From IMG/VR virus record IMGVR_UViG_3300002895_000002, positions 1 through 64,000 of that record: DNA of 64,000 bases; one strand, 5' to 3'. This document shows, one piece after another, positions 1 through 64,000 of this stretch. Within the stretch, counting starts at the first letter, position 1, and each line of letters begins with the position of its first letter. The notes beneath the pieces are model-generated. The model saw only the letters and a list, made by a program, of their open reading frames with translations. It made no database searches and was not told the origin of the DNA. The translations under genes were made by a program, and so were the position numbers. The DNA comes from a virus. Its lineage: Duplodnaviria > Caudoviricetes.

Positions 1-1
1 C

Positions 2-598
2 ATCCCAGTCACCGATGAGGAGAGAATCCAGAACATCCCGGAGATCTGCGAGGAGCTCAGGGGGCAGGAAGCCTGGATCACCCAGAAGGATGACGGCACG
101 TCCGCAAGCTATGTGATAGATCTGGACGGCACGTTCCTGGCCTGCTCCAGGAACAACGCCCGGAAGGACGGGGACAACGTCTACTGGAACCTGGCCAGGA
201 AGTACAACATCCCGGTCATCCTCGAACAGTTCCCGCTCTTCGCCATTCAGGGTGAGGCAGTCGGCCCGGGTATCCAGAAGAACCGGCTTGGCCTCAGCTC
301 CCACGAGTTGCATGTGTTCAACGTGGTGAACATCAGCACCAGGATGCCGCTCGACTACCCGGACATGGCTGACTTTTGCCGGGAGGTCGGTCTCATCCCT
401 GTTACCCTCATCGAGCATGTGAAGGACTTCCAGTACAGCCCAGAGGATCTGCTCCGGCTTGCAGAAGGAAAGTACCCATCTGGTCAGGAGAGGGAAGGCA
501 TCGTCATCCGGGGCAGAGGCAAGTCCACAGTCCGCGGCGGTGACTGGATGTCGTTCAAGGCCATCAGTGATAAGTTCTTGATGAAAAATAATGAATAA
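2..598 (+). CDS. RNA ligase (Rnl2/DRB0094-like), 5' end outside window
   Basis: Frame is open from base 2 (IPVTDEERIQN...ITQKDDGTSASY). Nucleotidyltransferase motif I KxDGTS, plus QGEAVG, EGIVIR and SFKAIS motifs. Confidence 0.85.
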   Translation: MPVTDEERIQNIPEICEELRGQEAWITQKDDGTSASYVIDLDGTFLACSRNNARKDGDNVYWNLARKYNIPVILEQFPLFAIQGEAVGPGIQKNRLGLSSHELHVFNVVNISTRMPLDYPDMADFCREVGLIPVTLIEHVKDFQYSPEDLLRLAEGKYPSGQEREGIVIRGRGKSTVRGGDWMSFKAISDKFLMKNNE

Positions 599-1424
599 TT
601 ATTTTGCTTTGCATTTTTCACCGTGGTGTTTTTTATAATTTCCTGGGTCTAGTAATCGATGACAATATGGACATTCCTGTTTTTGTACTTTTGCTAGACC
701 ATCTTTTATTTTCTGTTTATGATGCAATAGTTCTTCAGGTGACATCGCGTTGACTTTATCACGCATTATTTGGGCTTGATGCAACTTTTTTTCTATTGGC
801 ATGTTTTTTGCTCGTTCTTTTATTTTAGCAACATGCTCAGGCGATTTTGTTTTACCTTTGAGACTTGCTGATACCTTTGCACCATGACCACTGTGTTTTG
901 GTTTTCTGAGTTTTTGTTTCTGTTCTTCGGTAAATGTTCTTCCTGTCAATAACTCGGAATGTTTTTTCTTTGCTTCTTCTGTCCATTTTGCTTTTGTTAT
1001 TTCACTTTGTCTTTTCTTTCTTTCAGGTGTCCATGCTTTCTTTTGTGATTCGGATACTTTGGTTCTAAACTCGGTGCTTGACCACATTGTTGATGATGCA
1101 TTACTTATTTTTTTGCTTTGCTTCATCACTCAATAGTCCCCAACCTATTCGATGATAATAGCAACTTTTATTCAATAAACGGTGATCGCCCCAATGTTGA
1201 AGGATGTTATTTTGTTCATAAATGTATGCTTCTTCTTTGTTTACACTTTGAAAAATGATAGAAGCATAACATGGTTCCTTAGAAAGCAAACGATGTTTTA
1301 CTTCTTTTGATGATGTAAAGTATGTGATAAGAAAATCATCATTTGGGTTATTTTTCGTTCCACGATAACCGAAATAGAAAGTACCGTCTTCGAAAACTAT
1401 TATATAACTATACCAGGTTTTCAT
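599..1424 (-). pseudogene. Free-standing homing endonuclease (Seg/GIY-YIG-like N-terminus plus NUMOD3 repeats), +1 frameshift in an A7 run at 1108-1114
   Basis: MKTWYSYIIVFEDGTFYFGYRG...YFTSS N-terminus. Removing one A joins EAKQK to ISNASS and the NUMOD3-like repeats. GGAGG RBS and TATAAATA lie upstream on the - strand. AT-rich. Confidence 0.75.
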
Positions 1425-1498
1425 AATGTTTTCCTCCATTACTATTTATAAATCGTCACCCATTTTCAATGGTTTTCTCATCAAGGGTGGGGACTGAT

Positions 1499-1576
1499 AT
1501 GCACGTCGGTCTTCTGATACTCGCTGGATGCATCATAGGAGCATCGGTGTTCTACTGGTACATTTCAAGAAACTAG
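1499..1576 (+). CDS. Small hydrophobic peptide (MHVGLLILAGCIIGASVFYWYISRN)
   Basis: Manual translation; single TM-like segment; starts right after the displaced ligase tail. Confidence 0.35.
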   Translation: MHVGLLILAGCIIGASVFYWYISRN

Positions 1577-1630
1577 CGGGGTGTGAATCCACGAATCGCC
1601 TAGGGGACAACGGCGAGAGGAGAGTGTAAC

Positions 1631-1915
1631 ATGGCAGGTACGCAGAAGGAAGGGATGGAGAAGTTGGTAGAAGAGGTGATGAGGTTGTCGGCGGAGCTGG
1701 ATGAGCTGAAGACGAGGTCATCCGCCATCTCATGTGCAGCACCCGACCCGGAGTTCCGGAAGTTCGACCTGGAGGTGTGCAAGCAGGAAGTCTACCGGAG
1801 AAACCTGGAGGTGCTCATCTCCATCAGAAAAATCGCCGACCTGGACTTCAATGTCAAGAAGCCGATCGACGACAAGATCATGGTCGGCATTCGGGCTCTG
1901 AAATTTAATATCTAA
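1631..1915 (+). CDS. Hypothetical protein
   Basis: ORF with GAGGAG RBS and phage-like codon usage. Confidence 0.6.
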   Translation: MAGTQKEGMEKLVEEVMRLSAELDELKTRSSAISCAAPDPEFRKFDLEVCKQEVYRRNLEVLISIRKIADLDFNVKKPIDDKIMVGIRALKFNI

Positions 1916-1927
1916 TCAATTCTTTTC

Positions 1928-1956
1928 TTGACACCAAACCCCCTTCATGTTATTAT
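1928..1956 (+). promoter_or_regulatory. Sigma70-type early promoter TTGACA-N17-(TG)TATTAT, representative of about 25 copies
   Basis: Same pattern near 8353, 9648, 10238, 14688, 15873, 16802, 23508, 26347, 27551, 32019, 33885, 41372, 44295, 45275, 46976, 47799, 49012, 51223, 54233, 54774, 59168 and 61907 (approximate), each ahead of a + strand gene. Confidence 0.8.
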
Positions 1957-1984
1957 GGAAACATAATACAGAAGGGGGTTTAAC

Positions 1985-2194
1985 ATGATACGCGAACAAT
2001 TCAACCTCAACAAAGTAGAGTTCTACAAAGAGCAATGTGCGACTGTCTTTATTGATGGAATGCATTATGCGTTTGAGGAAGCTGATTTTGAAGAGCAGTT
2101 GATTTACGTTTCAACGAAAGACGGGGAACTTTACCCGGCTCTCATCGAAGAAGTTGAGTTTGTGGAATATACGGTGCTCCGTGATGTGGAATAA
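1985..2194 (+). CDS. Hypothetical protein
   Basis: ORF after promoter and GGGG RBS. Confidence 0.6.
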   Translation: MIREQFNLNKVEFYKEQCATVFIDGMHYAFEEADFEEQLIYVSTKDGELYPALIEEVEFVEYTVLRDVE

Positions 2195-2277
2195 AGACTG
2201 CCTAGGATGCGGTCAGGAATGCCGTAAGCCTTGCCCATTCTTCAAAGAGCTTCAACGAGAAGTCAAGGAGGCTAACG

Positions 2278-2487
2278 ATGATTCGCGTAGAAAGTGAACC
2301 GGCTGGGGCAGGTCCTCCCTATGAGCGGTGTTGCTTCTGCCGCAAGCCGACCAACACCTGGTACAAACCCAAGGACGTCGCGGTCTGTCCGACATGTGCT
2401 GGGAGAGCAAACCCAGTGGATGTTCCCAGTAAGGCAGAGTGGTGCCGTCGGGAACGCATTGCCACTCCAACGATAGGAGATTTCTAA
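2278..2487 (+). CDS. Small Cys-rich hypothetical protein
   Basis: CCFC...CPTC motifs; GGAGG RBS. Confidence 0.55.
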   Translation: MIRVESEPAGAGPPYERCCFCRKPTNTWYKPKDVAVCPTCAGRANPVDVPSKAEWCRRERIATPTIGDF

Positions 2488-2660
2488 TGGAAAAGAAGCG
2501 CGTTCAGATGGTGAACTGGTATTTCGGCCTGCGTACCTTCTACGGATCTACCGGGTTTGCCGTGCCGTTCGTTGATGCAGGGAATGGCGTATCTGTGCTC
2601 ATGGGGAACACCATCGGCCATCCCAAGCTCGGCCTTGACTGCGCGCAGAGTACGTCATGA
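2487..2660 (+). CDS. Hypothetical protein
   Basis: MEKKRVQM start overlaps the previous stop; RBS present. Confidence 0.5.
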   Translation: MEKKRVQMVNWYFGLRTFYGSTGFAVPFVDAGNGVSVLMGNTIGHPKLGLDCAQSTS

Positions 2661-2845
2661 CCTCCAAGGTGCTCCGTGTGAACTTCTTCGGCCGTGAAGT
2701 GGAAACGCCGAACACCATCTACGAGCTCGTCGGTGAACCCCGGGCTGACTGGCTGCTGTGGCTTCACATGAACGATCACCTCATCGAAGGCGTGAACGTG
2801 ACTGAGGAGGAGATCGCTGATCTTCCAGAGGAGGATGTCGAATGA
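2657..2845 (+). CDS. Hypothetical protein
   Basis: ATGA-coupled ORF. Confidence 0.55.
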   Translation: MTSKVLRVNFFGREVETPNTIYELVGEPRADWLLWLHMNDHLIEGVNVTEEEIADLPEEDVE

Positions 2846-3480
2846 TCGTTATGGTTTCCGGTAAGAGCGGTGCAGGGAAGGACGCATTCGCTGAGATCGC
2901 TTCAGTCGGTCCATTCGACCGCTGTTCGGCTGGGGATGTCTGCAAGCACGAGGTGCGCCTCTTCCTGGATGGGTTCAACATCTGCGGACGTGATGCCAAC
3001 TACCACGGCACCCTGGAGGAGAAACTCGAGACCGCCTTCTACTCCACTGAGCACATCTTCGACCGCTTCCCATATCCCCTGAAGACCCGCATCATCAAGG
3101 CCACTGATAACCGACCGACAGCCGCCGTTACCTTCCGGGATGTCATGGCTGCATGGGCTCGCTGGAAGACCGAGGACATCGACCCAATGTACTTCGTCAG
3201 CCGGATGTTGGAAACCCTCGACCCCTTCCAGGACTATGTGATGACTGACTTCCGCTTTGAGGCAGAGTGGCGGTTCCTCAGAGACAAGACTGACGTGCTG
3301 ACAGTCCGCATAGACCGCCCCTCCACTGACCAGAAGATACCCTCAGGGTCAATCGACTGTCTTCTGGATGACTTCAAGCATTGGGACTACAGGATATACA
3401 ACAACAGCGGGCTCCGTTACTTCGAAGCAGCAGCAAAAGCAGTGATTAATGACATCTCTGATAAGTTCAGCATCATCTAG
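2842..3480 (+). CDS. Deoxynucleoside monophosphate kinase-like P-loop protein
   Basis: VSGKSGAGKD Walker A and MTDFRFEAE (DxRF) motif typical of the T4 gp1 family. Confidence 0.75.
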   Translation: MIVMVSGKSGAGKDAFAEIASVGPFDRCSAGDVCKHEVRLFLDGFNICGRDANYHGTLEEKLETAFYSTEHIFDRFPYPLKTRIIKATDNRPTAAVTFRDVMAAWARWKTEDIDPMYFVSRMLETLDPFQDYVMTDFRFEAEWRFLRDKTDVLTVRIDRPSTDQKIPSGSIDCLLDDFKHWDYRIYNNSGLRYFEAAAKAVINDISDKFSII

Positions 3481-3550
3481 CAAGTTTTCGTTCTGTGATA
3501 AATAGATATGTGGTCTTCCCGGATGGAAATCCCAACCGAGGAGAAACAAA

Positions 3551-4123
3551 TTGAGAAAAGCCACACTCGCGGTTCTGTTCACTATCATGTTCTGCGTCCT
3601 TCAGCCGTGCCAAACTTCCGTGGCAAACGTAGCCGTGAAAAGTTTCGATAAGATTGATTGGTACATGTCTTATGAGAAACGATTTGAGCAGCACCCAAGT
3701 GAAGTCCTGAAATTAACGAGTAAGGTTGAGAAGCTGAAGGAAAAGTATCACCTACTCTATAAAGATCAGGCCGACTTGATCGAAACTGTGACGCTCATCG
3801 TTGCATACGCCGACAAGACGTTCACCCCTTACGATCTGGCACCGCTGATTGGGGTGGAAAGCAAGTTCAAACGTACCGCACGCTCTAGGGTAGGGGCAAA
3901 GGGCCTAACCCAGCTCATGGATGAGTGGCAAAAAGAGCTACCGTACCTAAAGGACCCATACAACAAAGAACAGGCCATTCGGGCCTGTGTCGAAGTCCTT
4001 CACATTAAGAAGGGCAAAGGATCCAAAAACAAAGCATTCGAGAGATACAACGGTGCTGGACCTAAAGCAAGGCAATATGTCCGGGAAATCCGTAAGTTCC
4101 GCAGGGACCTCTTGAAGGCATAG
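3551..4123 (+). CDS. Lytic transglycosylase (SLT domain) with N-terminal signal/TM segment
   Basis: IGVESKF catalytic Glu motif, GAKGLTQLM, RYNG; late promoter ATAAATA at about 3498. Confidence 0.85.
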   Translation: MRKATLAVLFTIMFCVLQPCQTSVANVAVKSFDKIDWYMSYEKRFEQHPSEVLKLTSKVEKLKEKYHLLYKDQADLIETVTLIVAYADKTFTPYDLAPLIGVESKFKRTARSRVGAKGLTQLMDEWQKELPYLKDPYNKEQAIRACVEVLHIKKGKGSKNKAFERYNGAGPKARQYVREIRKFRRDLLKA

Positions 4124-4150
4124 ACAGTCAATCTTTTCGAGAAGACCACA

Positions 4151-4753
4151 CTATTTTTCATGAGACTTTATATGTCTAGAAAGCCAGGTTTTTCCAGAAA
4201 CAATTTTTCTGCATATTGGACACGCAAGTTTTTCTTTTGACTTACCTTTTTGCCAGGCTGACATTTTTTCTTTAGCTTCGGTTGAACGAGTTTTGCCGGT
4301 ATTTGATGCTGCTATTTTTTCCTTATGTTCGTTTGATCTATTTTTTGCTTTTTCTGACATTTTCATTTTTGCTTCTACAGATTTAGTTTTTCCTTTCAAT
4401 GATCCGGCTATCTTTTGTTTCGTTTCGTTTGAATGAGAATAGTCCAATGTTGATTTTATCCATGAATAGTTTTTTGATGAAAGTTTTCTACATTCGGACA
4501 TCATCCCAAATGCAAATGCCATCATTGGACCTTTGACTTTGTGATGTCGCCATATACGTGCAAGAAGTAGATGGGCTACAAAATGCTCCCGAAGAGGCAA
4601 ATTTACTCGATTCCAAGATCCATCAATATCATCTATACCATCGATCTTAGCAAATGACTTTGGAATGATATGGTGGCTGTTAGTATATGACTTGATTTTT
4701 GGATGATCTTTGTACTTGGCGATAAGACGGTCGTAGATTGCTTGGTAATCCAT
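4151..4753 (-). CDS. HNH homing endonuclease, family copy 1 (NUMOD3 C-terminus)
   Basis: HHIIPK...WNRVNLPLREHFVAHLLL HNH core; HSNETKQKI NUMOD3 repeats. Confidence 0.85.
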   Translation of the reverse strand: MDYQAIYDRLIAKYKDHPKIKSYTNSHHIIPKSFAKIDGIDDIDGSWNRVNLPLREHFVAHLLLARIWRHHKVKGPMMAFAFGMMSECRKLSSKNYSWIKSTLDYSHSNETKQKIAGSLKGKTKSVEAKMKMSEKAKNRSNEHKEKIAASNTGKTRSTEAKEKMSAWQKGKSKEKLACPICRKIVSGKTWLSRHIKSHEK

Positions 4754-4774
4754 AGAGATTGTCTCCTGTCAGAC

Positions 4775-4862
4775 ATAAATAGGTGTGAGTAGGGACAGCG
4801 GTTCCTGTGCCGTTGCTGATGTGCCACTAACACTCAGCTTACCTGCTCAATGTTATTTATAA
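4775..4862 (+). ncRNA. HEG-associated three-way-junction element, copy E1
   Basis: P1 GAGUAGG/CCUGCUC, GA, P2 CAGCGG/CCGUUG with loop UUCCUGUG, P3 CUGA/UCAG, CUUA. ATAAATA on + at the left end and TATTTAT at the right end. Confidence 0.8.
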
Positions 4863-4896
4863 AGAAAAACTCAAAACCTACTAAAGGAGATCAAAC

Positions 4897-5400
4897 GTGA
4901 ACAATTTCAAAACCGCTCTCACCACCCTCAACGAAGCCAAAAACATCGAAGACTTCATCATGAACGCAGGTGAGGGTGACTATGGTACTGTTCACCCTTC
5001 ACATAATCACAAATCCCTCACTGCAATCTATCATGCTGTTGGTGGTGATGACAAACACCCTGAGCTCAAGAAGATGGTTGCTGATCCCGAGCATGCCAAG
5101 ACAGTGATCGCCGCCAAGAAGGCTGAGGATAAGAAGGCCGCACCGAAAGCCCCCAAGGCACCGAAAGCAGACAAAGGACCTTCGGACACAATGACCAAGG
5201 GTGAGTATAAGAAAACCGTCAGGGATGCTGCAAAGGGGTGGAAAGCAGACAACCCGGGCGAAAATCTCAGCCAAGTTGCTCATGATCTGGCTCATGCAAT
5301 GCTCACCGACCCGAGGCTTCACAATCACATCAAGAAGCATTACGGGACCACTTCCAAAGAGCACGCTGCTCAGATTGTGGCGGATGACCTGTATAATTAA
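4897..5400 (+). CDS. Putative internal head protein (capsid-targeting-like N-terminus)
   Basis: MNNFKTALTTLNE start, Lys/Ala-rich, late context. Confidence 0.5.
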   Translation: MNNFKTALTTLNEAKNIEDFIMNAGEGDYGTVHPSHNHKSLTAIYHAVGGDDKHPELKKMVADPEHAKTVIAAKKAEDKKAAPKAPKAPKADKGPSDTMTKGEYKKTVRDAAKGWKADNPGENLSQVAHDLAHAMLTDPRLHNHIKKHYGTTSKEHAAQIVADDLYN

Positions 5401-5432
5401 GACTTGATAAATAACATCATGGGGAATTTACT

Positions 5433-5720
5433 ATGAGCCATTTCAATAAATTAAAGAGTCTTCTAAACGAAGATCGATGGAAAGATGCCTGGTTTGCTGA
5501 AGAAAAAGCAAATAAATCCAATCATCCCGACGACCACTATGACGCTGCGGTAAAATATATGCATGCCGCAGCTGAAGCAAACGGTATGGGTGCCAGCGTT
5601 CAGGAGATGTCATACCGGAACAAAGCTGCCATACACCTCAAAAAGTCAGGGAAATCTGAGATTGCTAAGGAACATCTTCCTTCTGTTGGGAGACCGCACA
5701 ATTACTCAATGGATTACTAA
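5433..5720 (+). CDS. Putative internal head protein
   Basis: MSHFNKLKSLLNE start; ATAAATA at about 5408. Confidence 0.5.
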   Translation: MSHFNKLKSLLNEDRWKDAWFAEEKANKSNHPDDHYDAAVKYMHAAAEANGMGASVQEMSYRNKAAIHLKKSGKSEIAKEHLPSVGRPHNYSMDY

Positions 5721-5737
5721 CCCACAGGAACATTATC

Positions 5738-6304
5738 ATGGCACTTGATTTTTCTATTGACAAGGAAGAGAAGAGAGGGAAGCCGGGCACTCTTCATGAA
5801 AATGATAACGCCAATCTTGGCATGAAACAACCCGTCGCTGACATGCTCTCCGAACAGATGGGGATGGAGCTTGAGAGCTCACAGATCTACATCGGCATGG
5901 CTGTGTGGTGTGATCAAGTGTCGTTGCTTGGTGCTTCCTCCTGGTTCATGAAACAAGGGGCCGAGGAGTACACTCACTATCAGAAGCTCTTGGCGTTCGC
6001 TATGGACTGTGGTAACTCCATCACTCTGCATCCAATCAACGGTGTAGAGACGGAATTTGATAGCCTGCTGGACTGTTTTGCGAAGACGGTTGAGCATGAG
6101 AAGACCGTCTGGCGTTCGCTCCAGAAGATATATGACGCCGCTCTCAAGGCCAATGACGTTGAGGTTCGTGTCCTGCTTGAGGGCTTCCTCCAGGAGCAGA
6201 TCGAGGAAGTTCGTACAGTGACGAATGTTTATAATAGGCTTAAACTTGTTGGTACTGATGGTACCGGCATTTTATTGATAGATCAAGAGCTAGGAAAACG
6301 ATAA
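5738..6304 (+). CDS. ftnA: Ferritin (non-heme, FtnA-like)
   Basis: Ferroxidase-type motifs EQMGMELESSQIY, EEYTH, HEKTV, FLQEQIEE. Confidence 0.85.
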   Translation: MALDFSIDKEEKRGKPGTLHENDNANLGMKQPVADMLSEQMGMELESSQIYIGMAVWCDQVSLLGASSWFMKQGAEEYTHYQKLLAFAMDCGNSITLHPINGVETEFDSLLDCFAKTVEHEKTVWRSLQKIYDAALKANDVEVRVLLEGFLQEQIEEVRTVTNVYNRLKLVGTDGTGILLIDQELGKR

Positions 6305-6957
6305 GCATTTTTCTATTTTGCTGATATTCTCTCAATTTTTGTTTTCTGCTGTCGGAACATGGTGTTCTTTGTGCGACTTTCCGAGCTTTTGCTGAAGCTG
6401 AAATGTTATTACGATGTTCTTCGGAAAACTGTCTTCCTTTCATTGCCTTAGAACGCAATAACTTTTGTTCTTCTGACATTGGTGCTCTTTTTGAAGTTTT
6501 TGGTTTTCTCATTTTTTCTTTAGTTTCTTCTGTATGCTTGAAGTTCTTTGCTCTTTTAGATATTTCTTCTTTGCGACGTTTTGCTTCTTCAAGACCAAAC
6601 ATTTCTTCGTATGTTTTTCCTTTATACGGAGCATTTTTTGCTGAATTTTTTGATATTTTATTTTTACTTTCAATGGAATGGGTTGAAGTATATTTTCCAC
6701 CCAACGTAAGATTATATGTGTCTATCCGCGATAAGAAATGCTCATCTACTATACATGCTTCCCATTCCAATACATCTTCACGCGATAGACAATAATGAAG
6801 AATAATTCGTTCGAAGTTTTCTTTTCCGTATTTCTTGATTGCCTTTTGAATGGATATCCCTAAACCAAGATAACCATCAAGTTTCCAAGTTGAATGAACA
6901 CCGACATAGATTTTTTTCATTGATGAGATTACGAGTGAGATAAACGATGTGCCACAT
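6240..6957 (-). pseudogene. GIY-YIG (Seg-like) homing endonuclease with NUMOD3 repeats; +1 frameshift in an A7 run at 6911-6917
   Basis: MWHIVYLTRNLINE(K)KIYVGVHST...GYLGLG; GAGGTG RBS before ATG 6957. The 3' end overlaps the ferritin 3' end in antisense. Confidence 0.8.
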
Positions 6958-6969
6958 GATTTCACCTCA

Positions 6970-7059
6970 ATAAATAGACATGGCAGGGACATCAGAGTTT
7001 CACCTCCTCTGTTGGTCATCGATTGCCGTCGTGACCTTACCTGCTATTCTATTTATAAA
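6970..7059 (+). ncRNA. HEG-associated three-way-junction element, copy E2
   Basis: P1 UGGCAGG/CCUGCUA, GA, P2 CAUCAGAG/CUCUGUUG with loop UUUCACCUC, P3 GUCA/UGAC, CUUA; opposed late promoters. Confidence 0.8.
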
Positions 7060-7103
7060 TTTGGAGTGAAAATCATCCTCATTGACCAGGAGCTTGGAAA
7101 ACG

Positions 7104-7491
7104 ATGAAAAATTTTGAGAAAATGATTGGGTTGCTTGAAGGTGTTGACAGAGAGCCAACTGCAGCACAAAAACACAAAGCTAAGATTGACGTTCTCAAGA
7201 AGCTGGGGTATAAGGTTACAGAAAGGGAAAATACCCCCCGGGAATCATAAAGCCTGGCTTTCTCATCCGAAGAGGAGTGATCACGATAGGGATGAGATTA
7301 AATCAGCCATAAGTTCTATCCCGGGATACTCTGCTGAATATGATAAAGGATTCGATCCTGATCGTCTCTATGTTCGTCGGAACGGTCAATCTATCGGACA
7401 CGTTGTTCTTCAAGGCGGTTCCAGTTTGTATGTCGGAACATACAAACACAATGTATCAGGAAAAGAAGCATCTTACGGCTACGATCGATAA
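7104..7491 (+). CDS. Putative internal head protein, apparent frameshift near 7222
   Basis: MKNFEKMIGLLE start at 7104 joins the called ORF (GKIPPGNHKAW...) if one A is removed. Confidence 0.4.
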
Positions 7492-7562
7492 CTAGATGTG
7501 ATATATGAAAAGCATTCCAAGATTCATACGTCAAACAACTTCGAAACAGAGGGCTACTAATA

Positions 7563-7823
7563 ATGAACAACTTTAGCAAACTGAAAACTCTCCTTGAGGA
7601 AACCCAACTCAAAGAGAGTTGGAAGTCATACGACCAAATCGCCGCAAATGCACATAAGGCATCTGAGCGTGCCGAATCCACTAATGACCCGGAAGACCAT
7701 AACTTGGCTGCTCGTCTTCATTCAGCAGCTGGTGTTGTTGCCCAAGGGCTCGGCAAAGTAAAGGAAGCCGAAGAGCACTATGGAAAATCCGAAAAACACG
7801 AAAAGAAATCCTGGGGATATTAA
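7563..7823 (+). CDS. Putative internal head protein, similar to 5433..5720
   Basis: MNNFSKLKTLLEE start; AA.LH..AA helix resembles the 5433 protein. Confidence 0.5.
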   Translation: MNNFSKLKTLLEETQLKESWKSYDQIAANAHKASERAESTNDPEDHNLAARLHSAAGVVAQGLGKVKEAEEHYGKSEKHEKKSWGY

Positions 7824-8271
7824 TGCTTCGGTTCGGTCAATTCATAACCGAAGACAGGGATAGAACAATCCTTACTCATAAGGGCTATTCTGTCATTCAT
7901 TCTGTTCATAGTCGTGAGCAACTCGTGAAGAGAAATCGCGATGAAGGGAAGTTGAACGATCGCCGGACTGACTATCTGTTCCGTAAGGCTGTTGATCACG
8001 CTATCGCTGATCCTTATCTTCACAACAAAGAGGCAATGTTCTACAGCAAGAGCGTTGATCATGCTTTCGTTGGTGCGGTGGATCATGAGAAAAACAAATT
8101 AGGGTTATCACATGGATGCCCCATCGGTCCAAGCATGATCCGCCAAAGGTTGACTGGACACCGCCGCACCCCGAGTGGAACAAAAATATCGTAATCTCCC
8201 AAAACAAGAAGACGGTCCCGGTATTGATGGAGGGTGGGGAACGAGAGATTGAGTTGATTGAGATAGATTAG
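7823..8271 (+). CDS. Hypothetical protein with capsid-targeting-like start, apparent frameshift at about 8096
   Basis: MLRFGQFITE start; adding one A continues as KIRVITWMPHRSK...EIELIEID*. Confidence 0.45.
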
Positions 8272-8302
8272 CCTCACCTGCCAAGCGTAGGAGGAGATAG
8301 AA

Positions 8303-8332
8303 GGTCGCCAGAAATGGCGGCCTTTTCATTTG
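8303..8332 (+). terminator. Rho-independent terminator
   Basis: AAGGTCGCC-AGAAAT-GGCGGCCTT followed by a T-rich tail. Confidence 0.65.
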
Positions 8333-8403
8333 ACGAAAATTTGATAAAAGTGTTGACATCCATCATCAGTTCTGTTATTATGGAAACATAACAAATTGGA
8401 GGA

Positions 8404-8667
8404 ATGAAAATGTTTAGATCTCACGAAGAATACGCCGATTCCCTTATTGACGAAGCATCTGAGATAGTACATCGGCTGCATAGTACCAACCGTGAAGTTT
8501 TCGGTCATGTTGACGAACAACACGCATACGACTTTCTGCGGTTGTTTATCTATAACAAGCCCAAATATAATCATCTTGCTACCGATGATGAGAAACTTGC
8601 TGCTTACGCAGCAGACTGTAATGCTGCCGATAAAGATTCTTACCACAACGCTCGTTACGCTCGATAG
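8404..8667 (+). CDS. Hypothetical early protein
   Basis: Promoter plus GGAGG RBS. Confidence 0.6.
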   Translation: MKMFRSHEEYADSLIDEASEIVHRLHSTNREVFGHVDEQHAYDFLRLFIYNKPKYNHLATDDEKLAAYAADCNAADKDSYHNARYAR

Positions 8668-8920
8668 GAGGTTCACTATGTCCGCTTATGATGAGTACAT
8701 TGCACGACGGAACGAATTTAGGAGACGATTATGATAGTGAATGATAACGGTGAAACGATAAAGGAAAAGAGTTTTCGACTCGACTCCGGGAAGCAGTCGA
8801 GCCAATAATTAATGAAATGGTAGAAGCCGGTACAACCATCCCTGAGATTTACTACCTTTTTGATGGCTTGAAGTTTGAAGGAATGATGAAAGTTCTGGAA
8901 ATGAGATTTGATGGAAAACG

Positions 8921-9175
8921 ATGAAAAAGACCATTGCGGTGACTGTCTACGTGGATGTTGAGGTGGATAAGGGCGGCAAGGAAGCATGCAAGCGGTTCGC
9001 CAAGGAGAGCGTTGTGGTGCTTGACAGAGCCGTTGCTGGCATTCACGGTTCCTTTTTCTCCAAACCATCAGAGAAACCCAAGTCCGCCGAGGTGTTCAGC
9101 GATGGTCACTACAAGAAACCAAAGAAGGAGAAAACGTCATGGCAAACGCAACCGAAAGAATCACTGAGCAGTTGA
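8921..9175 (+). CDS. Hypothetical protein
   Basis: ORF within an early operon. Confidence 0.5.
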   Translation: MKKTIAVTVYVDVEVDKGGKEACKRFAKESVVVLDRAVAGIHGSFFSKPSEKPKSAEVFSDGHYKKPKKEKTSWQTQPKESLSS

Positions 9176-9703
9176 AGGAAGCCGGTTTCCAGTGTGCTGT
9201 AGCTGTCGCCACCGAAGCCGAGATCGCTAACGGCGCCGCCTGTGGTCAGCTGTCGATCATCACGGAGCAGTAACATGCCAACTTACGGAGAGTCAGCAGT
9301 GATGTGCATCTGTGCCGCGTCGATGACCTTAGAGGAGTGTTCCCTCGATTACCACATGACCGGACCGGCAGCGGATATCGACGCCGCGGTGCTTGTCACT
9401 GCTGATCTCCTGGGGTGTCTCAATGAAAGAATCGCCTAATGTCAAGAGTGGATGGTTCACTGATAACCGTAAGCACAAATATCACTTCTACCTTCCCAGC
9501 CTTGACTCAGCCTGTGGAGATTTGGTTCTCTCCAGCAGACCGTCGAAACGCGCACGGGAACTCGGTCTTGGTTTTCAACTCGGTGTACCTGCGGAGAAAT
9601 GCTGCAAGAAATGTCTGAAGGCTCTTGAGGAGATTCAAAAAAGTAGTTGACATTCTCTTTTCCTTCTGTTATTATTGAAACATAATACAGAGGGAGGTAG
9701 ACA

Positions 9704-10015
9704 ATGAAAAAGAATGCCGAAGTAAACGGTTGGACTCGTGAGAAGGTAATCGCCTTGATCAACACCAACGATAAAGCTGTTGAGCGGGCGATGGTGGTTG
9801 TGTTTAACAACCAAACACGCGATGAGCAGCACATGGAAGCAACCACTCACAACAACGGTGTCGGGTTTGCTGCATGTGATGCTCGCAAGGGTACCTACTA
9901 TGCCAAGTGGGTTCTTTCCGGTAAGCATCTTACTGGTCGGCATCTTGAAAGAGCCAGGAAAATGGCTTGCAAGTATGTCGGTCAACTGATGGTTGCTATC
10001 GCCAACAAGGCATAG
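9704..10015 (+). CDS. Hypothetical early protein
   Basis: Promoter at 9648 and GGAGG RBS. Confidence 0.65.
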   Translation: MKKNAEVNGWTREKVIALINTNDKAVERAMVVVFNNQTRDEQHMEATTHNNGVGFAACDARKGTYYAKWVLSGKHLTGRHLERARKMACKYVGQLMVAIANKA

Positions 10016-10024
10016 GAGGACACT

Positions 10025-10237
10025 ATGTCACGCAACGATAACTATCTCGAGCTCACTGATAAACTCGCAAAGCAACCCAACTATGAAATGGCCCTGAAGG
10101 TCGTTTATCAGTGGGTGAAGGACGGGTATATCTCATCCAAGATGATGGGTGATTTGAATGTTTACCAAAAGATCGCCGTAAAGCCCCTGGCTTCAGCCAT
10201 GGGGAGACGTCAACTCTACAAAAAGTTCATTTATTAG
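10025..10237 (+). CDS. Hypothetical protein
   Basis: GGAGG RBS. Confidence 0.55.
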   Translation: MSRNDNYLELTDKLAKQPNYEMALKVVYQWVKDGYISSKMMGDLNVYQKIAVKPLASAMGRRQLYKKFIY

Positions 10238-10296
10238 TTGACAAATCTAAGGTGTTATGTTAGACTGTAACTATAAAAACAAACGGGAGGTAGGTC

Positions 10297-10740
10297 ATGA
10301 AATCATTCAAAAGAAATATCGTTTTTGATGCTATCCTGAGGGAAGCAGAAGCAGCAGCAGATGTTGCCGCAAAAGCATGGCTCGCTGCAGCGGAGAAACG
10401 CGGGGCCGGCATTTCGGTCCATGAATGCTCGTTGTTCGGTGGAGCAACCGGTCCTGCTATCGGGTATATGCTGGATGTCTGTGGAGGCGGCTACATCGCC
10501 ATCCGGGACGGCCGCAAGAAGTTCACCAAGTACCTAATCGAGCTCAAGAAACTTGAGTACGAGCAACGCTTTGGTAGGAAGCCCGGCCCAGGTTCTGTCG
10601 GAAAATACTGGGACGTCCGGCACTCCCTGTCCATGCGTCAAGAGATGGGGTTGCATGAAGTATCACTCCACGCGTTCTTTGATGTGTTGAAAAAGCATGG
10701 GGTTTCTGATGGTATGTATGTTCGGACCTACATCGATTAG
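10297..10740 (+). CDS. Hypothetical early protein
   Basis: Promoter at 10238 and GGAGG RBS. Confidence 0.65.
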   Translation: MKSFKRNIVFDAILREAEAAADVAAKAWLAAAEKRGAGISVHECSLFGGATGPAIGYMLDVCGGGYIAIRDGRKKFTKYLIELKKLEYEQRFGRKPGPGSVGKYWDVRHSLSMRQEMGLHEVSLHAFFDVLKKHGVSDGMYVRTYID

Positions 10741-10749
10741 GAGGTTGAC

Positions 10750-11004
10750 ATGAAAACAATAAGCATTGAAAAATGCCCATTATGTCATTGTGTTGACTTC
10801 GAAACCTTCTTTGCATCGCATATTGTAAAAATGACATCGACGGGTCATGAAATACGTCGACATGAAATGATGGCATGCAGCAACTGCGGGTTGGTCTTCA
10901 AGAAGCACGTGAAAGAACCATCGGATTTCTGTGAATGCGGAGCTGAATATCATACTTATGACGGTATCAAGATGTGTCTCAAGTGCAATAGGATAGGAGG
11001 TTGA
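10750..11004 (+). CDS. Zn-ribbon hypothetical protein
   Basis: Several CxxC pairs; GGAGG RBS. Confidence 0.6.
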   Translation: MKTISIEKCPLCHCVDFETFFASHIVKMTSTGHEIRRHEMMACSNCGLVFKKHVKEPSDFCECGAEYHTYDGIKMCLKCNRIGG

Positions 11005-11353
11005 TATGCCATCCGATATGTCATTGTGAACGGTGTTCGGTACGAAGAAGCTGAAGGTCAAAAAACAGCGAAGTAAAAAATGAAGATTTTGAAGGGATTT
11101 GATAAATAAAACGTTATGAGAAAAGCGACTGTTAACATAGCCATCCAGGCACGGAAACACGAAGGAAAATGCGGAGCCGCCTGTGCTTGCCCAGCAAATA
11201 TCCCCTGCTGTAAACAAGGTCGCGGTTTCGTGAATTTTGAGCAGATTAACGATCCCGGATCTTCGGAGCTATCTTTGAGTTAAAATCATTCACATATGAT
11301 TTGACGAAAGGTGGCTCCAGAAATAGAGACCACCTTTTTCTTTATGCAAACAT

Positions 11354-11427
11354 GCTCCTATGGTGAAACGGCATCACGGTCCCCTGATTAGGGACAGTTC
11401 GGGGGTCAGAACCTCGTAGGAGTACCA
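11354..11427 (+). tRNA. Atypical or degenerate tRNA (anticodon GAT, Ile-like)
   Basis: Acceptor GCTCCTA/TAGGAGT plus ACCA; anticodon stem GTCCC/GGGAC; non-canonical T loop GTCAGAA and U37. Confidence 0.55.
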
Positions 11428-11433
11428 AGATAT

Positions 11434-11508
11434 GCACCTGTAGCTCAGCGGTAGAGCGGAGTCTTGATAAGGCTCGGGTCGGAAGTTCAATCCTTTCCAG
11501 GTGCACCA
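11434..11508 (+). tRNA. tRNA-Ile(GAT)
   Basis: Cloverleaf; GAGTC-TTGATAA-GGCTC; CCA end. Confidence 0.9.
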
Positions 11509-11525
11509 AGAAATATCAAAGAAAT

Positions 11526-11601
11526 GGGACTGTAGTGAAGCTGGTGCTCACGCATGGTTGAAGCCCATGAGATGACGGTTCAATCCCGTACGGTCCCGCC
11601 A
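11526..11601 (+). tRNA. tRNA-Phe(GAA)
   Basis: CATGG-TTGAAGC-CCATG; CCA end. Confidence 0.85.
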
Positions 11602-11605
11602 ACAT

Positions 11606-11681
11606 TCCGGTCAGGTCGACATGGCGGAGACGGGTGGCTGTTACCCACCAAGGCCCAGATCGTTGCTGGGGACCGGAGCCA
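11606..11681 (+). tRNA. tRNA-Asn(GTT), atypical T loop
   Basis: TCCGGTC/GACCGGA acceptor; GGTGG-CTGTTAC-CCACC; CCA end. Confidence 0.75.
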
Positions 11682-11726
11682 TAGGAGAAAGTCATGCGAA
11701 AACGCAAAGCACGAAAAAAGAATAAA

Positions 11727-11788
11727 AAAGATGTTGACAGGATAGGAAGAAGATAGTAAACTGGATTTACAAGTTGGATGGAACCGGA
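11727..11788 (+). repeat. Duplicated promoter and leader (copy 1; copy 2 at about 12160-12222)
   Basis: AAGATGTTGACAGG...GAAGAAGATAGTAAACTGGATTTACAAGTTGGATGGAACC is nearly identical in both copies. Confidence 0.85.
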
Positions 11789-12057
11789 ATACAACATCAG
11801 GTCCCAATATGGGTGCCGGTTCCAATAGTTCTCTAAAATTTCATACCCGCTCGGAAATCCGGACCAAGTGGTTGTTAACACGATAATACCACTAATGAGC
11901 AAATGGTTGGACTTGGTAACGGAATGCCTGTAAAAAATCACTGGGGGATTGGCTCACCCCCGGCACGATTTGCAAGAGGATGTTCCCTGCCGTCGGGAGC
12001 AAGGTGTTCATTGTCGATCCTCGGATGAGGGTTGATGCAAACACAGACGGCAAATTT

Positions 12058-12132
12058 GGACCGTGGGACGGCAGGTGTGGTCACTAGCCTTTCAAGCTAG
12101 TCAGATGGGATCGATACCCATACGGTCTACCA
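12058..12132 (+). tRNA. tRNA-Glu(TTC)
   Basis: CTAGC-CTTTCAA-GCTAG; CCA end. Confidence 0.85.
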
Positions 12133-12229
12133 AGAAACAAAAAGATAAAAAAGACAAAGAAGATGTTGACAGGAACTGAAGAAGATAGTAAACTGGATTT
12201 ACAAGTTGGATGGAACCAGAAGAAACTAG

Positions 12230-12720
12230 AAGACATTGTTCTGTGAAAACCAAATAGCAGTGAATACGCAGTAAGGTAAGGCCCACCGCGGGTAGTCCCA
12301 AAAGCGGCCACTAAAATGAAGAAGCTGACTTGGCCGGTTCCGAAAGGTTCCACAGCGGGTAATCTAATGGGGCGCCCGCCTCGTACAACCAAGTTGGTTC
12401 TGATTGGCAACCCGCTTTCAGCATTTACTCTTTCAAGTCATTTCGTGAATGTGGCACCTGGTTGACGCCCGGGCCTACGCTGGAAGACACGAGTGATGGG
12501 GTGAACGTCGCACCCAAAAGTTCAAGCCTTCATCCTGCGGGGTGTTTGGCTGGTCGGAAGGTTGAGCCAGCGAGTTCCTTCCGACTTCGGTCGACGTGGT
12601 GTCAAGGCAAGAATCGCCTGACTAACAAAGGGCTGGCAATTTACGGGGACGGTCGTCTAATTATAAGACATGACATGCCGCTACAGGCGAAGTCAGATCC
12701 TGGGGGAAGTGCCCAAGCAA
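12230..12720 (+). ncRNA. Candidate large structured ncRNA between tRNA genes
   Basis: No credible ORF. Nested helices TGACTTG/CAAGTCA, AGCGGGT/ACCCGCT, TTGACGCC/GGTGTCAA and GTCGGAAGG/CCTTCCGAC. Confidence 0.55.
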
Positions 12721-12801
12721 CCCCACCAAACTTTCAGATGTCGGGACGGCTAGCTGTGCACGGCAACCTCGGTTCGAGTCCGAGGATCTGAAACAATTTT
12801 C

Positions 12802-12874
12802 GGTCTATTGGTGAATGGGTATCATGTAAGCCTGTCACGCTTACGTACCGAGTTCGAGCCTCGGATAGACCGCC
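12802..12874 (+). tRNA. tRNA-Asp(GTC)
   Basis: TAAGC-CTGTCAC-GCTTA; TTCGAG T loop; CCA not encoded. Confidence 0.85.
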
Positions 12875-13023
12875 CTTGATTGTCGTGCTTATGCGTAGAG
12901 ACCTCATGTGATCCTTGCCAACCACGACCCGGCTTGGATGTACCAGATGTCTACGGTGGCTGGGTAAAGACCGGGTTTGCTGACCTTTCGTGGAGGGAAG
13001 GCGGCACTGATCACAAAAAATGA

Positions 13024-13098
13024 TGCGGGTTAGGGAAGAGGTCATCCCATCGGGTTCATATCCCGGGAATCAGTGGTTCGAATCCACTACCCGCAACC
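13024..13098 (+). tRNA. tRNA-Met(CAT), initiator-like
   Basis: TCGGG-TTCATAT-CCCGG, with three consecutive G-C pairs in the anticodon stem. Confidence 0.85.
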
Positions 13099-13214
13099 CA
13101 TAACAGAAATGGTCAGGGGAGTATGGAGTGGTCACGGCGTTGTGCCGCGGACGCCGTACAGAAACCAGACAAGTTCTGCCTGAAGGTTGGCCAGCCGGAA
13201 AGCAGGGCGTGCAT

Positions 13215-13296
13215 GTGGGTGTATAGGTCAAGGGGCGACCAGTGGGCTTCCAACCCACTCCGAAAGGGCGGAGTTCAACTCTCCACACCCGCTCCA
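13215..13296 (+). tRNA. Atypical tRNA-Gly(TCC)-like with 8-bp acceptor, 4-bp T stem and long variable arm
   Basis: GTGGGTGT/ACACCCGC, U73, CCA; AGTGGG-CTTCCAA-CCCACT; CCGAAAGG variable arm; GGAG-TTCAACT-CTCC. Confidence 0.7.
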
Positions 13297-13505
13297 AGAA
13301 ATGAAAAGATTTGTGGTCAGACGAATTGTCAACCGTAGCACTACCGCTAAGAGGGTGCAACTCCCAGAAGTAAATCGAGGTGGTATCGAAGGTTGATTCG
13401 GGCGTCATGAACCCGATATCTCTAGACCACAACCGGAATATTGCTTCAAAGCTCGATTGGTTGGCCGTGGACAACGTATAAAGGAACGGTCATTCTGTAA
13501 AAATT

Positions 13506-13580
13506 CGGTGAGTAAGTCAGTGGTAGACAGCCAGCTTTGGAGCCTGGTAGCCATCGGTTCGAATCCGATCTCACCGACCA
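13506..13580 (+). tRNA. tRNA-Pro(TGG)
   Basis: CGGTGAG/CTCACCG acceptor; TTTGGAG loop; CCA end. Confidence 0.9.
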
Positions 13581-13850
13581 GATTACTGATGATGGATAAC
13601 AGCCGAACCAGTTTGAGTCCGCGGCTCAAGATTGGTCGGGTGGCAACACATCGAGAACAAGTCATCAGCGATCCAAATAGCTGGCGGAAAAGATAAGTAA
13701 AGACTGCTACCAGCCGAGAAGTCATGCACGAGAAGTTTCTTGAACTGAATACCGTTACCAAACGCTGGAGGAAATAATCATGAATGTCTTTGCCTACTTC
13801 TTCTCCCATTAGGGAAGCCGCTAAAGGCTCCCGAGAAAGGAGAAGAGAAA

Positions 13851-14042
13851 ATGTCCAGAACTTTCGGTCACAAGAGGAACTGGTACAGTGTCGTAAAGAA
13901 AGCTGTCAAAGAAGGCAGCAAGACCTTCAGTCGCGCTGATGCCAGGAAGAAGCTTGAGATCATCAAGAGTGATCTTGAGAAAGCTGATGAGGTCGTGTTC
14001 TACCGTTATCAGGACTATGACGATTGGTGGAACTATGACTAG
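13851..14042 (+). CDS. Hypothetical protein
   Basis: AAAGGAG RBS. Confidence 0.55.
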   Translation: MSRTFGHKRNWYSVVKKAVKEGSKTFSRADARKKLEIIKSDLEKADEVVFYRYQDYDDWWNYD

Positions 14043-14050
14043 TAGAAAAC

Positions 14051-14122
14051 GCCCTGCCCGGTGGACCCGGACCTGACGCTTCGAACGTCGGAGGCACTGT
14101 TCGATTCAGTGGTGGGGTGCCA
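14051..14122 (+). tRNA. tRNA-Arg(TCG)
   Basis: TGACG-CTTCGAA-CGTCG; short D arm; CCA end. Confidence 0.75.
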
Positions 14123-14134
14123 AAGGAGAAAGTA

Positions 14135-14335
14135 ATGAGCCGAACAATCCAACGAGAACTGTCCGATAAGAAGATGTACTCCGAGAAGGATGTGGTGTTG
14201 TTTCTTGAAAAGTTTCTGAAAGACTCTTCATGTGGTGACATGTTCGATGGTCAGCCGTGGGGAGAGGTAGAGAACGAACGGTTGTACTTTGCTCTGTCAG
14301 AAATTGACTGCGGTAAGTTTAAGGTGACTGAATAA
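14135..14335 (+). CDS. Hypothetical protein
   Basis: AAGGAG RBS before MSRTIQ. Confidence 0.5.
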   Translation: MSRTIQRELSDKKMYSEKDVVLFLEKFLKDSSCGDMFDGQPWGEVENERLYFALSEIDCGKFKVTE

Positions 14336-14491
14336 TGGCAAGAGTTCTTGTGGAAATGGAAGTTTGGGTTGAGGAGATTAATGAAGATGATCCCGAGGTC
14401 GTGGAAGAGATCGTAAGAACTATCATCAATGACGGTGCAGACTCAACTGCTTCATCCGTCACCATCCATTCAGTAGAAGTTCAATAATCAC

Positions 14492-14560
14492 ACCCTGCCC
14501 GACGGACTTGGCTCTTGCGCTACGAACGCAGGAAGAGTGGTTCGACTCCACTGCGGGGTG
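14492..14560 (+). tRNA. tRNA-Arg(ACG)
   Basis: TTGCG-CTACGAA-CGCAG; TTCGAC T loop; followed by a terminator hairpin at about 14564-14596. Confidence 0.75.
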
Positions 14561-14746
14561 CAAAGGAGGGATAGACAAAATCTATCCCTCCTTTTCTATA
14601 TCTTTTACATCAAAATCCCGCCTGTAATCCACTTTCTTTCCCAACCCGTTTGTCCACTATTCCCACCTTATTTCCATCAAAAAAGTATTGACAAACCATC
14701 TCTTCGGTGTTATTCTGTTTATGAGAAAATGAAACGGGAGGTTGCT

Positions 14747-15210
14747 ATGTTCAGGTCAGATGCAGAATATCTTCAGGAAATGATGGAACTGGTCCTGGAA
14801 AGACACAAAGGCCAGGTTGATAGGAACGGACATCTTTATGTCCTCCACCCCATCCGAGTGATGATGGCATGTGAGACTGTTGAGCAAAAGCTCATCGCTC
14901 TGGGCACGACCTACTCGAGGATACCAAAACAACCTATGAAGAGCTGGTTGAGAAGTTCGGTGTTCGGACTGCAAACGGGATCCGAACAGTATCCAATCTC
15001 AAAACACTTCCTTACCCTGTATTCATTCAATCAGTTATCGATTCCGAAGATTACGATGCGATCTACGCCAAACACAAAGATCTGAAAGATAATATGTCTG
15101 AGGAGCGACTCAATAACCTGGACGCAGATACCAGAAAAAGACTGCTCAAGAAATATATCCCAGCAGTCAACCAGATTCAAATGAAACTGGAGGAGATGGT
15201 GAAACAATGA
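14747..15210 (+). CDS. HD-domain hydrolase (RelA/SpoT hydrolase, Mesh1-like), apparent frameshift at the G run 14902-14904
   Basis: HKGQVDRNGHLYVLHPIRV, then ALG(+G)HDLLEDT...KHKDLKDN in the next frame. Confidence 0.75.
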
Positions 15211-15449
15211 GACTAGTCAAAACTCTGGATGGTCGCCAGTTTTATGTCCCAGAACAGTCAGAGGGGGAAGTGGAAGCGTATGTTATCTACGATCCGAATG
15301 GTTATTATGTTGGCGAAATTGACTTGTCACCGTTCGTTATAGCCAACAAAGATACTGAATACATCGAGTATAAACGCAAGCTGGAAAGAATGCAACTTGC
15401 CGGTTATATCGTCGAACAAAAGAGAGGATATAATCAATCTAAACAATGA
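15207..15449 (+). CDS. Hypothetical protein
   Basis: Coupled ORF with RBS. Confidence 0.55.
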   Translation: MRLVKTLDGRQFYVPEQSEGEVEAYVIYDPNGYYVGEIDLSPFVIANKDTEYIEYKRKLERMQLAGYIVEQKRGYNQSKQ

Positions 15450-15458
15450 GGAGGTATT

Positions 15459-15866
15459 ATGATGAACCCGTGGGTTAGTATTCCAGGAACGTTGTTATTT
15501 GATCCTCCTAGAGATGGGTTGAAGAAGACCCATCGCGGCGGTTCGAACTGGGCCGTCATTCAGGTCGATAACGGCATCGGCTACTTCTACCGCTGGTGGG
15601 TACGGAAACGCTACGGCGTCATCCTGCAGCCGCCGGTATGGGGTTGCCATTGTACCGTTATCCGCGACAAAGACCGTGTTGAGATCCCGAGAAACATCGC
15701 AGAGGCACTACATGGCTGCAAGGTCGTGCTTGAGTACTCTGTGGAATGGGAAAAGCACTGGAATTTTTTTACATTACCTGTAATTAGTGAAGATGCAACG
15801 AATCTCCGACAGCAACTCGGGCTGAAAGATTATCCTCTGCACATAACTTTCGGACGGATTGTGTAA
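15459..15866 (+). CDS. 2H phosphoesterase-like protein
   Basis: Two HxT motifs (HCTV and HITF) about 60 aa apart. Confidence 0.65.
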   Translation: MMNPWVSIPGTLLFDPPRDGLKKTHRGGSNWAVIQVDNGIGYFYRWWVRKRYGVILQPPVWGCHCTVIRDKDRVEIPRNIAEALHGCKVVLEYSVEWEKHWNFFTLPVISEDATNLRQQLGLKDYPLHITFGRIV

Positions 15867-16178
15867 AAACCGTTGACATTTCTTTTCTCTTCAGTTATAA
15901 TAAAATCATAATCAAGGAGGAAAAAATGCAATACGGTCTTAATTATGAAAATGAACAGATGATGATAGAAAAGCCAAAGAAAAGAAAAATGGAACTTATA
16001 CTTTTCGCGGAGTTGCATTCCGAGTAATAGATGGAATTATAACTCATTTTTCTGTGGATGGAAAAATATTTCAGCGGTGTAATGGTTTCAATGTTTATAT
16101 CGGTGAAGTTCCCGGACCATGTGGATATTATCCCGCAGAAGCCAAAAAAAGCTCTTTCAAAGATTTAGGAGGTAAATA

Positions 16179-16373
16179 ATGACACTCGACAGATTTCTTT
16201 CTGAAATGGCAGAAGACATCGAGCGGTTCCGTCAGTACTGGGTAGAGAACCACATGGAAGACCCGAATGGATTTCCGATGGAGATGTCAGCGGATAATGC
16301 CGGAGCATGGTTCGAGCAGTTCGAATGTTTCCGTGAACTGAAAAGATTCGAAAATTTCAGAGAACCTGAATGA
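16179..16373 (+). CDS. Hypothetical protein
   Basis: GGAGG RBS. Confidence 0.55.
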   Translation: MTLDRFLSEMAEDIERFRQYWVENHMEDPNGFPMEMSADNAGAWFEQFECFRELKRFENFREPE

Positions 16374-16532
16374 TGTTACCCAAATGAAACCGCGGATGAC
16401 TGTCATAGGGAGCACTGAGACTTTCGAACTTTGTAGGAGACTCTTCCCGGAGTTCGACGTGTTCCTTGCAGATGAACCCAGAGATGACCGCAAGGCATCC
16501 ATAGAAGACTTCTTCGAGTAAAGGAGAGCACC

Positions 16533-16799
16533 ATGTTACTTTTCAGAATCAAAAACACCAAGACCGGGCAGTATTCCAAGGGTGGTCATCAGCCGTGGTT
16601 CTCCAAGAAAGGTAAGATCTGGAACGGCCGAGGCCCCTTCCATGGACACCTGGCTCTGTTCAACGACGATCGACATGGGCTGAGACTTCCGAAGGAATAC
16701 AAGGATTGCGTGGTGGAAGTTATGGTGGTTGGGGAACAACCGACCTGCACCCAGTCCGTCGAAGAATACTGCAACAGCGTTGGATATTCCGCGAAATAA
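16533..16799 (+). CDS. Hypothetical protein
   Basis: AAAGGAG RBS. Confidence 0.55.
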   Translation: MLLFRIKNTKTGQYSKGGHQPWFSKKGKIWNGRGPFHGHLALFNDDRHGLRLPKEYKDCVVEVMVVGEQPTCTQSVEEYCNSVGYSAK

Positions 16800-16858
16800 A
16801 TTTGACAGACCATTTCGTTCATGTTATTATAGAAACACAATAAGGAACGGAGGAAAAA

Positions 16859-17131
16859 ATGAAAAACCCAGAGATCAGAGTGTTCGTTGTAGGTTCGGCC
16901 AACGGCGGAAAGTCAACCGTTGTGGAACTCATCGCAGAACGGCTGGCCGACCTCGGTGTTCCGGTTGAAGTCAAGAAGATTTTCGACGAGGAGGCTCCAC
17001 GCCGCCCTGCCACAACCACCTACAGATGTCTCGATGCTCTGAAAGAAAGAGGCATCACGGTGAAGGTTGAGGAAGTTCAGTCGATGCGGAATCTGTCTGA
17101 AGGGATAAGGAAGTTCTACCACGTCGGATAA
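16859..17131 (+). CDS. Small P-loop protein
   Basis: VVGSANGGKSTV Walker A. Confidence 0.55.
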   Translation: MKNPEIRVFVVGSANGGKSTVVELIAERLADLGVPVEVKKIFDEEAPRRPATTTYRCLDALKERGITVKVEEVQSMRNLSEGIRKFYHVG

Positions 17132-17140
17132 ATCTCAAGA

Positions 17141-17188
17141 ACCTTGGTAAGGAAGAAGTCGCCGGTTCGATCCCGGCCATCGGCTCCA
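17141..17188 (+). pseudogene. 3' half of tRNA-Thr(GGT)
   Basis: CC-TTGGTAA-GGAAG AAGTC GCCGG-TTCGATC-CCGGC CATCGGC TCCA; no 5' half found in the window. Confidence 0.7.
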
Positions 17189-17211
17189 CAATGCACCACA
17201 AGCATTGAGAT

Positions 17212-17658
17212 ATGATGCCCTGTTTCGTAAACAGGAAGAACAAGGTGAGAGTCCTTGGTGGTGCTCCAAGATATTATGCTGGTGTGACCCGAGTGGTTGC
17301 ATCCACTAACGACGATGACGGATGTATTGCTCTTACTTTCGATTGTTCTGGGTTTGATGCTTTCAATCGGACTGTCGCTAAGAGAGAGTGGTATAACCCA
17401 AACACCAAACAGCACGATGCGACCTACTTCGAGTATTATGAGCGGAAACCCAGAGATATAGTTCCGCTCGTCGAATCCTGGTACTTTGCTATTTCTGACA
17501 TCGAGGACGGTTCTGCTGAGAAAGAGTTCGGTCACTTCGAGGTGGAGGACACGAAGAACGACTCAGTGTTCTACCTCTATCAGAAGGATGTTGAACTCGG
17601 ATGCAAAATGACCTATGTTCAGTGGCTTGAAGACAAAGTCATGGCTACCCTGCTCTGA
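17212..17658 (+). CDS. Hypothetical protein
   Basis: 148-aa ORF. Confidence 0.55.
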   Translation: MMPCFVNRKNKVRVLGGAPRYYAGVTRVVASTNDDDGCIALTFDCSGFDAFNRTVAKREWYNPNTKQHDATYFEYYERKPRDIVPLVESWYFAISDIEDGSAEKEFGHFEVEDTKNDSVFYLYQKDVELGCKMTYVQWLEDKVMATLL

Positions 17659-17666
17659 GGTAAACA

Positions 17667-17885
17667 ATGCTCAAAAAAAGAACTTTTGCAATCGATGTCA
17701 TTGAAGTTGAGAATGGAGAGAAGTTCATACCAATCGAGTTGCTTCCCACCTACGTTCAAGCAGCTGCGTCAAAAGCGATTGTCGCATTGATAGAAGACCT
17801 TCATGCCCAAGGGTTTATTTCTATCAGGGAACGGGATGAGATGCTGGAAACATATGACGCGAACAGCTCATTGGTTCCTGAATAA
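17667..17885 (+). CDS. Hypothetical protein
   Basis: GAGG RBS. Confidence 0.55.
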   Translation: MLKKRTFAIDVIEVENGEKFIPIELLPTYVQAAASKAIVALIEDLHAQGFISIRERDEMLETYDANSSLVPE

Positions 17886-17891
17886 TCAAAT

Positions 17892-17963
17892 ACCCTCGTG
17901 GTCCAAAGGATGGGCTCCGCACTCCTAAGGCGGTGAATGTCGGTTCGAGTCCGACCGAGGGTG
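17892..17963 (+). tRNA. tRNA-Arg(CCT)
   Basis: ACCCTCG/CGAGGGT acceptor; CTCCTAA loop; GTCGG-TTCGAGT-CCGAC. Confidence 0.85.
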
Positions 17964-17987
17964 TCAGATATAAAGAAAGACATCCAT

Positions 17988-18224
17988 ATGTTAAATCAAA
18001 AGTCAGAGGATGATTTCTATAAAGCACTACGGGTTATCATTGATCGCATTGACCAAGCGAAGTCAACTCGTGATGCTGATGTTATTTGTTTTGATATTGA
18101 CCAACTCAGTAAGGAGTACAAAGAAATATTTTCCGGACATTACGGTAAGCAGATTCTCCGTGATAAGAAACAGAGTGTTTTGGACCAACTGAGTGTTCAC
18201 TGTAAAATGAAGGGCATACGATAA
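17988..18224 (+). CDS. Hypothetical protein
   Basis: ORF from internal ATG. Confidence 0.45.
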   Translation: MLNQKSEDDFYKALRVIIDRIDQAKSTRDADVICFDIDQLSKEYKEIFSGHYGKQILRDKKQSVLDQLSVHCKMKGIR

Positions 18225-18285
18225 AAGTGATTGACACCAACAATAAAGTATGTTACTATCTAACTATACTAAAACGGAGGGTCAA

Positions 18286-18519
18286 ATGAAGAAAAATCAA
18301 GATCACATCAATTCAGTTATTCGTTACTTCAACGAAGAATTTCCAATGCTGGAACGAGCAATGGATTTCATAAATGAAGTACATGATCTCCACGACATAG
18401 ATATAAAAACAATCAAGAAAGTTGCGAAGGATCATGAAGTTGATTATAGAGATATAATAATGATGATCAGACTATTGGAGCATGAGTGTGTTTTGTGGGA
18501 GAAATCCAACCAAATATAA
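18286..18519 (+). CDS. Hypothetical protein
   Basis: Promoter plus GGAGG RBS. Confidence 0.55.
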   Translation: MKKNQDHINSVIRYFNEEFPMLERAMDFINEVHDLHDIDIKTIKKVAKDHEVDYRDIIMMIRLLEHECVLWEKSNQI

Positions 18520-18531
18520 ACGGAGGTCACC

Positions 18532-18927
18532 ATGAGATACCAAGAGCTTTACGAACAGATCGCCCCGGGCCATTTCCGCCCGACCGTTCCTTTCTTCGAC
18601 GGCATCCCATGCGACTTCATGGTGGACCGCCACATTGTCTCGGATGAGAAGGGAGAGTGGCACTGGGTTGAGCTCGGCCGCCCGGTGTTCGTCATCAACA
18701 TCTGCCGGATGCTTGAGCACATCGATCCGGAATACTTCGAGTATGACGGCGATTATGATGGGCACATGGCCAATACCGAGTTGGCTGAGCAGAAGATGCG
18801 GGAGTGGGCCAAGCGGAACAACTTCTGCTTCTATGCCGCTCCTCGTGAAGACTTCTCTACCACAGCGGCATGCCGGGAAGCCTATGCTGGCGGTTTCAAC
18901 GGTGTCATCATGGAAGACCTTTCATAA
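18532..18927 (+). CDS. Hypothetical protein
   Basis: GGAGG RBS; GC3-rich codons. Confidence 0.6.
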   Translation: MRYQELYEQIAPGHFRPTVPFFDGIPCDFMVDRHIVSDEKGEWHWVELGRPVFVINICRMLEHIDPEYFEYDGDYDGHMANTELAEQKMREWAKRNNFCFYAAPREDFSTTAACREAYAGGFNGVIMEDLS

Positions 18928-19401
18928 CACATGCCCCATCCGGCGGATCCGGACTTGAGTCTTCTAAACTCGAAGGGAAGTTTCAACTACTTCATGGGGT
19001 GCCAAGGAGAACACATGAAACAAACATTGAAAGATCCAAATCCAACAGAACGAGTATGCTATCACGATTGGAAATTCACAGGCCGTGACAGGAACGGTAA
19101 TGCCACCTACACATGCAGCCGCTGTGGAGAATCATATTGACTGTCGATGATCTGCTGAAAGCCATTGAGAACACCACACCTGAGGAATGGCAAAGACTCA
19201 GAGAGCAACTCCGCTTACAGGAGAAAAAACTCAATGACCTTTGTGCAGCGGGTAAACATCAAGACATCTCATCAATCCTACCTTCTCTGGAAGTGATGCC
19301 TAGTGGAGATGTTCAAGATGTGGCCGAAGTGTTTATGAAAAGGTGGAAACACTATGTTCACCATCTGATAAATAACAATTTCCAAGAAAAGGAGATTCAT
19401 C

Positions 19402-19782
19402 ATGGCAAAGCCCAAAGGTTTCAAGAAATATGTCACTGAAGAGAAGGAAGGCCGGAATGTTTATGCTTATGTTGTTCACCAGGACACAAAAGGTGATCGT
19501 TATGTTCTGAACAAGGACAAGAGCGCATTTATTCCAGCTGAAGTTCGCAACGAAAAAGGTGAAATGGTAAGTAACCTTCATAACGCTCATTCCGTTCATG
19601 TCGGCCATTCAACCAGTTATAAAGGGCTCACGCCGGCACACCGCAATCAGATCTTCTCGTCGGTTCCTGCTCAGGTTGGACACATCGACAAATATGAACA
19701 CGATGTTGACGTGATGGATGAGTTTCAACTCGGCGCCGGCTCTGCGGTACACCACACCCAAAATTTGGATGTCGAAGACTAA
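19402..19782 (+). CDS. Putative internal head protein
   Basis: MAKPKGFKKYVTE start; ATAAATA at about 19368. Confidence 0.5.
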   Translation: MAKPKGFKKYVTEEKEGRNVYAYVVHQDTKGDRYVLNKDKSAFIPAEVRNEKGEMVSNLHNAHSVHVGHSTSYKGLTPAHRNQIFSSVPAQVGHIDKYEHDVDVMDEFQLGAGSAVHHTQNLDVED

Positions 19783-19803
19783 CATCCAAAAGGAAAATAA
19801 CGA

Positions 19804-20136
19804 ATGTTCGGGAACATCTATCAGCACTTCAAAGGGAACATCTACGTCGAATTGACTCGGGCAGTGGATTCAGAGACACAGGAAGAGGTCGTGGTGTACT
19901 ACCAACTCTCCGAACCCGACAAGATATGGACACGACCTGCCAAGATGTTCGATGAAGAAGTAGAGAAGAATGGAGTGATGGTACCGCGATTCAGAAAAAC
20001 CGGTGGGATCATCACGCTGCCTGCGCAGTATTACCAAAACGATTCTTCACCATGTGATGCATGCGGATGCAACCCAAAAAACGGCGGTAGTGGAATATGC
20101 AACTGCACACTGGGCGGACCAACGATTACGTGTTGA
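19804..20136 (+). CDS. DUF1653-domain protein with Cys-rich tail
   Basis: YQHFKGNIY...HSE-like DSETQEEVVVYY...WTRPAKMFDE. Confidence 0.75.
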   Translation: MFGNIYQHFKGNIYVELTRAVDSETQEEVVVYYQLSEPDKIWTRPAKMFDEEVEKNGVMVPRFRKTGGIITLPAQYYQNDSSPCDACGCNPKNGGSGICNCTLGGPTITC

Positions 20137-20230
20137 TAAAATGTCCTGGATGCGGCAAGGATGCCAAGAATTATCCAGGACATACACGTGATCTTGAATG
20201 TAGCCACTGTAATCTCAGGTCATTCATAAG

Positions 20231-20485
20231 ATGAAACTGAAACCCTTTGAGCGGTTGTACACCATAGATGCGCCTCACTTCAACGCTGGTTGCATTGCAC
20301 CGATGGGTCAGAAAGTAACAGCAGCTGCCCCGATCATTCACTACATGGTCGGGTGGGACTACAACAAGATCGCCACGTACACGACGAAGAAGGGATGGAA
20401 GATGTCATTCCAAGATATCGACGTGTCGGAGGTAACGAATGAGAAGAAGCAGAAACCTCGTTCTCTTGTAGATTTTTTCGATTAG
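20231..20485 (+). CDS. Hypothetical protein
   Basis: ORF; 3' end converges on the HEG. Confidence 0.55.
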   Translation: MKLKPFERLYTIDAPHFNAGCIAPMGQKVTAAAPIIHYMVGWDYNKIATYTTKKGWKMSFQDIDVSEVTNEKKQKPRSLVDFFD

Positions 20486-21269
20486 GACTATTCTTGCAGT
20501 TATCGAAATGATAACGTTTCAGTCCATTAGTTCCGCCTTCTTTATTACAATAGGGGCACACACTTTTCGATTTAGGTTTTCTGAATTTTTCTTTTGCTTC
20601 TTCGGATAATGTTTTTCCTTTTAGGCTTGAACCTTTGCCGCGTCTTGCATTACCGATGTTTATTTTTGCACTATCCGATTTTGGTTTTCTGAGTTTTTGT
20701 TTTTGTTCTTCGGTCATCGGTCTAGACATTTTAAGTTTTGTTTCCTGGGTATGTGTTTTTCCTAACATTCCCATCGATGGTTTATTGATATTCCAATTTC
20801 TGATTTTTTCAATAGATTCGGGTTTATGTTTTCTACCTTTCCAAACAACATTACCAGTCGCAGCAACACTTAGTTTTTGTCGTGTTTCATCTGTAATGAC
20901 TTGTGTTTTCCTTGCATTTCTTATTTTTTCTTTTGTTTCATTTGAATGTGGACCGTGAGAATAATTCAATTTGAGCCAGGTATAATCTTTTGATGTATAC
21001 GTTCCGCATTCAGTCATTCGATTGAGCGCTGTTGCCATCTTCGGACCCTTGATCTTATGACCTCTCCATATACGAGCAAGAAGCAGATGAGCAATGAAAT
21101 GAGCTTTATGGGGTAGATGCACTCTGTTCCAACGACCATCAATGTCTTCAATGTTATCGACTTCAGCGAATGATTTTGGAATAATGTGATGGTTGTTGGT
21201 TTGAAATTTGACTTTTGGATGATTGATGTACTTGGTAATAAGCTGATCGTAAATGGACTGGTAATTCAT
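20334..21269 (-). CDS. HNH homing endonuclease, family copy 2 (NUMOD3 repeats plus C-terminal Zn ribbon)
   Basis: MNYQSIYDQLI...HHIIPK...WNRVHLP..HFIAHLLL; CPYC...HFDNC. Confidence 0.85.
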   Translation of the reverse strand: MNYQSIYDQLITKYINHPKVKFQTNNHHIIPKSFAEVDNIEDIDGRWNRVHLPHKAHFIAHLLLARIWRGHKIKGPKMATALNRMTECGTYTSKDYTWLKLNYSHGPHSNETKEKIRNARKTQVITDETRQKLSVAATGNVVWKGRKHKPESIEKIRNWNINKPSMGMLGKTHTQETKLKMSRPMTEEQKQKLRKPKSDSAKINIGNARRGKGSSLKGKTLSEEAKEKFRKPKSKSVCPYCNKEGGTNGLKRYHFDNCKNSPNRKNLQENEVSASSHSLPPTRRYLGMTSSIPSSSCTWRSCCSPTRPCSE

Positions 21270-21284
21270 GATTCACCTCAGAAA

Positions 21285-21366
21285 GGAGTGTGATGGGACA
21301 GCGGAGTTCACCTCCTCCGTTGGTTGAAGTCCCGCAACCTCAACCTAACCATCATATCTATTTATA
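21285..21366 (+). ncRNA. HEG-associated three-way-junction element, copy E3
   Basis: P1 UGAUGG/CCAUCA, GA, P2 CAGCGGAG/CUCCGUUG with loop UUCACCUC, P3 GUUGA/UCAAC, CUAA. The + strand late promoter is degenerate in this copy. Confidence 0.8.
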
Positions 21367-21875
21367 TGAGACGATCAAGAAATCTTGCTAAACGAATGAA
21401 GCGCTTTAGAAGTAGACTAGTAGGAGGTGGAGTTCATAGGGACGTCGGAGCTATCTATCAGTACTTCCGACGATATCTATATGAGCATCAGCTCGACCCG
21501 TTGGTGATGGCTCATGTCCAGTTCTTGACCGACGGAAACATCTCACCACTGAACAGAGCATGTGAGGAGCTGTTGAAGAACGTGTTCACCTGTAAGATAT
21601 GCGACCGGGAGATGATCCACCACATCGAGGAGCATCATCTGGTGCCACGGTGCTTCAAGGGGAAGCAGACCATCGACATCCACCGGATCTGTCACCGGAA
21701 GATCCACTCGGTCCTGACGGAGAAGGAACTGGAAACCACTTACAACACCGTCGAGGCTCTGCGGGAACACCCGGAGATTGCCAAGTTCAGAGAGTGGGTC
21801 GCAGGGAAGCACCCGGACTTCGTGGTGGACTTCAAGATGTCCGCGAATATGAAGTCAAAAAAGAGAAGAAAATAG
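21366..21875 (+). CDS. Small HNH-type Zn-binding protein
   Basis: CKICDR...EEHHLVPR...HRICHRKIH motif. Confidence 0.7.
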   Translation: MRRSRNLAKRMKRFRSRLVGGGVHRDVGAIYQYFRRYLYEHQLDPLVMAHVQFLTDGNISPLNRACEELLKNVFTCKICDREMIHHIEEHHLVPRCFKGKQTIDIHRICHRKIHSVLTEKELETTYNTVEALREHPEIAKFREWVAGKHPDFVVDFKMSANMKSKKRRK

Positions 21876-21957
21876 AACCCCACGAACCCGGGCAATGACC
21901 TACGACCATAATGGCGGAGAAAGTCCTCTACCGGATCGCACCCCGGGGTTCCCGGAT

Positions 21958-21993
21958 AGGGGTCAGGAATCATTTCCTGACCCCATTCTTTTT
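21958..21993 (+). terminator. Rho-independent terminator
   Basis: GGGGTCAGGAA-TCAT-TTCCTGACCCC followed by a T-rich tail. Confidence 0.75.
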
Positions 21994-22043
21994 GAATGGA
22001 TAAATAAAGGAAACGGAATTTCCACTCCAAAGGGAGACAGATA

Positions 22044-23279
22044 ATGACAAAAAAAGAATACCTTCAGAAAATGGTCGTGGAGCGGGTCCAACAAAACCTG
22101 CTCCGCGAATCAAACACCTCGGCTGATGCGGCTACGTTTGCAAAACTGAACCTGCCGCTCGTCAAGAAGATCTATCCGGACATGTTGGCGTCTCAGATCT
22201 GTGACGTCCAACCGTTGCATGGTCCGCGTGGCATCATCTCGGCTCTGTTCAGTTACTATAAACCAACCGAAGATGTCAATCTCGAGAACGCTCGGATCTT
22301 TGAGGTAGACACCACCGCAGGGTTAGTGACTGGACAGATTCAGGTTATTGGTGCAACGACCTGGCAGATCGAGTACATTGATGGCAGCGGAAAGGCGTTC
22401 CTTGCTATCGCTACTGTCGGCCCAAATGCTCCAGTTGCTCCTGGTACTGCGTTCGGTGCGGCGACGGTAATAATTACCACAATCAACCGGGCGTCTGTGA
22501 AGAAGATCTTCCGTCAGTATTCCGGACCGTACACCAACGACATCGTTGTTCCTCGTCAGATTGGACACGAGATCAGAACGATGACCGTTGAAGCTAAGTC
22601 CAGAAAGCTCAAGTCGGTTATCTCCAAAGAGAAAGTCCAAGACTGGGAGAGGATCTATGGTGAGAAGGCATACGACCTGATCGCTGAGAACCTGGGAAAT
22701 GAGATCATCCAGGAACTGGACATGGAGCTCATCGATTACATCAGGTCCATCGCTACTCCGATGCCGGACGTTGTTCTTTCCAACTCCTACGGTACCCAGG
22801 GCGATATGATGGCTGTTGGAAACGATCTGTATGTCAACATATTCTTCGCTGCGGAACAAATTGTAAAGGCAACCAAACGGAACAGGACGATCTTCATTCT
22901 CGCTGATGCAACAACGATCGGGTTGCTCCTGACCAACCCGCTCCATACGACAGTGAGTGACGACGAAGACAATCCGTTCTACGTCGGTAAACTGGGAACC
23001 TACAAGCTCTACGCAGATATCTACAGTGAAGACCATTATGTTGCTGTAGGTTATCGTGGTGAGAACCATGGGGATGGTGACACTGGTATCATCTACACCC
23101 CATACATGGACTACTTCCATCAGAGCACTGATCCCGAGACGTTTGCAGAGAAATTCCTCAGCATGTCCAGGTATACGTTCACCCGCCACCCGCAAGATCA
23201 AGGAACTGGCCTCGGTGATAGTGACTTCTTCAGATCTTTTGCTGTTGACCTTTCTGGTCTGAATAACTACACTCCCTGA
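22044..23279 (+). CDS. gp23/gp24-family capsid protein, probably head vertex protein (gp24-like)
   Basis: LPLVKKIYPDMLASQICDVQPLHGPRG, VEAKSRKLK and EIIQELDMELID motifs; stand-alone gene after a late promoter. Confidence 0.8.
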   Translation: MTKKEYLQKMVVERVQQNLLRESNTSADAATFAKLNLPLVKKIYPDMLASQICDVQPLHGPRGIISALFSYYKPTEDVNLENARIFEVDTTAGLVTGQIQVIGATTWQIEYIDGSGKAFLAIATVGPNAPVAPGTAFGAATVIITTINRASVKKIFRQYSGPYTNDIVVPRQIGHEIRTMTVEAKSRKLKSVISKEKVQDWERIYGEKAYDLIAENLGNEIIQELDMELIDYIRSIATPMPDVVLSNSYGTQGDMMAVGNDLYVNIFFAAEQIVKATKRNRTIFILADATTIGLLLTNPLHTTVSDDEDNPFYVGKLGTYKLYADIYSEDHYVAVGYRGENHGDGDTGIIYTPYMDYFHQSTDPETFAEKFLSMSRYTFTRHPQDQGTGLGDSDFFRSFAVDLSGLNNYTP

Positions 23280-23503
23280 TGAATAATTCACCTATCAAAA
23301 AGCAGACAGCGACTCGCGTGATTGCAGTCGCTGTCTGCCCCACTTGTGATGAAGCGATTGAGATTTATGATCCAGTCGACTTTGTCTATCTAATTGACAA
23401 CGTCAGTCCATCATACACATTTTCCACCATCTGTGGAAAATGCCATACCCGCCTTTCGGTTACTGCAAAAATAACCTGTTCCATCAGTAAAAAAGTAGTT
23501 TAG
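23279..23503 (+). CDS. Zn-ribbon hypothetical protein
   Basis: CPTC...CGKC. Confidence 0.55.
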   Translation: MNNSPIKKQTATRVIAVAVCPTCDEAIEIYDPVDFVYLIDNVSPSYTFSTICGKCHTRLSVTAKITCSISKKVV

Positions 23504-23565
23504 AAATTTGACATCACCTTCCGGTCATGTTATTATGGATACATAATAAAGAACGGGAGGAAACA

Positions 23566-23820
23566 ATGAAAGAAAAATGTTTGAATTTTTGGGCGAAACA
23601 CCCGGTACTGCATTGTGTTGTTACCTATCCCATCCTAATTGTTTTCTTTCTTGTTCTGGGTGTGATTCGGTTGATTGCTGATGCATACCACGAAGCAGTT
23701 GCTTCGGCTAAAGACACGTATGGTGAACTTACCAACGCTCTTAACCAGATCAATCGGCAAAGTGAAAAGAACCGCAAGTCACTGAAAGAGAAACTTCAGT
23801 CTCGAATACAGAAAGCCTAA
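23566..23820 (+). CDS. Membrane hypothetical protein
   Basis: One TM segment; promoter and RBS present. Confidence 0.55.
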   Translation: MKEKCLNFWAKHPVLHCVVTYPILIVFFLVLGVIRLIADAYHEAVASAKDTYGELTNALNQINRQSEKNRKSLKEKLQSRIQKA

Positions 23821-23830
23821 CGGAGGCGTA

Positions 23831-24262
23831 ATGTCTGATAGCTCTGACCCGATCACTATGTTCGACCGCATCAAGGAGATAGCAGCAACTATCTTCATGA
23901 GCCCTGCATGCCTCCTGGGATTCCATGACTACGAGGTAGTCAGTGAGATCTCGGTTGAGAATGCCGAAAACATCATGAAGCAGAAGTTCATCCTCGAGGA
24001 ACAACTTGAGGAAGAGTATGTGATTAGATCGTTTGAGTCTACCCACATTGTCAAGCCGCTTCAGAAGAGGATCGATACACTCCTCCAGATCAAGGTCTGT
24101 ATGTGCTGTGGTAAGGTCCAGGACAACATCTATAAGTACACGGTAAAGCGAGGAACTGCCGCTGGACGAAAGTACAATCGAATGATGGACGCTCGTGAAT
24201 ACTTCCTCATCTATCAGGAAGGTCTCAAGCAGGTGGAAGACGAGAACGAAGACGACGAATAA
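23831..24262 (+). CDS. Hypothetical protein
   Basis: GGAGG RBS. Confidence 0.55.
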   Translation: MSDSSDPITMFDRIKEIAATIFMSPACLLGFHDYEVVSEISVENAENIMKQKFILEEQLEEEYVIRSFESTHIVKPLQKRIDTLLQIKVCMCCGKVQDNIYKYTVKRGTAAGRKYNRMMDAREYFLIYQEGLKQVEDENEDDE

Positions 24263-24315
24263 AAATCGAAGATTTTGAACGAGATTGATAAATAGTTATC
24301 CAGGAGACAAGAACC

Positions 24316-24453
24316 ATGAAAAAGTTGCACATGCTACAATTAGGCTATCATCTTTATCTGCTTATGGAGGTAAGCGGCTGACGTAGCAGTGTGATTGATT
24401 ATACATCAACTACCGTGTTAGGCCGCTACTCCATAAGGATAGCGGCTTTTTTG
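24316..24453 (+). promoter_or_regulatory. 21-aa leader ORF with alternative antiterminator/terminator hairpins
   Basis: MKKLHMLQLGYHLYLLMEVSG*; CTTATGGAG/CTCCATAAG and AGCGGCT/GGCCGCT compete with the terminator GCCGCTA/TAGCGGC-TTTTTT. Confidence 0.5.
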
Positions 24454-24513
24454 TTGATTGAAATTTCACTTTTTTGAACCTACTATTATAAATAAGTATA
24501 GGAGGGTTCAAAA

Positions 24514-25080
24514 ATGATATGTGAAAATTGCGAACAGGAACACAATGGAACATATGGTGCAGGAAGGTTTTGTAATGTGAAATGTGCGAGGGGATTTAGC
24601 ACTAAGAACAAAAGAACAGAAATAAATGAGAAAGTGAGTAAAAAACTCACTAATCGGAAATGCACAAAAGAAACAATAGAAAAAAGAATTATAACTAGAA
24701 GAATGAATGGAAAAAAACACAAATGCTCAGAGGAAACAAAAGAAAAAATAAGCAAATCTCTGAAAAACAAAAAGGTATATCCAAAAAACATAAAAGAAAT
24801 TCCAAACCGAACAGTTGCTAAAATCATAAATCGAATGAACATTGGATGTTCAAGCTGTGGGTGGAATGAAGCAATAGGAGACATACACCACATAATACCA
24901 AGAAGCAAAAATGGTAGTAATAACCACGACAATCTTACGTATCTTTGCCCGAATTGTCATCGTTTGGCACATTCCGGTAAAATAAATTCATTTATAACAT
25001 TACAGGAACACATCGGGGGAAAATGGAAAGAATATTATTTTCCTGAACTTGCAGGATTGGATCTATCGTCTAAAGGCTAA
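24514..25080 (+). CDS. HNH homing endonuclease (Zn finger plus NUMOD3 plus McrA-like HNH)
   Basis: CSSCGWNE...DIHHIIPRSKNGSNNHDNLTYLCPNCH; own TATAAATA promoter; AT-rich. Confidence 0.85.
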   Translation: MICENCEQEHNGTYGAGRFCNVKCARGFSTKNKRTEINEKVSKKLTNRKCTKETIEKRIITRRMNGKKHKCSEETKEKISKSLKNKKVYPKNIKEIPNRTVAKIINRMNIGCSSCGWNEAIGDIHHIIPRSKNGSNNHDNLTYLCPNCHRLAHSGKINSFITLQEHIGGKWKEYYFPELAGLDLSSKG

Positions 25081-25133
25081 GGCCCCGGGCCGTAACCCCG
25101 GCAATCTCTGTTCGAGTCGGAGTAGATCCACCA
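25059..25133 (+). tRNA. tRNA with uncertain identity (loop CCGTAAC; GTA if canonical, C33)
   Basis: GGATCTA/TAGATCC acceptor plus ACCA; CCGGG/CCCGG anticodon stem; short variable arm. Confidence 0.75.
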
Positions 25134-25138
25134 ATCAT

Positions 25139-25222
25139 GCCATGGTAGACCCGTAAGGAGCGGGAGCGGTCTGTAAAACCGTAGGGAAACCCCACCAGGA
25201 TCGTTACCTGGACATGGCACCA
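25139..25222 (+). tRNA. tRNA-Tyr(GTA)
   Basis: GCGGT-CTGTAAA-ACCGT; long variable arm; CCA end. Confidence 0.85.
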
Positions 25223-25230
25223 AAGCACAC

Positions 25231-25307
25231 GGTCGTCTGATGCAATTGGCAGACATTCGGGCCTCAGAAGCTCGATCTTTCCGGTTCGAATCCGGAGGCG
25301 ACTACCA
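25231..25307 (+). tRNA. tRNA-Leu(CAG), short variable arm
   Basis: CGGGC-CTCAGAA-GCTCG; CCA end. Confidence 0.85.
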
Positions 25308-25317
25308 GCAGCATCCC

Positions 25318-25395
25318 GCGTATCTGAAGGGAATTGGTATACCTCCTAGATCGAGAGTCTAGGGCTTCCGGGTTCGACCCCCGGGGTACGCACCA
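25318..25395 (+). tRNA. tRNA-Leu(GAG), short variable arm, C33
   Basis: CTAGA-TCGAGAG-TCTAG; Leu-type D loop; CCA end. Confidence 0.75.
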
Positions 25396-25407
25396 ACATA
25401 ACATCAT

Positions 25408-25483
25408 GCCTGCGTGCGCTAATCGGTAAAGCGGCTGGCCTCAAAAGTCAGTGAATGGCGGTTCGAATCCGTCGGCAGGTACC
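25408..25483 (+). tRNA. tRNA-Leu(CAA), short variable arm
   Basis: CTGGC-CTCAAAA-GTCAG. Confidence 0.85.
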
Positions 25484-25550
25484 CGCGAACCATTTTTGTA
25501 CCCACTTTTATAAATAACAATGGAACGTTATTCTGAAGTGGAGTACATGA

Positions 25551-26227
25551 ATGAGAAAGCAGAAAAAGTTTCATTACATCTATAAAATCACAAGAAACGA
25601 TGGGAAGTATTATATCGGTCTTCATTCAACCGATAACATTGATGATGGGTACTTTGGAAGTGGAAAGAGACTTCGTTACAGCATCAGGAAACATGGCAAG
25701 GAAGCACATACCAAGGAAATTATTGAGTTTCTACCTTCTCGTGAAGAACTGAAAAACGAGAAAGAGAATTGGTAAATGAAGAATGTGTTGCTGATCCGTT
25801 GTGTATGAATCTGAAACTCGGTGGAGAAGGTGGTTGGGACCATGTTAATAATGATATGTCTGAAGAAATACGAGAGAAAAGATTAAAAGGTAATACATTA
25901 GGTGGTAAAAATCGGTGGAATAATGTTTTAAGAAATCCGGAATTATTGGAAAAGCATAAACAAATTATTTTATATGCATTGGAATGTGCCAGAAAATCAC
26001 CTAATTATAAACCATTAAACGGAGATCAAACATATGCGAATTCTCCAGAAGCGAAGAAAAAACGCAAAGAAACAATGGCTAAAAACGGTCATCAACAAGG
26101 TGAGAAGAACAGCCAATTCGGAAAAATGTGGATAACCAATGGAAAAGAGTCAATGAAAATAATGAAAGATGATCTTATTCCTGAAGGTTGGCGAAAAGGA
26201 AGAATATGTGCGAGCATGGTGGAATGA
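25551..26227 (+). pseudogene. GIY-YIG (SegB-like) homing endonuclease, apparent -1 indel in an A run at about 25750-25756
   Basis: HYIYKITRNDGKYYIGLHSTD...YFGSG; adding one A gives REELKKRERELVNEE...MNLKLGGEGG; own TATAAATA promoter. Confidence 0.8.
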
Positions 26228-26292
26228 AGACACATCGGGTTTAAGCCCCGAGGCCGAAAGGCATGAGAGTTCGAGTCTCTCTGCTCGTACCA
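26210..26292 (+). tRNA. tRNA-Leu(TAA)
   Basis: TCGGG-TTTAAGC-CCCGA; long variable arm; CCA end. Confidence 0.9.
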
Positions 26293-26403
26293 TTGTAACA
26301 TCAGTTTTGCAAAGTAACATTCCGGGTGTTATCATGCAGAAAATAGTTGACAAGTTCCTCCAAATGTTGTATTATCAAATCATAATCAACGAGGAGGTAA
26401 GTC

Positions 26404-26628
26404 ATGTTTAGAAAAATGAATCCTAAGTTCCTTGAAAACCTTCACATTCTCAGCATACTGTTTCTGTGTCCGTTTACATGTGCACCGATCATCTCACTGA
26501 TGCTCTTTGGCGATAAGGTAACCGCCATCGGCTTCATTCCTTATGCCATTGTTTGGTTCTGGATGAATGATAACATGATTGAAGCAGGACGCTATCATGA
26601 CTATATGAAAAAGCGGGAGGGGAAGTAA
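26404..26628 (+). CDS. Membrane hypothetical protein
   Basis: Two hydrophobic segments. Confidence 0.55.
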   Translation: MFRKMNPKFLENLHILSILFLCPFTCAPIISLMLFGDKVTAIGFIPYAIVWFWMNDNMIEAGRYHDYMKKREGK

Positions 26629-26813
26629 TGAATCTCGCTGCTCTCGAAAATCGTCGGGATGAACTGATCATGCAGTTCCGTAAGGGCGATCGGACTGATG
26701 CTCTTTACGATGAGTTCAGAGAGATCAACAGAAAAATAGCAGATCTTCGCGGTCCGGAGGTCAAAATCGAAAGGGGCTGGGTAGACGCCCAAAGGGGGAG
26801 AACGAATGAGTGA
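26628..26813 (+). CDS. Hypothetical protein
   Basis: Coupled ORF. Confidence 0.5.
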   Translation: MNLAALENRRDELIMQFRKGDRTDALYDEFREINRKIADLRGPEVKIERGWVDAQRGRTNE

Positions 26814-27096
26814 TCTGAAGCTGCTGAAGTGTGGACCAGAGTTGTATATTGGGAAAGAAGGGCCGAATGGGATGTATGTAGACTGTTTCCTGGTCCGGTA
26901 TCAGATGACTCCGCAAGGTATGCAAGTGGGGATCATGCCGCCGTTCGCACCGTTCTCCGACGAATCCATCAGCCTCTCGAAGGACCAAGTGATCGCCGCC
27001 ATCGACGCTCCAGATGACATGAAGAACGCGTACATCCAGAGCACGACGGGTATCCAGATAGCTCCTGCTAACGTGCCCGGTCTGAAGCTCGTGTAG
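26806..27096 (+). CDS. Hypothetical protein
   Basis: GGGGGAG RBS; GC3-rich codons. Confidence 0.6.
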   Translation: MSDLKLLKCGPELYIGKEGPNGMYVDCFLVRYQMTPQGMQVGIMPPFAPFSDESISLSKDQVIAAIDAPDDMKNAYIQSTTGIQIAPANVPGLKLV

Positions 27097-27172
27097 GACC
27101 AAGGCTCGGGGTCAGGGACCAGGGACGCCTCATAAGCATCCCTAGCGCGGATCGTTACCGCGACGAGCTACC
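27086..27172 (+). tRNA. tRNA-Met/Ile2(CAT) with a 7-nt tandem duplication
   Basis: AGCTCGT/ACGAGCT acceptor; CTCATAA loop; AGGGACC-AGGGACG duplication between the D and anticodon arms. Confidence 0.65.
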
Positions 27173-27250
27173 GGTGACCGTGGTGTAGAGGTTTAGCATC
27201 GTTGACTGTGACTCAACGGGGGAGGGTTCGAACCCCTCCGGTCACACCCA
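27173..27250 (+). tRNA. tRNA-His(GTG)
   Basis: GTTGA-CTGTGAC-TCAAC; encoded G-1. Confidence 0.85.
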
Positions 27251-27618
27251 TCCATAAATAACCACATACCACAACAAAGGAGGTGAACCCGGGTTTCTTC
27301 CATTCCAACTCATTCATAGGAGATCCGTGTGAGCGACAAGAAATTGGTAGGTGGGTACTGTAATTATTCCAAGAATGCAAATCACAGTTGTTTAGCTGCA
27401 GGAAAAGGAGCAATGAGTTGTAGAAGCACCGATTGTCCGGGTCCTGAATCGGAAGTTTTCGAGATTCCTGGATTTTCCAGGGGTGAAGAAAAACCTGCCT
27501 ATAACTACAAGTCAATGTAATCAAAAGGAGGCTTCAGCCTCCTTTTTCTGTTGACATCAGATATGAACTTTGATATTATCTAATCAAGGTTGATGAACAA
27601 CACTGATTGGAGGATATC

Positions 27619-27885
27619 ATGAATACCATTTCTACCAACATGTTCACCGTGAATAAAGAGACCAAGGTGTTTTCCGCTGAAGCCTCTTCCCTTCCCGATG
27701 ATTTCAATCCGATGCGGGTGTTCGCTCTGAAGTCTCATATCACTCTTGCCGAAGCCGTCTTCCAGTACGAGAAGACCGATATTCAGGGCGGTGAGATCCA
27801 GGGTTGGTGGTTCGCAGTTCTGCCTCGGTTCGTTGATAAATATTCACATCTTGCTGGGTGGAAGGTTCTCATCATCAATGACTAG
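27619..27885 (+). CDS. Hypothetical protein
   Basis: Promoter plus GGAGG RBS. Confidence 0.6.
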   Translation: MNTISTNMFTVNKETKVFSAEASSLPDDFNPMRVFALKSHITLAEAVFQYEKTDIQGGEIQGWWFAVLPRFVDKYSHLAGWKVLIIND

Positions 27886-28036
27886 CGAACTCATAATCTC
27901 AACAATTATCATCCTATTCGGTGTTCTGATTGGATGGATACTATGGCAGATCATCCTGGTACCACTGGTCATAATGATAATCTTCATCGGAATTGGGTTG
28001 GTGATAAACGGCATAAGTGAGATAAAGAAGAAATAA
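27878..28036 (+). CDS. Small membrane protein
   Basis: Two TM-like segments. Confidence 0.45.
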   Translation: MTSELIISTIIILFGVLIGWILWQIILVPLVIMIIFIGIGLVINGISEIKKK

Positions 28037-28060
28037 TGCAGCTATTTCATTTCTCGTTTC

Positions 28061-28645
28061 TTATTTCAACAATCTTCGTCTTAGATGGCCTTCGCTTATT
28101 TTCTTTTTTGTTTCTTCTGATCTAGGTCTTCTAAGTTTTGCTTTCGTTTCTTCTGATAATGGACCAGTCGATTTACCTTTCTTTGATTCACTTATTTTTC
28201 GTCTTGTTTCTTCTGACTTTGGTTGTCCATATTTTCCTCGTCGTGTTTCACTCATTTTTTGTCTTGTTTCTTTAGAAACGGCAGGTCTTTTCTTTGCAGA
28301 ATCTTTCATTTTCATTTTTGATTCTTCCGAATGTGAATAATTTAGTTTTAGACAAGAATATTTTCTAGAGTTATATGATTCATCCTTTTGCATAATGTTG
28401 ATTGCTCGAGCCATTTTAGGGCCTTTAACTTTGTGATGTTTCCATATACGGGCAAGAAGCAAATGTGCAATGAAATGAACTCGGTGTGGTAAATGAACAC
28501 GATTCCATCGTCCGTCAATGTCTTCAATGTTATCAATTTTAGCAAAGCACTGTGGGATGATGTGATGATCGTTAGTTTCAAACTTGACTTTTGGATGATC
28601 TTTGTATTTAGCGACGAGTTGATTGTAGATAGATTGGTAGTTCAT
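28061..28645 (-). CDS. HNH homing endonuclease, family copy 3
   Basis: MNYQSIYNQLV...HHIIPQ...HFIAHLLL; NUMOD3 repeats. Confidence 0.85.
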   Translation of the reverse strand: MNYQSIYNQLVAKYKDHPKVKFETNDHHIIPQCFAKIDNIEDIDGRWNRVHLPHRVHFIAHLLLARIWKHHKVKGPKMARAINIMQKDESYNSRKYSCLKLNYSHSEESKMKMKDSAKKRPAVSKETRQKMSETRRGKYGQPKSEETRRKISESKKGKSTGPLSEETKAKLRRPRSEETKKKISEGHLRRRLLK

Positions 28646-28663
28646 GACGGTCTCCTCTAACCT

Positions 28664-28750
28664 TATAAATAAGAATGGAACGGGGACAGTGGTTTCCTCA
28701 CCATTGGTTGTTGTTGGCAGACACAACCTTACCCGTTACTATATTTATAA
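28664..28750 (+). ncRNA. HEG-associated three-way-junction element, copy E4
   Basis: P1 AACGGG/CCCGUU, GA, P2 CAGUGGU/ACCAUUG with loop UUCCUC, P3 GUUG/CAAC, CUUA; opposed TATAAATA boxes. Confidence 0.8.
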
Positions 28751-28766
28751 AGAAAGGTAAATTATT

Positions 28767-29102
28767 ATGTTGAAACGTGCACTGTTGAAAGTTGAAGAGA
28801 AGTTTGGTATAAATCTCAATGAGAATGTTTTGATTTTATTTTTTTGGATTTTATCTATTGTTTTGGTGTCTTTTTCTGTGATGTTTGGAGATGTGCAGTG
28901 GGCCAACATTCTCGGCATGGGTGCCGGAATTATTTTCCAGGTATCCATCTTCCTCGGGGTGGTCGTACTCCTCGAGCTCTTTATGATCGGTATTGGGTAC
29001 GACATCATCACTGAGATCAAGGCCGGGAACATTGCCATGGCCATCAGCCTTGCCTCACTGCGGATTGGACTTGCTCTGGTGATATCACGCGGATTTATGT
29101 AA
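28767..29102 (+). CDS. Holin-like membrane protein (DUF350-like C-terminus)
   Basis: Three to four TM segments; EIKAGNIAMAI motif; upstream of the endolysin. Confidence 0.55.
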   Translation: MLKRALLKVEEKFGINLNENVLILFFWILSIVLVSFSVMFGDVQWANILGMGAGIIFQVSIFLGVVVLLELFMIGIGYDIITEIKAGNIAMAISLASLRIGLALVISRGFM

Positions 29103-29196
29103 ATATAACATCTAAGTTAATAAGTATCCTGGTCAAATTAACAAAGAAGTTAATTAGAACGAATGAATAGTCTTCCAGGAACATAAGGAAGCTATT

Positions 29197-29853
29197 ATGA
29201 GAATCATCATATATGCAATCATTCTCATTCTGCTATGTGCAGGCATTGGTGGGGCGTGTATGTCTTGTCATGCTGGACAGGTCAACGTTGCTGAGAAAGC
29301 AGTGAGCATCGCGAAGGGTTGGGTAGGAACGGTGGAGACACCATCCAACAGCAACCGTGGGAAGCTCATTGACGAGATGCATCGGTTCTATGGCATCCCC
29401 TACGGTAACCCTTACTGTGCCATGACTGTCGGGCTGGCATATCACAAGGCACATAACAGCATCGGGGTGAAAAGTCCGCTACCGAAGATCGCCCGGGTCA
29501 GCATGATCTACCGATGGGGCAACAATAACCCGCTGACTGTTAAGATGTTCACCCCTAAGACGGTGATGCTTGGTGCTGCCACTCTCAAGCCGGGTGACAT
29601 GATCATCTGGAAGAGCGGCACGAAGAGTATCAAGGAGAACTGGAATGGGCACGAAGGGATCACCCAAAAGCCTCTCCCGAAGAACCAGGTGCTGACTATC
29701 GAGGGAAACACCATGCCGAGCTCCAAAGGTGACCAACGAGAAGGTGGGGGTATCTGGGAGCGGACCAGGGGATATGGCTTGGGCACCAGCTTCGAGATCG
29801 TGGCGTTCATGCGTATAATTCACCAAACTTATAATGTATCCCCAACAAAATGA
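29197..29853 (+). CDS. CHAP-domain endolysin with N-terminal signal/anchor
   Basis: PYCAMTV (Cys), GHEGI (His) and TIEGNT motifs. Confidence 0.75.
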   Translation: MRIIIYAIILILLCAGIGGACMSCHAGQVNVAEKAVSIAKGWVGTVETPSNSNRGKLIDEMHRFYGIPYGNPYCAMTVGLAYHKAHNSIGVKSPLPKIARVSMIYRWGNNNPLTVKMFTPKTVMLGAATLKPGDMIIWKSGTKSIKENWNGHEGITQKPLPKNQVLTIEGNTMPSSKGDQREGGGIWERTRGYGLGTSFEIVAFMRIIHQTYNVSPTK

Positions 29854-30329
29854 TTGTTTTTCTTTGTTTTTCTTTGTTTTGCTGCGGCTGATATTTTTGC
29901 TTTAGTTTCTTCTGTGCGAACTTTTCCTCTATTAGCATTTGCTCTTTTTATTTTAGTTTCTTCAGATTGTATTCGTCCTTTACTCAAAGTTGATATTTTT
30001 GCTTTGGTTTCTTCTGAATAAGCGAAGTTCAATTTCAACCATTCATAAACTTTCGAGGTATATTTACTGTTAGACATCCGCCGAAACGCATATGCCATTT
30101 TCGGTCCTTTGGCTTTATGACCTCTCCATATACGATCAAGTAACAAATGGGCGATGAAATGTTCACGAAGCGGAAGATTGACTTTGTTCCACTTCCCATC
30201 AATGTCTTCTATTCCGTCAATCTTTGCGAATGACTTTGGGATGATATGATGACTATTGGTTTTACCTTTTATTCTGGGCGAGTCGATATGTTTAGCGATA
30301 ATTTGATCGTAGATAGACTGGTAATTCAT
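29829..30329 (-). CDS. HNH homing endonuclease, family copy 4
   Basis: MNYQSIYDQII...HHIIPK...HFIAHLLL; NUMOD3 repeats. Confidence 0.85.
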   Translation of the reverse strand: MNYQSIYDQIIAKHIDSPRIKGKTNSHHIIPKSFAKIDGIEDIDGKWNKVNLPLREHFIAHLLLDRIWRGHKAKGPKMAYAFRRMSNSKYTSKVYEWLKLNFAYSEETKAKISTLSKGRIQSEETKIKRANANRGKVRTEETKAKISAAAKQRKTKKNNHFVGDTL

Positions 30330-30346
30330 GATGGTCTCCTGAAACC

Positions 30347-30433
30347 TATAAATAGAGTTGACGGGGACAACAGTTTCCTGGCTGCTGCTCATCGGTTGGC
30401 GCCGTGAGCTTACCCGTTCAATTCTATTTATAA
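30347..30433 (+). ncRNA. HEG-associated three-way-junction element, copy E5
   Basis: P1 ACGGG/CCCGU, GA, P2 CAACAGU/GCUGCUG with loop UUCCUG, P3 CUCA/UGAG, CUUA; opposed late promoters. Confidence 0.8.
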
Positions 30434-30463
30434 TTTCTTGTTATACGAAACGAAATAAGGAGA

Positions 30464-30982
30464 ATGAACATGACACGAGAGTTTGAAGAGAAGCCAACAG
30501 ATGAACGTAAGCTGAAAGAGTATGGGCTGAAGCGAACCATTAAGGACCTTCCTGATGAGATCGGTGAGGAAATCATGGAAGCTCTTCATCGGGCAGAAGC
30601 CAAGCTCACCCCGAAGACCATCATGGCTTCATGGAGAGAGATCCTCATAGTGGTGCTCATCATAGCCTCGGTGTTTCTGTGGTGGAGATGGAATGAGAAT
30701 GCCAAGGCTCTCGCCACCGCTCAGGAGCTTGCTACACACATACAGATCATCGAGAAGATCGATGCCCAACTGACGGACATGAAGAAGCGGGAAGAGCTGA
30801 TGTACCCGGAGCTGAAAGAGAGAATCTCAGCGGTTGACAGTAACCTCATCGGTGTTCGTAAGCAGATCAGAGCCATCAGAATACCAGATCCCAAAGAATA
30901 CCAAGTACAATCCAGCAAGATGTCCCTTGAGGAAATAAGCAAAGATCTTTCCGACATGGGATATCCGAATGAAGTCCGATAA
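30464..30982 (+). CDS. Spanin-like (inner-membrane anchored coiled coil)
   Basis: One TM segment followed by a long coiled coil; inside the lysis cassette. Confidence 0.5.
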   Translation: MNMTREFEEKPTDERKLKEYGLKRTIKDLPDEIGEEIMEALHRAEAKLTPKTIMASWREILIVVLIIASVFLWWRWNENAKALATAQELATHIQIIEKIDAQLTDMKKREELMYPELKERISAVDSNLIGVRKQIRAIRIPDPKEYQVQSSKMSLEEISKDLSDMGYPNEVR

Positions 30983-30993
30983 GGAGCAGACAG

Positions 30994-31422
30994 ATGAAAA
31001 GAATGATAGTAATGCTAGTGGTTCTCGTGTTACTGATAAGCCCTTCACTTTCGCTTGGTGGCCAGACCCCCGGAAGCCCAGGCACGGGAATCTTCATCGG
31101 GTACACGACAAGCCAAAAGCTCCGCTCGGACCTCCGGTGGTTGAACGACGCACTCAAGGCAAACCAGGAGAAACTGGCTCTCTGTGAGAAAGAGACCGGG
31201 ATGCTCACGGGTCAGAATGCCGACCTGAAGAAACTGGTGGAAGGCTTGGAGCAGGACAAGGCGGATCTGAAGCAGGTCGCGGCGGACTACAAGAAGTCCT
31301 ATGAGAAGGCTGATGATGCTCGGCTGAAGTGCGAAGAGAGCAAACCAAGCAGAGCCACCTGGTTTGGTCTTGGATACATCGCAGGGTTGCTTACGTCAAT
31401 AGCCGCATTTTTTGGTCTCTGA
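30994..31422 (+). CDS. Second spanin-like or lysis accessory protein
   Basis: Signal peptide, coiled coil and C-terminal TM segment. Confidence 0.5.
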   Translation: MKRMIVMLVVLVLLISPSLSLGGQTPGSPGTGIFIGYTTSQKLRSDLRWLNDALKANQEKLALCEKETGMLTGQNADLKKLVEGLEQDKADLKQVAADYKKSYEKADDARLKCEESKPSRATWFGLGYIAGLLTSIAAFFGL

Positions 31423-31455
31423 TAAATAAATGTAACTTTATTTCGGAGATTTGAT

Positions 31456-31788
31456 GTGAACGAGAAGCTTATCATAATGCTTGAGGAAGAAATTCGATTG
31501 GATGAGAAGTTTGGTGATATTATCGATTCTGTCCACCGCTACTTCTCTGAGTTCAAACTGGGTCATAAGCGAAACCCGAGTGGACATACAATGACCATTG
31601 ATGCCGACCCGATGGATCATGACAGTATCCACCTCGGTATCCAGGAAGTAATGAAGAAGCATGGATACAAGAAGATGCAAGGTGATGATCCAAGTGAACA
31701 TGTCTATGCCAAAGACACCTCGATTGTAAAGATCAAGAAACCAAAGAAATCCCGCCAGTTTGAACTTACTTTCAATCACGGCGAATAA
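31456..31788 (+). CDS. Hypothetical late protein
   Basis: ATAAATA at about 31423; MNEKLIIMLEE start. Confidence 0.5.
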   Translation: MNEKLIIMLEEEIRLDEKFGDIIDSVHRYFSEFKLGHKRNPSGHTMTIDADPMDHDSIHLGIQEVMKKHGYKKMQGDDPSEHVYAKDTSIVKIKKPKKSRQFELTFNHGE

Positions 31789-31811
31789 TATACAATAACA
31801 AGGAGCAACGA

Positions 31812-32006
31812 ATGATTTTCCTCGAATACCTCAAAGAACACCAAACCAAAGGCACCCATCTCAAGGTGTTTCTCACAAGCGGAGCAATGCTTGAGGGGAA
31901 AATCAAAGGTGCTGACGAATCCGGCATCATCCTCAATGAGTGTCTGATTATGCGTGACAAGATCGTTTCAATATCACCTCCTGTCAAGGGACCAATCAAG
32001 CGATAG
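31812..32006 (+). CDS. Hfq/Sm-like RNA-binding protein
   Basis: FLEYLKE..KVFLTSGAMLEGKIKGADESGIIL...LIMRDKIVSISP aligns by eye to the Hfq Sm1/Sm2 pattern; AAGGAG RBS. Confidence 0.6.
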   Translation: MIFLEYLKEHQTKGTHLKVFLTSGAMLEGKIKGADESGIILNECLIMRDKIVSISPPVKGPIKR

Positions 32007-32077
32007 CAATAAAAAGTATTGACATGTAACCCCCCTTTCCTGTATTATGGAAACATAATATGCGAAAGGGGTTTACA

Positions 32078-33883
32078 ATGATTGAATCACTGAAGAAAGA
32101 TATTGAAAGACTGAACCGGGCATACCGTAATGGTGACCCTATCGTTTCCGATACTGAGTATGATGACATGCTCGATGAGCTGAAGAACCGTATGGGCAAC
32201 GATGCAGAGTTCGAAGCCTTCCGTGCCACCCTTGCCGATACCACTGACGGTAAAGACATCAAACACCTGACAGTCATCGGCTCCCTTGATAAGGTCAAGG
32301 CCGAAGACAAGGTCCTCCCTGAAGTTCTCAAAAAGATTTGCCCTTCCAAACGTGCTACCATCATGCCGAAAGTAGATGGGATGTCCTTCGTTGCCACCTA
32401 CAAGAAAGGCCGACTCGTCCAGGTAGCATCACGTGGCGATGGTTATGTCGGTGAAGACATGACCGCCAAGGCACGCTTCATCCTCCCTGCTGAAATCAAC
32501 TGTACCAAACCTCATCGCGAGTTCCGCGGGGAGTTCACACTGACCGGTGATGATCATCTGAAACTTGGCTATAAGAACCGCCGCAATGGAACGGTCGGTG
32601 TCATGAAGGCCAAGACTTGGGACTCCAAAGATGTCCGCCTGGTGAAAGGTATAGTTTACCAGGAGATCACTTCTACCGAATCCCGTAGCGGGCAGATAGT
32701 AAATGCTCAACGGCTCGGTTTCAAGACCGTTTGTGCTTACAGTGACAACATCTCTCTGTTGAATGATGAGAATGTGGTCGAGCTCCTGAAGAAATGGCGG
32801 AGTGAACTTGAGTACGACATTGACGGCTTGGTGATCTGTGATGAGCAGTACGTGGCAGAGACCGACCAGTTCATCCCGAAGGGAATGTTCGCCTACAAAG
32901 TGAATGATCAAGTAGCGGTTGCCAAGTTCAGAGGCATTGAGTGGAATACCAGCAAGAACGGCTTGGTCAAGCCGGTGGTTCTCATCGAGCCGGCTGAACT
33001 GTGTGGTGTTACTGTAAACCGGGTATCTGGATACAACGCAAGGAACATCATCGACAGCAAAATCGGTGAGGGTGCTGAGCTGGAGATTGTCAGAAGTGGC
33101 GATGTCATCCCAAAGATTCTCCGGGTCCTAAAGCCGGGCAAAGTGGAGTACCCTGAGAACTGCCCGTCATGTGGAGAGCAACTCGGGCTGGGTGATGTGG
33201 ACCTAGTGTGCACTAACGAGAACTGTGGTGCGATGGGAGTGATGAAGGTTGAGTCATTCATCAAGGCCCTCGAGATTGAGAACGCATCAGCTAAGAGCTT
33301 CGAGAAGTGGGGAATCACTACCATGGACGAACTGCTCGCATGGAAGCCCAGCAAAGGCAAAGCAGAGATTGGCTTCAATGATGAACTGAACAAGAAATTG
33401 TTCACTAAGAAACCATTCAATCTCCTGGCCGCGATGAACTGGAACGGTGCAGCAGGGACCAAGACTGCGCTGCTTATTCTTAATCACTACGGTGATTCGC
33501 TTGCAAAAGGAACATGGCGGTCAAAAGAGTTCCCGGCTGGAGTGGGCGAGCGGACGATGGAAGTCTTTATGGACTGCTGGGATGAGAATGTTCGGATCCT
33601 TGATTTGATCGTCATGGATGAGCGGTATAAACCGGTTGAAGAAGAGGTGAAGGAAGTAAAGCAGAGCGGTATCACTGGGAAAAGCTTCTGCATAACGGGT
33701 ACCCTGAGCAAACCCAGGAAGCACTTCGAGACCCTCGTCACGGATAACGGCGGTACCCTAGGTTCGGTGAGTAAGAACCTGGACTTCCTCATCGTCGGTG
33801 CTGATGCTGGGAGCAAGGAAGACAAGGCCAAGAAGCTCGGCATCAAGATCATCAGTGAGCAAGAGTTTCTGTCCATGATCTAA
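32078..33883 (+). CDS. ligA: NAD+-dependent DNA ligase
   Basis: KVDG adenylation motif, SRGDG, DGLVI, OB fold (VRSGDVIPK), CxxC...C Zn finger and C-terminal BRCT (FCITG...GSKEDKAKKLG). Confidence 0.92.
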   Translation: MIESLKKDIERLNRAYRNGDPIVSDTEYDDMLDELKNRMGNDAEFEAFRATLADTTDGKDIKHLTVIGSLDKVKAEDKVLPEVLKKICPSKRATIMPKVDGMSFVATYKKGRLVQVASRGDGYVGEDMTAKARFILPAEINCTKPHREFRGEFTLTGDDHLKLGYKNRRNGTVGVMKAKTWDSKDVRLVKGIVYQEITSTESRSGQIVNAQRLGFKTVCAYSDNISLLNDENVVELLKKWRSELEYDIDGLVICDEQYVAETDQFIPKGMFAYKVNDQVAVAKFRGIEWNTSKNGLVKPVVLIEPAELCGVTVNRVSGYNARNIIDSKIGEGAELEIVRSGDVIPKILRVLKPGKVEYPENCPSCGEQLGLGDVDLVCTNENCGAMGVMKVESFIKALEIENASAKSFEKWGITTMDELLAWKPSKGKAEIGFNDELNKKLFTKKPFNLLAAMNWNGAAGTKTALLILNHYGDSLAKGTWRSKEFPAGVGERTMEVFMDCWDENVRILDLIVMDERYKPVEEEVKEVKQSGITGKSFCITGTLSKPRKHFETLVTDNGGTLGSVSKNLDFLIVGADAGSKEDKAKKLGIKIISEQEFLSMI

Positions 33884-33918
33884 TTTGACATTCAAGATAA
33901 AGGTGTTATGTTATAGAC

Positions 33919-34947
33919 ATGCATTGTACCTATACAACCCATATCAAGGTTAATCGAACAGATATTGATAATGTCAAAGAAATTTTGGCTAAAGGTATCT
34001 GTTCTGCTACTCTCCGAGACATCAAAGGGAAACACCTTACCTATATCATCGAATCAGGAAGGATTGATACCCTCCATAAAATAGCAGAAATTTTAACCTC
34101 AAAAGGGATTCCTGCTACATATAATCCCAAAGGTTCGGGTTCATCTGTTGGACGGGTGGAGGGCGTTGGTTTTGTTATCTTTGTCCGGCCAAAAAACCTT
34201 CGTTTTGGTGAGTCAGCGAACTCTCTCAATGAGAAACATCTTTTTGATGAAATCCAAAGAATTTCGTCGCCAGATCATCCTGTTGATGTTATATTCGATT
34301 CAGAGGATAAGAAGTTTGAAGTGACTGGTGTTATTGGGGCTGTTCAGTGTAATACCAAAACAAAAAACGCAAAAGGGCAGGCACTCAAAGCAGATGTAAC
34401 CATCAAGACAGTTAATGGGGATGTGCCCATATCAATCAAGTTTGATAATGCTGATTTTTATGCTTCAATCAGTAATGACGAAGATGAGGTTTCAAAGATA
34501 GCGGAACGAGTCATTGAATGGATAAGAAAAACAAATCCTGGAATTATCAAACAAAACCGGGATCTGTTTTCAATGTTTGGAACCGGTGTGATTGCGATTG
34601 AAGTTGACAAAGCATTGATTGTTGACTACATGTTTGGTGCTGACATTCTCAATGGTGGGGCTATTCTGTTCTATAACTATCACGATGAACGTTCAAAGAT
34701 GCACAATGTCCCAGACAAAAAATCAACATACAAGATGCATGTGAAGGATATCATAAGAAATGTTGATGATATAAATAAAGAAGGACTAGGCCTAGATTAT
34801 CCGGTTTTGACGATCCTAAATCATTCCCGAAAAAGGCTGGGTAAATACAAAGGGTTGAATCTTCGGTTAGCAACAAAACGACGAGCAAGGTCAGCAAAGT
34901 TCTGGTTTACATATCACAACGGAAATCTCTCCATTAAAAAGGAATAG
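33919..34947 (+). CDS. Putative PD-(D/E)XK-like nuclease
   Basis: E...KADVTI...ISIK pattern; AT-rich; own promoter. Confidence 0.4.
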   Translation: MHCTYTTHIKVNRTDIDNVKEILAKGICSATLRDIKGKHLTYIIESGRIDTLHKIAEILTSKGIPATYNPKGSGSSVGRVEGVGFVIFVRPKNLRFGESANSLNEKHLFDEIQRISSPDHPVDVIFDSEDKKFEVTGVIGAVQCNTKTKNAKGQALKADVTIKTVNGDVPISIKFDNADFYASISNDEDEVSKIAERVIEWIRKTNPGIIKQNRDLFSMFGTGVIAIEVDKALIVDYMFGADILNGGAILFYNYHDERSKMHNVPDKKSTYKMHVKDIIRNVDDINKEGLGLDYPVLTILNHSRKRLGKYKGLNLRLATKRRARSAKFWFTYHNGNLSIKKE

Positions 34948-34959
34948 AGGACAAAGATA

Positions 34960-35295
34960 ATGAATCAAAAATTTGTTTTAATGATCGAAGAGGCAGGAAT
35001 AGAAGATCATTCTAAAATCCACGAATTTCTCTCAAAAATTCACCCAAGACAAAACTCGAAGTCAATAAAACAGGAAGGATTCTGACTGTTACTGGACCTC
35101 ACGGAACTGCGGTTGTTCAGAAGGGTGCCGGGGACGGTAAGTGGCGTGCTCGCTGAGGTGAAGGGAACGTTGATGAAGTAGCATCTGCTCATAGTGGTGT
35201 TGAGCATGTTCTCGACTGGGTTGACAAGGATTATGGTCAGACAAAATTCAAAAAGCAATCAGCAGTAGCTGCCGAAGGAGAAGATGATGAATAAT
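34960..35295 (+). pseudogene. Disrupted small late gene (capsid-targeting-like start)
   Basis: MNQKFVLMIEE start; coding-like segments in successive frames ending AAEGEDDE*. Confidence 0.35.
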
Positions 35296-35742
35296 TTCAA
35301 AAAGATTCTTGAAGAAACATACACCGATCCGGAGTATACTGCACACCGCAATGCTCTCGATCGGATCAGAAACAAACTGGGTCTTCATTCGGGCGAAACT
35401 ATTCGTGTTCCCCTGGTAAAGAAGACTGGAGCGAATGATCATCCGATCGGTTTTGCTCCGACCTCAGATGTCTACAAGGCCAAAGAGGTTGAAATCACAC
35501 CAACCGACATCAAGTACACCGGCCGGGACTATCGTGGGTATTCCCTCCAAGCTCATAACTGGGAAGACCATCTCGACCTTGATGCTATGAAGGGTCATGT
35601 TGAAACCAAGCGTTCTGAAAATGCCGAAAGGATCAAGAAGGCGAAAGAGCACAGCAACAAACCGTCCCAACATGACATGGAAGCCCATGCTTTAAAGCAT
35701 TATTATGGAAATGATACTGCTGCCTTTACGAAAGGAACCTGA
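35284..35742 (+). CDS. Putative internal head protein
   Basis: MNNFKKILEE start. Confidence 0.55.
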   Translation: MMNNFKKILEETYTDPEYTAHRNALDRIRNKLGLHSGETIRVPLVKKTGANDHPIGFAPTSDVYKAKEVEITPTDIKYTGRDYRGYSLQAHNWEDHLDLDAMKGHVETKRSENAERIKKAKEHSNKPSQHDMEAHALKHYYGNDTAAFTKGT

Positions 35743-36131
35743 TGAGATCCTTCAAACAACACCTGAATGAAGACATCAAAACATCGAGAGCTGATGTTGA
35801 TGTATTGGATGGTTGGCATAAGTTCCCGGGCAAAGTAACTATGATTCACCCCGCCCCCGAAGGTGAGAAAGGTCATGGTGATTATGCAGTCCAGAAAGTT
35901 GAAGGCTCCGCTCAACATGGACAACACGCTTTGTATTACAAGGTCAATGACCCTAATGCAGAAGGTGGGAAGGGGTTCCGGTGGGAGTTGACTGCGATTA
36001 GACCAACCGTTGGAGAGCTCAAGAAGCATGTCCAATCACATTACGATATCCGGAAAAGGACTGGTTTTGAGCACCCGAAGTTTGAGAACTCTGCTGTTAT
36101 TCCTAATCACAAGAAATCCGGAAATCTTTAA
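35742..36131 (+). CDS. Putative internal head protein
   Basis: MRSFKQHLNE start. Confidence 0.55.
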   Translation: MRSFKQHLNEDIKTSRADVDVLDGWHKFPGKVTMIHPAPEGEKGHGDYAVQKVEGSAQHGQHALYYKVNDPNAEGGKGFRWELTAIRPTVGELKKHVQSHYDIRKRTGFEHPKFENSAVIPNHKKSGNL

Positions 36132-36264
36132 TGTGGTCTTACCTTTGCAAGAAATGTGGGTCTAAGGACGATTGGATGTCAAAGCCAATCGCTCGTTGCC
36201 CGAAGTGTGGGTCTACTGTTTCATCACTGAGAACCAAAGCATCAGCAGGAAGACGACCACCTAG

Positions 36265-36789
36265 ATGATTCGTTTCCGTGAATATCTTAATGAGGACACC
36301 TACCTGGATTCCATCAAGCCGAATGGATGGAAGAAAGGTGATCCTCTGATTGACATATACAAAAACCCATCCAAGACCGACATCGCCAAGATGAAGAAGG
36401 TTCGGTTCATTCTCGATGCTCAAACCAAGACCTGCTATATGTGGGACGCTTCGGTGATGCATTGGGACGCTACTCAAGTAATCAACAAACATGCGGACAT
36501 CCCTGAAGATATGATGGCTTCCAGCTTGTATGGCCTGCTTGACAAGGGGTGGCTTAGGTATTTCCTTGGCTCAAGGAGTGGGGATAAGGTCGAGTCTGAT
36601 ATCCTTGACTCGTTCTCTTTTGATGACTGGGCATGGAATCGAGGAGAGAAGGGCGAGGTGGAGAAGGCTAAGAAGCAGGTACAGAAGATAGCTGCGATGG
36701 ACTGGTCCTGGGCTTCCCGCTATGGGATCGATCCTGGCAAGATCAAGAAGATACTGGACGATCTGAAGCATGAGACCGAGAAACGATAA
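36265..36789 (+). CDS. Putative internal head protein
   Basis: MIRFREYLNE start. Confidence 0.55.
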   Translation: MIRFREYLNEDTYLDSIKPNGWKKGDPLIDIYKNPSKTDIAKMKKVRFILDAQTKTCYMWDASVMHWDATQVINKHADIPEDMMASSLYGLLDKGWLRYFLGSRSGDKVESDILDSFSFDDWAWNRGEKGEVEKAKKQVQKIAAMDWSWASRYGIDPGKIKKILDDLKHETEKR

Positions 36790-36955
36790 CCTCATCGATA
36801 TGCTCGAACAAGTTTGGAATCACAAATCTGCGTTCGGGACTGACTATACAGCGATCCCGACTCCCGATGTAATTTCTACTCCTGAGAATGACCCCTCCTT
36901 GTCAAAAAATCCTATAAAGAAAAAGAAAAAACGGTTCAGAGACTTCGCTAAATAG
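36770..36955 (+). CDS. Hypothetical protein
   Basis: Overlapping ORF with a basic C-terminus. Confidence 0.45.
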   Translation: MRPRNDNLIDMLEQVWNHKSAFGTDYTAIPTPDVISTPENDPSLSKNPIKKKKKRFRDFAK

Positions 36956-36973
36956 TTGCGGAGGAATGAATCA

Positions 36974-37651
36974 ATGACCATAAAGAATTTTATCACCTGC
37001 GACCTATCACTCAAGAGCTCGGGTCTCTGTTATTTCAGAGACGGCGAGCTTTTTGATTTTGAGGTCATTGACTCGCTCGAGCCAGCCGAGCCCGAGCTGG
37101 TCCTGATCGCAAACTCCACCAGGATCGTAGAGTTTGTTAAGAAATATGCGGAGGATCTTGATCTCATTGCTCTTGAACGGTTTGCCTTTATGGCCAAGAG
37201 CGGAGATAAAGATCGCTTGTGGGCTAATTGCTGGATGGCCCGGTGTGGTATTCGATCCAAGGGTATTACATCTCCATTCCGTGAAATCTCTGTCTCAACG
37301 TGGCGAGGGCCGCTGTTCGACAAATTTGAGAAGGATGGGGTAAAGCTCGCTGCTCAACAGCTCAAGACCTGCAAACTCAAGGGACTGAAAGGTGAGGCCA
37401 GGAAAGAGATGCTGGCCAAGAGGGAAAAGCTTGAGCGGCTCGCTGATATAAAATGGGCGACAGTGAAGAAGCTCCCAGGTGAGGTCCGGTGCCGGTTTGA
37501 GACCTACCTTGAGAAGAGGGAGCTCCCGGAAGAATGCATCTTTGACATCACTGACGCGTATTTTATTGGCCAGTATGTTCTGAGCGGGAAAGAGCCGGTG
37601 AAGAAGCCCCGGAAACCTCGAAAGGCAAAGAAGGGATCTCAAGAGGACTGA
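36974..37651 (+). CDS. RuvC-like Holliday junction resolvase
   Basis: ITCDLSLKSSGL, IALERF and DITDAYFIG RNase H-fold catalytic motifs. Confidence 0.75.
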   Translation: MTIKNFITCDLSLKSSGLCYFRDGELFDFEVIDSLEPAEPELVLIANSTRIVEFVKKYAEDLDLIALERFAFMAKSGDKDRLWANCWMARCGIRSKGITSPFREISVSTWRGPLFDKFEKDGVKLAAQQLKTCKLKGLKGEARKEMLAKREKLERLADIKWATVKKLPGEVRCRFETYLEKRELPEECIFDITDAYFIGQYVLSGKEPVKKPRKPRKAKKGSQED

Positions 37652-37921
37652 ATGAATCCAAACGACTATTGAACCCTCGCCCCCATCTGCGATTTGAAGA
37701 TAACACAGATTTTCTGTGTTGTCAAATTCGCAACGTAAACCGCGGAAATCTCACGAAAGACGCCATCCGTCAAAAATAACTTGACAGGTCGCGTCTTTTC
37801 TATTATACTCGTATCATAACTTGATAAATTACCGCAGTGAATGTCCGAACCAACAGCAGATAATCAAAACGGGTCCTAGACCCAAATAGCATTGAAAAAG
37901 ACATCAAATCTGGAGGCAAGA

Positions 37922-39535
37922 ATGGGCCTGTCCTGGTTCACAGATGAAGAAGTAGTTCCCAAGAAGGAAGCCAAACAAAAAGCAGCGAAAGGTGAGGCTC
38001 CCCTTCGTAAGGACGACATCAAGGAGATGAACGATGTCGAGCACATCCTTCACCGGCCGACTATCTACATCGGTTCCGTCCTTGAAGAAGACATCGAGAC
38101 TTTCGTCTACGAAAATGGGCGGGTGGTGTCCAAGCCTGTGAAGCAGATTCCGGGTCTGTGTAAGATCATTGACGAGATCATAGACAACTCCGTTGACGAG
38201 GCGATCCGGACCAAATTCCAGTATGCCACGAAGATTGATGTAACCTTCAAAGATGGAACGGTAACGATCGAAGACAATGGTCGTGGTCTTCCCATCGAGC
38301 AACGGGAAGATGGCAAGTGGACCCCGGAAGTTATCTTTACCAAAACCAAATCCGGCTCTAACTTCAACGACGACGGCCGGGCTACGATGGGAATGAACGG
38401 GGTTGGCTCATCCCTCACTAACATTTTCTCAACCATCTTCAGTGTAGATACCGCCAACGGTGTCAAGCGGTTCCGTCAGACCTACGAAAATTCCATCTCG
38501 AAGATTGGGAAGCCGAAGATTGAGCCTGGCAAGAGCAACTACACCCAGGTTTCCTTCAGACCGAACTATGATTACTTCAAAGCGTCAGCTGAGACCATAT
38601 CCAACCTGCCGTTGTTGATCGAGAAACGGATCAGGAACCTGGCGTTTGCGTTCCCTGAAATCCAGTTCCGGTTCAACGGTCAGAAGATTGCAGGCGGAAA
38701 CCTCCGTCAGTTCCTGTCACAGATCCACGAGGTGTTTGAGTACAACGAAACAGATGACGCCAGGATTGGCGTGTTCTTCTCAGAAAATGATTTCCAGCAG
38801 ATCTCGTTCGTCAACGGTCTCGAGACCCGCCGGGGTGGTGTACACATCGACCAGATAATGAACAGGATCGTTGACTACCTGCGGGACTACCTGAAGAAGA
38901 AGCACAAGATCGAGGTCAAGCCGGCGGACATCAAGAGCAAGATCTTCCTGATGTTCTCGATGCGTATGACCAACGCCCAGTTTGATGGCCAAACCAAAGA
39001 ACGACTGATGAACAGCATCACTGAGTTCAAGGACACAATCGAGGGTGTGATAACTGAGAAGTTTCTCAAGACCATCGCCAAGAACGAAGAGATCATTGCT
39101 CCCATCGTTGAGTCCTACAAGCTCCAGCAGCAGGTCAAGGAGAACCTGGAGCTCAAGAAAATGTCCAAGGTGGCCAAGAAGGTCAAGGTGGACAAGTATT
39201 TCTCAGCTACCAACGAGCAACGGTATCTTATGTTGTGCGAAGGCGACTCAGCGGCAGGTGGATTGATGGCAGCTCTGGGTAGGGACCAGTTCTCTTACTT
39301 CGCCCTCCGTGGTGTACCCCTCAACGCTCACGAAGCTAAGGTCAGTAAGATCACTGACAACGAAGAGCTCAAGAACGTGGTGCAGATACTGAATCTGGAC
39401 CTCACTAAGGACTTCCAGGACATTCCTGAAGGCAGCTTATGGTTCGAAGTTGAACTTGACGGTGAGAAAATAGTAGTAAATGAAAACGATGAAGTATATG
39501 TCAATGGTAAATGGATAAAGGTAACAGAACTATGA
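37922..39535 (+). CDS. 39: DNA topoisomerase II large subunit, N-terminal part (gp39-like) with a non-core C-terminal tail
   Basis: EHILHRP..YIGS, EIIDNSVDE, GMNGVG, CEGDSA, LRGVPLN; stops before the DxDxDG TOPRIM motif. Confidence 0.92.
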   Translation: MGLSWFTDEEVVPKKEAKQKAAKGEAPLRKDDIKEMNDVEHILHRPTIYIGSVLEEDIETFVYENGRVVSKPVKQIPGLCKIIDEIIDNSVDEAIRTKFQYATKIDVTFKDGTVTIEDNGRGLPIEQREDGKWTPEVIFTKTKSGSNFNDDGRATMGMNGVGSSLTNIFSTIFSVDTANGVKRFRQTYENSISKIGKPKIEPGKSNYTQVSFRPNYDYFKASAETISNLPLLIEKRIRNLAFAFPEIQFRFNGQKIAGGNLRQFLSQIHEVFEYNETDDARIGVFFSENDFQQISFVNGLETRRGGVHIDQIMNRIVDYLRDYLKKKHKIEVKPADIKSKIFLMFSMRMTNAQFDGQTKERLMNSITEFKDTIEGVITEKFLKTIAKNEEIIAPIVESYKLQQQVKENLELKKMSKVAKKVKVDKYFSATNEQRYLMLCEGDSAAGGLMAALGRDQFSYFALRGVPLNAHEAKVSKITDNEELKNVVQILNLDLTKDFQDIPEGSLWFEVELDGEKIVVNENDEVYVNGKWIKVTEL

Positions 39536-39723
39536 ACAACGAACGTTATCTAGTATATGACCCTGATGGCAACTTCGTAAACATACTTGACCTGACTTCT
39601 ATTCTTCATGACCATGCCGCATATAAAAAGCAATGGAAAGAAAAACAACAATGGAAAACCTCGGGTATACATTCGTTGAAGACATCGCATAAAAAACCGT
39701 CTAAATCATGGTCACATTTATAA
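39532..39723 (+). CDS. Small ORF inside the topoisomerase insertion cassette
   Basis: ATG overlaps the gp39 stop; MNNERYLVYDPDG... Confidence 0.4.
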   Translation: MNNERYLVYDPDGNFVNILDLTSILHDHAAYKKQWKEKQQWKTSGIHSLKTSHKKPSKSWSHL

Positions 39724-39729
39724 ATAGAC

Positions 39730-40827
39730 ATGGAGGAAAAAACAATGCCATGTCCATTCTGTAACCAAGAAGTCATCAGTGAAAAACCATTTCGTTGCGT
39801 AAATGATGAATGCCGTTCTAAAGTGTTGAACAAACAGTCTAAAGAGTACATCAAAGTAAAAAATGGTTGGACCGATGAACAGGTAAAAGAGTATCTGTCA
39901 TCTAAGACCAAAGCCGGCCATTCCAAACGAGACCATTCGGTAAACCCCAATAGTCGAGAAGCATGGCGGCGTAGAGGACTTTCTGAAGAAGAAATAGACA
40001 CCGTCATGAAAGCCAAAGGACAGAAAGTAAGTAAAACACGAAAAGAACTCGGTCTTGGACGTGGCGACTCAAATAGCATGTCCAAGAAAAAAATGCTTGA
40101 AAGTGGAATGAGTGCTGAAGATGTGGAACTGTTTACCAGATCGCGCATTCATTCTTGTCCTGAGTACTGGGAGAAACGTGGTTACGACCGCCAGCAGGCA
40201 GAAAAACTCGCGGCTGATGCTGGCAAAACTATCACAAAAGAAAAACTTGGAGAAGAAGGTTTCAAACTAGCAAAACACCGGATGTCTAAAGTTGGTAGGA
40301 TGGAAAAACTCATCAAAGAAGTCGGTATTGAAAACGCCGAGAACGAGTTCATAAAGCGTTACATCAAGAACTCCTATATAAAGGTCGGCCGTTCATCGAA
40401 ACATGCGATGCGGCTATTTCTTCCCATTTATAAAATGTTGCGAAAAAGTGGTATGACGAAAAAAGACTTCTTTATCGGAACACATAAACGAAATGAAATG
40501 TTCATTCGCGATGGTAATGACATATTCTTCTATGACTTCGTTATCAAACCACTAAACCTTATATTCGAGTTCAAAGGAACTCACGTTCATCCTTCGCCGA
40601 ACATGTCCATTGAAGAAAGAAATCAGTGGCGGCACGCGTATTCAAAATGCTCAGCCGACGAAGTAGATAAAAAAGATAATCGCAAAAAAATAGTTGCAGA
40701 AAGTAGAGGTTATGTGTTATATTATATCTACAGCAACAACACCGACGAGCATAACATTTCTGAAATGGAAAGGATCATCAAATGCAAGATGCAAGATGTA
40801 AAAAGAAACTCATTGACCCGAAGGTAG
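39730..40827 (+). CDS. Homing endonuclease-like protein (repeat-rich N-terminus, C-terminal PD-(D/E)XK/Vsr-like domain)
   Basis: FFYDFVIKPLNLIFEFKG..H motif; own TATAAATA at about 39719; inserted between gp39 and gp60. Confidence 0.7.
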   Translation: MEEKTMPCPFCNQEVISEKPFRCVNDECRSKVLNKQSKEYIKVKNGWTDEQVKEYLSSKTKAGHSKRDHSVNPNSREAWRRRGLSEEEIDTVMKAKGQKVSKTRKELGLGRGDSNSMSKKKMLESGMSAEDVELFTRSRIHSCPEYWEKRGYDRQQAEKLAADAGKTITKEKLGEEGFKLAKHRMSKVGRMEKLIKEVGIENAENEFIKRYIKNSYIKVGRSSKHAMRLFLPIYKMLRKSGMTKKDFFIGTHKRNEMFIRDGNDIFFYDFVIKPLNLIFEFKGTHVHPSPNMSIEERNQWRHAYSKCSADEVDKKDNRKKIVAESRGYVLYYIYSNNTDEHNISEMERIIKCKMQDVKRNSLTRR

Positions 40828-41366
40828 CCAAGAACCTTTATCAGAAACGGCCCAATGTTCGCCGGTCAACCAACATGTCACATGAATGCGTCGTGTTCGC
40901 TTCCGACCAAGACCTAGATGGTTGACCTTCGGGTCAACTATCGATCCAACCTAAAGAGTAAATCGGCATTCATATTCGTGGCTTATTATTGGCATTCTTC
41001 CACCGTTTCGCTCCGAGTCTCATCAAGCAGGGCCGTATCTGCTACCTGCAGACTCCCATCGTAACTGGCAAGAAGAAGGGCAAGATCGTCAAAGTGTTCT
41101 TCGATCTGTCAGAGTACCGTGCCTTCGCTCAGACAGAAGAAGCCAAGCAGTACCAGTTCGACTATCGCAAGGGTTTGGGAAGCTGGGACATTGACAGCGG
41201 CGAACTCCAGGAGGTCATCAAGCTCGTTGGAATGGAGAACATGCTGAAACCCTTCGAATGGTCCGATGAAGCTCCCAAGAAGATTGATGACTGGCTTGGT
41301 GGGAAGAACTCGGATGTTCGGAAGACCTACCTGAACGGTCGCAGCTTCAGCATCGACGGGATATGA
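40782..41366 (+). CDS. 60: Topoisomerase II gp60-like subunit containing a 45-nt coding gap (40923-40967) predicted to be ribosomally bypassed
   Basis: MQDARCKK...NVRRS...FASDQDLDG(GGT) TGA ... GGC then IHIRGLLLAFFHRF...YRKGLG; joining restores DxDxDGxHI. Confidence 0.88.
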
Positions 41367-41424
41367 AATTCTTGACATTGATACCTATACCTGTTATTAT
41401 GTAGAAAATGTCAAGGGAGGCTAA

Positions 41425-42753
41425 ATGAAGATTGCAGATTTCTTTGCAAATGATTACACCGATTTTGCCACCTATGATAACTACCGCAACCTCGGTAGCT
41501 ACATAGATGGACTGAAACCGTCCATGCGGAAGATCGTCCACGTCTTTGACAAGAACAACATCACCACCCCAACCAAAGTAGAACAGCTCCAGTCCAAGAT
41601 CGCTGAGCAGACAGAATACCTGCATGGCTCCCATACGTTGGCGGGTGTTATCGTTAACATGTCAACGAGCTACCCTGGCACCAACAACATGCCGCTCCTT
41701 CTCCCTAAGGGTAACTTCGGTACGCGCTGCGTTCAACGTGCGGCGGCTGGCAGGTACATCTACGCATCAAAGGCACCGGCATTCAGTAAACTGTTCAGGG
41801 CGGAAGACAGACCCATCCTCATCGAGCAGGAGTTTGAGGGGACCATCATTGAGCCGAGATTCTTTCTCCCTGTCCTTCCCTTGCTCCTAGTAAACGGTTC
41901 TGAGGGCATTGGAAACGGCTACAGCCAGAAGATCCTCCCTCGTGATCCCAAGCTCCTAGCCAAACTAGTCTTTGAATACCTGACCAAAGGCAAGCTCCCC
42001 AAGAACATCCCACCTTACTTCGAGGGCTTTCAGGGAACAGTCTCTCCCGTTGAAGACAACCCGGGCTCGTGGGTTATTACCGGATGTCTCGAGAAGACAG
42101 ATCGGGCAACTCTCAGAATAACCGAAGTCCCGGTTGGGTATGATCTCGAGGGTTACACCAAGAAGCTCGACGACCTTGAAGAGAAGAAAGTAATCAAAGG
42201 CTACACCGACCGCTCCGACGGTAAGAACAAGATCTGTTTCGACGTCAGGGTTGATCTCGAGTTCATGCGGAAGCCGTTGGAGTGGCAGTTAGCTCAACTC
42301 AAACTCACCCGCAAGTTTAGTGAGACTTACACCTGTCTTGATGAGAATAACGGAATCCGTGAGTTTGAATCTGAGGTTGAAATCCTTAAGGCCTACTGTG
42401 ACTTCCGTGTCAAACAGTATGATGTCCGGAAAGCCTATATTGAAGGAAAGCTCAAGCAGGATATTGGTGTACTGAAGGAAAAGGCCCGCTTCGTTGAACT
42501 GGTAGTAACCGAGAAGATAAAGATCTTCAGGATGACTAAGGTCTATATCGAAGAGCAGTGTGAGAAACATAAGCTCTCGAAGAAGGATGGCTCGTATAAT
42601 TACCTGACCGGCCTTCCCATCCATTCCCTCACCGAAGAGAAGATAGATGAACTCAAGGCTGAGGTTGTGAAGAAGGAAGAGGAGCTTGACTGCATCAGTA
42701 AAACCCCAGCTCAAACCATGTGGATCAACGATATCAAAGAGGCAGTAAAATAA
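41425..42753 (+). CDS. 52: DNA topoisomerase II medium subunit (gp52, GyrA/ParC-like)
   Basis: DGLKPSMRKI, YLHG, GNFG, AAGRYI catalytic Tyr, GIGNGY. Confidence 0.95.
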   Translation: MKIADFFANDYTDFATYDNYRNLGSYIDGLKPSMRKIVHVFDKNNITTPTKVEQLQSKIAEQTEYLHGSHTLAGVIVNMSTSYPGTNNMPLLLPKGNFGTRCVQRAAAGRYIYASKAPAFSKLFRAEDRPILIEQEFEGTIIEPRFFLPVLPLLLVNGSEGIGNGYSQKILPRDPKLLAKLVFEYLTKGKLPKNIPPYFEGFQGTVSPVEDNPGSWVITGCLEKTDRATLRITEVPVGYDLEGYTKKLDDLEEKKVIKGYTDRSDGKNKICFDVRVDLEFMRKPLEWQLAQLKLTRKFSETYTCLDENNGIREFESEVEILKAYCDFRVKQYDVRKAYIEGKLKQDIGVLKEKARFVELVVTEKIKIFRMTKVYIEEQCEKHKLSKKDGSYNYLTGLPIHSLTEEKIDELKAEVVKKEEELDCISKTPAQTMWINDIKEAVK

Positions 42754-43265
42754 TGGGCGAGCATGTTGTATTCACATTGGACCAGATTAGAATAGCAACA
42801 CAAAGAGTTGCTGCCGATGTATACAGGGACATCTTTCACCAACCTGCTGTTGTTCTTACCGTGATGAACGGCGGCCTCATGTTCGCTGCTGAACTGGTCA
42901 AGAACTTGCCTCTGGATATTGAGATGGATTATATCCACGCAACCCGGTACAGTGATGGCCTAACTCGAAACGACATTCGGTTTCTTGCGTACCCTAATAC
43001 CGATCTCAAGGGTAAGATCGTTCTGCTCGTTGACGACGTCTGGGATGAAGGCCATACTCTGGAAGAGATCAGGAAGTGGTGCAAGAGTGCAGGAGCGACA
43101 GATGTCCGAGCTGTTGTTCTCGTAAACAAGGAACACGATCGGAAGGTAGGACCCACCCCTGAATATATCGGCTTGACTTGTCCGGACTGGTATCTCTTCG
43201 GGTACGGTATGGACCTCGACGGAACCTGCAGGAACATGACATCGATTTGGAGAGTGACAGAATGA
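42753..43265 (+). CDS. hpt: Hypoxanthine-guanine phosphoribosyltransferase
   Basis: VMNGGLMF, VLLVDDVWDEGHTL PRPP loop, LFGYGMD. Confidence 0.9.
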   Translation: MGEHVVFTLDQIRIATQRVAADVYRDIFHQPAVVLTVMNGGLMFAAELVKNLPLDIEMDYIHATRYSDGLTRNDIRFLAYPNTDLKGKIVLLVDDVWDEGHTLEEIRKWCKSAGATDVRAVVLVNKEHDRKVGPTPEYIGLTCPDWYLFGYGMDLDGTCRNMTSIWRVTE

Positions 43266-43750
43266 AAATGACAGGCATCGACAAAGCCGGGAATGAAGTG
43301 ACTCTTGAGCTTTCGGACACTGCTCAGCTGAAAGTGAGCATCGAGTACGTCAGGCCATTTGGTGGTGACCTCAACGAGTTTGCAGACAAGCTCGGAGTAC
43401 AGATCACTGAGGTCGATTATCAGACCACCACGGAAAGGATGGTGCACTAATAGCAAAACTAACGGCAGCACAGGCCCGGGAAGAAAGCCTGAAGAACCTC
43501 AAAGGTCCGGCAATTCAGGCATATATCGACCACATTGATAACCGCATTGAAGAGGCCATCAACCAGGGAAAGACCATCATATATCATCCGTTTGCTAAGC
43601 TCGACAGCATTCTCAGACGGCCAACCATCGAAGAACGGGAGGCAACACTCAAGCATTTCACTGATGAAGGGTGCACTGTGAAGTATTATCCGAACCCTGA
43701 CCCAGGACACCCTGCAAGCAGCGACTATCACACCATCGAGTGGTGAAGAC

Positions 43751-44065
43751 ATGACACCAAACCCACTGAAATTCTATCGTCCAGTAACCAACACAGGAGA
43801 CAAAACAATGGCAGCTACCTCAGGTCCGTCCGAATCCTTGAACCTCACCCCCACCCGCGAAGAGCAGTACGAGCGTATGATCCTGAACGTCCAGAACTCC
43901 CATGGATGCTCCCGCAGTAAGGCCCGTCGCATCTTGGAATCCATTGCTCGCAAAGAGACCAAGAAGTTCATCAAGGCCGGCAAGAAGCGTCAGGCAGCAC
44001 TTGCGGCGGCTGGCAAGCTGGTTACCCCCGAAGATCTTTTGGGACAGGAGGAAGCTGATGCCTAA
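43751..44065 (+). CDS. Hypothetical basic protein
   Basis: ORF; phage codon usage. Confidence 0.55.
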   Translation: MTPNPLKFYRPVTNTGDKTMAATSGPSESLNLTPTREEQYERMILNVQNSHGCSRSKARRILESIARKETKKFIKAGKKRQAALAAAGKLVTPEDLLGQEEADA

Positions 44066-44288
44066 CAGACCGGCAGAATGGCCAGTCATCCAGGCGTTTG
44101 AAGTAGTGAACCAACTGGCGGAGGACGAACTTATGGTTACTCCATGTACTAAGTCCTCCTGCTGGTACAACTCAGGGAAAGACCAGGAATGCACCCGCAA
44201 ACTGGATAACATCACGCCGAACTCATACGACTGTCTCGAGTATCGGGATGCCTTTATCACCCCACCAAAAGATCAACCCTACCGATAA
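44058..44288 (+). CDS. Hypothetical protein
   Basis: GGAGG RBS before MPNRP. Confidence 0.5.
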   Translation: MPNRPAEWPVIQAFEVVNQLAEDELMVTPCTKSSCWYNSGKDQECTRKLDNITPNSYDCLEYRDAFITPPKDQPYR

Positions 44289-44353
44289 TTTCTGTTGACA
44301 ATCGTTCTCCCTTCTGTTATTATGGAAACATAAAAACATGAAGGGAGAACGAT

Positions 44354-45102
44354 ATGATGTTCCAACCTACCCAGTACCACAAGTTTTTTCGCGGCGGTGT
44401 CCTGCCAATCGAATTCTTCAACATGACCACTGAACAGATCACGGGTATTCAATCCGAACACGAGTACGACGTGCAGATCAACAAGCAAGTTCGTGAGAAT
44501 GCTGCGGCTGCTCGTGCTGCTGCTATCAAGAAGACCAAAGAGCTCTTCGAGTCTTTCGGCATTCGCACTACCGAGTACAAAACTCCTCGCGGTGGTAAGG
44601 CTGGTCATTACCCCACCAAGCAGATGGAAAAGTGTACGAGATCGCTACCGAGCCGTTCATCTTCCGCGAGCCGTATCAGTCATCTACCATGGAGTGTAAG
44701 CTCCCTGACGGTTCCACCTTCCGGAACGCCTGCTCCCCGTGCACCCTCGTGGAACTCCACACCAATGCCCATCGGTTCTGGAACAACCGTCAGACCGCCA
44801 AGAAGCGGGAAGGTGAAGCATTCGCCGGCTATCTGAAGTACGCTATCGAGAACGGCATCCAGGTTTCCGTAGAGCAAGCGTCAGATCCCCAGGTGTTCAT
44901 GCGGACCGTGGACGAGATCGCCTCGGAGAAGTGGTTCAAGGAGACCTACCCGAAAGGCTCCGAGGTTTCCATCTCGTGCTGCCCTGAGTGTTCCACTCAC
45001 ATTGTCGGCGAAAACCGGTGCTTATGTGGAAACGTCCGGGTAGAACTCAATGTCGAAGGTTCTGTACTCAACGGGTTCTATCTTTACGACCAACGGCACT
45101 AG
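44354..45102 (+). CDS. Hypothetical early protein, apparent frameshift near 44625
   Basis: ORFs 44354 and 44632 join by a 1-nt indel (…QME/KVYEIATEP). Confidence 0.5.
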
Positions 45103-45332
45103 GAGAAAACCATGAATGAAATCCCATGTAAGATGCACTGCGTGTTCGCTATAGACGGTTGTTGTACATGCAAGCCGTTCAACATAGCACCCAACAGTAA
45201 GGCATGCCCTTCATACTTGACGGTTGAACATATGCACATCTATCGGCCGCTTGAGAATCAGTGAAAAAAAACTGTTGACAAGTTCCTCCTCATTTGTTAT
45301 AGTAAAACTACAATAAATGAGGAGGTAACACA

Positions 45333-45593
45333 ATGACCACAACTGTTGAAGAACTCATCGCATATCTCAAAACCCTTCCCCAAAAAGCTGAAGTTTCCTG
45401 TGCCGTTCATGTAGACGGTTACGACGGTGGATGGACTTCTTCAGAAGAACTTGAGCTTCCTATCCGTCGTGAAGATGGTACCTTCGAACAGTGTTCCGAT
45501 AACATCGACTTCACCAGCCTTGTCGGCAACCAGTTCGTAAAGGAAACCGACCCCCGCTTCGGTAAGTCTTACCTCTTCATAGGAAGGAGATAA
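45333..45593 (+). CDS. Hypothetical protein
   Basis: Promoter plus GGAGG RBS. Confidence 0.6.
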   Translation: MTTTVEELIAYLKTLPQKAEVSCAVHVDGYDGGWTSSEELELPIRREDGTFEQCSDNIDFTSLVGNQFVKETDPRFGKSYLFIGRR

Positions 45594-46532
45594 TCATGAA
45601 AGAAGAAATCCTCAAGAAAATTGCCGAAGTTGAACTCGAGAAGAAGCAAGCATATGATTGTGCATATTACAACGGTAGCATGCACCCCGCTTACGAAAGC
45701 AATCAGGCAATGTATGATTACTGTTTGAAAAAAACTCAGAGAGCTTCTTTAGAAGGACATCATGAGCGAGACCAAGTCCATAATGACAGATGAGCTTACC
45801 GGCCGGTGATATGGCTTTCAAACTCCATATCGCCGTAGAATGGCTCAGTGGGCATGACACTAGATGTGATGTCTGTAATGGTACCGGGAAGATAGAGGAC
45901 ATGTGGGGAGATGATAAGCCATGTCATTATTGTCACGGGTTTAGCCGGATACCAGACCCGCTTCCTCGGGTGCCTAAGGACTTACACGACCACATGATCG
46001 CCGCATGGGTTGAGTTCTGGAATGCACGTAGACCGAAGGAAGAGTTTCTCGACGGAGGGATGAACATATGATACTCAAGCAAGGTGCCACCTATCGCTAT
46101 ACGCAGAACGGTGTTGTTCGTTCGGTGATCATCGAAGAGATCGTGGTGTACATGTCTGAAGGTGTCATCCATGCGACTGTGCATTACAGTGAACCAGCAT
46201 TCAATGCACATATCACTGAGTCGGCTGAAGCATTTCTCAGCAAAACACCGACCATCATCTACTACTAGGAGGAGCCATGCAAGTTTTTCTATGTGTTCTC
46301 AACAAGCAGACCAATGCCAGGATGTCCAAGGTGCACTCCAATACTCCCAGGGTTGCAGAGGGGATGAAGGAGCACGTCGCCAAGCTGCAGAAGATGTTCG
46401 GTGGGGAGTATGTGGTTGCTCGGTTCATTCAAACCAAAAAAGGGCTGAAGCGCTTATAATTTCAGTTGACCTTTTCTTTTTGTGGTGTTATCATGTTTTT
46501 AAGATGGACACAACACAAAGCGGAGGTAGACA

Positions 46533-46967
46533 ATGAGCCTCATTAGCAACGAGCGTGCAAAGGTCATCGAGAACTACACTGAGGAACTCCGTTGTCGTCA
46601 GGAAGAGAAGAAAAAGCCGCTGGTGCTCCCAGAGCGGCTCGAGCAGGTCATCCAAGAGATGCACCGTGGGGTGACGTACGGTCCTGCCGGGCTCGTGCCT
46701 GTCGCTGTCTGGGATGAACGGTTCGTCCTCATCAAGAGGCCCGGGCGGTTCGGGAGGCGTGGCTGCGGTTCCCGTTCGTACATCCCGACAGCATACACCC
46801 TGCATGACCTCCATGAGTACGTCGTGGGTTCCATGTGTGGTATCACTCTCTTCTACAAGACCACCGTCTGGGAAGCTCCTGAAGGTACCCGTCTCAACAA
46901 GGTGCTAACATCAGCAGCAGTACTCGCGATAAACGCCCGGGTTGCGAATGAGACACAAAATCTTTAG
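46533..46967 (+). CDS. Hypothetical protein
   Basis: Promoter plus GGAGG RBS. Confidence 0.6.
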   Translation: MSLISNERAKVIENYTEELRCRQEEKKKPLVLPERLEQVIQEMHRGVTYGPAGLVPVAVWDERFVLIKRPGRFGRRGCGSRSYIPTAYTLHDLHEYVVGSMCGITLFYKTTVWEAPEGTRLNKVLTSAAVLAINARVANETQNL

Positions 46968-47046
46968 GCTGAAATTTGACAGAACCCCTCGTTCATGTTA
47001 TGTTGTATTCATAACAAATGAACCAACCAACAAAGGAGAATAACGA

Positions 47047-47742
47047 ATGGCAAAAGGTAAAGAAACAACTGCAGGATTCAGCTTCTCTGAGGTCGAGATC
47101 AACGTTCTCAAAAACTTCGCTTCCGTCAACCCCAGCATGGTGATCTCGCCGGAAGGTCTCGGGGTCATCAATACCGCCAAGTCGGTGATCGCCAACTATC
47201 CCTTCGCCAAACCGTATGCCTTCGAAGAGTTCGGTGTCTACGAGGTTCCCGAGCTCCTGTCCGTCCTGGGCGCCTTGTCCAATCCGGTCATCGAAGCGAA
47301 CGACAAGTACCTGCTCATCAAGGACGGCGAGTCCAAGACCCGCTACTTCACTACCGCCAAGGACCTGCTCCCGAAAGTGCCGGCTGTCGAGAACAAATTT
47401 TCCCAGGTCAAGTGCGAACTGGACTTCACCCTCCCTGCTGAGAAGCTCGCTGCACTGTTCAAGATGGCGGCAATCATCAAGGCAGAGTGGCTCTTCCTCG
47501 AGAGCGACGGCAAGAAGATCCGCCTCACTGTCGGTAAGGAACTGGACACCTCCAGCAATACCTTCGACGTAACGATCACCGCCGACATCGCCGCAAACGA
47601 TCTCGAGAAGCCAGTCAAGGTTCCCCTCTCGGACCTCAAAGTTCTCCCTGGTGGGTATGATGTGAAGATTTCCACCGCCGGCATTTCCAGGTGGACCGCC
47701 GACGTTGGGGCTACGTATTACATCGGGGTCAAGACTCTGTAA
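47047..47742 (+). CDS. 45: Sliding clamp (gp45)
   Basis: INVLKNFASVNPSMVI and FGVYEVPELLSVL motifs typical of gp45. Confidence 0.9.
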   Translation: MAKGKETTAGFSFSEVEINVLKNFASVNPSMVISPEGLGVINTAKSVIANYPFAKPYAFEEFGVYEVPELLSVLGALSNPVIEANDKYLLIKDGESKTRYFTTAKDLLPKVPAVENKFSQVKCELDFTLPAEKLAALFKMAAIIKAEWLFLESDGKKIRLTVGKELDTSSNTFDVTITADIAANDLEKPVKVPLSDLKVLPGGYDVKISTAGISRWTADVGATYYIGVKTL

Positions 47743-48529
47743 ACAGATCAACACTAAACGGAAAAGACGCGGATTGTTATTAGATCCGTGTCTTTTTTAT
47801 TGACATCATTTTAGAGTCATGTTATCATTTTTTAACGATACAGAATGCAACCCAACCGACTAGGAAGACATATCATGGAAAAGTTTCACGTTCTTTCAGC
47901 CGCCTGCCTCTTTGTCCTGCGGTATGTTGTAAGCACTCTTTCAATGATTCAGTACAACAGCAAGTCAGGTGAACTTGAACGGCTCTTAGATGGTATGAAA
48001 GGATACCGCAAGGTTTACAAGACTGGCGGCAAGGATCTTCTGCTTGCTCTGTTGTCCATCGCGTGGCTCGTCGTTTACTACTTCGGATAAGGAGAACACT
48101 CATGATCGAACCAGGAACACTCATCGCCGTACTTTTTCTCACCGCCGTCCTCTTCATTCTCATCTCTGCTTTGCTTGCTTTCAAACTTCGCCGGGAGAAG
48201 GACAACCACCGGAACACCCAGTGTCATTTGGATGACTTCATGAGTTCATCCGCACAGCTCATCATCGATAACCATCAGCTTCGTCAACAGATCGCCGGTG
48301 TCGTGGACGATGAAGAGACACACTCATGATGTTCATCTGCAATCATGCCAGGGAGTTTGGTGTATGCTCTGACTGTTCCCATGATAAACCACACGAGAAA
48401 CAACCCATGAAGATGCTCGGGGATCGCTTCTCCTGCCAAGTTTCTGGACCATGTCAGTTGGATGGAACCGTCGTTGGCTGCCATTGCAAACCTATCGGCA
48501 GTCGTGCCAAACAATAAAGAGATCACAAT

Positions 48530-49006
48530 ATGCTTGAAAACATCAAGATTCTTTTCACCACCTTCCTCATCTTCGGCATTCTCGTAGTCTCGCTCTACTT
48601 CGCGCCGGCATATCCGATTGCCAAGTTTGCTCTTGGGGTTATCAACACGATACTCATCTTCTGGGCGATCGTTCTTGTTATCGGTGCAGCGTTCCTTTGC
48701 TCAAACAGTGCTCGTTCGGATATTTCTAGCAAAATTGTGAAGGATGCTGCCTTTCGTGCGGACACCACAACGAAAGTACGCAACATTCTTTCCAAGACCA
48801 CATATATCTACGTCTGGAACTTCTGCATCGTCCTCTGCTACATTGCAGCATGTGCCTACGCCACAGCCAACAGTTTCTTCTTCACTGCATCCTTGATGCT
48901 CGTGTTGTCTATCGTAACATTCATCTTCCCTAGGGCAGTCGTTTCATTTGCGGAGTACTGTAATGATGTGATCATCAGGTATGACGAACGCGCAAGCTGG
49001 CGGTAG
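48530..49006 (+). CDS. Multi-pass membrane protein
   Basis: About four hydrophobic segments. Confidence 0.55.
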   Translation: MLENIKILFTTFLIFGILVVSLYFAPAYPIAKFALGVINTILIFWAIVLVIGAAFLCSNSARSDISSKIVKDAAFRADTTTKVRNILSKTTYIYVWNFCIVLCYIAACAYATANSFFFTASLMLVLSIVTFIFPRAVVSFAEYCNDVIIRYDERASWR

Positions 49007-49067
49007 TAATTTGACAGAACAATCATCTTCAAGTAATATAAAAACAACAACAAACGAAGGAGAAAAT

Positions 49068-50009
49068 ATGAAACATATTGGTACGAGTAGTTTATGGGTA
49101 GAAAAATACCGCCCAAGATGCGTCGCAGACTACCTGGCAACACCTAAGGTCAAATCAATTCTCGACCACATCATTCAGACCAACGACATTCCTCATCTCC
49201 TGCTCTACTCCAAGAGCCCAGGCACAGGTAAGACCACGTTCGCAAACGTGGTGGCTAAAGAGCTCGAATGTGACCTGCTCTACAAGAACGGGTCAATCGA
49301 CACTAGCATCGACAGCATCCGGTATGACGTGCAGCAGTTCACAATGACCAGCTCACTGATGGGTGGGAAGAAGCTCGTGGTGCTCGACGAGGCAGAGCGG
49401 CTCTCACAGAATGCCCAGGAAGCACTGAAAGTCCTGATGGAACAGTGTGAAGGAAACGCACGGTTCATCATCTGTACCAACAACATGCAACGGGTGGTGG
49501 CTCCGGTTATCAGTCGTTGTCAGATCGTTGAGTTTGACCATACTGAGGCGGACAAGCAAGCACTGATGATTCAGTATTTCAAGCGGGTCCAGTTCATCCT
49601 CTCCAACGAAGGAGTTGAGTACGACAAAGCAGTGCTCGCAGAGCTCATCAAGAAGCTCTACCCAGACCTTCGCAAGACTATCGGTCAGCTCCAGCAATTC
49701 TCCAAAACCCACAAGAGCATCACCCAAGAAGTGTTAGGTGATCTCGACGATAGTCAGACCCTGGATCTCGTTGCGAAGATGAAGGCAAAGAAGTTCGAAC
49801 CGATCCGAGCAGCCTGCAGTAACATTGACCCAAGTGGATTTTTCTCAACGTTCTATGCTGAGATATCAAATCTTCTTCAGCCAGAGTGCATTCCCGATAC
49901 AATTTTGATTTTAGCCAGGTACGCGAACACGCATTGCCTAACTACAGATACCGAAATAAATCTCGCGGCATGCATCGTTGAGCTCATGTCAACCATCAAG
50001 TGGAAATAA
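49068..50009 (+). CDS. 44: Clamp loader large subunit (gp44)
   Basis: LWVEKYRP, SPGTGKTT, VLDEAE, SRC motif. Confidence 0.95.
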   Translation: MKHIGTSSLWVEKYRPRCVADYLATPKVKSILDHIIQTNDIPHLLLYSKSPGTGKTTFANVVAKELECDLLYKNGSIDTSIDSIRYDVQQFTMTSSLMGGKKLVVLDEAERLSQNAQEALKVLMEQCEGNARFIICTNNMQRVVAPVISRCQIVEFDHTEADKQALMIQYFKRVQFILSNEGVEYDKAVLAELIKKLYPDLRKTIGQLQQFSKTHKSITQEVLGDLDDSQTLDLVAKMKAKKFEPIRAACSNIDPSGFFSTFYAEISNLLQPECIPDTILILARYANTHCLTTDTEINLAACIVELMSTIKWK

Positions 50010-50910
50010 TTACAGAAGATTCTATCCGGAGAGACCAACCAGGTGTTGAAGAAAGTCTCCGGATAGAATCTTTCTTTTTCAAACCAGGGCTGATATTGAT
50101 TGGAGGGACAACAGTTCCTTTGTTGGCTAGGAGCTGTTTTGGTGATAGGAGATGCTCATTACAGAAATCCCAAAGATCTGCCGTTTTAAATTCCTTACCA
50201 TCAGGGCTGGTTAGTATATAGAGTTTATTTGTTATCCTTATGTTTTTGCCTTGGGTCTTTTCCGGCAATGGGCTGAATTGATTTGGGGCATCATATAGTT
50301 CGGACAACAACCATCCTTCGGTGTTCATGAGACGTTGGACTGAATTTGGTTTGTGTAGGCCCAATGGAATTTCGATTTTTGGGACAACAGATCCAAGATG
50401 AGCCAAGAGATGCTTAGGAGAAAGGGTTAGGTGAGTACACCACTGAATCAGGTCATTGATTAGATATTCATTGCCATTTGGGTCTGTGAGATTGTAGAAT
50501 TTTTTATTGTGTGGTGTCGATCCTTTTATGAATGGTTTCATTCTTTCTCTGATTTGTGGTTGGTTTGTTATTTTCCCTTGATAGTTTGGGTTATTTTCTC
50601 CGGATCGAAACCCAGAACCGCCCGGAATTTGATTATAAGTGTCTGTTCTAGATATAAACCAGTCATCAACAATCATTTTTTCTAGTTCATAGGCGTGTTC
50701 ATCCGATAAAGCTTCGTGAAGAATTATTCGTTCGAAGTTTTCTCGGCCATAAAGTTTGATTGCATCAGAAATTATGGTTCCGGACCCAAGGTATGGATCA
50801 CTTTTGGTATGAGAAGAATGTTTTCCAACGTAGATTTTACCGTTGATCTTATTGCGGATGAGATAAACGAAATGATAGACTGGGTCTTTTTTACCACGAC
50901 GGGAACGCAT
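49996..50910 (-). CDS. GIY-YIG (Seg-like) homing endonuclease with duplicated C-terminal domain
   Basis: HFVYLIRNKINGKIYVGKHS...YLGSG...YNQIPGG; two LT(D/S)P(N/D)G.E repeats. Confidence 0.85.
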   Translation of the reverse strand: MRSRRGKKDPVYHFVYLIRNKINGKIYVGKHSSHTKSDPYLGSGTIISDAIKLYGRENFERIILHEALSDEHAYELEKMIVDDWFISRTDTYNQIPGGSGFRSGENNPNYQGKITNQPQIRERMKPFIKGSTPHNKKFYNLTDPNGNEYLINDLIQWCTHLTLSPKHLLAHLGSVVPKIEIPLGLHKPNSVQRLMNTEGWLLSELYDAPNQFSPLPEKTQGKNIRITNKLYILTSPDGKEFKTADLWDFCNEHLLSPKQLLANKGTVVPPINISPGLKKKDSIRRLSSTPGWSLRIESSVIIST

Positions 50911-50923
50911 GACATTCACCTCA

Positions 50924-51012
50924 ATAAATAGATGTGACGGGGACAGTGGAGTTTCACCTCCTCCATTGGTTGTCAGTGCCACCTGCAACCTTACCTGTTC
51001 CTTTTATTTATC
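50924..51012 (+). ncRNA. HEG-associated three-way-junction element, copy E6
   Basis: P1 GACGGG/CCUGUU, GA, P2 CAGUGGAG/CUCCAUUG with loop UUUCACCUC, P3 GUUG/CAAC, CUUA; opposed late promoters. Confidence 0.8.
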
Positions 51013-51046
51013 ATTTCCCAAAAAATAAAGAAAATAGAGTCAACTA

Positions 51047-51226
51047 ATGAATAAAGAAATGAAGATCAGATGTCAGGTTTGTGGGGAATGGATTCCTGTT
51101 CGTTATATTCACGAGCATGTTGATTGGCAACACCAGGTCAATACTGAATACCATAGTTACATCATGAGTTTAACAATCGAACAGATATTAGAAAATTCCA
51201 AGAATCAATTCCAGATTAGAATTTGA
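51047..51226 (+). CDS. Small Zn-finger-like hypothetical protein
   Basis: Manual translation: MNKEMKIRCQVCGEW...HEHVDWQH. Confidence 0.4.
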   Translation: MNKEMKIRCQVCGEWIPVRYIHEHVDWQHQVNTEYHSYIMSLTIEQILENSKNQFQIRI

Positions 51227-51270
51227 CAAGATTTGAGTTCGGTGTTACTGTATAGAAAAGGAGATGATCC

Positions 51271-51654
51271 ATGGCTAAGCTATTCGATTACATTGACGCT
51301 CTGACCACCAAGAAGCCAATCAAAGAGGACCCGGATGTCTTCCAGAAAGACTTCCAACCGTTTATCATCAATCGAGTGTTTTCGTGTGATAATAACCTGG
51401 TTCTCATCGCCAATCTCTGTAACCAGGGTGGAATGACCAAGGAGATGATCCGGGATCTGTATTATTACGGAGTCCCGAAAGGCAAACGGTTTATCAAGTA
51501 TTCCGCAAAGAAAGAAAAGTCAGACGGACTGATCAAATACCTGATGGACTACTTCGGAGTCAACCAACATACAGCGAAGCAATATGCTGTGCTTCTGGAT
51601 AAGAAAGAGATTGACGAAATTGTCGAGTTTTACGAGAAAAGAGGGAAGGGTTAG
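51271..51654 (+). CDS. 62: Clamp loader small subunit (gp62)
   Basis: LFDYIDALTTKK...FQPFIINRVFS...YFGVN pattern; downstream of gp44. Confidence 0.8.
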   Translation: MAKLFDYIDALTTKKPIKEDPDVFQKDFQPFIINRVFSCDNNLVLIANLCNQGGMTKEMIRDLYYYGVPKGKRFIKYSAKKEKSDGLIKYLMDYFGVNQHTAKQYAVLLDKKEIDEIVEFYEKRGKG

Positions 51655-51743
51655 TCCAGACAATCGTCAAACCCAAAGTCCGTTCATACGCATGGATTGG
51701 ATGTCCGATTCATAGAAATATTAACCAAAGAAAGGAATGTCAC

Positions 51744-52208
51744 GTGTCACAACCGCAACTCGGATTCACAAGAACAAAAGATGTACAAGCACCAAACCGG
51801 GGAACCCCCAAATCCGCTGGTGTTGATTTCTATGTCCCGGATACCTTCAACGACGGACACCCACTCACTATTCGCCCCGGGGAGCATGTCAAGATTGAGA
51901 TGGGCATCCATGTCCGAATCCCGTCTGGCTTTGCTCTCATTCTGTCCCTCGACAAGAGCGGGATTGGTGCGAAGGGTATCAAGGTCACTGGTGGGGTCAT
52001 TGACGAGGACTACCAGGGTGAGATCATGCTGTTCTTCTACAACATCGGTCAAGAGCCGCAACTCATCAAACCCGGCCAGAAGATTGCTCAAGGCCTGCTC
52101 ATTCCTGTCCTGTACGCAGATGTGGTTGAGTACGAGTACAAAACTGATCTGTATGCCGACCATAAATCCGAGCGTGGTGAAGGCGGCTTCGGCTCGACAG
52201 GAGTGTAA
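51744..52208 (+). CDS. dut: Trimeric dUTPase
   Basis: SAGVDF, DKSG, GVIDEDYQGE, RGEGGFGSTG. Confidence 0.95.
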   Translation: MSQPQLGFTRTKDVQAPNRGTPKSAGVDFYVPDTFNDGHPLTIRPGEHVKIEMGIHVRIPSGFALILSLDKSGIGAKGIKVTGGVIDEDYQGEIMLFFYNIGQEPQLIKPGQKIAQGLLIPVLYADVVEYEYKTDLYADHKSERGEGGFGSTGV

Positions 52209-52210
52209 CC

Positions 52211-52675
52211 ATGCACGTCGAAGGAATCTACAAGGGTTATGTGGTATTCACCAATGACCGGGAGGGACTAGTGAACCCCCGCTCTATCTACTCATACGAG
52301 AAACCCGGCGCAGTCAAGACCGGCGACATCCGGGTTATCGAAGGGTGTATCTGGTATGTCAGCACCATCGACGAGATCACCGAGGAACGCCGGATGCCGC
52401 TTGAAATGTTCTTGGGACCGAAGCACGTCCGTGACCAGGTGTGGTGGCGCCGGGTTCCTGAAAAGAGCACCAAAGCCATCGAGGACATCCAGCACCGCCT
52501 GGGTGAAATCGAAAACTGGTTGAACAGTCCCGCTCCGTGGTGCACCGTGGATGATGTGAAGGCTCTCATAGCCGATGCCATTACCGCCAACCCGAGCATC
52601 ACCGCTGCTGAACTGGATGAAACCATCCGGCATCATCTGGATACTTACAAGCACAAGGAGCGGACAAATGGCTAA
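52211..52675 (+). CDS. Hypothetical protein
   Basis: ORF within the operon. Confidence 0.55.
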   Translation: MHVEGIYKGYVVFTNDREGLVNPRSIYSYEKPGAVKTGDIRVIEGCIWYVSTIDEITEERRMPLEMFLGPKHVRDQVWWRRVPEKSTKAIEDIQHRLGEIENWLNSPAPWCTVDDVKALIADAITANPSITAAELDETIRHHLDTYKHKERTNG

Positions 52676-53432
52676 GGTGATCGGTATCGCCGGCAAGATC
52701 GGCAGCGGCAAGGGCTACTTCGCCTCCAAGCTCATCGCTGACCTGAAGAACGACGGGAAGAGCGTGGCCTACACTGCATACGCCGATCCACTCAAGGACG
52801 TGCTCCTCAGGAACTTCGGCCTGACCAAGACTGGCTTCAAGGGGTACTCTCCACTCGACTACCAAGGTGACGGTTACACCAACACCAAGGTCAGGTTACG
52901 GAAGGGACTCTGGCATTGGCACAAGAAGATCGTCAGCTGGGACTTATTGTCATTCCATGATCAACTCAACGAGAGCCGATCGTTTGATGCTCTCTTTGAG
53001 GAACTCTTCGACACCTACGGCCCGAAACTGGTAGGGCTGATGCGGAAGATCGGTGATGCCGAGGCGAACTATGATGACACGTTCCGCCAGATCATCCAGA
53101 TGGTCGGCACGGAGTTCGGCCGTGGCATCAACGAGAACTTCTGGATCCTCGCCACCTTCGCCAAGATCCATGCAGCACTCGAGGGTGGCTTCGATGCCGC
53201 CGTGATCGACGATGTACGCTTCCCGAACGAGAAGACCGAGCTGGAACTCTTCTGTCAGGAGGCGGACTACATCTGCGAGGTGTGGGGTGTTACTGCATCG
53301 GATAAAGTGAGAGCTCAGCGGAGGGGCATGACCGTAAATGCCATGACTGAGTTTGATCAACACGGCTCCGAGCGGTATATTGACGATATCATCGCCACGC
53401 TACCGCCGGAGTTTATTGTGGTGAACGACTAA
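52668..53432 (+). CDS. dNMP kinase (gp1-like)
   Basis: IGIAGKIGSGKG, RQIIQMVGTEFGR, IDDVRFPNE. Confidence 0.88.
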   Translation: MAKVIGIAGKIGSGKGYFASKLIADLKNDGKSVAYTAYADPLKDVLLRNFGLTKTGFKGYSPLDYQGDGYTNTKVRLRKGLWHWHKKIVSWDLLSFHDQLNESRSFDALFEELFDTYGPKLVGLMRKIGDAEANYDDTFRQIIQMVGTEFGRGINENFWILATFAKIHAALEGGFDAAVIDDVRFPNEKTELELFCQEADYICEVWGVTASDKVRAQRRGMTVNAMTEFDQHGSERYIDDIIATLPPEFIVVND

Positions 53433-53439
53433 ATTGCTC

Positions 53440-54195
53440 TTATTTCACTTTGAATATAGTAGCAGCATGGATCGAAGCAGGTCCATGCTGCTTCAAAATC
53501 CTGCTTCCTTCTGCAATCGTTGATCCAGACGTTAGGAAGTCATCCAGAATGAGAACATGCTTGCCTTGAACTTTCTTGGTCATTTCTGGATCTGCCTTCA
53601 GAAATCCACGAAGGTGTCTCCTCTCATTACCAAGCACCCTCTTCATTTCGAGAGTTTGGTTCCCTTCCTTTTTCAGGCGGTCTATTGTTTTTGTCAGATT
53701 CTTATGTACCTTCTCATTATCGAGATCAGGGCTGATGGTGACATTATCGATGTGGGCCTTATCAAGTGAGCCAGGGTGATAGGAAACACCAGGCATCCGG
53801 GTCATGAGGTGATGGGCAAAACGGTGAACAAGGTCCGACGATGACTTTGGCGTAACAATCATGTCGAACTTTTTGCCCTTGAGGTCTGTGGCGAGAAGGT
53901 GTTGAGCAGTCCTCGAAAGGAAATGTTCCCGGTCCTCATGCTCGAATGTGATATCCGGGTGTTTCCCTTTGAGAGCTTTCATGATATCGCCTGACTGCTC
54001 AATGTCATGCCCAACATGGTAGCTCGAGGAAACAGGAACCTTATCCGTCTGGGTGCTGTGAGTGGAGAACGGTGTTTTCTTCTTTCCCTTCCCGAATTTG
54101 GTTGATATGCCCTCTTGGCTACTGTAGTCGAATTTTAGTTTCCCGTCGACAGTAATGCCCTCGTTGATCTCTATGAATTTTTTGAATGATATCAT
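53440..54195 (-). CDS. Type I phosphoribosyltransferase (ComF/PRTase-like) with capsid-targeting-like N-terminus
   Basis: MISFKKFIEINE start; IVTPKSS; VLILDDFLTSGSTI PRPP motif; ATAAATA and GGAGG upstream on the - strand. Confidence 0.75.
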   Translation of the reverse strand: MISFKKFIEINEGITVDGKLKFDYSSQEGISTKFGKGKKKTPFSTHSTQTDKVPVSSSYHVGHDIEQSGDIMKALKGKHPDITFEHEDREHFLSRTAQHLLATDLKGKKFDMIVTPKSSSDLVHRFAHHLMTRMPGVSYHPGSLDKAHIDNVTISPDLDNEKVHKNLTKTIDRLKKEGNQTLEMKRVLGNERRHLRGFLKADPEMTKKVQGKHVLILDDFLTSGSTIAEGSRILKQHGPASIHAATIFKVK

Positions 54196-54470
54196 GTGTC
54201 CCTCCAAAATTATATCCTTATTTATTTCTATTGACATTCTCCTCCTGTTCTGTTATCCTGTTTATAACATAAAAGGAGGTTCTTATTATGAAAAATCAAT
54301 CCGATTGTTTACGAGATGAAGAAAAGTTCGGCCCATCCGCCGTGCCTGAGACTGAATACATTGGCGAGGGGAACATAAGGGGTTCTTCGGATATACCGGT
54401 GAGGAGTCCAAGCGCATCTGTAAGATCTGTGGTGCGGTTAAGTATTTTTACAACAATGAGGAAGAAGACA

Positions 54471-54770
54471 ATGAGTAAACTTGAAACACATTATTTCGAC
54501 TGTATATGTTCCTCACCCGAGCATACCCTCCGCTTCACTCTGGATAAAACACCGAGTGAACCCGAGATGTACGTGGAGGTTTACCTACATGAACGGAGCT
54601 TCCTGTCACGTCTGTGGTATGGCCTGAAGTACATCTTCGGCTATAAGTGCCGCTATGGTGCATGGGACTGCTGGACCCTCAAGTCCGAGGACATCGGCAG
54701 GATGAAGAATCTCCTGGATGTCTACGAGATGCTCGAGAAGGCTCCCAGTGATAAGCCGAAACCCTACTGA
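54471..54770 (+). CDS. Hypothetical protein
   Basis: MSKLETHYFDCIC start. Confidence 0.5.
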   Translation: MSKLETHYFDCICSSPEHTLRFTLDKTPSEPEMYVEVYLHERSFLSRLWYGLKYIFGYKCRYGAWDCWTLKSEDIGRMKNLLDVYEMLEKAPSDKPKPY

Positions 54771-54831
54771 TTTTTGACAATCACCCCTTCCTGTTATACA
54801 ATAAGGAATCAACGAACGAAGGAGTCTCACC

Positions 54832-56361
54832 TTGGGAAAGAATTATATCAACGTCTACGAGTCTGATAAAGATGTCATCACCCATGTCTACGTGGAGGAT
54901 GGTGTTCGGAAGGTAGAGAAGGAAATCTTTCAACCGTTTTGTGCTGTCAACTCGGTTGTGCCTACCGGTTGGACTGACATTCACGGAAGAGATGTCAACC
55001 CCAAAATGTTCCGAAGCATGTCCGATTATCGGGCATGGAAGAAAGAAAATGATGGATTGTTTGACATATACGGAGATGTCAAGCCCGAATATCAATTCAT
55101 CGCCAAAAACTACCGAGAAACAATCGTTCCCAACAAAGAGGGAATGAACATCTACAACTTCGATATCGAGGTTGAGGTCCCGCCCGGAAGTGGTTTTCCT
55201 GACACGGAACAGGCTCTGTTCCCAATCAACGCCATCACAATCCAGAACATGGTGAAGGACCGGTACTACTCCTTCGCATACAAGAAACCCAAGGCATTAC
55301 CTGACGGCGTTGACGTTGTCTATGTCCAATGTGAATCTGAGATTGACATGCTGGACAAGTTTCTCAAGTTCTGGACTGACTACCCATGCGACATCATGAC
55401 AGGGTGGAACATCAGAATCTTCGATATTCCCTACCTCATCAATCGTTTGAATAGGGTTTGTGGTTCAAATACTCACCTCAAACTCTCACCGTGTCGGAAG
55501 ATAGGCAAGCATGAGTCAAAGCACATGCCGGGCGAGTTCTACTATGTGATCCGTGGTGTAACGGACATGGACTACATCGAGCTCTACAAGAAATTCACCT
55601 ACGAGTCCAGGGAACGGTATTCCCTCGATTACATCGCACAGTACGAACTCGGGAAAGAGAAGATCAAGTTCAAAGAAGACCACGAAGACCTGTATGAGCT
55701 CTACCATCAGGATTTCACCAAGTTCCTAGCATACAACATCAAAGACGTTGAGCTTGTATCTGACCTGGATAAGAAGCTCAAGTACATCGACCTGGCTCTC
55801 TTCGTTATGTACAAGGCCAAGTGCCTTCCGGAAGATATCTTCGGTACGGTGAAGATCTGGGATTCATACCTCTACAACGTCCTGATGGACCGGAAGATCT
55901 TCTGTCCGCCCAACAAGAGGCACAGTGCTCAAGAATACCCGGGTGGGTATGTTGGTGATCCTGAGGTTGGGATGCATCGTTGGGTCATGGTGTTTGACGT
56001 TGCATCATCTTACCCGAACCAGATCCGATCATACAACATGTCACCGGAAACGATTATTGACGAACACCAGTTGTCCTCTGAATTGAGAGACATCCGTGCT
56101 AATTTTGGATCAATCGAGGGATGCTTAGACCAGGATATCCTCGAGAAGGACAATATAAGTGAAGTTCTTCAGAGACATAACGTTTCAATGGCACCGAACG
56201 GACATTTCTTCGACATATCACAAGAAGGGATTCTTCCGGGTGTGATTGGTGAACTGTTCAATGAAAGAAAATCAGTCAAAAAATCGATGGGTTTATTGAA
56301 GAAAGAATTGGAGGACCTTAGGAGGAAGCTTTCTGATGGCGATTTTGAAATGCAAGATTGA
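54832..56361 (+). CDS. 43: B-family DNA polymerase, N-terminal subunit (gp43A-like: exonuclease, palm motif A, first finger helix)
   Basis: FDIEVE ExoI, GWNIRIFDIPY ExoII, YNIKDV ExoIII, FDVASSYPN motif A. Confidence 0.92.
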   Translation: MGKNYINVYESDKDVITHVYVEDGVRKVEKEIFQPFCAVNSVVPTGWTDIHGRDVNPKMFRSMSDYRAWKKENDGLFDIYGDVKPEYQFIAKNYRETIVPNKEGMNIYNFDIEVEVPPGSGFPDTEQALFPINAITIQNMVKDRYYSFAYKKPKALPDGVDVVYVQCESEIDMLDKFLKFWTDYPCDIMTGWNIRIFDIPYLINRLNRVCGSNTHLKLSPCRKIGKHESKHMPGEFYYVIRGVTDMDYIELYKKFTYESRERYSLDYIAQYELGKEKIKFKEDHEDLYELYHQDFTKFLAYNIKDVELVSDLDKKLKYIDLALFVMYKAKCLPEDIFGTVKIWDSYLYNVLMDRKIFCPPNKRHSAQEYPGGYVGDPEVGMHRWVMVFDVASSYPNQIRSYNMSPETIIDEHQLSSELRDIRANFGSIEGCLDQDILEKDNISEVLQRHNVSMAPNGHFFDISQEGILPGVIGELFNERKSVKKSMGLLKKELEDLRRKLSDGDFEMQD

Positions 56362-56509
56362 TGATATTACTCCATGCAAACACAGATGTCATGGTTGTTC
56401 GGAAGGTTTATGGTTTTGTATCCGTTGTCATGCATGGATCAGACCAGCTCAGGATCGGTGGGTATCCTGTCCGAATTGCGGAAACGAAAACATAACATTA
56501 GAACCCTAG
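56336..56509 (+). CDS. Small Cys-rich Zn-finger protein
   Basis: Manual translation: MAILKCKIDDITPCKHRCHGC...CIRC...CPNCGNENITLEP*; GGAGG RBS. Confidence 0.55.
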   Translation: MAILKCKIDDITPCKHRCHGCSEGLWFCIRCHAWIRPAQDRWVSCPNCGNENITLEP

Positions 56510-57537
56510 AGTATCAAAAGTTCAAATACATACCCAGCACTTTTTGTTGCTTCCCATTTAGCATTGTTCCTATCAACATCTTGGGTAGCTGTATATAATG
56601 ATTTTACTTCGATAATAAGATTTTCCGATGGGATGAAAATATCAGGATAATATCGCCGATGTTTTCCTTCAAAGGTGTACATGATTTTGGGTATACGGGA
56701 TTTTTCGACAATGATATCATCCTCTGAATATCACTCAAGCAACAGATCCAGAGCTTTTGGTTCATTACCTTGGACACGAACAATTTTGCCGGACGGAAAT
56801 GTATATTGCTTTTGAGAAAACCAATCCCTCCGGTCAAGATACTCCGGTACGTGCATGTTACTTTCTACTCCGTATCTATCCATTAGACTCTGTCTGCTTT
56901 TTATTCTGAACTCGGGAGTTGACATAAAGAAACGATTCCCGTGGTTTTGTAGGTTTGACTCTTCGACCTTTTGTTGAATATTTTTGTTTTGGAATGGAAA
57001 CTCGACACCATATCTTTCTTGATTTGTTTTGGTAATTCTTGCTCTCAATATAGGGCTATTCATGGGACCAGAGCCACCATACCGTTCAATCATAGTGTCA
57101 GTGCCCTTTTTCTTTATTTCTGGGTTTTTATTATGATGAGACACCCCATATCGTTCTTCACATGTTTGCTTTGCTCCGGATCTATTATTATACGTTTCCG
57201 AACCATGTCTTTCTAGTAAGGTTTGTTTCCGTTTATCATTCCATTCTTTGCCTCTGCTCCGGCAAGAATGTGAACAGTAGGTTTCTTTATAGGGGACAGT
57301 TGCGGAACAGAATTTTGTTATTGGCTGGTTACATGTTGGGCAGATTTTAGGATAATCAGACCAATCGTTTAGGATCCAAACAATCCGCTCTATTATATTG
57401 TCACTTTTACATTTTTGGGTTGATGTGAATATTTCATGTTTTATTTCTTCAGGACATTGTTTGACTTTTGAAGGATTTATGCCTCTGGAATGAAATAAAT
57501 TATTTCTAATAAATGTTTTCAAATCAAGTCCGCTCAT
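56506..57537 (-). pseudogene. Homing endonuclease-like gene (Zn ribbon, ERYG repeats, C-terminal PD-(D/E)XK domain) interrupted by an in-frame TGA at 56731-56733
   Basis: After LLLE* the frame continues YSEDDII...RRYYPDIFIPSENLIIEVKS...FELLIL*; TATAAATA upstream on the - strand. Confidence 0.75.
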
Positions 57538-57609
57538 GTGATGCCTTTCTTGACGACAATGTGTAATCATGTTATTATTTATAAAACTTGAACAAAAAAG
57601 GAGTATATT

Positions 57610-58671
57610 TTGACTAAGACAGAAATAGAAAATAGAATCAAGGAGATACAGAATCAGCTGGCCGCAATGGACGCAATGCAACAATCCATAAAAATCCTTA
57701 TGAATAGCGCGTATGGTGCCTTTGGTAACCAGCACTTCCGGTATTTCGATATCCGCATAGCGTCTGGTATCACCACTGCAGGTCAGGTTACGATCCGTGG
57801 AGTGTCTCAATATTGTGAGAGCAAGATACCGTTGCTGTCGAACATCTACAACGACACAGACTCGATCTTTCTGGCCCTGGAGCCGATGGTCAAGAAGCGT
57901 TTCCCGAATGGTGCTTCAATCAAGGAGACAGCAGATTTTATTCTCAAGCTCTCTGATCAGGTTATCTCTCCCACGATAGAGGAATACTTTACCAGACTGA
58001 GCAAGAACCTCAACATGCGAATCTTGACTATATCACTGGAGCCTGAGTGCATCTCAGACGTCTGTTTCTTCAAGGCAAAGAAAAAGTATGCCATGAAGCA
58101 AACCTGGGTAGAAGGGTCGTGGTATCTGGACAAGACTAAGCTGAAGATCAAAGGTATTGAGATTGTCCGGACGTCAACACCTCAGTTCTGTCGGGATACA
58201 TTGAAGAAGGCTGTTGAGCTTATCTTCGAAACCCAGGACAACCAGACAGTGGTTGACTATATCAAGAAGGTTAAGGAAGAGTTCCTTCAGCTCCCGTTCG
58301 AACAGAAGGCCTTCCCGCGTGGAGTGAATGGGATTGATAAGCATCAGATTGGTGGACCCGGCATACCCATTCACGTCAGAGCGGCATTGATCTACAACAA
58401 TGCAATCAAGTCCATGAAGCTAACGAAGAAATATCCCCTGATTGCTGAGGGGAATAAGCTCTTGTTTGGGTTTATCAAGACACCCAACAAGCTCGGGACT
58501 GAGGTTATTGCATGTCCCGAAAAGATGCCTGAAGAGATTCTCAGCATGATTGAGATGGACGATGAGGTTCAATTCGAGAAGGCATACCTCTCCCCGATCA
58601 TGAGTATATTTGAAGCGATAGGGTGGCACTTGGAAAAGAAACAACAGAGCCTGGAAGATTTCTTCGGGTAG
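57610..58671 (+). CDS. 43: B-family DNA polymerase, C-terminal subunit (gp43B-like)
   Basis: KILMNSAYG motif B, YNDTDSIF motif C, KKKY, KIKGIE. Confidence 0.92.
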   Translation: MTKTEIENRIKEIQNQLAAMDAMQQSIKILMNSAYGAFGNQHFRYFDIRIASGITTAGQVTIRGVSQYCESKIPLLSNIYNDTDSIFLALEPMVKKRFPNGASIKETADFILKLSDQVISPTIEEYFTRLSKNLNMRILTISLEPECISDVCFFKAKKKYAMKQTWVEGSWYLDKTKLKIKGIEIVRTSTPQFCRDTLKKAVELIFETQDNQTVVDYIKKVKEEFLQLPFEQKAFPRGVNGIDKHQIGGPGIPIHVRAALIYNNAIKSMKLTKKYPLIAEGNKLLFGFIKTPNKLGTEVIACPEKMPEEILSMIEMDDEVQFEKAYLSPIMSIFEAIGWHLEKKQQSLEDFFG

Positions 58672-58680
58672 AAAGGAACG

Positions 58681-58923
58681 ATGATGGCTAACCCACCAAA
58701 TTCAGCGAATGGAATAGGAATGTCGTACAATTACAACGAGGGAACATACCACTTCCGGGAAAGTAATATCGACGTGAGTTATATCCCGAAAGAGAAGCTT
58801 GACCCAGCTTTCGTGAATACTGTGGATGCTCTGACAACGGTCATTCGTCATCAACAATCCGAGATTGAGCGGTTGACGAAGATGGTGAACGAGCTCTATT
58901 TTCCAATGAGGAGCCGCGAATGA
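58681..58923 (+). CDS. Hypothetical protein
   Basis: ORF with RBS. Confidence 0.5.
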   Translation: MMANPPNSANGIGMSYNYNEGTYHFRESNIDVSYIPKEKLDPAFVNTVDALTTVIRHQQSEIERLTKMVNELYFPMRSRE

Positions 58924-59171
58924 GTGAGATAAAGATGCCGGAACTTATCACTCCAACACCACAAACCGACCGCCATACAAAAGGGTTTGACCGTCATGCC
59001 CCCAGACAGATTGGATTTTCAGAGAGAACCCCTCTGAGAAACGGGCCGACCCTTGCTGATTGGGAGGCTGCGGTCCTTACCGGTCAGGTTGGGGATAAGA
59101 CCATGACTGACGAGCTGATCAAAAAGCTCCAGGAAGAAGAAAAACCACAGATGCTGACAGAAAAGATTTGA
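58920..59171 (+). CDS. Hypothetical protein
   Basis: ATGA-coupled ORF. Confidence 0.5.
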   Translation: MSEIKMPELITPTPQTDRHTKGFDRHAPRQIGFSERTPLRNGPTLADWEAAVLTGQVGDKTMTDELIKKLQEEEKPQMLTEKI

Positions 59172-59227
59172 CACCCAACCCCCTTCATGTTATTATTGAA
59201 TTACAATAAAGACATGAAGGGGTTACA

Positions 59228-59817
59228 ATGAACACCACTGCATTTGATGAATTCTTTCAAGTAACCAGCAAATATGAGGCGGTCATTCACGTTCGTTTGT
59301 TTAGAATGATCGAAGCATACATCACCAACCACACCGATGAGCTCGGACGGGTGTCCTTTCCAAGCGATCCCTGGTCACGTGTTCCCTACAACTTCACTAT
59401 GACATCATCACCAGACATGCGGTGGTTAAAAACAAACTTGCCAACCGGGACTTCACCGTTGAGAGCGGCCGGCGGTACTTCACTCTGCTGGATGATTGGC
59501 GGACCCCTGTCATGGTTCGGATCCTTAAAGAGGCTGAAGCAATTGTTGCTGGGTGGCAAATGAAGATGAAAGACAAGCTGGAACTCATCTTCAAACACCG
59601 TGACGACCCGGAAGGATTTGAAGCAGTCGGAACCCACGATCAGGGAATGTTCAGGGTACACTTCAAAAACGGTGACTCCTTTACCGTTCAGAATAAGATG
59701 ATCATCAACGTCAGCAAGAACGGTAAACTGTTCAATCAGTGGCCCTGTACTTTTGGAAACATCAAAAAAGGTGGGGGAGTTGTACAAGAAACAATCCGAG
59801 AAATGGATGAAGTCTGA
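59228..59817 (+). CDS. Hypothetical early protein, apparent frameshift in the A5 run at about 59426
   Basis: Adding one A joins RWLK to NKLANRDF. Confidence 0.5.
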
Positions 59818-60027
59818 ATTCTAAGGAGCTATTTTGAGAGACTACAGGGATCAAGGCATCAAGGGATTAGCACCTGACCAACTCAGGTATCTCTTCGAGG
59901 AGGAGATTTACCCTGCCGCAAAAGGCATGCCGTTCAGGGAAGCCGATAACAAGTATGAAGAACGCATTTTGAATTTTGGCTATCAGTGCTTCATCCGTGG
60001 TGTCAAGCTCGGAAAGGAGCGGTTCAG

Positions 60028-60369
60028 ATGAGCAAGAAAACCTATCAGATACCCTTTGACTTTGAAGGGAACCAACTGGCTTATCCTGATTCCAGATACA
60101 ACCCAAACACGCGGACCTGGGATACTATCTGGAAAGACAACTACTTCTTTGAAGCTACACTTACCTATGATGGGTTCAGCCGCGGTCGCTCTGCTGCTGG
60201 TTTCGATCTGAAGGATGAGGAAGGACATCTCTACTACCTGATGATGTCCGAGATGGACCGTATCATGGCTCTTGGTGGCTGGGATGGCAATAAGATCACT
60301 GGGAAATGGACCTTCGTCAAGAAAGGTCAGAACTACGGGATCACGCTGATAGAGAGGGCCGAGAGATGA
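60028..60369 (+). CDS. Hypothetical protein
   Basis: AAAGGAG RBS before MSKKTY. Confidence 0.6.
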   Translation: MSKKTYQIPFDFEGNQLAYPDSRYNPNTRTWDTIWKDNYFFEATLTYDGFSRGRSAAGFDLKDEEGHLYYLMMSEMDRIMALGGWDGNKITGKWTFVKKGQNYGITLIERAER

Positions 60370-60642
60370 TCGAAGGAGCCGCTCTTCTTGGAAAGCTCGT
60401 CCTCACACTGGTGCTCTACCTGAACGTGGCATATCTCATGGCAGAGCTCATCAAGAAAAATCGGGGTGACTGATGAAAGTCATGATAGCTGGTGGATCCG
60501 TGCATAGAGCCGAGATCGTAAGGAGAATTATGGACACGATGGAGAAGGACGGGATTACATCTACGCCGGGGTGCTTGAACTGGCGGTGCTGGGTGAACGC
60601 ATCACAAGTGACACCATGGAACAGTACGATCTCTAGGAGGCA

Positions 60643-61299
60643 TCATTGATAATGAAGATGCATGGCTAAGATAATTATAAGTTCCTTTCTTTCTCGTGCT
60701 AATCTTTTATGTGTAGCTGACATTTTATTTTTAGTTTCTTCTGAAATTATCTGTTTTGCCCGGGCTTCCTTGATTTTATTTTTAGATTCATCTGAATGTT
60801 GTTTTCCAAAGAACGAATTTTTATTTCCTTTGTGGGAATCGCTTTGTTGTTTGATGTAGTCCTCGGAATAGGCATACCCATTTGCAAATTTAGAATGCCT
60901 GGTTTTTGATATTTTTTGTTTAGTGCTTTCGGATTGAATGTAACCCATTTTAGCATCAGATATTTTTTGTTTATGTTCGTCTGAATGTGAATAATTTATT
61001 CGTAAAAGTAAATAATCTTTTGACCCATATCTCTTACAATTTGTCATTCTTAGAATTGCTTTAGCCATTTTTGGGCCTTTGACTTTATGGCCACGCCAGA
61101 TACGAGCAAGAAGCAGATGGGCAATGAAGTGTTCCCTGATGGGTAGATTGACTCTGTTCCATGAACCATGTATATCTTCTATTCCATCAAGCTTTGCAAA
61201 CGACTTTGGAATAATGTGATGACTTTCGGTTTGTTTTTTGATCTTGGAAGTGTTTCAGTTGTGTTCAATAAGACGGTCGTAAATGGACTGGTAATTCAT
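60643..61299 (-). pseudogene. HNH homing endonuclease, family copy 5, with in-frame TGA at codon 15 (61255-61257)
   Basis: MNYQSIYDRLIEHN*NTSKIKKQTESHHIIPK...HFIAHLLLARIWRGHKVKGPKMAK in a single frame. Confidence 0.85.
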
Positions 61300-61310
61300 G
61301 ACAGTTCCCC

Positions 61311-61402
61311 TATAAATAGATGTGACGAGGACAGCAGGGAAGTTCCCCTCTCTGTTGGTCGTGTACGCCCATACCGACCTTACTCGTTCTATTCTATTTA
61401 TA
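61311..61402 (+). ncRNA. HEG-associated three-way-junction element, copy E7
   Basis: P1 GACGAG/CUCGUU, GA, P2 CAGCAGGGA/UCUCUGUUG with loop AGUUCCCC, P3 GUCG/CGAC, CUUA; opposed TATAAATA boxes. Confidence 0.8.
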
Positions 61403-61470
61403 ATTTCTTTTCAAATAGTTGACTTTTTATATCAATGTTGTATAATTTAACTTATTTGTAAGGAGAAAAT

Positions 61471-61875
61471 ATGACAATTTATTATCTCGGTGGACCGATC
61501 CGCAGGCACGGCAGCTTCGAGCAGTATGACAAGCGGTGGCGTGACATTTTCATCAAGACTGTCCAGGATCGCGGCTTGGATGTCGCCTTTGAGAACCCGA
61601 TGGAGTTCTTCAGTCAGCGCAATGATCCGATGGTGATCGGTATGCGGGATCGGATGCTTATGGACAGATGCAATGCCGGTCTGTTCAATCTCTTCCCATT
61701 CACCAAGGACAAGTACCCATGCATCGGTGCTCTCTGGGAGATGGGCTACATGGCTGCCCAAGGCAAACCGGTCTTTGTCATGGCAGCTCCTGATAGCCCG
61801 TTCAGAACTCATCCCATGACGTGCTATTCAGGATTCTTCAACAGTCTCCAGGATGCACTGGACGAGCTATTTTAG
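61471..61875 (+). CDS. Nucleoside 2-deoxyribosyltransferase / nucleotide N-hydrolase family protein
   Basis: YYLGGPI, DRMLMDRCNA, GALWEMGYMAAQGKPV. Confidence 0.8.
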   Translation: MTIYYLGGPIRRHGSFEQYDKRWRDIFIKTVQDRGLDVAFENPMEFFSQRNDPMVIGMRDRMLMDRCNAGLFNLFPFTKDKYPCIGALWEMGYMAAQGKPVFVMAAPDSPFRTHPMTCYSGFFNSLQDALDELF

Positions 61876-61965
61876 GAGATAATCATAGGTACTCCCAGGA
61901 TAAAATTTGACATCCAAACCTAAATAAGGTATACTGTAAGTATCAAATGAACGAAAGGATTTCTG

Positions 61966-62802
61966 ATGTCAAGTGCAATAGTCATTCGTAATTTTACCTG
62001 CCTCGACCATGCATACGTCGACGCTGCTGGGATGGTTTGTGGTGGGTCATACAACGTCTCTGTCACTCTTCGGGGTGAGGTAGTGGGTAATGAAGCGGTA
62101 GTGATTGATTTCTCGAAGGCCAAAAAGGCCTGCAAAGAAGCAATCGACGACAACCGGACTGGGTATGATCATAAGCTCATTCTTTATCCGTGGTCGAAGG
62201 TTGAGGTAACACCGCTTCGACATGGTCTAACCCTTATATCACCGTTCCTTGAGATATGCTGTCCCGAAGATGCTGTCAATGTTGTTACCATTTCTCTCGA
62301 GGCTGAGCTGGAACGACTGATTGACAATAAACTGAAGAATCTGTTTCCTGAAGCCCAGGTGTCATCCGATGTTTCTCTTTCCACCCATCCATTCAGTGAT
62401 GGTGAATATTCCATGTTCTCATACGTGCATGGTCTAAAGCACTCCAGCTCCTACGGTTGCCAGAATATGAATCACGGACATCTCAGTTTTATCGAGGTGG
62501 AGGGCCCAACGGCTCGGCTCGTCGCAGATCAGATTGCTGGATACCTGAATGGGACCGTCTTCATTAACAAGGAAAACATAGTCTTTGAGGATGATGAATG
62601 GATCTCAATAGGCTACCAGTGTAACCGGGGATACTTTCGGTCTAAATACAGCAAGGAACACAAGATTGTCATTCTCAATTCTGAGACGACTGCCGAGAAC
62701 CTCGTTGAGTACGTTCAACTCATGTTCCCTCAGTACATGACATCTCGATACAAGATCATCATTTCAGAAGGCCTTCAGAAAGGGGCGATCGTCAATGAAT
62801 AG
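61966..62802 (+). CDS. queD: QueD-like 6-carboxytetrahydropterin synthase (duplicated T-fold)
   Basis: IDFSKAK...YDHKLI, CQNMNHGH, TTAENL; adjacent to queE. Confidence 0.75.
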   Translation: MSSAIVIRNFTCLDHAYVDAAGMVCGGSYNVSVTLRGEVVGNEAVVIDFSKAKKACKEAIDDNRTGYDHKLILYPWSKVEVTPLRHGLTLISPFLEICCPEDAVNVVTISLEAELERLIDNKLKNLFPEAQVSSDVSLSTHPFSDGEYSMFSYVHGLKHSSSYGCQNMNHGHLSFIEVEGPTARLVADQIAGYLNGTVFINKENIVFEDDEWISIGYQCNRGYFRSKYSKEHKIVILNSETTAENLVEYVQLMFPQYMTSRYKIIISEGLQKGAIVNE

Positions 62803-63616
62803 GCTTCCCATCGTTGAAAAATTCGGTCCGGCCATCCAGGGTGAGGGGTTACTTGCAGGAACACCGTCACTCTTCATTCGGGTCTTTGGTTGCAACCTTC
62901 GTTGTCAGTTTGGGTGCTCCTCTGACGAATACGCAGCGTTCCGAAAGCAACTTGCTGAGGATACCGCTGGGATCACCAATCTCGATGATTTCCCGGTTGT
63001 GTCGACGGGGTGTGATACCCCTTACTCCATCTTCCCTGAGTATCGCCGGTTCACAAAGACGGAAAGCCCCCTGGACCTTGAGCGGTGGGTTGTTGAACGG
63101 CTCACTCGGGACATGCATTTGGTTATCACTGGTGGTGAACCACTGCTCCCGGGTTATCAGGAAGCATGGGAAGAGCTTCTTGAGAATCTCAAAATACAAG
63201 GATATGATCTCGGAAAGGTCACGTTCGAGACCAACGGAACTCAGCCACTAACTGGGTGGTTCTCCAGGTTCCTTTGGCGTAACGATGATGTCAATTTTTC
63301 TATCAGCCCAAAGCTCTCATGCTCCGGGATGGCTCCTGAAAAAGCACTGGTCCCTGATGCTATTCAGTCATATGAAGACGCCGGCGTCAATATGTGGTTC
63401 AAATTTGTCGTTGCATCAGACAAGGACGCAGAGGAGGCTCTGGAAGCGGTTAAGAGCTTTGGCTTGTGCTGTGATTACCCGATCTACTTTATGCCGATGG
63501 GTGGCACGAAAGATACGCTCTCTGAAAGAGCAACATACGAGCTGGCTCTCAAGTATGGCGTCCGGTATAGCCCGAGACTACAGGTATCTATCCTTGATAA
63601 TGGGATTGGTGTTTAG
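62795..63616 (+). CDS. queE: 7-carboxy-7-deazaguanine synthase (radical SAM)
   Basis: IQGEG, GCNLRC...CDT, VITGGEP, FETNG, ISPKL. Confidence 0.92.
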   Translation: MNRLPIVEKFGPAIQGEGLLAGTPSLFIRVFGCNLRCQFGCSSDEYAAFRKQLAEDTAGITNLDDFPVVSTGCDTPYSIFPEYRRFTKTESPLDLERWVVERLTRDMHLVITGGEPLLPGYQEAWEELLENLKIQGYDLGKVTFETNGTQPLTGWFSRFLWRNDDVNFSISPKLSCSGMAPEKALVPDAIQSYEDAGVNMWFKFVVASDKDAEEALEAVKSFGLCCDYPIYFMPMGGTKDTLSERATYELALKYGVRYSPRLQVSILDNGIGV

Positions 63617-64000
63617 GTTTGCTACATCCGGGAATTCGACCCCGGACCCAACCCATTTCTAAATAATGTTGAGCTTGCTCTGGAGAAACCAGGAAATGCT
63701 GAGAATGGTTAGTCACCCATACCTTACCTTTGGTGTTACTGACCATCCCTTTCATTGTTTGTTTTCTTTTTTCGTTTGATTCGGGTGTTGGTGGCTGTCC
63801 TTTGGGGTGAGAATAGAATTTTTCTTTCGTGTGAGCAGGCCACCCCATCTGGTATCCCATTTCAAGATACCGAGGAACCTCTTCGGGTGGTACTCGAAAA
63901 CACCCAGAACTGTTATGAACAACCTTTCTTCCCGTAAACTTTTTAGATCGATTGATATAACCAGCCTTGCAATTTTCAGTTCCGTGAGGAGGAGTATCCC
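63588..64000 (-). CDS. 3' part of a homing endonuclease-like gene (5' end outside window)
   Basis: Frame is open to the window edge; two repeats of V.....F.V.PE....YLEMG...G plus a NUMOD3-like segment; overlaps the queE 3' end in antisense. Confidence 0.65.
   Translation of the reverse strand, partial: DTPPHGTENCKAGYINRSKKFTGRKVVHNSSGCFRVPPEEVPRYLEMGYQMGWPAHTKEKFYSHPKGQPPTPESNEKRKQTMKGMVSNTKGKVWVTNHSQHFLVSPEQAQHYLEMGWVRGRIPGCSKPKHQSHYQG

Follow-up and report, generated by a model that had tools for sequence, protein, structure and literature searches.

A matched loop and ribosome-site repeat suggests an undescribed antisense brake on selfish homing endonuclease genes in a distant T4-like phage

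Described antisense and leader controls

In IS10, the nuclease gene of a mobile element is controlled by a countertranscript whose promoter lies face to face with that of the gene. RNA-IN and RNA-OUT have overlapping 5′ ends, and the loop of the antisense stem-loop pairs with the translation start region of the target. In the pAD1 par system, direct repeats read in opposite directions give RNA I and RNA II the complementarity that masks the target ribosome site; these RNAs, which target a small toxin peptide, converge on a common (bidirectional) terminator. Phages P1 and P7 carry the antisense RNA c4, the loops of which pair with ribosome-site targets. Loops and targets co-vary between phages, setting specificity, and c4 and its targets lie on one transcript with inverted complementarity. 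A long antisense RNA of cyanophage S-PM2, CfrI, is said to link psbA and a homing endonuclease gene (HEG), reportedly from work by Millard et al. in 2010. Among T4-type HEGs, translational control covers I-TevI, I-TevII, I-TevIII, segB and Aeh1 mobE; in T4, the ribosome site on long transcripts is sequestered by a cis hairpin that has a late promoter inside it (PMC2988022).

The window analysed here is the first 64 kb of the 213-kb genome of a distant T4-like phage. It contains seven copies of an element that, by covariance model, occurs as 16 full copies in the whole genome, all on the + strand, and as 15 further copies on nine other metagenomic phage contigs. In every copy the element adjoins the start of a HEG, either MobE-like HNH or Seg-like GIY-YIG. 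It folds as a three-way junction, consisting of a closing helix and the hairpins P2 and P3, and in 31/31 copies the P2 loop is a direct repeat of the HEG Shine–Dalgarno sequence and spacer (SD1 in the loop, SD2 at the ribosome site).

At the sequence level, the likeness to IS10 lies in the identity of loop word and ribosome-site word in all 31 elements; the facing promoter motifs would add to it if both are active. Unlike IS10, the ribosome site is outside the predicted overlap and would be reached through the second copy of the word that the loop carries, and the element combines a three-way junction and T4-type late promoters with a homing endonuclease target. The co-varying direct repeat would resemble that of pAD1 par if it is read in opposite directions, as the promoter motifs suggest, but the predicted phage RNAs overlap at their 5′ ends, no terminator is seen, and the targets are HNH/NUMOD3 or GIY-YIG HEG proteins of 160–310 aa. 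It differs from c4 in that the repeat is direct and requires opposite-strand transcription. With CfrI it would have in common a HEG-associated antisense RNA in a T4-like phage, but the present element is repeated, portable, covarying and carries a loop matched to the SD. The T4-type controls are similar in their T4-like phage setting, the late promoter directly upstream of the HEG, the RNA structure beside the ribosome site and (predicted here) late expression; unlike in the T4-type hairpin, SD2 is not sequestered in cis.

Element copies, fold and late-promoter boxes

All elements and P2-loop words in the window are on the + strand, while the HEGs and their ribosome sites are on the − strand; scores are from covariance model CM R1. 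The first copy (4775–4860, 74.6 bits) has the left box ATAAATAG, the right box TATTTAT and the junction between them, with TCCTGT in the P2 loop (4803–4808) and at the ribosome site (4764–4769; ACAGGA in the HEG mRNA) of a 200 aa HNH/NUMOD3 HEG (4151–4753). In the second (6970–7056, 89.4 bits), TTTCACCTC is found in the loop (6998–7006) and at the ribosome site (6960–6968; GAGGTGAAA in the mRNA) of a frameshifted GIY-YIG HEG (6240–6957), in which the ATG at 6955–6957 opens a frame of 26 aa closed by a stop, the YIG part following in another frame after an A-run (6911–6917). The third (21280–21365, 61.3 bits) has lost its left box (AGAAAGGA) and carries TTCACCTC in the loop (21307–21314) and at the ribosome site (21272–21279) of a 311 aa HNH/NUMOD3 HEG (20334–21269). 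At the fourth (28665–28748, 78.2 bits), the ribosome-site word GGTCTCCTC (28649–28657, with an exact TCCTC at 28653–28657) differs from the loop word GGTTTCCTC (28691–28699) by one C/T difference, equivalent to a G·U pair in an mRNA:loop duplex; its HNH/NUMOD3 HEG (28061–28645, 194 aa) shows 36% identity to T4 MobE over 95% of its length.

The fifth copy (30348–30431, 84.4 bits) has TCCTG in the loop (30376–30380) and at the ribosome site (30337–30341) of a 166 aa HNH/NUMOD3 HEG (29829–30329). The sixth (50924–51011, 92.1 bits) has TTCACCTC at both sites (loop, 50953–50960; ribosome site, 50915–50922) beside a 304 aa SegE-like GIY-YIG HEG (49996–50910), and its boxes are representative: a left box ATAAATAG on the + strand (50924–50931), an inverted late-promoter core that points rightward, and a right box tGATAAATA on the − strand (51005–51013), the predicted late promoter of the HEG. 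Downstream, on the element strand, is a 59-aa CxxC..H..H ORF (51047–51226), an 88% identical copy of which lies downstream of the eighth element (genome 64502–64681). The seventh (61312–61401, 94.3 bits) carries AGTTCCCCT in the loop (61341–61349) and at the ribosome site (61303–61311; AGGGGAACT in the mRNA) of a decayed HNH HEG (60643–61299) that is interrupted at codon 15 by an in-frame stop. HEG families were assigned by NUMOD3 matches and one SegE_GIY-YIG/GIY-YIG match. All seven pairs of loop and SD positions claimed in the original prediction are correct in the sequence.

The seven window matches to the element pattern compare with 0.01 expected in shuffled sequence. Canonical pairs make up 98.5–99.4% of the helices, against 32–52% paired in slid controls, and compensatory changes occur at 14 base pairs, with covariation backing the P2 hairpin. 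Rfam 15 returned only tRNAs for the window at the gathering threshold, and for nine element copies at E ≤ 5 only a chance match to snoR121 (19 bits versus a threshold of 50). The element is a real covarying structure that matches no Rfam family, which bears out the suspicion, voiced beforehand, of an undescribed RNA. One copy queried by blastn had no match in GenBank phages, a search of the T4 genome found zero copies, and a gp23 search of IMG/VR found no relatives. A scan of IMG/VR with a loose IUPAC pattern gave mostly single chance matches, which were discarded, and a weak covariance-model match at genome 70861–70906 was rejected as no more than a hairpin preceded by a late promoter.

The matched repeat is found with both HEG families, which are unrelated, and on ten separate contigs or records. 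On contig L135 the HEG is co-directional with its neighbours, which are antisense to the element strand, and the orientation of the element relative to the HEG is unchanged. Intact elements are kept beside decayed HEGs (the second and seventh copies, and genome copies 101144 and 143180). The element is best explained as a regulatory cassette that travels with HEGs.

The AT-rich ends of the element are inverted copies of the sequence [T/G]ATAAATA. Outside the elements this sequence occurs 58 times on the + strand and about 5 times on the −, and 36 copies precede + genes, gp23 among them, by <120 nt; this strand bias and position identify it as the late-promoter core of the phage. The HEG-side (right) box has the consensus in 31/31 copies, on the HEG strand and adjoining the HEG upstream. 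The opposite (left) box has it in 19/31 and departs from it in 12/31 (10 begin with C or A, 2 are lost); the longest loop match (10 nt) belongs to one of the two copies that lack it. The two motifs face each other 67–78 bp apart, the left pointing rightward, toward a predicted + strand RNA and the downstream + gene. As inverted late promoters, they would give both RNAs complementary 5′ leaders. No intrinsic terminator follows the element, so that the discrete + strand RNA of 75–85 nt originally expected is not indicated, and a + RNA is more likely to be the 5′ leader of the downstream + gene. A P1 helix formed by the two boxes was considered as a structural need and rejected, as the 7-nt core is invariant and the adjacent base has no consistent covariation, and the boxes are better read as promoters, although in a few copies (genome 108277, 30348) the closing helix can be lengthened down to them.

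The helices are nearly all Watson–Crick, G·U pairs numbering 4 among about 494 internal cells and being absent from P3, and the folding energies of the two strands are alike (−24.7 versus −24.2 kcal/mol). Both features are expected if both RNAs must fold; folding energy does not distinguish a transcribed strand. Two helix-end pairs are G·U on the element strand: 13–88 in 23/29 copies and 25–46 in 25/31.

The matched loop and ribosome-site words

The P2 loop was compared with the 20 nt that separate the element from the HEG start codon. Loop and ribosome site share a word of 5–10 nt in 31/31 copies, with a mean longest common word of 7.5 nt for cognate and 4.8 nt for non-cognate pairs. Summed over the copies, the longest common word comes to 232; permuted pairs have a mean of 152 (sd 7), and 0/100,000 permutations are as high as the observed sum. 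Predicted loop:ribosome-site duplexes average −11.5 kcal/mol for cognate and −6.8 kcal/mol for non-cognate pairs (0/20,000 permutations); since the copies are related, both permutation results overstate independence. The predicted co-variation of loop and SD is upheld across the 31 copies.

There are about 16 distinct words, and single-base differences are mirrored at both sites in near-identical backbones (TCCTG/TCCTA, GTTCCCCT/GTTCCCTT, CTCCTA/CTCCCA). The common word reaches past the 16S rRNA-pairing part into the spacer (e.g., GGAGTCAC, AGGGGAACT). Five word classes have an exact match of merely 5–6 nt, which in three becomes 9 nt with one G·U allowed; in the TCTCCT/TTTCCT classes, a conserved C/T difference corresponds to a G·U pair in RNA and a mismatch in DNA. 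Flank mismatches weakly favour G·U-compatible changes (16 versus 8, versus 31 transversions). The word TTCACCTC is common to four copies in the 213-kb genome, and generic anti-SD cores (CTCC, TCCT or CCCC) are present in all loops, so that specificity would be graded. The 'self-specific' pairing of the original prediction is accordingly only partial, and strict self-specificity is not supported.

Folds of the 31 HEG leaders revealed no conserved cis partner for SD2, and a third, complementary copy of the repeat is absent from the HEG-sense RNA in 27/31 copies. A riboswitch-like model in cis (anti-SD/anti-anti-SD) was rejected on both grounds. A small upstream ORF served by the loop SD was also discarded, no suitably spaced start codon being seen by eye.

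Opposite-strand pairing and its alternatives

With no complement to the repeat in the HEG-sense RNA, pairing is possible only between transcripts of opposite strands, and with no cis partner in the HEG mRNA such pairing is the best explanation of the matched repeat; we give it about an even chance of being correct. The HEG mRNA would be driven by the right box and, with its predicted start at the junction base, would have the folded junction at its 5′ end, ahead of SD2 and the start codon. The opposite-strand RNA would arise from the left box, or by read-through of upstream + genes, and would carry the mirror junction before continuing into the downstream + gene. Because the DNA holds the word as a direct repeat, its P2 loop would be complementary to the SD and spacer of the HEG mRNA. 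The loop would pair with the SD, or by loop–loop kissing where SD2 sits in a small hairpin, and this would then block 30S binding, possibly extending to a leader duplex of ~70 bp that is cleaved by RNase III, with the outcome that HEG translation is limited or timed. The analogy drawn earlier with pAD1 par, antisense RNA from opposite-strand reading, agrees with the missing HEG-sense complement and the direction of the left box, and fits less well with the 12/31 left boxes that are off consensus. Opposite-strand pairing is further favoured by the kept orientation in L135 and the helix-end G·U pairs of the element strand; counting against it are the lack of a terminator, the short exact matches of five word classes, the graded specificity, the weakness of the G·U preference among flank mismatches and the intact elements beside decayed HEGs. 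The 'toxic' endonucleases that are 'kept off' in the original wording are presumptions.

A purely cis-acting leader is an unlikely alternative in which the junction stabilises or tunes the late HEG transcript, SD1 is a ribosome standby or decoy, and there is no opposite-strand RNA. It is consistent with the invariant HEG-side promoter and predicted start at the junction base, and with a − strand that folds no worse than the +. HEGs without an element simply have a late promoter 20–35 nt upstream, and by comparison the element resembles a leader that has been inserted. Yet SD1 and SD2 face the same 16S rRNA, which leaves their co-variation and shared spacer bases unexplained, no cis anti-SD is available for both, and neither the conserved inverted promoter box beside SD2 nor the two G·U pairs restricted to the + strand is accounted for.

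Less probable again is a bidirectional late-promoter unit that serves mainly to switch the downstream + gene back on once a HEG has inserted, with the junction as a 5′ stabiliser of both mRNAs and the repeat kept for a DNA-level reason, e.g., deletion by short homology, which would join the HEG start to the SD copy in the loop. The left box faces the downstream + gene with no terminator between, two copies have their own small + ORF, and an inter-repeat deletion would, from the sequence, keep promoter, SD and start codon; but there are zero deleted forms among the 31 copies, 5-nt repeats are too short for homology-driven events, the C/T difference of the TCTCCT/TTTCCT classes is tolerated as an RNA pair and not as DNA, and in L135 the adjacent genes run antisense to the strand of the element. 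That the identity is incidental, with generic pyrimidine-rich anti-SD-like strings inherited together, is already disfavoured and very improbable: every word has a generic core and non-cognate pairs still share 4.8 nt, but neither permutation series reached the observed match, and there remain the many words with paired single-base changes and the matches into non-SD spacer bases.

Extending opposite-strand pairing to a portable countertranscript module, moving with HEGs of two unrelated nuclease families and having a loop matched to its own ribosome-binding site, would equip one phage genome with several antisense brakes, partly orthogonal to each other, on its selfish nucleases; this wider view is held tentatively, at somewhat less than an even chance. 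A review of T4 places the transcriptional and translational regulation of free-standing HEGs among little-known areas (PMC2988022). The element offers a concrete, testable mechanism for HEG restraint, in a structured RNA conserved over two nuclease families and several phages, and its ~16 loop/ribosome-site variants form a natural compensatory-pair series suited to reporter work. Even if only the cis reading is true, the element is a phage RNA leader that is new and strongly covarying. If the antisense mechanism is true, HEGs would have antisense control besides the cis-hairpin and autorepressor types already known, and there would be a new Rfam RNA family and a group of short translational repressors orthogonal to one another. 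A true countertranscript module would give HEG control a new layer, and its matched loop/SD pairs would amount to a natural library.

The phage and its late promoter

The source record is an IMG/VR virus of 213,116 bp that is rated complete, and the window comprises its bases 1–64000. The window encodes a Gp23-type major capsid protein, gp39/gp52-type topoisomerase subunits, a family-B DNA polymerase and an NAD-dependent ligase, together with 18 tRNA genes, which form several clusters and lie exclusively on the + strand (11354–27248). Judged by this gene content, the phage, which is uncultured, is a distant T4-like one; a search for a close cultured relative found none. Outside the RNA elements described below, the + strand has 58 occurrences of [G/T]ATAAATA and the − strand about 5; for 36 of those on the + strand, a + strand gene follows at a distance of under 120 nt, gp23 being one such gene. 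From this distribution, the motif is the T4-type late promoter of the phage, whose first position is G or T. The core is mostly preceded by T, and GATAAATA is as frequent as TATAAATA, the form recognised by the late machinery of T4. The gp23 promoter (GATAAATA, 21999–22006, + strand) lies 38 nt upstream of the start codon, and a genome-wide motif scan gave further examples at 24487, 39719 and 3497.

A covarying RNA element at homing endonuclease genes

The element pattern matches seven times in the window (copies C1 to C7) against 0.01 expected, and each coordinate pair of the original prediction proved correct in the sequence. Across the whole genome, 14 copies were found with the first pattern and two more by a looser scan. 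A covariance model built from these 16 copies (R1) recovers all of them at 61–98 bits, always on the + strand, while the next match has only 25 bits. Through homologs of the HNH protein, nine metagenomic contigs from related T4-like phages were reached, and scanning IMG/VR and JGI metagenomes for exact words gave four more loci; relatives occur in sludge or biofilm habitats. R1 found 15 more full copies outside this genome, with position and orientation relative to the homing endonuclease gene (HEG) unchanged. In one contig (L135) the HEG is co-directional with the neighbouring genes, and there too the orientation of the element relative to the HEG is preserved, which indicates that the element is part of the HEG cassette and not of the flanking genes. 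Three Logan contigs of related phages (L139:1-30, L141:1-33, L142:1-33) stop right at the HEG start or just upstream, L139 inside the element (partial R1 match at L139:1-30), consistent with the element being an assembly-breaking repeat. Two near-identical IMG/VR contigs (L144:2732-2817 and L145:5203-5288) differ in the HEG start codon, ATT versus ATG, and are identical in the element and its matched word.

All genome copies adjoin the start codon of a − strand gene belonging to one of two unrelated families, either HNH/NUMOD3 proteins (36% identity to T4 MobE) or GIY-YIG proteins with a SegE-type Pfam match. Several of these HEGs are decayed next to intact elements: the GIY-YIG gene of C2 (6841–6957, −) has a frameshift in the A-run at 6911–6917, the HNH gene of C7 (60640–61299, −) is interrupted in frame by a stop at codon 15, and truncated HEGs adjoin genome copies 101144 and 143180. 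Because HEG homologs lacking the element (genome 97660–98424 (−), 211949–212584 (+) and 25569–25799 (+)) have only a late promoter, about 20–35 nt upstream of the start, the element resembles an inserted leader module that separates the promoter from the ribosome site.

The structure predicted by RNAalifold is a three-way junction with a closing helix of 5–6 bp (consensus ACGGG / CCCGU), an invariant GACA linker, hairpin P2, hairpin P3 with a bulged U, and a CUUA linker. In the 31-copy alignment, 98.5–99.4% of cells are canonical pairs, percentages biased toward the structure by the fitting of the alignment to the model, and 14 pairs show compensatory changes. When the 3′ partner was slid by 1–3 columns as a control, only 32–52% of cells paired, and no shuffle reached the observed covariation. 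The pair-type counts are independent of the fit (at one example pair, CG 12, UA 10, AU 5 and GC 4). The helices are nearly exclusively Watson–Crick: G.U pairs number four among about 494 internal cells, and the 248 cells of P3 contain none. In RNA families under selection on one strand, G.U pairs usually make up several percent. Since G.U is almost absent here and the two strands fold equally well (−24.7 vs −24.2 kcal/mol), we interpret the pattern as selection on both strands to fold. Only two pairs are strand-specific, both at helix ends (13-88, G.U in 23 of 29 copies; 25-46, in 25 of 31), and these favour the element (+) strand.

The repeat shared by the P2 loop and the ribosome site

Co-variation between the P2 loop and the HEG Shine–Dalgarno (SD) site, as originally observed, extends to homologs: a common word of 5–10 nt is present in the loop and in the 20 nt between start codon and element in all 31 copies, including the 15 outside this genome. 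About 16 distinct words occur, which on the element strand include TTTCACCTC, AGTTCCCCT, GTTCCCTT, ATTCTCCC, TTTCTCCC, GTGACTCC, CGGTTTCTCC, TGCTCC, TTACCCC, AGTTCTCCTA, TTCTCCCA, ACCTTCCT, TCCTGT, TCCTC, TCCTG and TCCTA; the loop word is TTCACCTC in C6, AGTTCCCCT in C7 and GTGACTCC in genome copy 106863. Cognate matching scores 232 versus 152 (sd 7) when permuted, and none of 100,000 permutations reached the cognate score. The predicted duplex between loop and translation start region has an energy of −11.5 kcal/mol for cognate and −6.8 kcal/mol for non-cognate combinations (0 of 20,000 permutations as low). Between near-identical backbones, the same single-base change appears at both sites (TCCTG/TCCTA, GTTCCCCT/GTTCCCTT, CTCCTA/CTCCCA). 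The observation behind the original prediction is thus confirmed and strengthened. The self-specific pairing that it proposed would hold in part: cognate duplexes have the lower predicted energy, but four genome copies share one word and non-cognate loops are still predicted to reach the energy quoted, so that specificity, on these predictions, is graded and not absolute. In the TCTCCT/TTTCCT classes, the single C/T difference between the two sites would become a G.U pair in a duplex of nine pairs between HEG mRNA and + strand loop; taken over all copies, there is only a weak signal in this direction (16 vs 8 vs 31 transversions).

Common selection for ribosome binding might have made loop and SD alike, but the word spans the SD core and part of the spacer, a stretch outside the pairing with 16S rRNA, and therefore this selection cannot explain the identity. 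A co-varying direct repeat can also mean that two sites pair in turn with one complementary partner. A partner in cis, within the HEG-sense RNA, is rejected by folds of all 31 leaders, which show no conserved pairing of the HEG ribosome site, and by a word search, in which a complementary copy is absent from 27 of 31 leaders and occurs only at scattered positions in the other four. No start codon was found at a usable distance after the loop SD. With no cis partner in the HEG-sense RNA, the remaining route to complementarity would be a pair of oppositely directed transcripts, one from each strand, as the original prediction had it.

Predicted transcripts and comparison with known systems

On the HEG strand, the right AT-rich end of the element is the late promoter motif in 31 of 31 copies. 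On the element strand, the left end has the core ATAAATA in 29 of 31 and a consensus first base in 19 of 31, and the left box is off the promoter consensus in 12 copies. A search of sequencing runs found no RNA run containing the phage. T4 late transcription usually starts 6–7 nt downstream of the promoter. Given such a start past each box, each of the two predicted RNAs would have its 5′ end where the closing helix starts, and their first ~65 nt would be mutually complementary. A discrete + strand RNA of 75–85 nt, as proposed originally, is not upheld, as no terminator was found downstream of the element; the + RNA would probably continue into the downstream + gene, and in the 12 copies with an off-consensus left box it would come from read-through of upstream + genes. 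Roughly one copy in three has the HEG ribosome site itself in a small local hairpin loop (e.g., with CGGU...ACCG stems), where loop-loop kissing would be possible. A 59-aa CxxC..H..H ORF lies downstream of the element at two different GIY-YIG cassettes (51047–51226, and genome 64502–64681 (L008:1606-1785), both +) with 88% identity between the two places, and this duplicated ORF may be part of the cassette, with the left promoter box driving it. Directly after C7 comes a sigma-70-type promoter close to consensus (TTGACT, 16 nt, TATAAT; 61419–61446, +), and several other copies are followed by comparable TTGACA...TATAAT pairs (genome 193334+ and 206484+; L134, L136 and L140).

In T4, cis hairpins hide the ribosome site of HEGs on long transcripts, with a late promoter inside the hairpin; autorepression by I-TevI has been described, and the regulation of free-standing HEGs was called largely unknown (PMC2988022). 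The present element likewise has a late promoter, whereas no conserved cis sequestration of the ribosome site was found here. No copy of the element was found in the T4 genome. The proposed opposite-strand transcription would resemble IS10 RNA-IN/RNA-OUT, with its face-to-face promoters and pairing of a loop to a ribosome site, and pAD1 par, with its direct repeats read in opposite directions. The nearest report, CfrI of cyanophage S-PM2, is reportedly a long antisense RNA, in contrast to the repeated, matched module found here. Literature searches did not find a description of such an element, and it matches no Rfam family, in agreement with the original prediction, which recognised no described family in it. 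We conclude that the element represents a new, covarying RNA family associated with HEGs, and the best available explanation, to which we give about an even chance, is antisense control, now specified more closely as acting through overlapping leaders from face-to-face late promoters.

Follow-up and report, generated by a model that had tools for sequence, protein, structure and literature searches.

A conserved three-way-junction element between opposed late promoter boxes, a possible antisense control module of homing endonuclease cassettes in T4-like phages

Homing endonuclease genes that point against their neighbours, like T4 segD, are found throughout the phage genome examined here, and the same structured element recurs in their 5′ leaders, which raises the question of what this element does and on which strand it acts. 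The window, by which we mean the whole stretch of 64,000 nt that was analysed (positions 1-64,000 of IMG/VR record IMGVR_UViG_3300002895_000002, a Caudoviricetes phage), carries seven copies of an ~85-base three-armed module lying between two inward-facing T4-type late promoter boxes, all of them at the positions given by an initial annotation of the sequence and with the P1 and P3 stems quoted there. The family proved to be larger, with 16 copies across the 213-kb genome, all 16 on the + strand, and 8 further copies in unrelated low-GC phage contigs from IMG/VR and metagenomes. The phage is T4-like on the basis of its structural genes (Gp23 family, sheath, scaffold, baseplate) and UvsW. The genome copies sit in the 5′ leaders of minus-strand homing endonuclease genes (HNH-like or GIY-YIG), and the nuclease types noted behind the element are HNH, two GIY-YIG types, TnpB, DUF7487 and a treble-clef protein. 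Nearly every backwards-facing nuclease gene of the phage is preceded by the element; one minus-strand gene at 98.1-98.4 kb is the exception and, like the same-family nuclease genes on the + strand, is without it. When Rfam 15 was searched only tRNAs reached the gathering score and the element was unmatched; it is an RNA family without annotation.

The first copy in the window (4775-4860, +; 74.5 bits with model R1) comprises the left box (4775-4781), P1 (4787-4793 with 4842-4847), P2 (4797-4814), P3 (4815-4838) and the right box (4854-4860). Its P2 loop, TCCTGT at 4803-4808, repeats positions 4764-4769 beside the start of the gene whose leader it occupies, a 200-aa HNH-like homing endonuclease with NUMOD3 (4151-4753, minus; recognised from its translation and Pfam NUMOD3) that has the Shine-Dalgarno sequence (SD) AGGAGAC 8 nt upstream of its ATG. 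The second copy (6970-7056, +; 88.3 bits; boxes 6970-6976 and 7050-7056) has the loop TTTCACCTC at 6998-7006, identical to 6960-6968, and precedes a GIY-YIG + NUMOD3 endonuclease gene (6240-6957, minus) which is 58% identical to the GIY-YIG copy at 106852 by tblastn and whose frame holds for 26 codons and is then broken in an A7 run. In the third (21280-21365, +; 61.2 bits) the left box is degenerate, the junction reads CCTAAC, the right box lies at 21359-21365 and the loop TTCACCTC at 21307-21314 equals 21272-21279; the HNH-like + NUMOD3 gene behind it (311 aa; 20334-21269, minus) adjoins the Gp23-family capsid gene at 22044-23279 (+). The fourth (28665-28748, +; 78 bits; boxes 28665-28671 and 28742-28748) carries the loop GGTTTCCTC against GGTCTCCTC beside the start, a single difference that is U.G-compatible, and the fifth (30348-30431, +; 85.5 bits; boxes 30348-30354 and 30425-30431) has A.C as its second P2 pair; both belong to HNH-like + NUMOD3 endonucleases, of 194 aa (28061-28645, minus) and 166 aa (29829-30329, minus), respectively. 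The sixth (50924-51011, +; 92 bits; boxes 50924-50930 and 51005-51011), with TTCACCTC at 50953-50960 repeating 50915-50922, precedes a 304-aa SegE-like GIY-YIG endonuclease (49996-50910, minus). The seventh (61312-61401, +; 94.1 bits; boxes 61312-61318 and 61395-61401), with the loop AGTTCCCCT at 61341-61349 equal to 61303-61311, stands before a broken HNH-like + NUMOD3 gene (60643-61299, minus) that meets a stop after 14 codons and is open for the rest, 60643-61068, its tblastn match spanning 61299-60976. An eighth copy lies just past the window end (genome 64380-64469), in the leader of a third-type GIY-YIG-like gene of 259 aa (genome 63588-64367, minus), of which the 3′ part, 63588-64000, falls in the window. 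The elements are intact beside the broken nuclease genes, which suggests a function beyond nuclease control.

The fold itself, which the initial annotation had described as a conserved three-way junction with compensatory changes, is borne out by strong covariation in 24 copies from several phages. P1 occurs as GAGTAGG/CCTGCTC, TGATGG/CCATCA and GACGAG/CTCGTT and P3 as CTGA/TCAG versus GTTG/CAAC, and at the junction the letters GGGAC(A) and C(T/C)TA(A/C)C vary little or not at all. In an alignment of these 24 sequences (16 genome and 8 other copies), which was fitted to the model, 95.4% of the cells paired as against 69.8 ± 1.4% in shuffles (0/500), the cells changed on both sides numbered 117 as against 31 ± 5 in shuffles (0/500) and 6-21 in slid controls, and 14 of the 19 pairs had compensatory change. 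Compensatory change was already present in 13 of 17 pairs when a plain MAFFT alignment was used, and a natural variant from salt-lake metagenome contigs contributed three more double changes. At alignment columns 26-49 neither strand ever has a Watson-Crick pair.

The boundaries of the module are sharp. Paralogous cassettes cease to be alike 0-24 nt beyond the right box, and the metagenome variant keeps the ribosome-binding site (RBS), both boxes and the junction alone, the flanking DNA being different on both sides. As regards the boxes, NATAAATA is the late-promoter motif of this phage, strand-biased and placed ahead of genes for capsid, sheath, scaffold and baseplate. With the elements set aside, ATAAATA has 68 occurrences on the + strand and 7 on the minus strand; 44 of the 68 (65%) are followed within 80 nt by an SD and a start codon, compared with 23% of random positions, and the genes behind the motif are those for the Gp23 family, sheath, scaffold, baseplate and tail collar. 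T4-type late promoters have the NATAAATA/TATAAATA motif (PMC2984593). Six of the seven window copies have ATAAATA on the left (the copy at 21280 has AGAAAGG); TATTTAT stands on the right in each of the seven, and this right box is found just upstream of the endonuclease ORF in every one of the 16 genome copies. The distance between the boxes, which face each other, is 65-75 bp in 22 of 24 copies; in 21 of 24 the left one is separated from the first P1 base by exactly 5 nt, and the right one lies 3-7 nt from the last. The box-to-start distance of T4 would place the starts at the base of P1, so the junction would form the very 5′ end of both RNAs. Since both boxes match the late motif, which is strand-biased and stands ahead of late genes, overlapping face-to-face transcripts are a fair prediction; the opposed late promoters of the initial annotation are thus supported in motif and inward orientation, and their activity, together with the existence of both RNAs, is what the sequence leads us to infer.

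The same annotation had argued that G-U wobbles are workable in the + sense only. This is not supported, for although G.U outnumbers A.C by 36 to 10, 29 of the 36 G.U fall in just two columns, one made up of the predicted +1 nucleotides of both transcripts and the other being the never-Watson-Crick pair. By core folding energy the minus strand is the more stable in 16 of 24 copies (Wilcoxon p = 0.44), and the salt-lake variant has a change that is C.A on the + strand and G.U on the minus strand. The wobble argument for a folded + RNA antisense to the nuclease gene therefore falls, but the antisense role itself finds support in the P2 loop, which holds a complement of the cognate RBS.

On the + strand, 5-9 nt of the stretch that separates the nuclease start codon from the left box recur in the P2 loop, which is thus complementary to the cognate SD and spacer of the minus-strand nuclease mRNA. 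The summed cognate match was 174, compared with 114.5 ± 5.9 after permutation (100,000 permutations, maximum 142; p ≤ 1e-5). The match covaries over at least 10 sequence types, non-SD-like ones such as ACCGAT and CTTATTCT included, and close relatives change both sites together, the copy at 61312 having CCCCT/CCCCT and that at 206394 CCCTT/CCCTT. The predicted duplex amounts to -13.4 kcal/mol for cognate and -8.5 for non-cognate partners. In 8 of 24 copies the loop match is only 4-6 nt, and a wobble bias in the mismatches flanking the match, sought as proof of RNA-RNA pairing, was not found (23 vs 26). The 80 nt that follow downstream on the + strand showed no complement comparable to that of the P2 loop. 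On the minus strand neither the junction nor the helix joining the boxes includes the SD, and the RBS complement in the loop is a second copy which does not arise from transcript overlap.

Because the loop repeats the complement of the cognate RBS, we propose an antisense brake on the nuclease as the most likely reading. The right box would serve as a minus-strand late promoter driving a nuclease mRNA whose first ~65 nt form the three-way junction, followed by the RBS and start codon, and the left box, between RBS and junction, would be a + strand late promoter; as it fires the opposite way, the + RNA would also begin with the junction, as its mirror image. This + RNA would not overlap the RBS, but with the separately encoded complement of SD and spacer in its P2 loop it would pair with the nuclease mRNA, loop to RBS and also through loop-loop contacts with the mirror fold. 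Such pairing would keep the output of a potentially harmful nuclease low, at the level of translation or of stability, as IS10 RNA-OUT does with RNA-IN. Thermodynamically, the two RNAs would end up as a complete duplex of both junctions; since this would free the RBS, any occlusion would require a kinetic effect or proceed via cleavage. Pairing and repression are predictions here, and whether the element is a 5′ control module of mobile nuclease cassettes in T4-like phages akin to IS10 RNA-IN/RNA-OUT we judge to be evenly balanced.

The IS10/Tn10 pair is described in PMC5006887 (citing Simons and Kleckner 1983; Ma and Simons 1990) as antisense control of transposase, and IS200 art200 is a further antisense case (PMC4513863). 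As in that description of IS10, a mobile nuclease or transposase gene would have two opposed promoters (here predicted) at its 5′ end, the outward RNA complements the inward mRNA where translation begins and would keep ribosomes from binding, and an Hfq-type helper is conceivable. Unlike IS10 as described there, the outward RNA here stays off the RBS and a three-way-junction loop encodes the complement a second time, no terminator delimits a short RNA, the promoters are predicted late promoters of a phage, and the module belongs to a homing endonuclease cassette instead of a transposon.

What lies downstream bears on this reading and on its closest rival. The next + gene or early promoter follows the element after 16-276 nt, as read by eye, and no hairpin-plus-U-run terminator was seen in between on reading the sequence; a discrete small RNA is hence not evident. 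In most contexts the + transcript would continue into the next + strand gene, and the cassette would thereby also restore late transcription downstream of its insertion. It could be argued that the element is a bidirectional late-promoter cassette with a 5′ stabiliser, in which the boxes drive the nuclease and the downstream host gene, the junction resists 5′-end-dependent RNases and the loop/RBS likeness plays no part in pairing. T4 endonuclease cassettes are known to contain embedded promoters for downstream genes (PMC2988022), and a bidirectional cassette agrees with the equal folding of both strands, predicted starts at the P1 base on both sides, a + transcript path that reaches the next gene after 16-70 nt in many copies and the persistence of elements by broken nuclease genes. 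We nevertheless consider it rather unlikely, as it leaves the covarying loop/RBS match, the invariant junction letters and the never-Watson-Crick pair unexplained, and any stable hairpin would do, yet a specific three-way junction is kept across distant phages. In L037 and L099, moreover, which are co-oriented, the + RNA would lead into no gene, which argues for a regulatory RNA.

An unlikely reading is that the device works in the minus sense only, the fold of the mRNA leader displaying an RBS copy in the P2 loop as a standby or decoy site for ribosomes or as a STAB-SD-like stabiliser, with the + RNA irrelevant. Any expression of the nuclease requires the minus RNA, the minus fold is the more stable in 16 of the 24 copies, markedly so in L015 and the variant, and most loop copies have an SD-like purine run. 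But the identity runs on through the spacer, which the ribosome does not read, and holds for the non-SD-like ACCGAT of L025; in the sequences read directly a conserved start codon after the loop copy is absent, and the conserved left box is left without explanation. It is quite improbable that the element is above all a protein-binding platform, its junction (GGGAC, CUUAC and the non-canonical pair) being the putative site of a phage or host protein, with the nuclease itself as an autorepressor acting on DNA, an Hfq-like protein or a ribosomal protein as candidates. One junction serves unrelated nuclease families and so cannot be each nuclease's own operator; the invariant letters and the columns 26-49 pair, a weak Hfq-like ORF at 31812-32006 and the documented autorepression by I-TevI at its late promoter (PMC2988022) speak for a platform that could coexist with the antisense model, not replace it. 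A self-cleaving ribozyme, for which the initial annotation had left room, or a single-stranded DNA fold in homing or replication is extremely improbable, since the compact junction with its invariant unpaired letters is the sole point in favour, two element copies searched against Rfam at E ≤ 10 gave only noise, ribozymes included, the junction strands (3, 0, 3 nt) are incompatible with a hammerhead core, and the element lies at the cassette edge, not at a recognisable cleavage or target site.

Among T-even endonuclease leaders, a hairpin with an embedded late promoter occurs in I-TevI, I-TevII, I-TevIII, segB and Aeh1 mobE, the seg43(25) hairpin being non-sequestering (PMC2988022). The present leaders resemble them in the T4-type phage, the late promoter directly upstream, the stable leader RNA structure and presumably the aim of restricted nuclease synthesis, and differ in having the RBS outside the fold and so not sequestered as it is in I-TevI type transcripts from upstream promoters (PMC2988022), in the three-way junction, in a second predicted promoter facing the first and in genes that run against their neighbours in the manner of T4 segD. 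Cyanophage S-PM2 CfrI, as reported in PMC2984593 from Millard et al. 2010, is a single ~225-nt RNA antisense to an endonuclease gene and psbA; like it, the antisense transcript predicted here is tied to a homing endonuclease gene of a T4-like phage, but unlike CfrI as reported there, our module is repeated and structured and has a loop matched to the RBS.

Combined together, the observations allow a broader proposal, which we hold somewhat tentatively: that this is a portable and re-programmable antisense module, a fixed three-way-junction scaffold between face-to-face late promoters with a variable loop rewritten to match the RBS in the same ~115-nt unit, exchanged among unrelated nuclease genes (HNH, GIY-YIG, TnpB and others) of T4-like phages and giving each cassette a private translational brake. 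If true, both the RNA family and the cis-antisense logic, with the complement encoded away from the overlap, would be new. To our knowledge, the containment of free-standing homing endonucleases for the safety of the phage is known mainly from T4 leader hairpins; the module would add a second, RNA-RNA based way to restrain these nucleases, common to several unrelated nuclease families and to phages of different GC content. The scaffold with its programmable loop could serve as a compact synthetic regulator, and as a marker the module is of use in locating nuclease cassettes in phage metagenomes and in defining their limits.

The contig of the phage is single, 213,116 bp long and 45.6% GC, and the window is its first 64 kb. 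A Gp23-family capsid protein (22044-23279), a tail sheath, T4 scaffold and baseplate proteins and UvsW mark the phage as T4-like; the window also carries 11 tRNA genes. Searched for near-identical sequence, the phage collection returned no close relative, and the ligase used as a protein query gave distant matches only. We found the seven window copies of the element (beginning at 4775, 6970, 21280, 28665, 30348, 50924 and 61312) where the initial annotation had placed them, and motif scans together with R1, a covariance model of the element, gave 16 copies genome-wide, all on the + strand and scoring 61-98 bits. On the minus strand these 16 sites reached no more than 19-25 bits with R1, which was trained on the + strand. 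Eight more copies were obtained by pattern scans and R1 in unrelated phage contigs of lower GC (L037, L025, L035, L020, L015, L045, L099 and L175), and a second IMG/VR pattern in which the right box was obligatory added one extra copy only.

P1, P2 and P3 already emerge from a plain MAFFT alignment, where 13 of 17 pairs show compensatory change. In the 24-sequence alignment 95.4% of cells are paired as against 69.8% in shuffles, a percentage flattered by fitting to the model, and 117 cells are changed on both sides as against 31 in shuffles and 6-21 in slid controls, the latter comparison not being so flattered. Three further compensatory double changes (5538/5555, 5566/5579 and 5568/5577) were noticed in a variant of the L015 module from salt-lake metagenome contigs. 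The architecture is P1-GAC-P2-P3-UUA-P1', in which GGGAC and C(U/C)UA(A/C)C are invariant. The covariation in both alignments, along with the double changes of the L015 variant, thus confirmed the conserved three-way junction proposed from the seven copies and extended it to 16 copies in the genome and eight elsewhere.

The late-promoter boxes that bracket the junction were examined across the genome. ATAAATA has 68 copies on the + strand that are not part of an element and 7 such copies on the minus strand; of all 23 minus-strand copies, 16 come from the elements. A Shine-Dalgarno (SD) sequence and start codon follow within 80 nt of 44 of the 68 + strand boxes as against 23% of random positions, mostly at a distance of 17-22 nt, and genes for capsid, sheath, scaffold, baseplate and tail-collar proteins are among those behind these boxes. 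T4-like cyanophages and T4 have NATAAATA and TATAAATA as late promoters (PMC2984593). Exactly 5 nt separate the left box from the first base of P1 in 21 of 24 copies, and the last base of P1 is followed at 3-7 nt by the right box. Late transcripts of T4 begin about 6 nt past the box, and with this spacing both predicted transcripts would therefore begin at the base of P1. The motif is thus strand-biased, precedes late structural genes and faces inward at the junction, which makes the predicted face-to-face late transcription across the junction well founded at the level of sequence. That the boxes are conserved mainly because they pair as a plain stem was rejected, since they are sequence-invariant and do not covary; copy 21280, which keeps the fold without a left box, also counters it. 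We also observed a sigma-70-like early promoter family, TTGACA-N17-TATTAT with a conserved GGAAACATAA stretch behind it (repeat families D3-D8), on the + strand at window 1925, 8350, 9645, 16798, 23505, 32028, 44293 and 59165, and a 75-nt direct repeat of 89% identity in the tRNA cluster (window 11715-11789 and 12147-12221, +) which holds a TTGACA-like promoter.

The initial annotation had further argued from G-U wobbles working in the + sense only that the fold is strand-specific, and this was not borne out, as the junction forms on both strands. The consensus helices hold 36 G.U against 10 A.C, and two columns contain 29 of these G.U, leaving 7 against 4 elsewhere. The outermost pair of P1, at columns 13-93, falls on the predicted first nucleotide of either transcript, and a transcript start at a purine on each strand would produce its pattern without pairing. 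Columns 26-49 of alignment A5 (the second P2 pair, e.g. window 50946 with 50966) are never Watson-Crick in the 24 copies (G.U 15, A.C 5, U.U 3, A.G 1) and are non-canonical whichever strand is read, the adjoining pairs covarying normally. By minimum free energy, 16 of the 24 copies have the more stable core on the minus strand, the mean difference being 0.39 kcal/mol (Wilcoxon p = 0.44). In the metagenome variant of the L015 module T5563>C reads as a C.A mismatch in the + sense and as a G.U pair in the minus sense, and of its two strands only the minus one still folds into the junction. In view of the wobble counts, folding energies and this variant we assign the selection for the fold to neither RNA in particular; both may be its target. 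The strand-specific reading is to be dropped, and the structural and promoter observations stand. The G.U of columns 26-49 recurs in three nuclease-less relatives: related junctions (GGGACAG with G.U) lie directly 3' of a tRNA gene and lack a nuclease gene, at L120:1508-1660, L151:612-770 and L087:2860-3014 (-). The P2 apex of these three (TTGCTG or TTGCAG) complements a hairpin loop (CAGCAA or CTGCAA) about 40 nt downstream on the same strand, one compensatory change included.

Each of the 16 genome copies is located directly 5' of a minus-strand homing-type nuclease gene, encoding either a member of an HNH-like family with NUMOD3 repeats or one of two kinds of GIY-YIG enzymes. With one exception the paralogous cassettes diverge 0-24 nt past the right box, and the metagenome variant shares only L015:5494-5609, comprising the ribosome-binding site, left box, junction and right box, with flanking DNA that differs on either side, including a different GIY-YIG-like N-terminus. 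These sharp boundaries imply a discrete unit, made up of the module together with a ribosome-binding site of its own. The exception concerns copies 6 and 8, near-identical elements whose cassettes are alike for about 217 nt rightward, past the right box; the shared stretch (window 51045-51130, genome 64500-64590, +) has a small Cys-rich ORF starting MNKEMKIRCQVCGEW. In relatives the module lies ahead of genes for TnpB (L020:1719-3026 of an IMG/VR contig, OrfB_IS605 plus Cas12f1-like TNB), DUF7487 (L025), a treble-clef zinc-finger protein (L175), HNH with NUMOD3 (L099) and GIY-YIG (L015, L045). The element was present at none of 12 IMG/VR loci with relatives of the HNH-like nuclease, and is thus not tied to that protein family. 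Broken nuclease genes stand beside intact elements at window 6240-6957 and 60643-61299 and, outside the window, by the elements at 101144, 108277 and 143180. The GIY-YIG gene by copy 2 loses its frame in a seven-A run (window 6877-6957, minus); a run of six would keep the conserved NEKIYVG motif in frame, and the loss may reflect sequencing error, decay or slippage.

The junction was found at 16 of 17 minus-strand nuclease genes and at none of the 2-5 found on the + strand. The remaining minus-strand gene, HNH-like (98101-98424), has facing late boxes 36 nt apart and no junction, so that the leader in region 98101-98467 is a natural junction-less variant. The + strand nuclease or NUMOD3 genes at 25551, 120128, 156279, 208729 and 211949 have a plain ATAAATA 17-34 nt 5' of the start and no junction; those at 25551 and 211949 were identified by tblastn, and only the first (25551-25775, +) lies inside the window. 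Besides showing 72% identity to the HNH-like copy in the window, the gene at 211949 shares with copy 7 the ribosome-binding region AACTGTC-ATG. A universal rule of minus-strand orientation is ruled out by L037 and L099, where the module is present, the nuclease gene points the same way as its neighbours and the + RNA would lead into no gene.

On the + strand, the apex of P2 repeats the stretch of that strand which separates the start codon of the nuclease gene from the left box; this stretch is complementary to the SD and spacer in the nuclease mRNA. The match is TTTCACCTC in window copies 2, 3 and 6, AGTTCCCCT in copy 7, and TCCTGT, TCCTC and TCCTG in copies 1, 4 and 5; elsewhere in the genome it is GTTCCCTT, ATTCTCCC, GTGACTCC and GGTTTCTCC, and in other phages ATAGCTCC, CTTATTCT, GTTTCCTT, CCTCTAT, ACCTCA and ACCGAT, CCTCTAT being the L020 loop, which matches the region 5' of the TnpB start codon. 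Summed over cognate loops and sites the match is 174 as against 114.5 +/- 5.9 when permuted (maximum 142 in 100,000 permutations), and the predicted duplex energy averages -13.4 kcal/mol for cognate and -8.5 kcal/mol for non-cognate combinations. A third of the copies show a short match only, and wobble-compatible differences flanking it gave no signal (23 against 26). A cis target of the loop downstream on the + strand matched by 5.1 nt on average, about background, and a leader peptide starting past the loop copy was rejected, as no conserved start codon lies there (ATG in copy 6970 only).

An antisense brake on the nuclease, arranged as in IS10, fits these observations best. The inward promoter would produce the nuclease mRNA and the outward promoter an RNA able to pair with its initiation region, the complement being placed in the loop of a conserved scaffold and not in the transcript overlap. 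The outward transcript would also read into the next gene in most contexts, and promoters embedded in T4 endonuclease cassettes serve downstream genes (PMC2988022). We give this brake about an even chance, since the element is not followed by a terminator, full pairing of both junctions would leave the ribosome-binding site free, which counts against it, the matches are partly short and without wobble bias, and elements persist by dead genes. The element might instead be a bidirectional promoter with a 5' stabiliser, a possible but unlikely reading. Rather improbable is a minus-sense leader whose loop mimics the ribosome-binding site: the identity reaches into the spacer and is present also for non-SD-like sequences, both of which are needed for pairing of the + loop with the minus-strand mRNA and neither of which is needed for a mimic. 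We consider a protein-binding platform improbable; a 64-aa ORF (window 31812-32006, +) has a weak Sm/Hfq-like match to PF17209 (22.9 bits, cut-off 27 bits, E 1.4e-5) and may be the 'phage Hfq-like protein' meant in the initial annotation. A catalytic role or a DNA structure is very improbable, as no Rfam 15 family matches the element and junction strands of 3, 0 and 3 nt rule out a hammerhead-like core.

The antisense brake would have parallels among known systems. With its predicted inward and outward promoters the element would resemble IS10 (PMC5006887), but the antisense RNAs of IS10 and IS200 are discrete small RNAs that overlap the target site, whereas here the complement lies in a scaffold loop. 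Similarly, T-even leader hairpins sequester the ribosome-binding site, which in the element lies outside the fold, and CfrI of S-PM2 is, unlike the element, one long antisense RNA. The element is an undescribed RNA family which would carry a variation on a known type of control.

What the first reader, a model, noticed from the sequence alone, without database searches (positions are those of the whole stretch)
4897..54195. Large family of unrelated proteins sharing a T4 capsid-targeting-like N-terminus
Seen: MNNFKTALTTLNE (4897), MSHFNKLKSLLNE (5433), MKNFEKMIGLLE (7104), MNNFSKLKTLLEE (7563), MLRFGQFITE (7823), MAKPKGFKKYVTE (19402), MNQKFVLMIEE (34960), MNNFKKILEE (35284), MRSFKQHLNE (35742), MIRFREYLNE (36265) and MISFKKFIEINE (54195, - strand), mostly after late boxes. 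Established: T4 IPII and IPIII begin MKTYQEFIAE, are packaged into the head, are cleaved after Glu by gp21, and IPI* blocks the GmrSD nuclease. Inference: about ten or more co-injected proteins, a likely pool of uncharacterised anti-defence factors.
Basis: partly seen in the sequence, partly recalled or inferred. Interest (0 to 1): 0.7.

Follow-up and report, generated by a model that had tools for sequence, protein, structure and literature searches.

The report
Capsid-targeting leaders on phage cargo genes
An uncultured T4-like phage puts the same short N-terminal tag, very like the one phage T4 uses to load proteins into its head, on about 18 mostly unrelated genes, so it probably packs and injects an unusually large and varied protein cargo; the principle is known from T4, the scale and the cargo are not.

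Summary
All 11 N-termini exist. Nine are strong members of one leader family, M-x-x-F-x-x-(hydrophobic)...[L/I/M]-x-E; 19402 and 34960 are weak. The window is the first 64 kb of a 213-kb IMG/VR T4-like phage, and nine more strong copies lie outside it. A tight form of the motif heads 13 of 336 predicted genes, against 1.4-1.9 expected. Only one pair (5433/7563) is paralogous, and synonymous codons show selection on the peptide, not copied DNA.

The phage has a gp21-type prohead protease. Its gp23, gp24 and gp21 carry L/I-x-E at the positions cleaved in T4. Leader positions 4, 7/8 and the Glu match the T4 residues reported as needed for targeting and processing. Homologues of four bodies keep the leader. 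A closer relative has seven leader genes, reshuffled, in the same region. Three leader-bearing proteins of cultured Ralstonia phage RsoM2USA are among the proteins its authors assigned to the ten main virion bands.

Most likely these are head-packaged, protease-trimmed cargo proteins. An anti-defence role is untested. The kind is known from T4, and this scan found similar sets in other genomes.

The parts
4897..5400 (+). Leader gene c4897 (167 aa, GTG start): MNNFKTALTTLNE|A, a Lys-rich linker, then a conserved C-terminal four-helix domain. Probably an abundant internal protein.
   Evidence: Leave-one-out (LOO) score 14.6. Its codon-bias rank is 17 of 241. It has 17 homologous clusters, most starting with a leader such as MSNFIELLE, MKKFIAMLEE or MNNFQRILNLLLE. 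In the AF2 model, residues 101-166 have pLDDT about 96, and no fold match was found.
5433..5720 (+). Leader gene c5433 (95 aa): MSHFNKLKSLLNE|D. Paralogue of 7563.
   Evidence: LOO score 9.0. GATAAATA lies 27 nt upstream. BLASTP to 7563 gives E 1.5e-10.
7104..7491 (+). Leader gene c7104: MKNFEKMIGLLE|G. The ORF stops at 7250 (48 aa), but the protein-like reading continues in another frame after a C6 run (7234-7239) to 7491. It is probably one gene of about 128 aa, broken by or mis-assembled at the homopolymer.
   Evidence: LOO score 12.8. Sequence and frames were read. The frame-0 stretch before the C run has negative coding score and the stretch after it a positive one.
7563..7823 (+). Leader gene c7563 (86 aa): MNNFSKLKTLLEE|T. 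Small helical, TPR-like body.
   Evidence: LOO score 16.3. It gives weak TPR_12 and TPR_2 hits below the Pfam cut-off. It is the paralogue of 5433.
7823..8194 (+). Leader gene c7823 (123 aa): MLRFGQFITE|D. Its start overlaps the stop of 7563 (TAATG).
   Evidence: LOO score 7.1. It hits phrog_17629, of unknown function, at 7.7e-6.
10297..10740 (+).
   Evidence: HMM score 8.7, as a non-seed sequence. No Pfam family.
19402..19782 (+). Weak member (126 aa): MAKPKGFKKYVTE|E.
   Evidence: HMM score 5.6, within the control range. GATAAATA lies 35 nt upstream. KGFKKYVTEE resembles KSFKKYLAEE of the gene at 92099.
22044..23279 (+). gp24-like vertex protein, a predicted substrate of the same protease: ...NLLRE|SNTS after residue 22.
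   Evidence: Pfam Gp23 match, 152 bits. In the alignment with T4 gp24, the T4 site ELLRE|STTT falls on LLRE|S.
31456..31788 (+). Possible member (110 aa, GTG start): MNEKLIIMLEE|E.
   Evidence: HMM score is only 5.1, but the 80%-identical orthologue in L051 starts MSDKFIAILEE and scores 10.5. GATAAATA lies 35 nt upstream.
34770..34777 (+). Perfect T4-type late box TATAAATA inside the 3' end of the preceding gene, 190 nt before the 34960-36955 operon.
34960..35085 (+). Weak member (41 aa): MNQKFVLMIEE|A. Possibly the remnant of a decayed gene, since protein-like stretches without starts follow in other frames up to 35283.
   Evidence: HMM score 5.9. Three-frame reading.
35284..35742 (+). Leader gene c35284 (152 or 151 aa): M-MNNFKKILEE|T.
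   Evidence: LOO score 17.3. Its 71%-identical orthologue in L051 starts MNNFKKTLSE.
35742..36131 (+). Leader gene c35742 (129 aa): MRSFKQHLNE|D. Translationally coupled to 35284.
   Evidence: LOO score 11.5. Its 36%-identical orthologue in L051 starts MKTFKQHINE and lies before, not after, the 35284 orthologue.
36265..36789 (+). Leader gene c36265 (174 aa): MIRFREYLNE|D. It overlaps the 45-aa zinc-ribbon gene 36131-36268 by 4 nt.
   Evidence: LOO score 10.3. Its 43%-identical orthologue in L051 starts MKKFIGYLEE. No other relatives were found.
53440..54195 (-). Leader gene c54195 (251 aa): MISFKKFIEINE|G, then a linker of about 55 residues modelled with low confidence, then a type I phosphoribosyltransferase domain.
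   Evidence: LOO score 17.2. Pfam Pribosyltran 2.4e-12. In the AF2 model the leader is helix 4-11, residues 10-68 have pLDDT below 50, and the fold spans about 70-251. Foldseek top matches are APRT, PyrR and HGPRT. Homologues at 35-36% identity start MLSFISFIAE and MKTFKEYLTE. AATAAATA lies 31 nt upstream.

Best explanation
The shared N-terminus is this phage's version of the T4 capsid targeting sequence.

Proposed mechanism:
- The leader is a short amphipathic propeptide with Phe at position 4 and a hydrophobic residue at 7/8. It docks the newly made protein onto the scaffolding core while the prohead assembles.
- It ends in [L/I/M]-x-Glu. The gp21-type prohead protease cuts there, freeing the mature protein inside the head.
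- The cargo is then expelled with the DNA into the next host.

About 9 genes in the window and about 18 in the genome use this tag. The cargo mixes probable abundant Lys-rich internal proteins (4897, and 89896 and 90666 outside the window), small helical proteins, and enzymes or repeat proteins (the phosphoribosyltransferase at 54195, and a 597-aa LRV-repeat protein outside the window).

Shown here: the motif, its enrichment, the protease gene, the conserved cleavage sites, and retention of the leader in homologues.
Inferred by analogy with T4: docking, cleavage and ejection.
Speculative: a role in counter-defence or host take-over.
For: 1. Enrichment and specificity. The tight motif heads 13 of 336 genes against 1.4-1.9 expected. 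Leave-one-out scores separate the members from 1192 internal-Met controls.

2. Selection acts on the peptide, not on copied DNA. Codons 2-4 agree in 78 pairs against 86.6 expected from codon usage. Only one paralogous pair exists.

3. The machinery is present. Peptidase_S77 (gp21) lies at 127100-127783 of the genome, 94.7 bits. Its GELxHP and GVSxRG motifs align with T4's.

4. Site specificity is kept. T4 gp23 FLTE|AE aligns with VLEE|AQ, T4 gp24 LLRE|S with LLRE|S, and T4 gp21 LLIE|T with LLIE|E.

5. The leader matches the mapped T4 determinants. According to PMC9026906, targeting depends on CTS residues 4 and 7 and processing on residues 8 and 10. Here F4 is invariant, position 7/8 is hydrophobic and P1 is always Glu. 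The gene at 89896 begins MKSFKSFIAE, against T4 MKTYQEFIAE.

6. Homologues keep the leader across deep divergence. This holds for the PRTase family, the 4897 family and the 71388 family in two distant T4-like records and in Ralstonia phage RsoM2USA.

7. Independent test set. In the closer relative L051, 7 of 23 genes score 7.3-16.7 with the HMM built from this phage alone. Four are reshuffled orthologues. The other three have no counterpart in this genome; one of them is a GNAT acetyltransferase.

8. Experimental link in print. In RsoM2USA, which also has Peptidase_S77, LC-MS/MS of the main bands of purified virions was read by the authors as 'most likely' ORF132, ORF89 and ORF438, among others (PMC8504454). 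These begin MKTFKQFLNTLME, MKTFKQFLSE and, from Met8, MLTFKQYAQPILTE.

9. Late boxes are enriched upstream: 9 of 21 candidates against 59 of 315 other genes, Fisher p = 0.013.

10. In both AF2 models the leader is a separate N-terminal helix, followed by a low-confidence linker.
Against: - No virion proteomics or N-terminal data exist for this uncultured phage, so packaging, cleavage and ejection are all inferred.
- Motif look-alikes need not be cargo. T4 lysozyme begins MNIFEMLRIDE, and to my knowledge it is not packaged or cleaved.
- The HMM trained here scores the T4 leaders low (IPI 7.4, IPII 3.1, IPIII 2.1). The likeness to T4 is one of pattern, not of profile.
- Several members sit among early or middle-type genes, and the operon genes have no late box of their own within 120 nt.
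- Two distant relatives with the same protease have only 2-3 such genes, so the tag's breadth is lineage-specific.
- The RsoM2USA band assignments are worded as 'most likely' by their authors, and the masses given for ORF257 and ORF438 do not fit the annotated lengths well.
Confidence: 0.7

Rival explanations
1. The leader marks prohead core or scaffold accessory proteins that the protease cuts up and that leave the head before or during DNA packaging. On this view the proteins help assembly but are not delivered to the host.
For: - The scaffold protein gp22 itself begins MKELFEKINSE| and T4 gp22, gp67 and gp68 begin with similar L-x-E stretches.
- T4 core proteins are degraded and expelled (PMC9026906).
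Against: - The bodies include folded enzymes and confidently folded domains, unlike the acidic or coiled-coil core proteins.
- The RsoM2USA leader proteins were reported in mature virions.
- T4 proteins with a single N-terminal site stay in the head.
Confidence: 0.1
2. The N-terminal motif serves something other than head loading, for example a shared binding helix for a chaperone or host factor, a regulatory degron, or a favoured translation-start context. Its likeness to the T4 tag would then be coincidental.
For: - Codons 2-3 are A-rich (AAA, AAT, AAC), as often seen at well-translated starts.
- T4 lysozyme shows that the pattern can occur on a protein that is not packaged.
- No direct data exist for this phage.
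Against: - A start-context effect explains neither the invariant Phe4 nor the [L/I]-x-Glu at a fixed short distance.
- That distance and motif match the cleavage sites kept in gp23, gp24 and gp21.
- The same leaders head proteins reported in RsoM2USA virions.
Confidence: 0.12
3. The genes are one diverged paralogous family, or the leader spread recently as a copied DNA cassette, so the shared N-terminus reflects ancestry rather than function.
For: - 5433 and 7563 are paralogues.
- The genes cluster in variable regions next to homing endonuclease genes.
Against: - No other body pair is alike, even at E = 1.
- Fold classes differ: a PRTase, a helical bundle, LRV repeats and collagen-like repeats.
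- Synonymous codon agreement is no higher than chance.
Confidence: 0.03

Closest known systems
T4 internal proteins IPI, IPII and IPIII with their capsid targeting sequence (Mullaney & Black 1996, as reviewed in PMC9026906 and PMC3012670)
   Same: - A 10-19-residue N-terminal propeptide with an aromatic residue at position 4 and a hydrophobic one at 7/8, ending in [I/L]-x-Glu.
- A gp21-type protease in the same genome.
- Bodies unrelated to each other.
- Genes located in variable regions.
- Some bodies are Lys-rich.
   Different: - About 18 tagged genes, against three IPs plus Alt in T4.
- Phe rather than Tyr at position 4 in every copy.
- No body is homologous to a T4 IP.
- Cargo includes a phosphoribosyltransferase, LRV repeats and (in a relative) a GNAT.
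- The genes are spread over about 10 loci.
- Nothing has been shown experimentally.
T4 Alt, the packaged and injected ADP-ribosyltransferase processed by gp21
   Same: A large enzyme carried in the head and trimmed by the prohead protease. This is the precedent for enzyme cargo such as the gene at 54195 and the 597-aa protein at 71388.
   Different: No ART domain was found in any tagged protein here. No homology to Alt was tested, because I did not fetch the T4 alt gene.
Ejection and inner-body proteins of phiKZ-like and SPN3US-like giant phages, cleaved at S/A-x-Glu by a gp21-related protease (PMC9026906, PMC5694885)
   Same: Many head-internal proteins matured by a T4-type protease after Glu and delivered to the host.
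   Different: Those phages use longer propeptides with several sites and have no short uniform N-terminal tag. The motif here has L/I, not S/A, at P3.
Virion proteins ORF89, ORF132 and ORF438 of Ralstonia jumbo phage RsoM2USA (PMC8504454)
   Same: - They begin MKTFKQFL..E or MLTFKQY...LTE.
- ORF132 is a homologue (35% identity) of the N-terminal domain of this phage's 71388 protein.
- The phage has Peptidase_S77.
- The proteins were assigned to the main bands of purified virions.
   Different: It is a distant 344-kb phage. The paper did not notice the leader or map N-termini, and the other bodies are unrelated to those in this window.

Membership tests
T4-type CTS-tagged head cargo (internal proteins in the broad sense) | An N-terminal propeptide of 10-19 residues, with the T4 targeting positions (4 aromatic, 7 hydrophobic) and processing positions (hydrophobic at P3, Glu at P1) | tested here: met
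   The alignment of 18 leaders shows F4 invariant, position 7/8 hydrophobic and [LIM]-x-E in all. The T4 determinants come from PMC9026906. Met for 9 of the 11 claimed genes and weak for 19402 and 34960.
T4-type CTS-tagged head cargo (internal proteins in the broad sense) | The same genome encodes a gp21-type prohead protease whose L/I-x-E sites in the capsid proteins are kept | tested here: met
   Peptidase_S77 at 94.7 bits. The T4 cleavage positions in gp23, gp24 and gp21 align with VLEE|A, LLRE|S and LLIE|E.
T4-type CTS-tagged head cargo (internal proteins in the broad sense) | Made late, while proheads assemble | tested here: inconclusive
   A strict late box lies within 120 nt of 9 of 21 candidates, against 59 of 315 other genes (p = 0.013). 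Several members depend on distant or imperfect boxes, and there are no transcript data.
T4-type CTS-tagged head cargo (internal proteins in the broad sense) | Physically present in the head and cut after the leader Glu | not testable with these tools
   The phage is uncultured. The only indirect support is that leader-bearing RsoM2USA proteins were reported in virions.
T4-type CTS-tagged head cargo (internal proteins in the broad sense) | Ejected into the host with the DNA | not testable with these tools
   Analogy with T4 only.
Homologues of T4 IPI, IPII or IPIII | Sequence similarity of the mature body to a T4 internal protein | tested here: not met
   No Pfam or PHROG family for the window bodies, apart from a PRTase domain and one PHROG of unknown function. 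tblastn of 4897 and 7823 against 50,697 phage records, which include T4, found nothing.
Injected anti-defence proteins (IPI*-like inhibitors) | Inhibition of a host defence system, or homology to a known inhibitor | not tested
   No anti-defence library was available. No body matched a named inhibitor. T7 Ocr at Z 4.2 in the fold search of 4897 lies within the background for helical bundles.
Type I phosphoribosyltransferases (for the gene at 54195) | PRTase fold with the PRPP-binding loop | tested here: met
   Pfam PF00156 at 46.9 bits, above the cut-off of 26.3. The loop VLILDDFLTSGST aligns with PRPP synthetase chains. Foldseek matches to APRT, PyrR and HGPRT have probability 1.00. The substrate is unknown.

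The most novel reading that the evidence does not exclude
In this lineage the T4-type tag has become a general address label. The whole injected proteome, about 18-20 proteins, could then be read from the genome sequence. It would include enzymes delivered ready-made at the instant of infection, such as the phosphoribosyltransferase here and a GNAT acetyltransferase in a relative, and several new families that act against host defences aimed at this phage's modified DNA.
Probability: 0.25. Interest if true: 0.75.

Novelty: new variant of a known kind. Interest (0 to 1): 0.5.

Why it matters
What a phage injects together with its DNA decides the first seconds of infection, yet it is known for very few phages. 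If this tag predicts head cargo, injected proteins can be listed from sequence alone, including for uncultured phages.

The list here has 9 genes in this window and about 18 in the genome. It contains orphan families and enzymes that nobody has looked at as pre-made infection tools, so it is a ready set of candidates for counter-defence or host take-over screens. The leader could also widen the range of tags used to load foreign proteins into T4-type capsids.

Tried and rejected
- Close relatives. megablast of 7.2 kb against phage records found no match. The search for related loci with 36265 in viral contigs, and with 4897 and the ferritin gene in metagenome contigs, found nothing. The alignment A2 was too diverse for a pattern scan.
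- Word-based protein search. 36265 returned only itself, although a 43%-identical orthologue exists in L051. That blank reflected the search's sensitivity, not absence.
- ESM Atlas for 36265: no usable lead.
- Fold searches of the 4897 model in PDB, BFVD and VIA-wide: nothing above background. Best Foldseek E was 0.7, and VIA Z was at most 5.0 for a helical bundle.
- Complex prediction of the scaffold protein gp22 with residues 1-45 of 4897: no verdict, so it counts neither way.
- PRPP synthetase reading of 54195. It was suggested by a weak PDB sequence match. I set it aside because the model shows a single PRTase domain of about 180 residues behind a linker modelled with low confidence.
- The collagen-like protein after the portal gene (123021, leader score 9.3) is left as doubtful. 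It may be an external fibre.
- tblastn of 4897 and 7823 against cultured phages: no match.
It has no Pfam family and only a PHROG of unknown function.

Full report
**What the window is.** The window is the first 64 kb of a 213,116-bp IMG/VR virus record that CheckV rates complete. GC content is 45.6%, and about 90% of genes lie on the + strand. It is a T4-type phage far from any cultured one. Its topoisomerase subunit is 39% identical to those of Vibrio and Campylobacter phages, and its gp23 is 33-49% identical to the nearest IMG/VR contigs. The genome encodes a gp21-type prohead protease (Peptidase_S77, 94.7 bits), gp22, gp23 and, inside the window, a gp24-like vertex protein at 22044-23279.

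**Checking the observation.** All eleven N-termini are in the sequence.
- A tight form of the motif, M-x(1-2)-F-x(2-4)-[LIVM]-x-E, heads 13 of 336 predicted genes. Internal methionines predict 1.4 and residue shuffles predict 1.9, with a maximum of 6 in 500 shuffles.
- I built a profile from 18 leaders found across the genome. Leave-one-out scores are 6.2-17.3. Apart from two genuine alternative starts, none of 1192 internal-Met controls reaches 10.
- Nine of the eleven claimed genes are strong: 4897, 5433, 7104, 7563, 7823, 35284, 35742, 36265 and 54195. Genes 19402 and 34960 score 5.6 and 5.9, inside the control range.
- Nine more strong copies lie outside the window, at 70920, 71388, 89896, 90666, 92099, 105098, 150340, 150626 and 197834.
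- Possible extra members in the window are 10297, 16179 and 31456.
- Only 5433 and 7563 are paralogues.
- Where two leaders share a residue at codons 2-4, they share the codon 78 times against 86.6 expected from genome codon usage. What is conserved is therefore the peptide, not a copied piece of DNA.

**Gene details.**
- 4897 starts with GTG.
- The leader of 35284 starts at its second Met.
- The start at 54195 is supported by its own ribosome site, by a late box lying inside the longer ORF, and by the public gene call.
- The 48-aa ORF at 7104 probably continues after a C6 run (7234-7239) to 7491 in another frame.
- The stretch 34960-35283 looks like a decayed gene.

**Late promoters.** NATAAATA occurs within 120 nt upstream of 9 of 21 candidates, against 59 of 315 other genes (p = 0.013). 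In the window this holds only for 5433, 19402 and 54195. Genes 4897 and 7104 have imperfect boxes. The 34960-36789 operon follows a perfect TATAAATA at 34770.

**Why the leader is most likely a capsid-targeting and cleavage signal.**
- Aligned with T4, the known T4 cleavage positions fall on matching sites here: gp23 FLTE|AE on VLEE|AQ, gp24 LLRE|S on LLRE|S, and gp21 LLIE|T on LLIE|E. The protease specificity, hydrophobic-x-Glu, seems unchanged.
- The review PMC9026906 reports that in the T4 tag MKTYQEFIAE, residues 4 and 7 carry targeting and residues 8 and 10 carry processing. Here position 4 is always Phe, position 7/8 is hydrophobic and P1 is always Glu.
- The gene at 89896 begins MKSFKSFIAE. 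T4 IPI begins MKTFKEFTS...ITE|A.
- In the two AF2 models the leader is a separate helix followed by a low-confidence linker. The PRTase fold of 54195 begins near residue 70, and the confident domain of 4897 spans residues 101-166.

**Evidence from relatives.**
- The two homologues of 54195, at 35-36% identity, start MLSFISFIAE and MKTFKEYLTE. Their neighbours on small contigs also start MKTY..., MKSF... or MKTF....
- Gene 4897 belongs to a family of 17 further clusters, most with a leader, a Lys-rich linker and a conserved C-terminal domain.
- A 15.6-kb contig from a closer relative (L051; core proteins 65-80% identical) covers the same ligase-to-topoisomerase interval. It holds seven genes that score 7.3-16.7 with the profile built from this phage alone.
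- Four of those seven are orthologues of 31456, 35742, 35284 and 36265, in a different order. Three are new, one of them a GNAT acetyltransferase. This is the cassette turnover expected of a variable cargo region.
- Two distant T4-type records with the same protease have only 2-3 such genes, so the expansion is lineage-specific.

**A link to experiment.**
- The N-terminal domain of the 597-aa protein at 71388 has homologues in cultured jumbo phages. In Ralstonia phage RsoM2USA the homologue is ORF132, which begins MKTFKQFLNTLME. That phage also has Peptidase_S77.
- Its authors ran LC-MS/MS on the ten main bands of purified virions. They assigned them as 'most likely' ORF132, ORF89, ORF438, ORF257 and ORF86, besides known structural proteins (PMC8504454).
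- ORF89 begins MKTFKQFLSE. ORF438 reads MLTFKQYAQPILTE from its eighth codon. ORF257 begins MFDMLKGLINAPITE. ORF86 has no such start.
- The paper does not mention the shared leader.

**What the cargo is.**
- Most bodies have no Pfam or PHROG family.
- Gene 54195 is a type I phosphoribosyltransferase.
- Gene 71388 has LRV/HEAT repeats, and 123021 is collagen-like and doubtful as a member.
- Genes 5433 and 7563 are small helical proteins.
- Genes 90666, 89896 and 4897 rank 4th, 7th and 17th of 241 for codon bias, near gp22 and gp21. That fits abundant internal proteins.
- Nothing ties any body to a defence system.

**Caveats.**
- No virion data exist for this phage.
- T4 lysozyme begins MNIFEMLRIDE, and to my knowledge it is not cargo, so pattern alone can mislead.
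- My profile scores the T4 leaders low.

**Novelty.** The concept is in print. T-even internal proteins are described as diverse proteins sharing only the tag (PMC3012670), and the tag has been proposed as an evolutionary way to load varied proteins (PMC9026906). I found no paper describing a set of this size or these cargo types. This scan has noted similar expanded sets in other T4-related genomes and one tagged gene elsewhere in this genome.

Noticed in passing
window 5738-6304 (+): A ferritin-like gene (Pfam Ferritin 2.8e-27) sits between leader genes 5433 and 7104. It has no leader of its own.
   Followed up: partly
window 7234-7239: A C6 homopolymer where the reading frame of the 7104 gene appears to shift. 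This could be an assembly error, a pseudogene or a programmed shift.
   Followed up: partly
window 34960-35283: A 41-aa leader ORF is followed by protein-like stretches without start codons in other frames. This is probably a decaying cargo gene.
   Followed up: partly
window 36131-36268 (+): A 45-aa zinc-ribbon gene is translationally coupled between leader genes 35742 and 36265. The relative L051 has no counterpart at that spot.
   Followed up: no
window 54832-56361 and 57610-58671 (+), 56731-57810 (-): The family B DNA polymerase is encoded in two pieces, separated by a minus-strand ORF at 56731-57810 that was not identified here.
   Followed up: no
window 3551-4123 (+): An SLT-type lytic transglycosylase with a hydrophobic N-terminus. 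A GATAAATA box lies 54 nt upstream.
   Followed up: no
P0008 (1281 aa) and P0009 (905 aa): The conserved C-terminal domain of the 4897 family also occurs inside very large proteins, at residues 280-381 and 544-636.
   Followed up: no
L046:686-4508: In an unrelated low-GC phage contig, the leader-tagged PRTase sits beside a YAcAr/SLOG-family gene, a leader-tagged cupin, a glycosyltransferase and further MKSF and MKTY genes.
   Followed up: partly
L056:10364-17073 (Ralstonia phage RsoM2USA ORF274-284): An array of 11 genes of about 190-210 aa. Eight begin MKLxEI or MRLxEI, a possible ultra-short L-x-E leader. Two (ORF275 and ORF279) begin with the longer MxFKxWLxE form.
   Followed up: no
genome 123021-124298 (L008:2022-3299): A collagen-repeat protein directly after the portal gene begins MKSFKDRTLGE. 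It may be a head fibre rather than internal cargo.
   Followed up: partly

What the first reader, a model, noticed from the sequence alone, without database searches (positions are those of the whole stretch)
12230..12720. Candidate ~500-nt large ncRNA in the tRNA cluster
Seen: at least four nested long-range helices, including a perfect 9-bp one, plus GNRA and UUCG loops and no coding signal. Established: GOLLD and ROOL are large ncRNAs often found beside phage tRNA genes. I could not match RNase P, tmRNA or group I core motifs by eye, so it may be a new class.
Basis: partly seen in the sequence, partly recalled or inferred. Interest (0 to 1): 0.65.

Follow-up and report, generated by a model that had tools for sequence, protein, structure and literature searches.

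The report
Phage small-RNA cassette array
The gene-free stretch in this phage's tRNA cluster is most likely not one giant RNA but a string of five or six small RNA cassettes (two with folds supported by paired sequence changes, one shaped like a tRNA but with no working anticodon) that related phages add, drop and shuffle separately; none matches Rfam and their job is untested.

Summary
The stretch is non-coding and strongly conserved, but it is not one ~500-nt RNA. Its helices are no more than shuffles give (z -0.48), the 9-bp helix is a local hairpin, and the long-range helices are not retained in relatives.

Related phage contigs split it into a promoter leader with a boxA-like motif and cassettes A (12266-12317), B (12318-12430), C (12431-12518), truncated D (12526-12568), E (12566-12637) and tRNA-shaped F (12645-12728). 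B and E are missing from one relative's cluster. A homing-endonuclease cassette separates C from D there. About 400 nt separate D from E in another.

A-D are 86-100% identical against 51% at silent sites. E keeps 23/23 pairs with 6 compensatory changes; intact D has 3. A-C are too invariant to test. Compensation stacks within cassettes, not between them. Nothing matches Rfam (GOLLD, ROOL, tmRNA, RNase P, group I). This phage's D looks fused to E by a deletion.

Best reading: small RNAs cut from one precursor, like T4 RNAC/RNAD, perhaps decoys (function about 35%). Transcription is unproven. The scan reported this array architecture in other phages, but not these sequences.

The parts
12166..12194 (+). 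Sigma-70 type promoter (TTGACA, 17 nt, TAAACT); second copy of a 75-nt repeat whose first copy is 11715-11789. Start site inferred near 12201.
   Evidence: A promoter-like site lies upstream of cassette A in both relatives too (L051:5523, L053:6076). Consensus match only.
12238..12249 (+). boxA-like antitermination motif (GTTCTGTGAAAA) in the leader; a like motif follows the first promoter near 11828.
   Evidence: a loose boxA pattern, written after seeing these sites, follows 4 of 83 promoter-like sites in the genome. Two are these RNA-cluster promoters; the other two lie in coding DNA or match poorly. Also after both L051 cluster promoters and one in L053. Function inferred from rRNA operon boxA (PMC6614797).
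12266..12317 (+). Cassette A, about 46 nt plus an A-rich linker; small hairpins, possibly a pseudoknot. Fold not supported by covariation.
   Evidence: All four laid runs start matching at 12266. 51/52 identical to L053 and 44/51 to L051. Upstream neighbours differ in all three lineages.
12318..12430 (+). Cassette B, 113 nt; predicted closing stem 12324-12328 with 12418-12422, inner stem 12354-12360 with 12410-12416, GAAA hairpin. Optional.
   Evidence: 113/113 identical in L051, cleanly absent in L053 where A abuts C. Fold is predicted only; there is no variation to test it.
12431..12518 (+). Cassette C, about 88 nt; a long stem-loop and a 3' hairpin, both with 7-nt loops.
   Evidence: 87-88/90 identical in relatives. 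The three changes in run X1 all fall in one terminal loop, and two stem changes keep pairing. X1 has about 84 nt inserted before C; L053 has a GIY-YIG cassette after it.
12526..12568 (+). 5' third of cassette D. The intact RNA is about 145-150 nt in relatives; its 3' part is missing from this whole genome.
   Evidence: Intact D keeps 33/33 pairs with 3 compensatory changes between two relatives (structure drawn from both sequences, 62/500 shuffles reach it).
12566..12637 (+). Cassette E, 72 nt; three-way-junction RNA with a UUCG hairpin (GNRA in the relative). Overlaps the end of truncated D at the fusion point.
   Evidence: Structure predicted from the window alone holds 23/23 pairs in L034 with 6 compensatory changes; 0 of 200,000 simulations match this. 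About 400 nt downstream of D in L033/L034; absent from the L053 stretch held.
12645..12728 (+). Cassette F, tRNA-shaped RNA ending in CCA. Acceptor, D and T arms are present; the anticodon arm is shortened in relatives and 11 nt longer here, with no usable anticodon loop.
   Evidence: 87.5% of cells paired, 1 compensatory pair, not above shuffles. The anticodon stem changes in step by eye. Different upstream neighbours in each lineage. Not called by ARAGORN or Rfam.
12733..12792 (+).
   Evidence: Fold z -3.1. Acceptor and T stems change in step between the window and relatives. In both relatives it follows D directly.

Best explanation
The stretch is part of a polycistronic stable-RNA operon of a 213-kb T4-like phage. 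SHOWN by comparison: it is built of separate cassettes (A-F, then G) that relatives gain, lose and reorder one by one; they are held under strong constraint; E, and less firmly D, have folds maintained by compensatory changes; F and G are tRNA-shaped without a usable anticodon. INFERRED: host sigma-70 polymerase starts near 12201, the boxA-like motif recruits Nus antitermination, and one long precursor runs through the cassettes and the tRNAs that follow. Host RNase P would cut before F, G and the tRNAs, single-strand nucleases would cut the A/U-rich linkers (about 12312-12323, 12423-12436, 12514-12525, 12638-12644), and compact small RNAs would survive, as RNAC and RNAD do from the T4 tRNA region. 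Most likely job (about 35%): acting by shape as decoys or ligands for host tRNA- and RNA-handling proteins, including anti-phage tRNA nucleases, with F and G also serving as processing tags. INFERRED: in this phage a deletion between two similar 19-nt stretches fused D to E, so this allele is a derived, probably damaged one. The confidence given is for the architecture, not the function.
For: B is absent cleanly in L053. A GIY-YIG gene with its leader lies between C and D in L053. About 84 nt are inserted between B and C in run X1. D and E are about 400 nt apart, and E and F are separated by tRNAs, in L033/L034. E is missing from the L053 stretch. G follows D in relatives but F here. Identity of A-D is 86-100% against 119/232 (51%) at four-fold sites of neighbouring genes. 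Compensatory pairs: 20 of 942 candidate pairs within cassettes against 13 of 2849 between them; the between-cassette ones are isolated singles with conflicting partners. E: 23/23 pairs kept, 6 compensatory. Promoter and boxA-like motif upstream. Precedent: T4 RNAC and RNAD (PMC3014915, PMC9697503); phage tRNAs counter tRNA-cutting defences (PMC11464382, PMC11555353, PMC12445682).
Against: Only about five lineages were found, three with full sequence, so covariation rests on two or three sequences per cassette. A, B and C are nearly invariant, so their folds are untested. One relative (P) was joined from two contigs on a 30-nt overlap. No RNA ends were observed. GOLLD tolerates tRNAs in its linker (PMC12286853), so insertions alone do not exclude one RNA. 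Homing-endonuclease co-conversion could inflate identity. Nothing here tests the decoy role.
Confidence: 0.8

Rival explanations
1. A, (B), C and D form one modular RNA of about 300-450 nt with optional domains and insertion-tolerant linkers, a new large class analogous to GOLLD; E and F are separate, and this phage carries a truncated allele.
For: The order A-C-D is the same in all lineages seen. A-C are nearly invariant, which could hide long-range pairing. GOLLD linkers can hold tRNAs. One low-depth contig from an RNA library bridges A and B, though it may be DNA or precursor.
Against: No helix between cassettes carries two compensatory pairs. B is lost without change to A or C. A 670-nt endonuclease cassette sits between C and D. 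D has a different upstream neighbour in run X8. A-C stay 86-100% identical here although most of D is gone.
Confidence: 0.12
2. The cassettes are trans-acting base-pairing small RNAs that silence host or phage mRNAs, helped by the phage's Hfq-like protein.
For: Near-invariant sequence of A-C fits constraint on primary sequence. Window 31812-32006 hits Pfam Hfq at E 2.5e-5, below the curated cut-off.
Against: No antisense match longer than 13 nt in the phage genome. No complementarity to E. coli tmRNA beyond shuffles. E is constrained in fold, not sequence. No terminator or U-tail per cassette. The host is unknown, so host targets could not be tested.
Confidence: 0.2
3. Intact D is a stripped, group I-like or otherwise catalytic RNA that helps cut the precursor.
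For: By eye, D can be drawn with a P1-like hairpin holding a U-G pair, a P3/P7-like pseudoknot, and P8- and P9-like hairpins; the P7-like helix covaries. A tRNA-shaped cassette follows it in relatives.
Against: No Rfam hit at E<=10 on short stretches holding intact D. Group I R/S, hammerhead and HDV core patterns are absent from D. No P4-P6 domain, and no bulged G-binding site in the P7-like helix. D is not inside a gene.
Confidence: 0.06
4. The cassettes are decayed tRNAs and spacer debris, kept alike only by recent gene conversion driven by homing endonucleases.
For: The whole stretch folds no better than shuffles. The cluster is full of endonuclease cassettes. F has mismatches in its acceptor and T stems here, and D is truncated.
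Against: Six compensatory changes and a UUCG-to-GNRA loop swap in E, and three compensatory changes in D, are not what decay gives. Linkers diverge while cassette cores do not. A-E give no tRNA hit.
Confidence: 0.07

Closest known systems
T4 tRNA region with the small RNAs RNAC and RNAD (PMC3014915; PMC9697503)
   Same: T4-like phage; small non-tRNA RNAs of unknown role encoded among tRNA genes; homing endonucleases in the same region.
   Different: No sequence match to cultured phages apart from an endonuclease gene. Here the cluster holds about a dozen non-tRNA cassettes rather than two, and transcription is not shown.
GOLLD and ROOL large ornate RNAs (PMC12286853)
   Same: Non-coding, phage-borne, beside tRNA genes, function unknown.
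   Different: Those are single RNAs (659 nt for ROOL env-120, often over 800 nt for GOLLD) with extensive covarying long-range structure. Here there is no Rfam hit, parts are 45-150 nt and assort independently, and no long-range covariation was found.
Phage tRNAs that counter tRNA-cutting defences (PARIS, retrons, P2-OLD; PMC11464382, PMC11555353, PMC12445682)
   Same: tRNA-shaped phage RNAs with altered anticodon arms, in a cluster that also holds normal tRNAs.
   Different: Those tRNAs still decode and replace the cut host tRNA. F and G have no usable anticodon loop, so they could only act as decoys or processing tags; untested.
tmRNA and its partial phage forms
   Same: A small pseudoknot-like element (A) is followed by a short open frame in B, loosely like PK1 plus tag.
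   Different: No tRNA-like domain, no tag-like C-terminus, resume context off by one base, B optional, no Rfam or ARAGORN hit in the genome.

Membership tests
GOLLD | Match to the Rfam covariance model, above all the conserved 3' region | tested here: not met
   No hit at gathering score or at E<=10 in the window, nor at E<=1 to 10 in relatives.
ROOL | Match to the Rfam covariance model | tested here: not met
   Same scans, no hit.
Large ornate RNA (GOLLD/ROOL kind) | One RNA of over 500 nt with covarying long-range helices | tested here: not met
   Parts assort independently, long-range helices are lost in relatives, and between-cassette covariation is only isolated singles. Power is limited: three full lineages, A-C nearly invariant.
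Large ornate RNA (GOLLD/ROOL kind) | Located beside phage tRNA genes | tested here: met
   Between tRNA-Glu 12058-12132 and tRNA-Asp 12801-12875.
Large ornate RNA (GOLLD/ROOL kind) | Abundant single transcript that forms RNA-only multimers | not testable with these tools
   Only contigs were available; they cannot show ends, strand or level.
tmRNA (one-piece, two-piece or tag-only) | tRNA-Ala-like domain, or PK1 plus a tag frame ending in a degradation motif | tested here: not met
   RF00023 finds nothing in the genome, ARAGORN finds none, and no tag-like frame lies in 11700-13800.
tmRNA (one-piece, two-piece or tag-only) | Arm complementary to the host tmRNA (tag-only phage form reported by this scan) | tested here: inconclusive
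   No complementarity to E. coli tmRNA beyond shuffles, but the true host is unknown.
RNase P RNA | Conserved regions CR-I and CR-V forming helix P4 | tested here: not met
   Patterns written from memory are absent in the window and both relatives; no Rfam hit.
Group I intron | P3-P7 core with R/S elements, a G-binding bulge, a P4-P6 domain and flanking exons | tested here: not met
   No Rfam hit; R/S patterns absent from D; the P7-like helix has no bulge and there is no P4-P6 domain.
tRNA (for F and G) | Cloverleaf with acceptor, D and T arms | tested here: met
   F: acceptor, D and T stems present in three lineages, with CCA. G: acceptor and T arm present, D arm tiny.
tRNA (for F and G) | 5-bp anticodon stem with a 7-nt loop and U33 | tested here: not met
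   F has a 4-bp stem with a 4-5-nt loop in relatives and an extended arm here; G has a 4-bp stem with a 4-nt loop. Neither is called by ARAGORN or Rfam.
T4-type tRNA-region small stable RNAs (RNAC/RNAD kind) | Conserved non-tRNA small RNA units inside the phage tRNA operon | tested here: met
T4-type tRNA-region small stable RNAs (RNAC/RNAD kind) | Detected as discrete RNAs during infection | tested here: inconclusive
   One metatranscriptome has contigs over A-B (depth 3.4) and D (depth 2.2); DNA carry-over is not excluded and no silent control stretch was laid.

The most novel reading that the evidence does not exclude
A-(B)-C-D is one new large modular phage RNA of 300-450 nt with optional domains, or intact D is a new minimal ribozyme that processes the phage's stable-RNA precursor. 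Either would be a new RNA class; this phage would carry a truncated allele.
Probability: 0.15. Interest if true: 0.75.

Novelty: new variant of a known kind. Interest (0 to 1): 0.42.

Why it matters
It removes a false candidate for a new giant RNA and leaves several small candidate RNA families that Rfam lacks, with boundaries set by natural gains and losses. What the non-tRNA RNAs of phage tRNA regions do has stayed open since T4 RNAC and RNAD. Cassettes D and E, and the anticodon-less tRNA shapes F and G, are small enough to synthesise and test directly for processing, self-cleavage and protection against tRNA-cutting defences. The impact is limited by the narrow, uncultured phage group, the unknown host and the lack of expression data.

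Tried and rejected
Rfam scans of the window and of relatives gave only tRNAs and weak sub-threshold hits. Blastn against cultured phages gave only 25-29-nt matches at E 7; a relative's cluster matched only through its endonuclease gene.

DNA pattern scans of viral, metagenome and genome collections returned nothing or chance matches that did not extend. Protein-led scans of viral contigs found nothing or capsid relatives at 33-49% identity. Fifteen such records, only three of them complete, held no match to models of D or E and only 17-21-nt matches to A-C. With no positive control this shows little.

A coding role was tested. The minus-strand frame had no homologues. The 142-codon plus-strand frame hit repeat-rich proteins at about 31% identity; I rejected this because the matched part crosses separately mobile cassettes and the frame is broken in a relative.

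Also rejected: a tmRNA tag in A+B, an anti-tmRNA arm (E. coli proxy only), an SRP S-domain look-alike in B, a Val-anticodon reading of the loop in C, and RNase P, hammerhead and HDV cores (and by eye).

The RNA-library contigs (run X8) are not counted as proof of transcription. Run X9 is probably DNA. The supplement of a large phage-RNA survey (PMC10690425) was not held, so overlap with its candidates is unchecked.

Full report
VERDICT. The stretch is conserved non-coding RNA sequence with no Rfam family, but it is a row of small cassettes rather than one 500-nt RNA. Its transcription and function are untested.

SETTING. The window is the first 64 kb of a 213,116-bp virus record rated complete. 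Its capsid protein is T4 gp23-like and at most 38% identical to cultured phages. The finding lies between tRNA-Glu (12058-12132) and tRNA-Asp (12801-12875). A sigma-70 type promoter sits at 12166-12194, the second copy of a 75-nt repeat. The host is unknown.

THE OBSERVATION. The single sequence is not unusually structured: MFE z -0.48, with 31 of 100 shuffles as stable. It has 7 Watson-Crick helices of 7 bp or more against 6.2 expected, and a 9-bp helix appears in 31% of shuffles. The perfect 9-bp helix (12553-12561 with 12577-12585) is a local hairpin. Four closed GNRA/UUCG loops against 1.4 expected is a marginal excess (p about 0.05), and two of the four lie in the leader or at the start of the tRNA-shaped gene. 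Rfam gives no hit at E<=10. A 142-codon open frame crosses the region, but it is frameshifted and stopped in a relative and found only weak hits to repeat proteins.

RELATIVES. Four runs from four studies all begin to match at 12266. Following two small neighbouring genes gave full sequence for two relatives. P is L051 plus L033/L034; L051 and L033 come from one assembly, and L051 and L034 share a 30-nt overlap, so the join is inferred. Q is L053, one contig. Run X1 adds a third pattern, seen only through the read-laying tables.

THE STRETCH COMES APART. In Q, A (12266-12317) abuts C (12431-12518), with B cleanly absent. In X1 about 84 nt are inserted between B and C. In Q a GIY-YIG endonuclease gene and its leader lie between C and D. 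D is 145-150 nt in P and Q; only its first 43 nt are here, and the rest is nowhere in this genome. E lies about 400 nt after D in P and is absent from the Q stretch held. F follows tRNAs in P and Q and has a different upstream neighbour in each lineage. G follows D in relatives but F here. What precedes A differs in all three lineages.

CONSTRAINT. A-D are 86-100% identical across lineages (B 113/113, C 87-88/90), against 119/232 identical four-fold sites in neighbouring genes. E is 71% identical; the fold predicted from the window alone keeps 23 of 23 pairs in P, with 6 compensatory changes and a UUCG-to-GNRA loop swap, which none of 200,000 simulations matched. Intact D keeps 33 of 33 pairs with 3 compensatory changes and a 9-nt insertion in a loop; this is weaker, because the structure was drawn from both sequences and 62 of 500 shuffles reach it. 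A, B and C vary too little to test their folds, though the few changes in C fall in a loop or keep pairing. F and G are tRNA-shaped with free, shortened or extended anticodon arms.

ONE RNA OR MANY. GOLLD can carry tRNAs in its linker (PMC12286853), so insertions alone do not settle this. I counted double changes that keep a helix: 20 of 942 candidate pairs within cassettes and 13 of 2849 between them. Those within cassettes stack in the same helices; those between are single and conflict with one another. The long-range helices of the window fold lose a strand in both relatives. This favours separate RNAs, with limited power for A-C.

THE FUSION. D's hairpin and E's 5' end share about 19 nt of similar sequence in register. 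Three relatives continue D with a GNRA hairpin where this phage switches into E. I infer a deletion here.

HOW IT MOST LIKELY WORKS. Inferred: transcription starts near 12201, and a boxA-like motif at 12238-12249 supports antitermination, as in rRNA operons (PMC6614797). The motif follows both RNA-cluster promoters here and cluster promoters in relatives, but only 4 of 83 promoter-like sites in the genome; the pattern was written after seeing these sites. From general knowledge of tRNA operons, RNase P and single-strand nucleases would release the tRNAs, the tRNA-shaped F and G, and the compact cassettes. T4 makes RNAC and RNAD of unknown role from its tRNA region. I put about 35% on a shape-based decoy role against host tRNA-handling or tRNA-cutting proteins, since phage tRNAs are known to counter such defences. 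I put about 20% on base-pairing regulators aided by the Hfq-like gene at 31812-32006, and about 6% on catalysis by D. The rest is unassigned.

EXPRESSION. One sediment metatranscriptome holds contigs over A-B (depth 3.4) and D (depth 2.2). Contigs show no strand, ends or level, and DNA carry-over is not excluded. This is inconclusive.

COMPARISON WITH KNOWN CLASSES. GOLLD, ROOL, tmRNA, RNase P and group I introns fail their tests. The closest kind is the phage tRNA region with extra small RNAs. Earlier notes of this scan report the same array architecture in other phages; these are unchecked notes, and look-ups by sequence found none of these cassettes. Their lead on tag-only tmRNA mimics was tested and not supported, with E. 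coli as the only proxy host.

SCORES. Interest 0.42. Novelty: new variant of a known kind, with several uncatalogued small RNA candidates. Most novel reading not excluded: one modular RNA of 300-450 nt, or a new ribozyme in D (probability 0.15, interest 0.75).

Noticed in passing
window 11980-12052, 12885-13018, 13108-13214, 13306-13437, 13569-13692: Five more non-tRNA blocks of the same cluster are conserved in relatives, with few or no compensatory changes (0, 1, 1, 3 and 0 in consensus folds) and no Rfam hit. The array is larger than the finding.
   Followed up: partly
window 11790-11975: A non-coding block of about 190 nt after the first promoter, with no counterpart in L051 or L053 and no excess folding (z 0.12).
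   Followed up: partly
window 11734-11785 and 12166-12217; L051:5261 and 5523; L053:5787 and 6076: In the window and in L051 the two cluster promoters are nearly identical to each other but differ between phages, which suggests gene conversion between tandem promoters; the L053 pair is less alike.
   Followed up: partly
L051:5590-5716 and L053:6165-6357: Each relative has its own structured block of 130-190 nt between the leader and cassette A, absent from this genome. The L053 block holds a short frame resembling a tmRNA tag, about what chance gives.
   Followed up: partly
L033:281-352 and L053:7570-7642: A third tRNA-shaped gene with a shrunken anticodon loop, flanked by two further conserved non-tRNA blocks; all are missing from this genome.
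   Followed up: partly
L035:1659-1718 and L034:1923-1985: Weak matches to the Y RNA-like family YrlA (29.7 and 28.5 bits; gathering score 69). A more distant phage contig (L026:12118-13647) encodes Ro60, but this genome has no Ro60 hit.
   Followed up: partly
window 31812-32006: Hfq-like 64-aa gene (Pfam Hfq E 2.5e-5, below cut-off), a possible partner for the small RNAs.
   Followed up: partly
window 6961-7014, 21296-21327, 50915-51011; L053:7065-7170: The leader of the endonuclease cassette that splits C from D in L053 matches a repeated element in this genome, already noted by the scan as a nuclease-gene leader.
   Followed up: partly
window 27105-27173 and 25139-25222: Further tRNA-like units missed by default ARAGORN: one before tRNA-His, seen by eye, and a second tRNA-Tyr called only at relaxed score.
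   Followed up: no
L033:3581-3664 and L035:3365-3447: ARAGORN calls a CUA-anticodon (amber-reading) tRNA at relaxed score in relatives.
   Followed up: no
L053:5193-5468: A relative encodes a ribosomal L12-like protein next to its tRNA cluster (weak Pfam hit).
   Followed up: no
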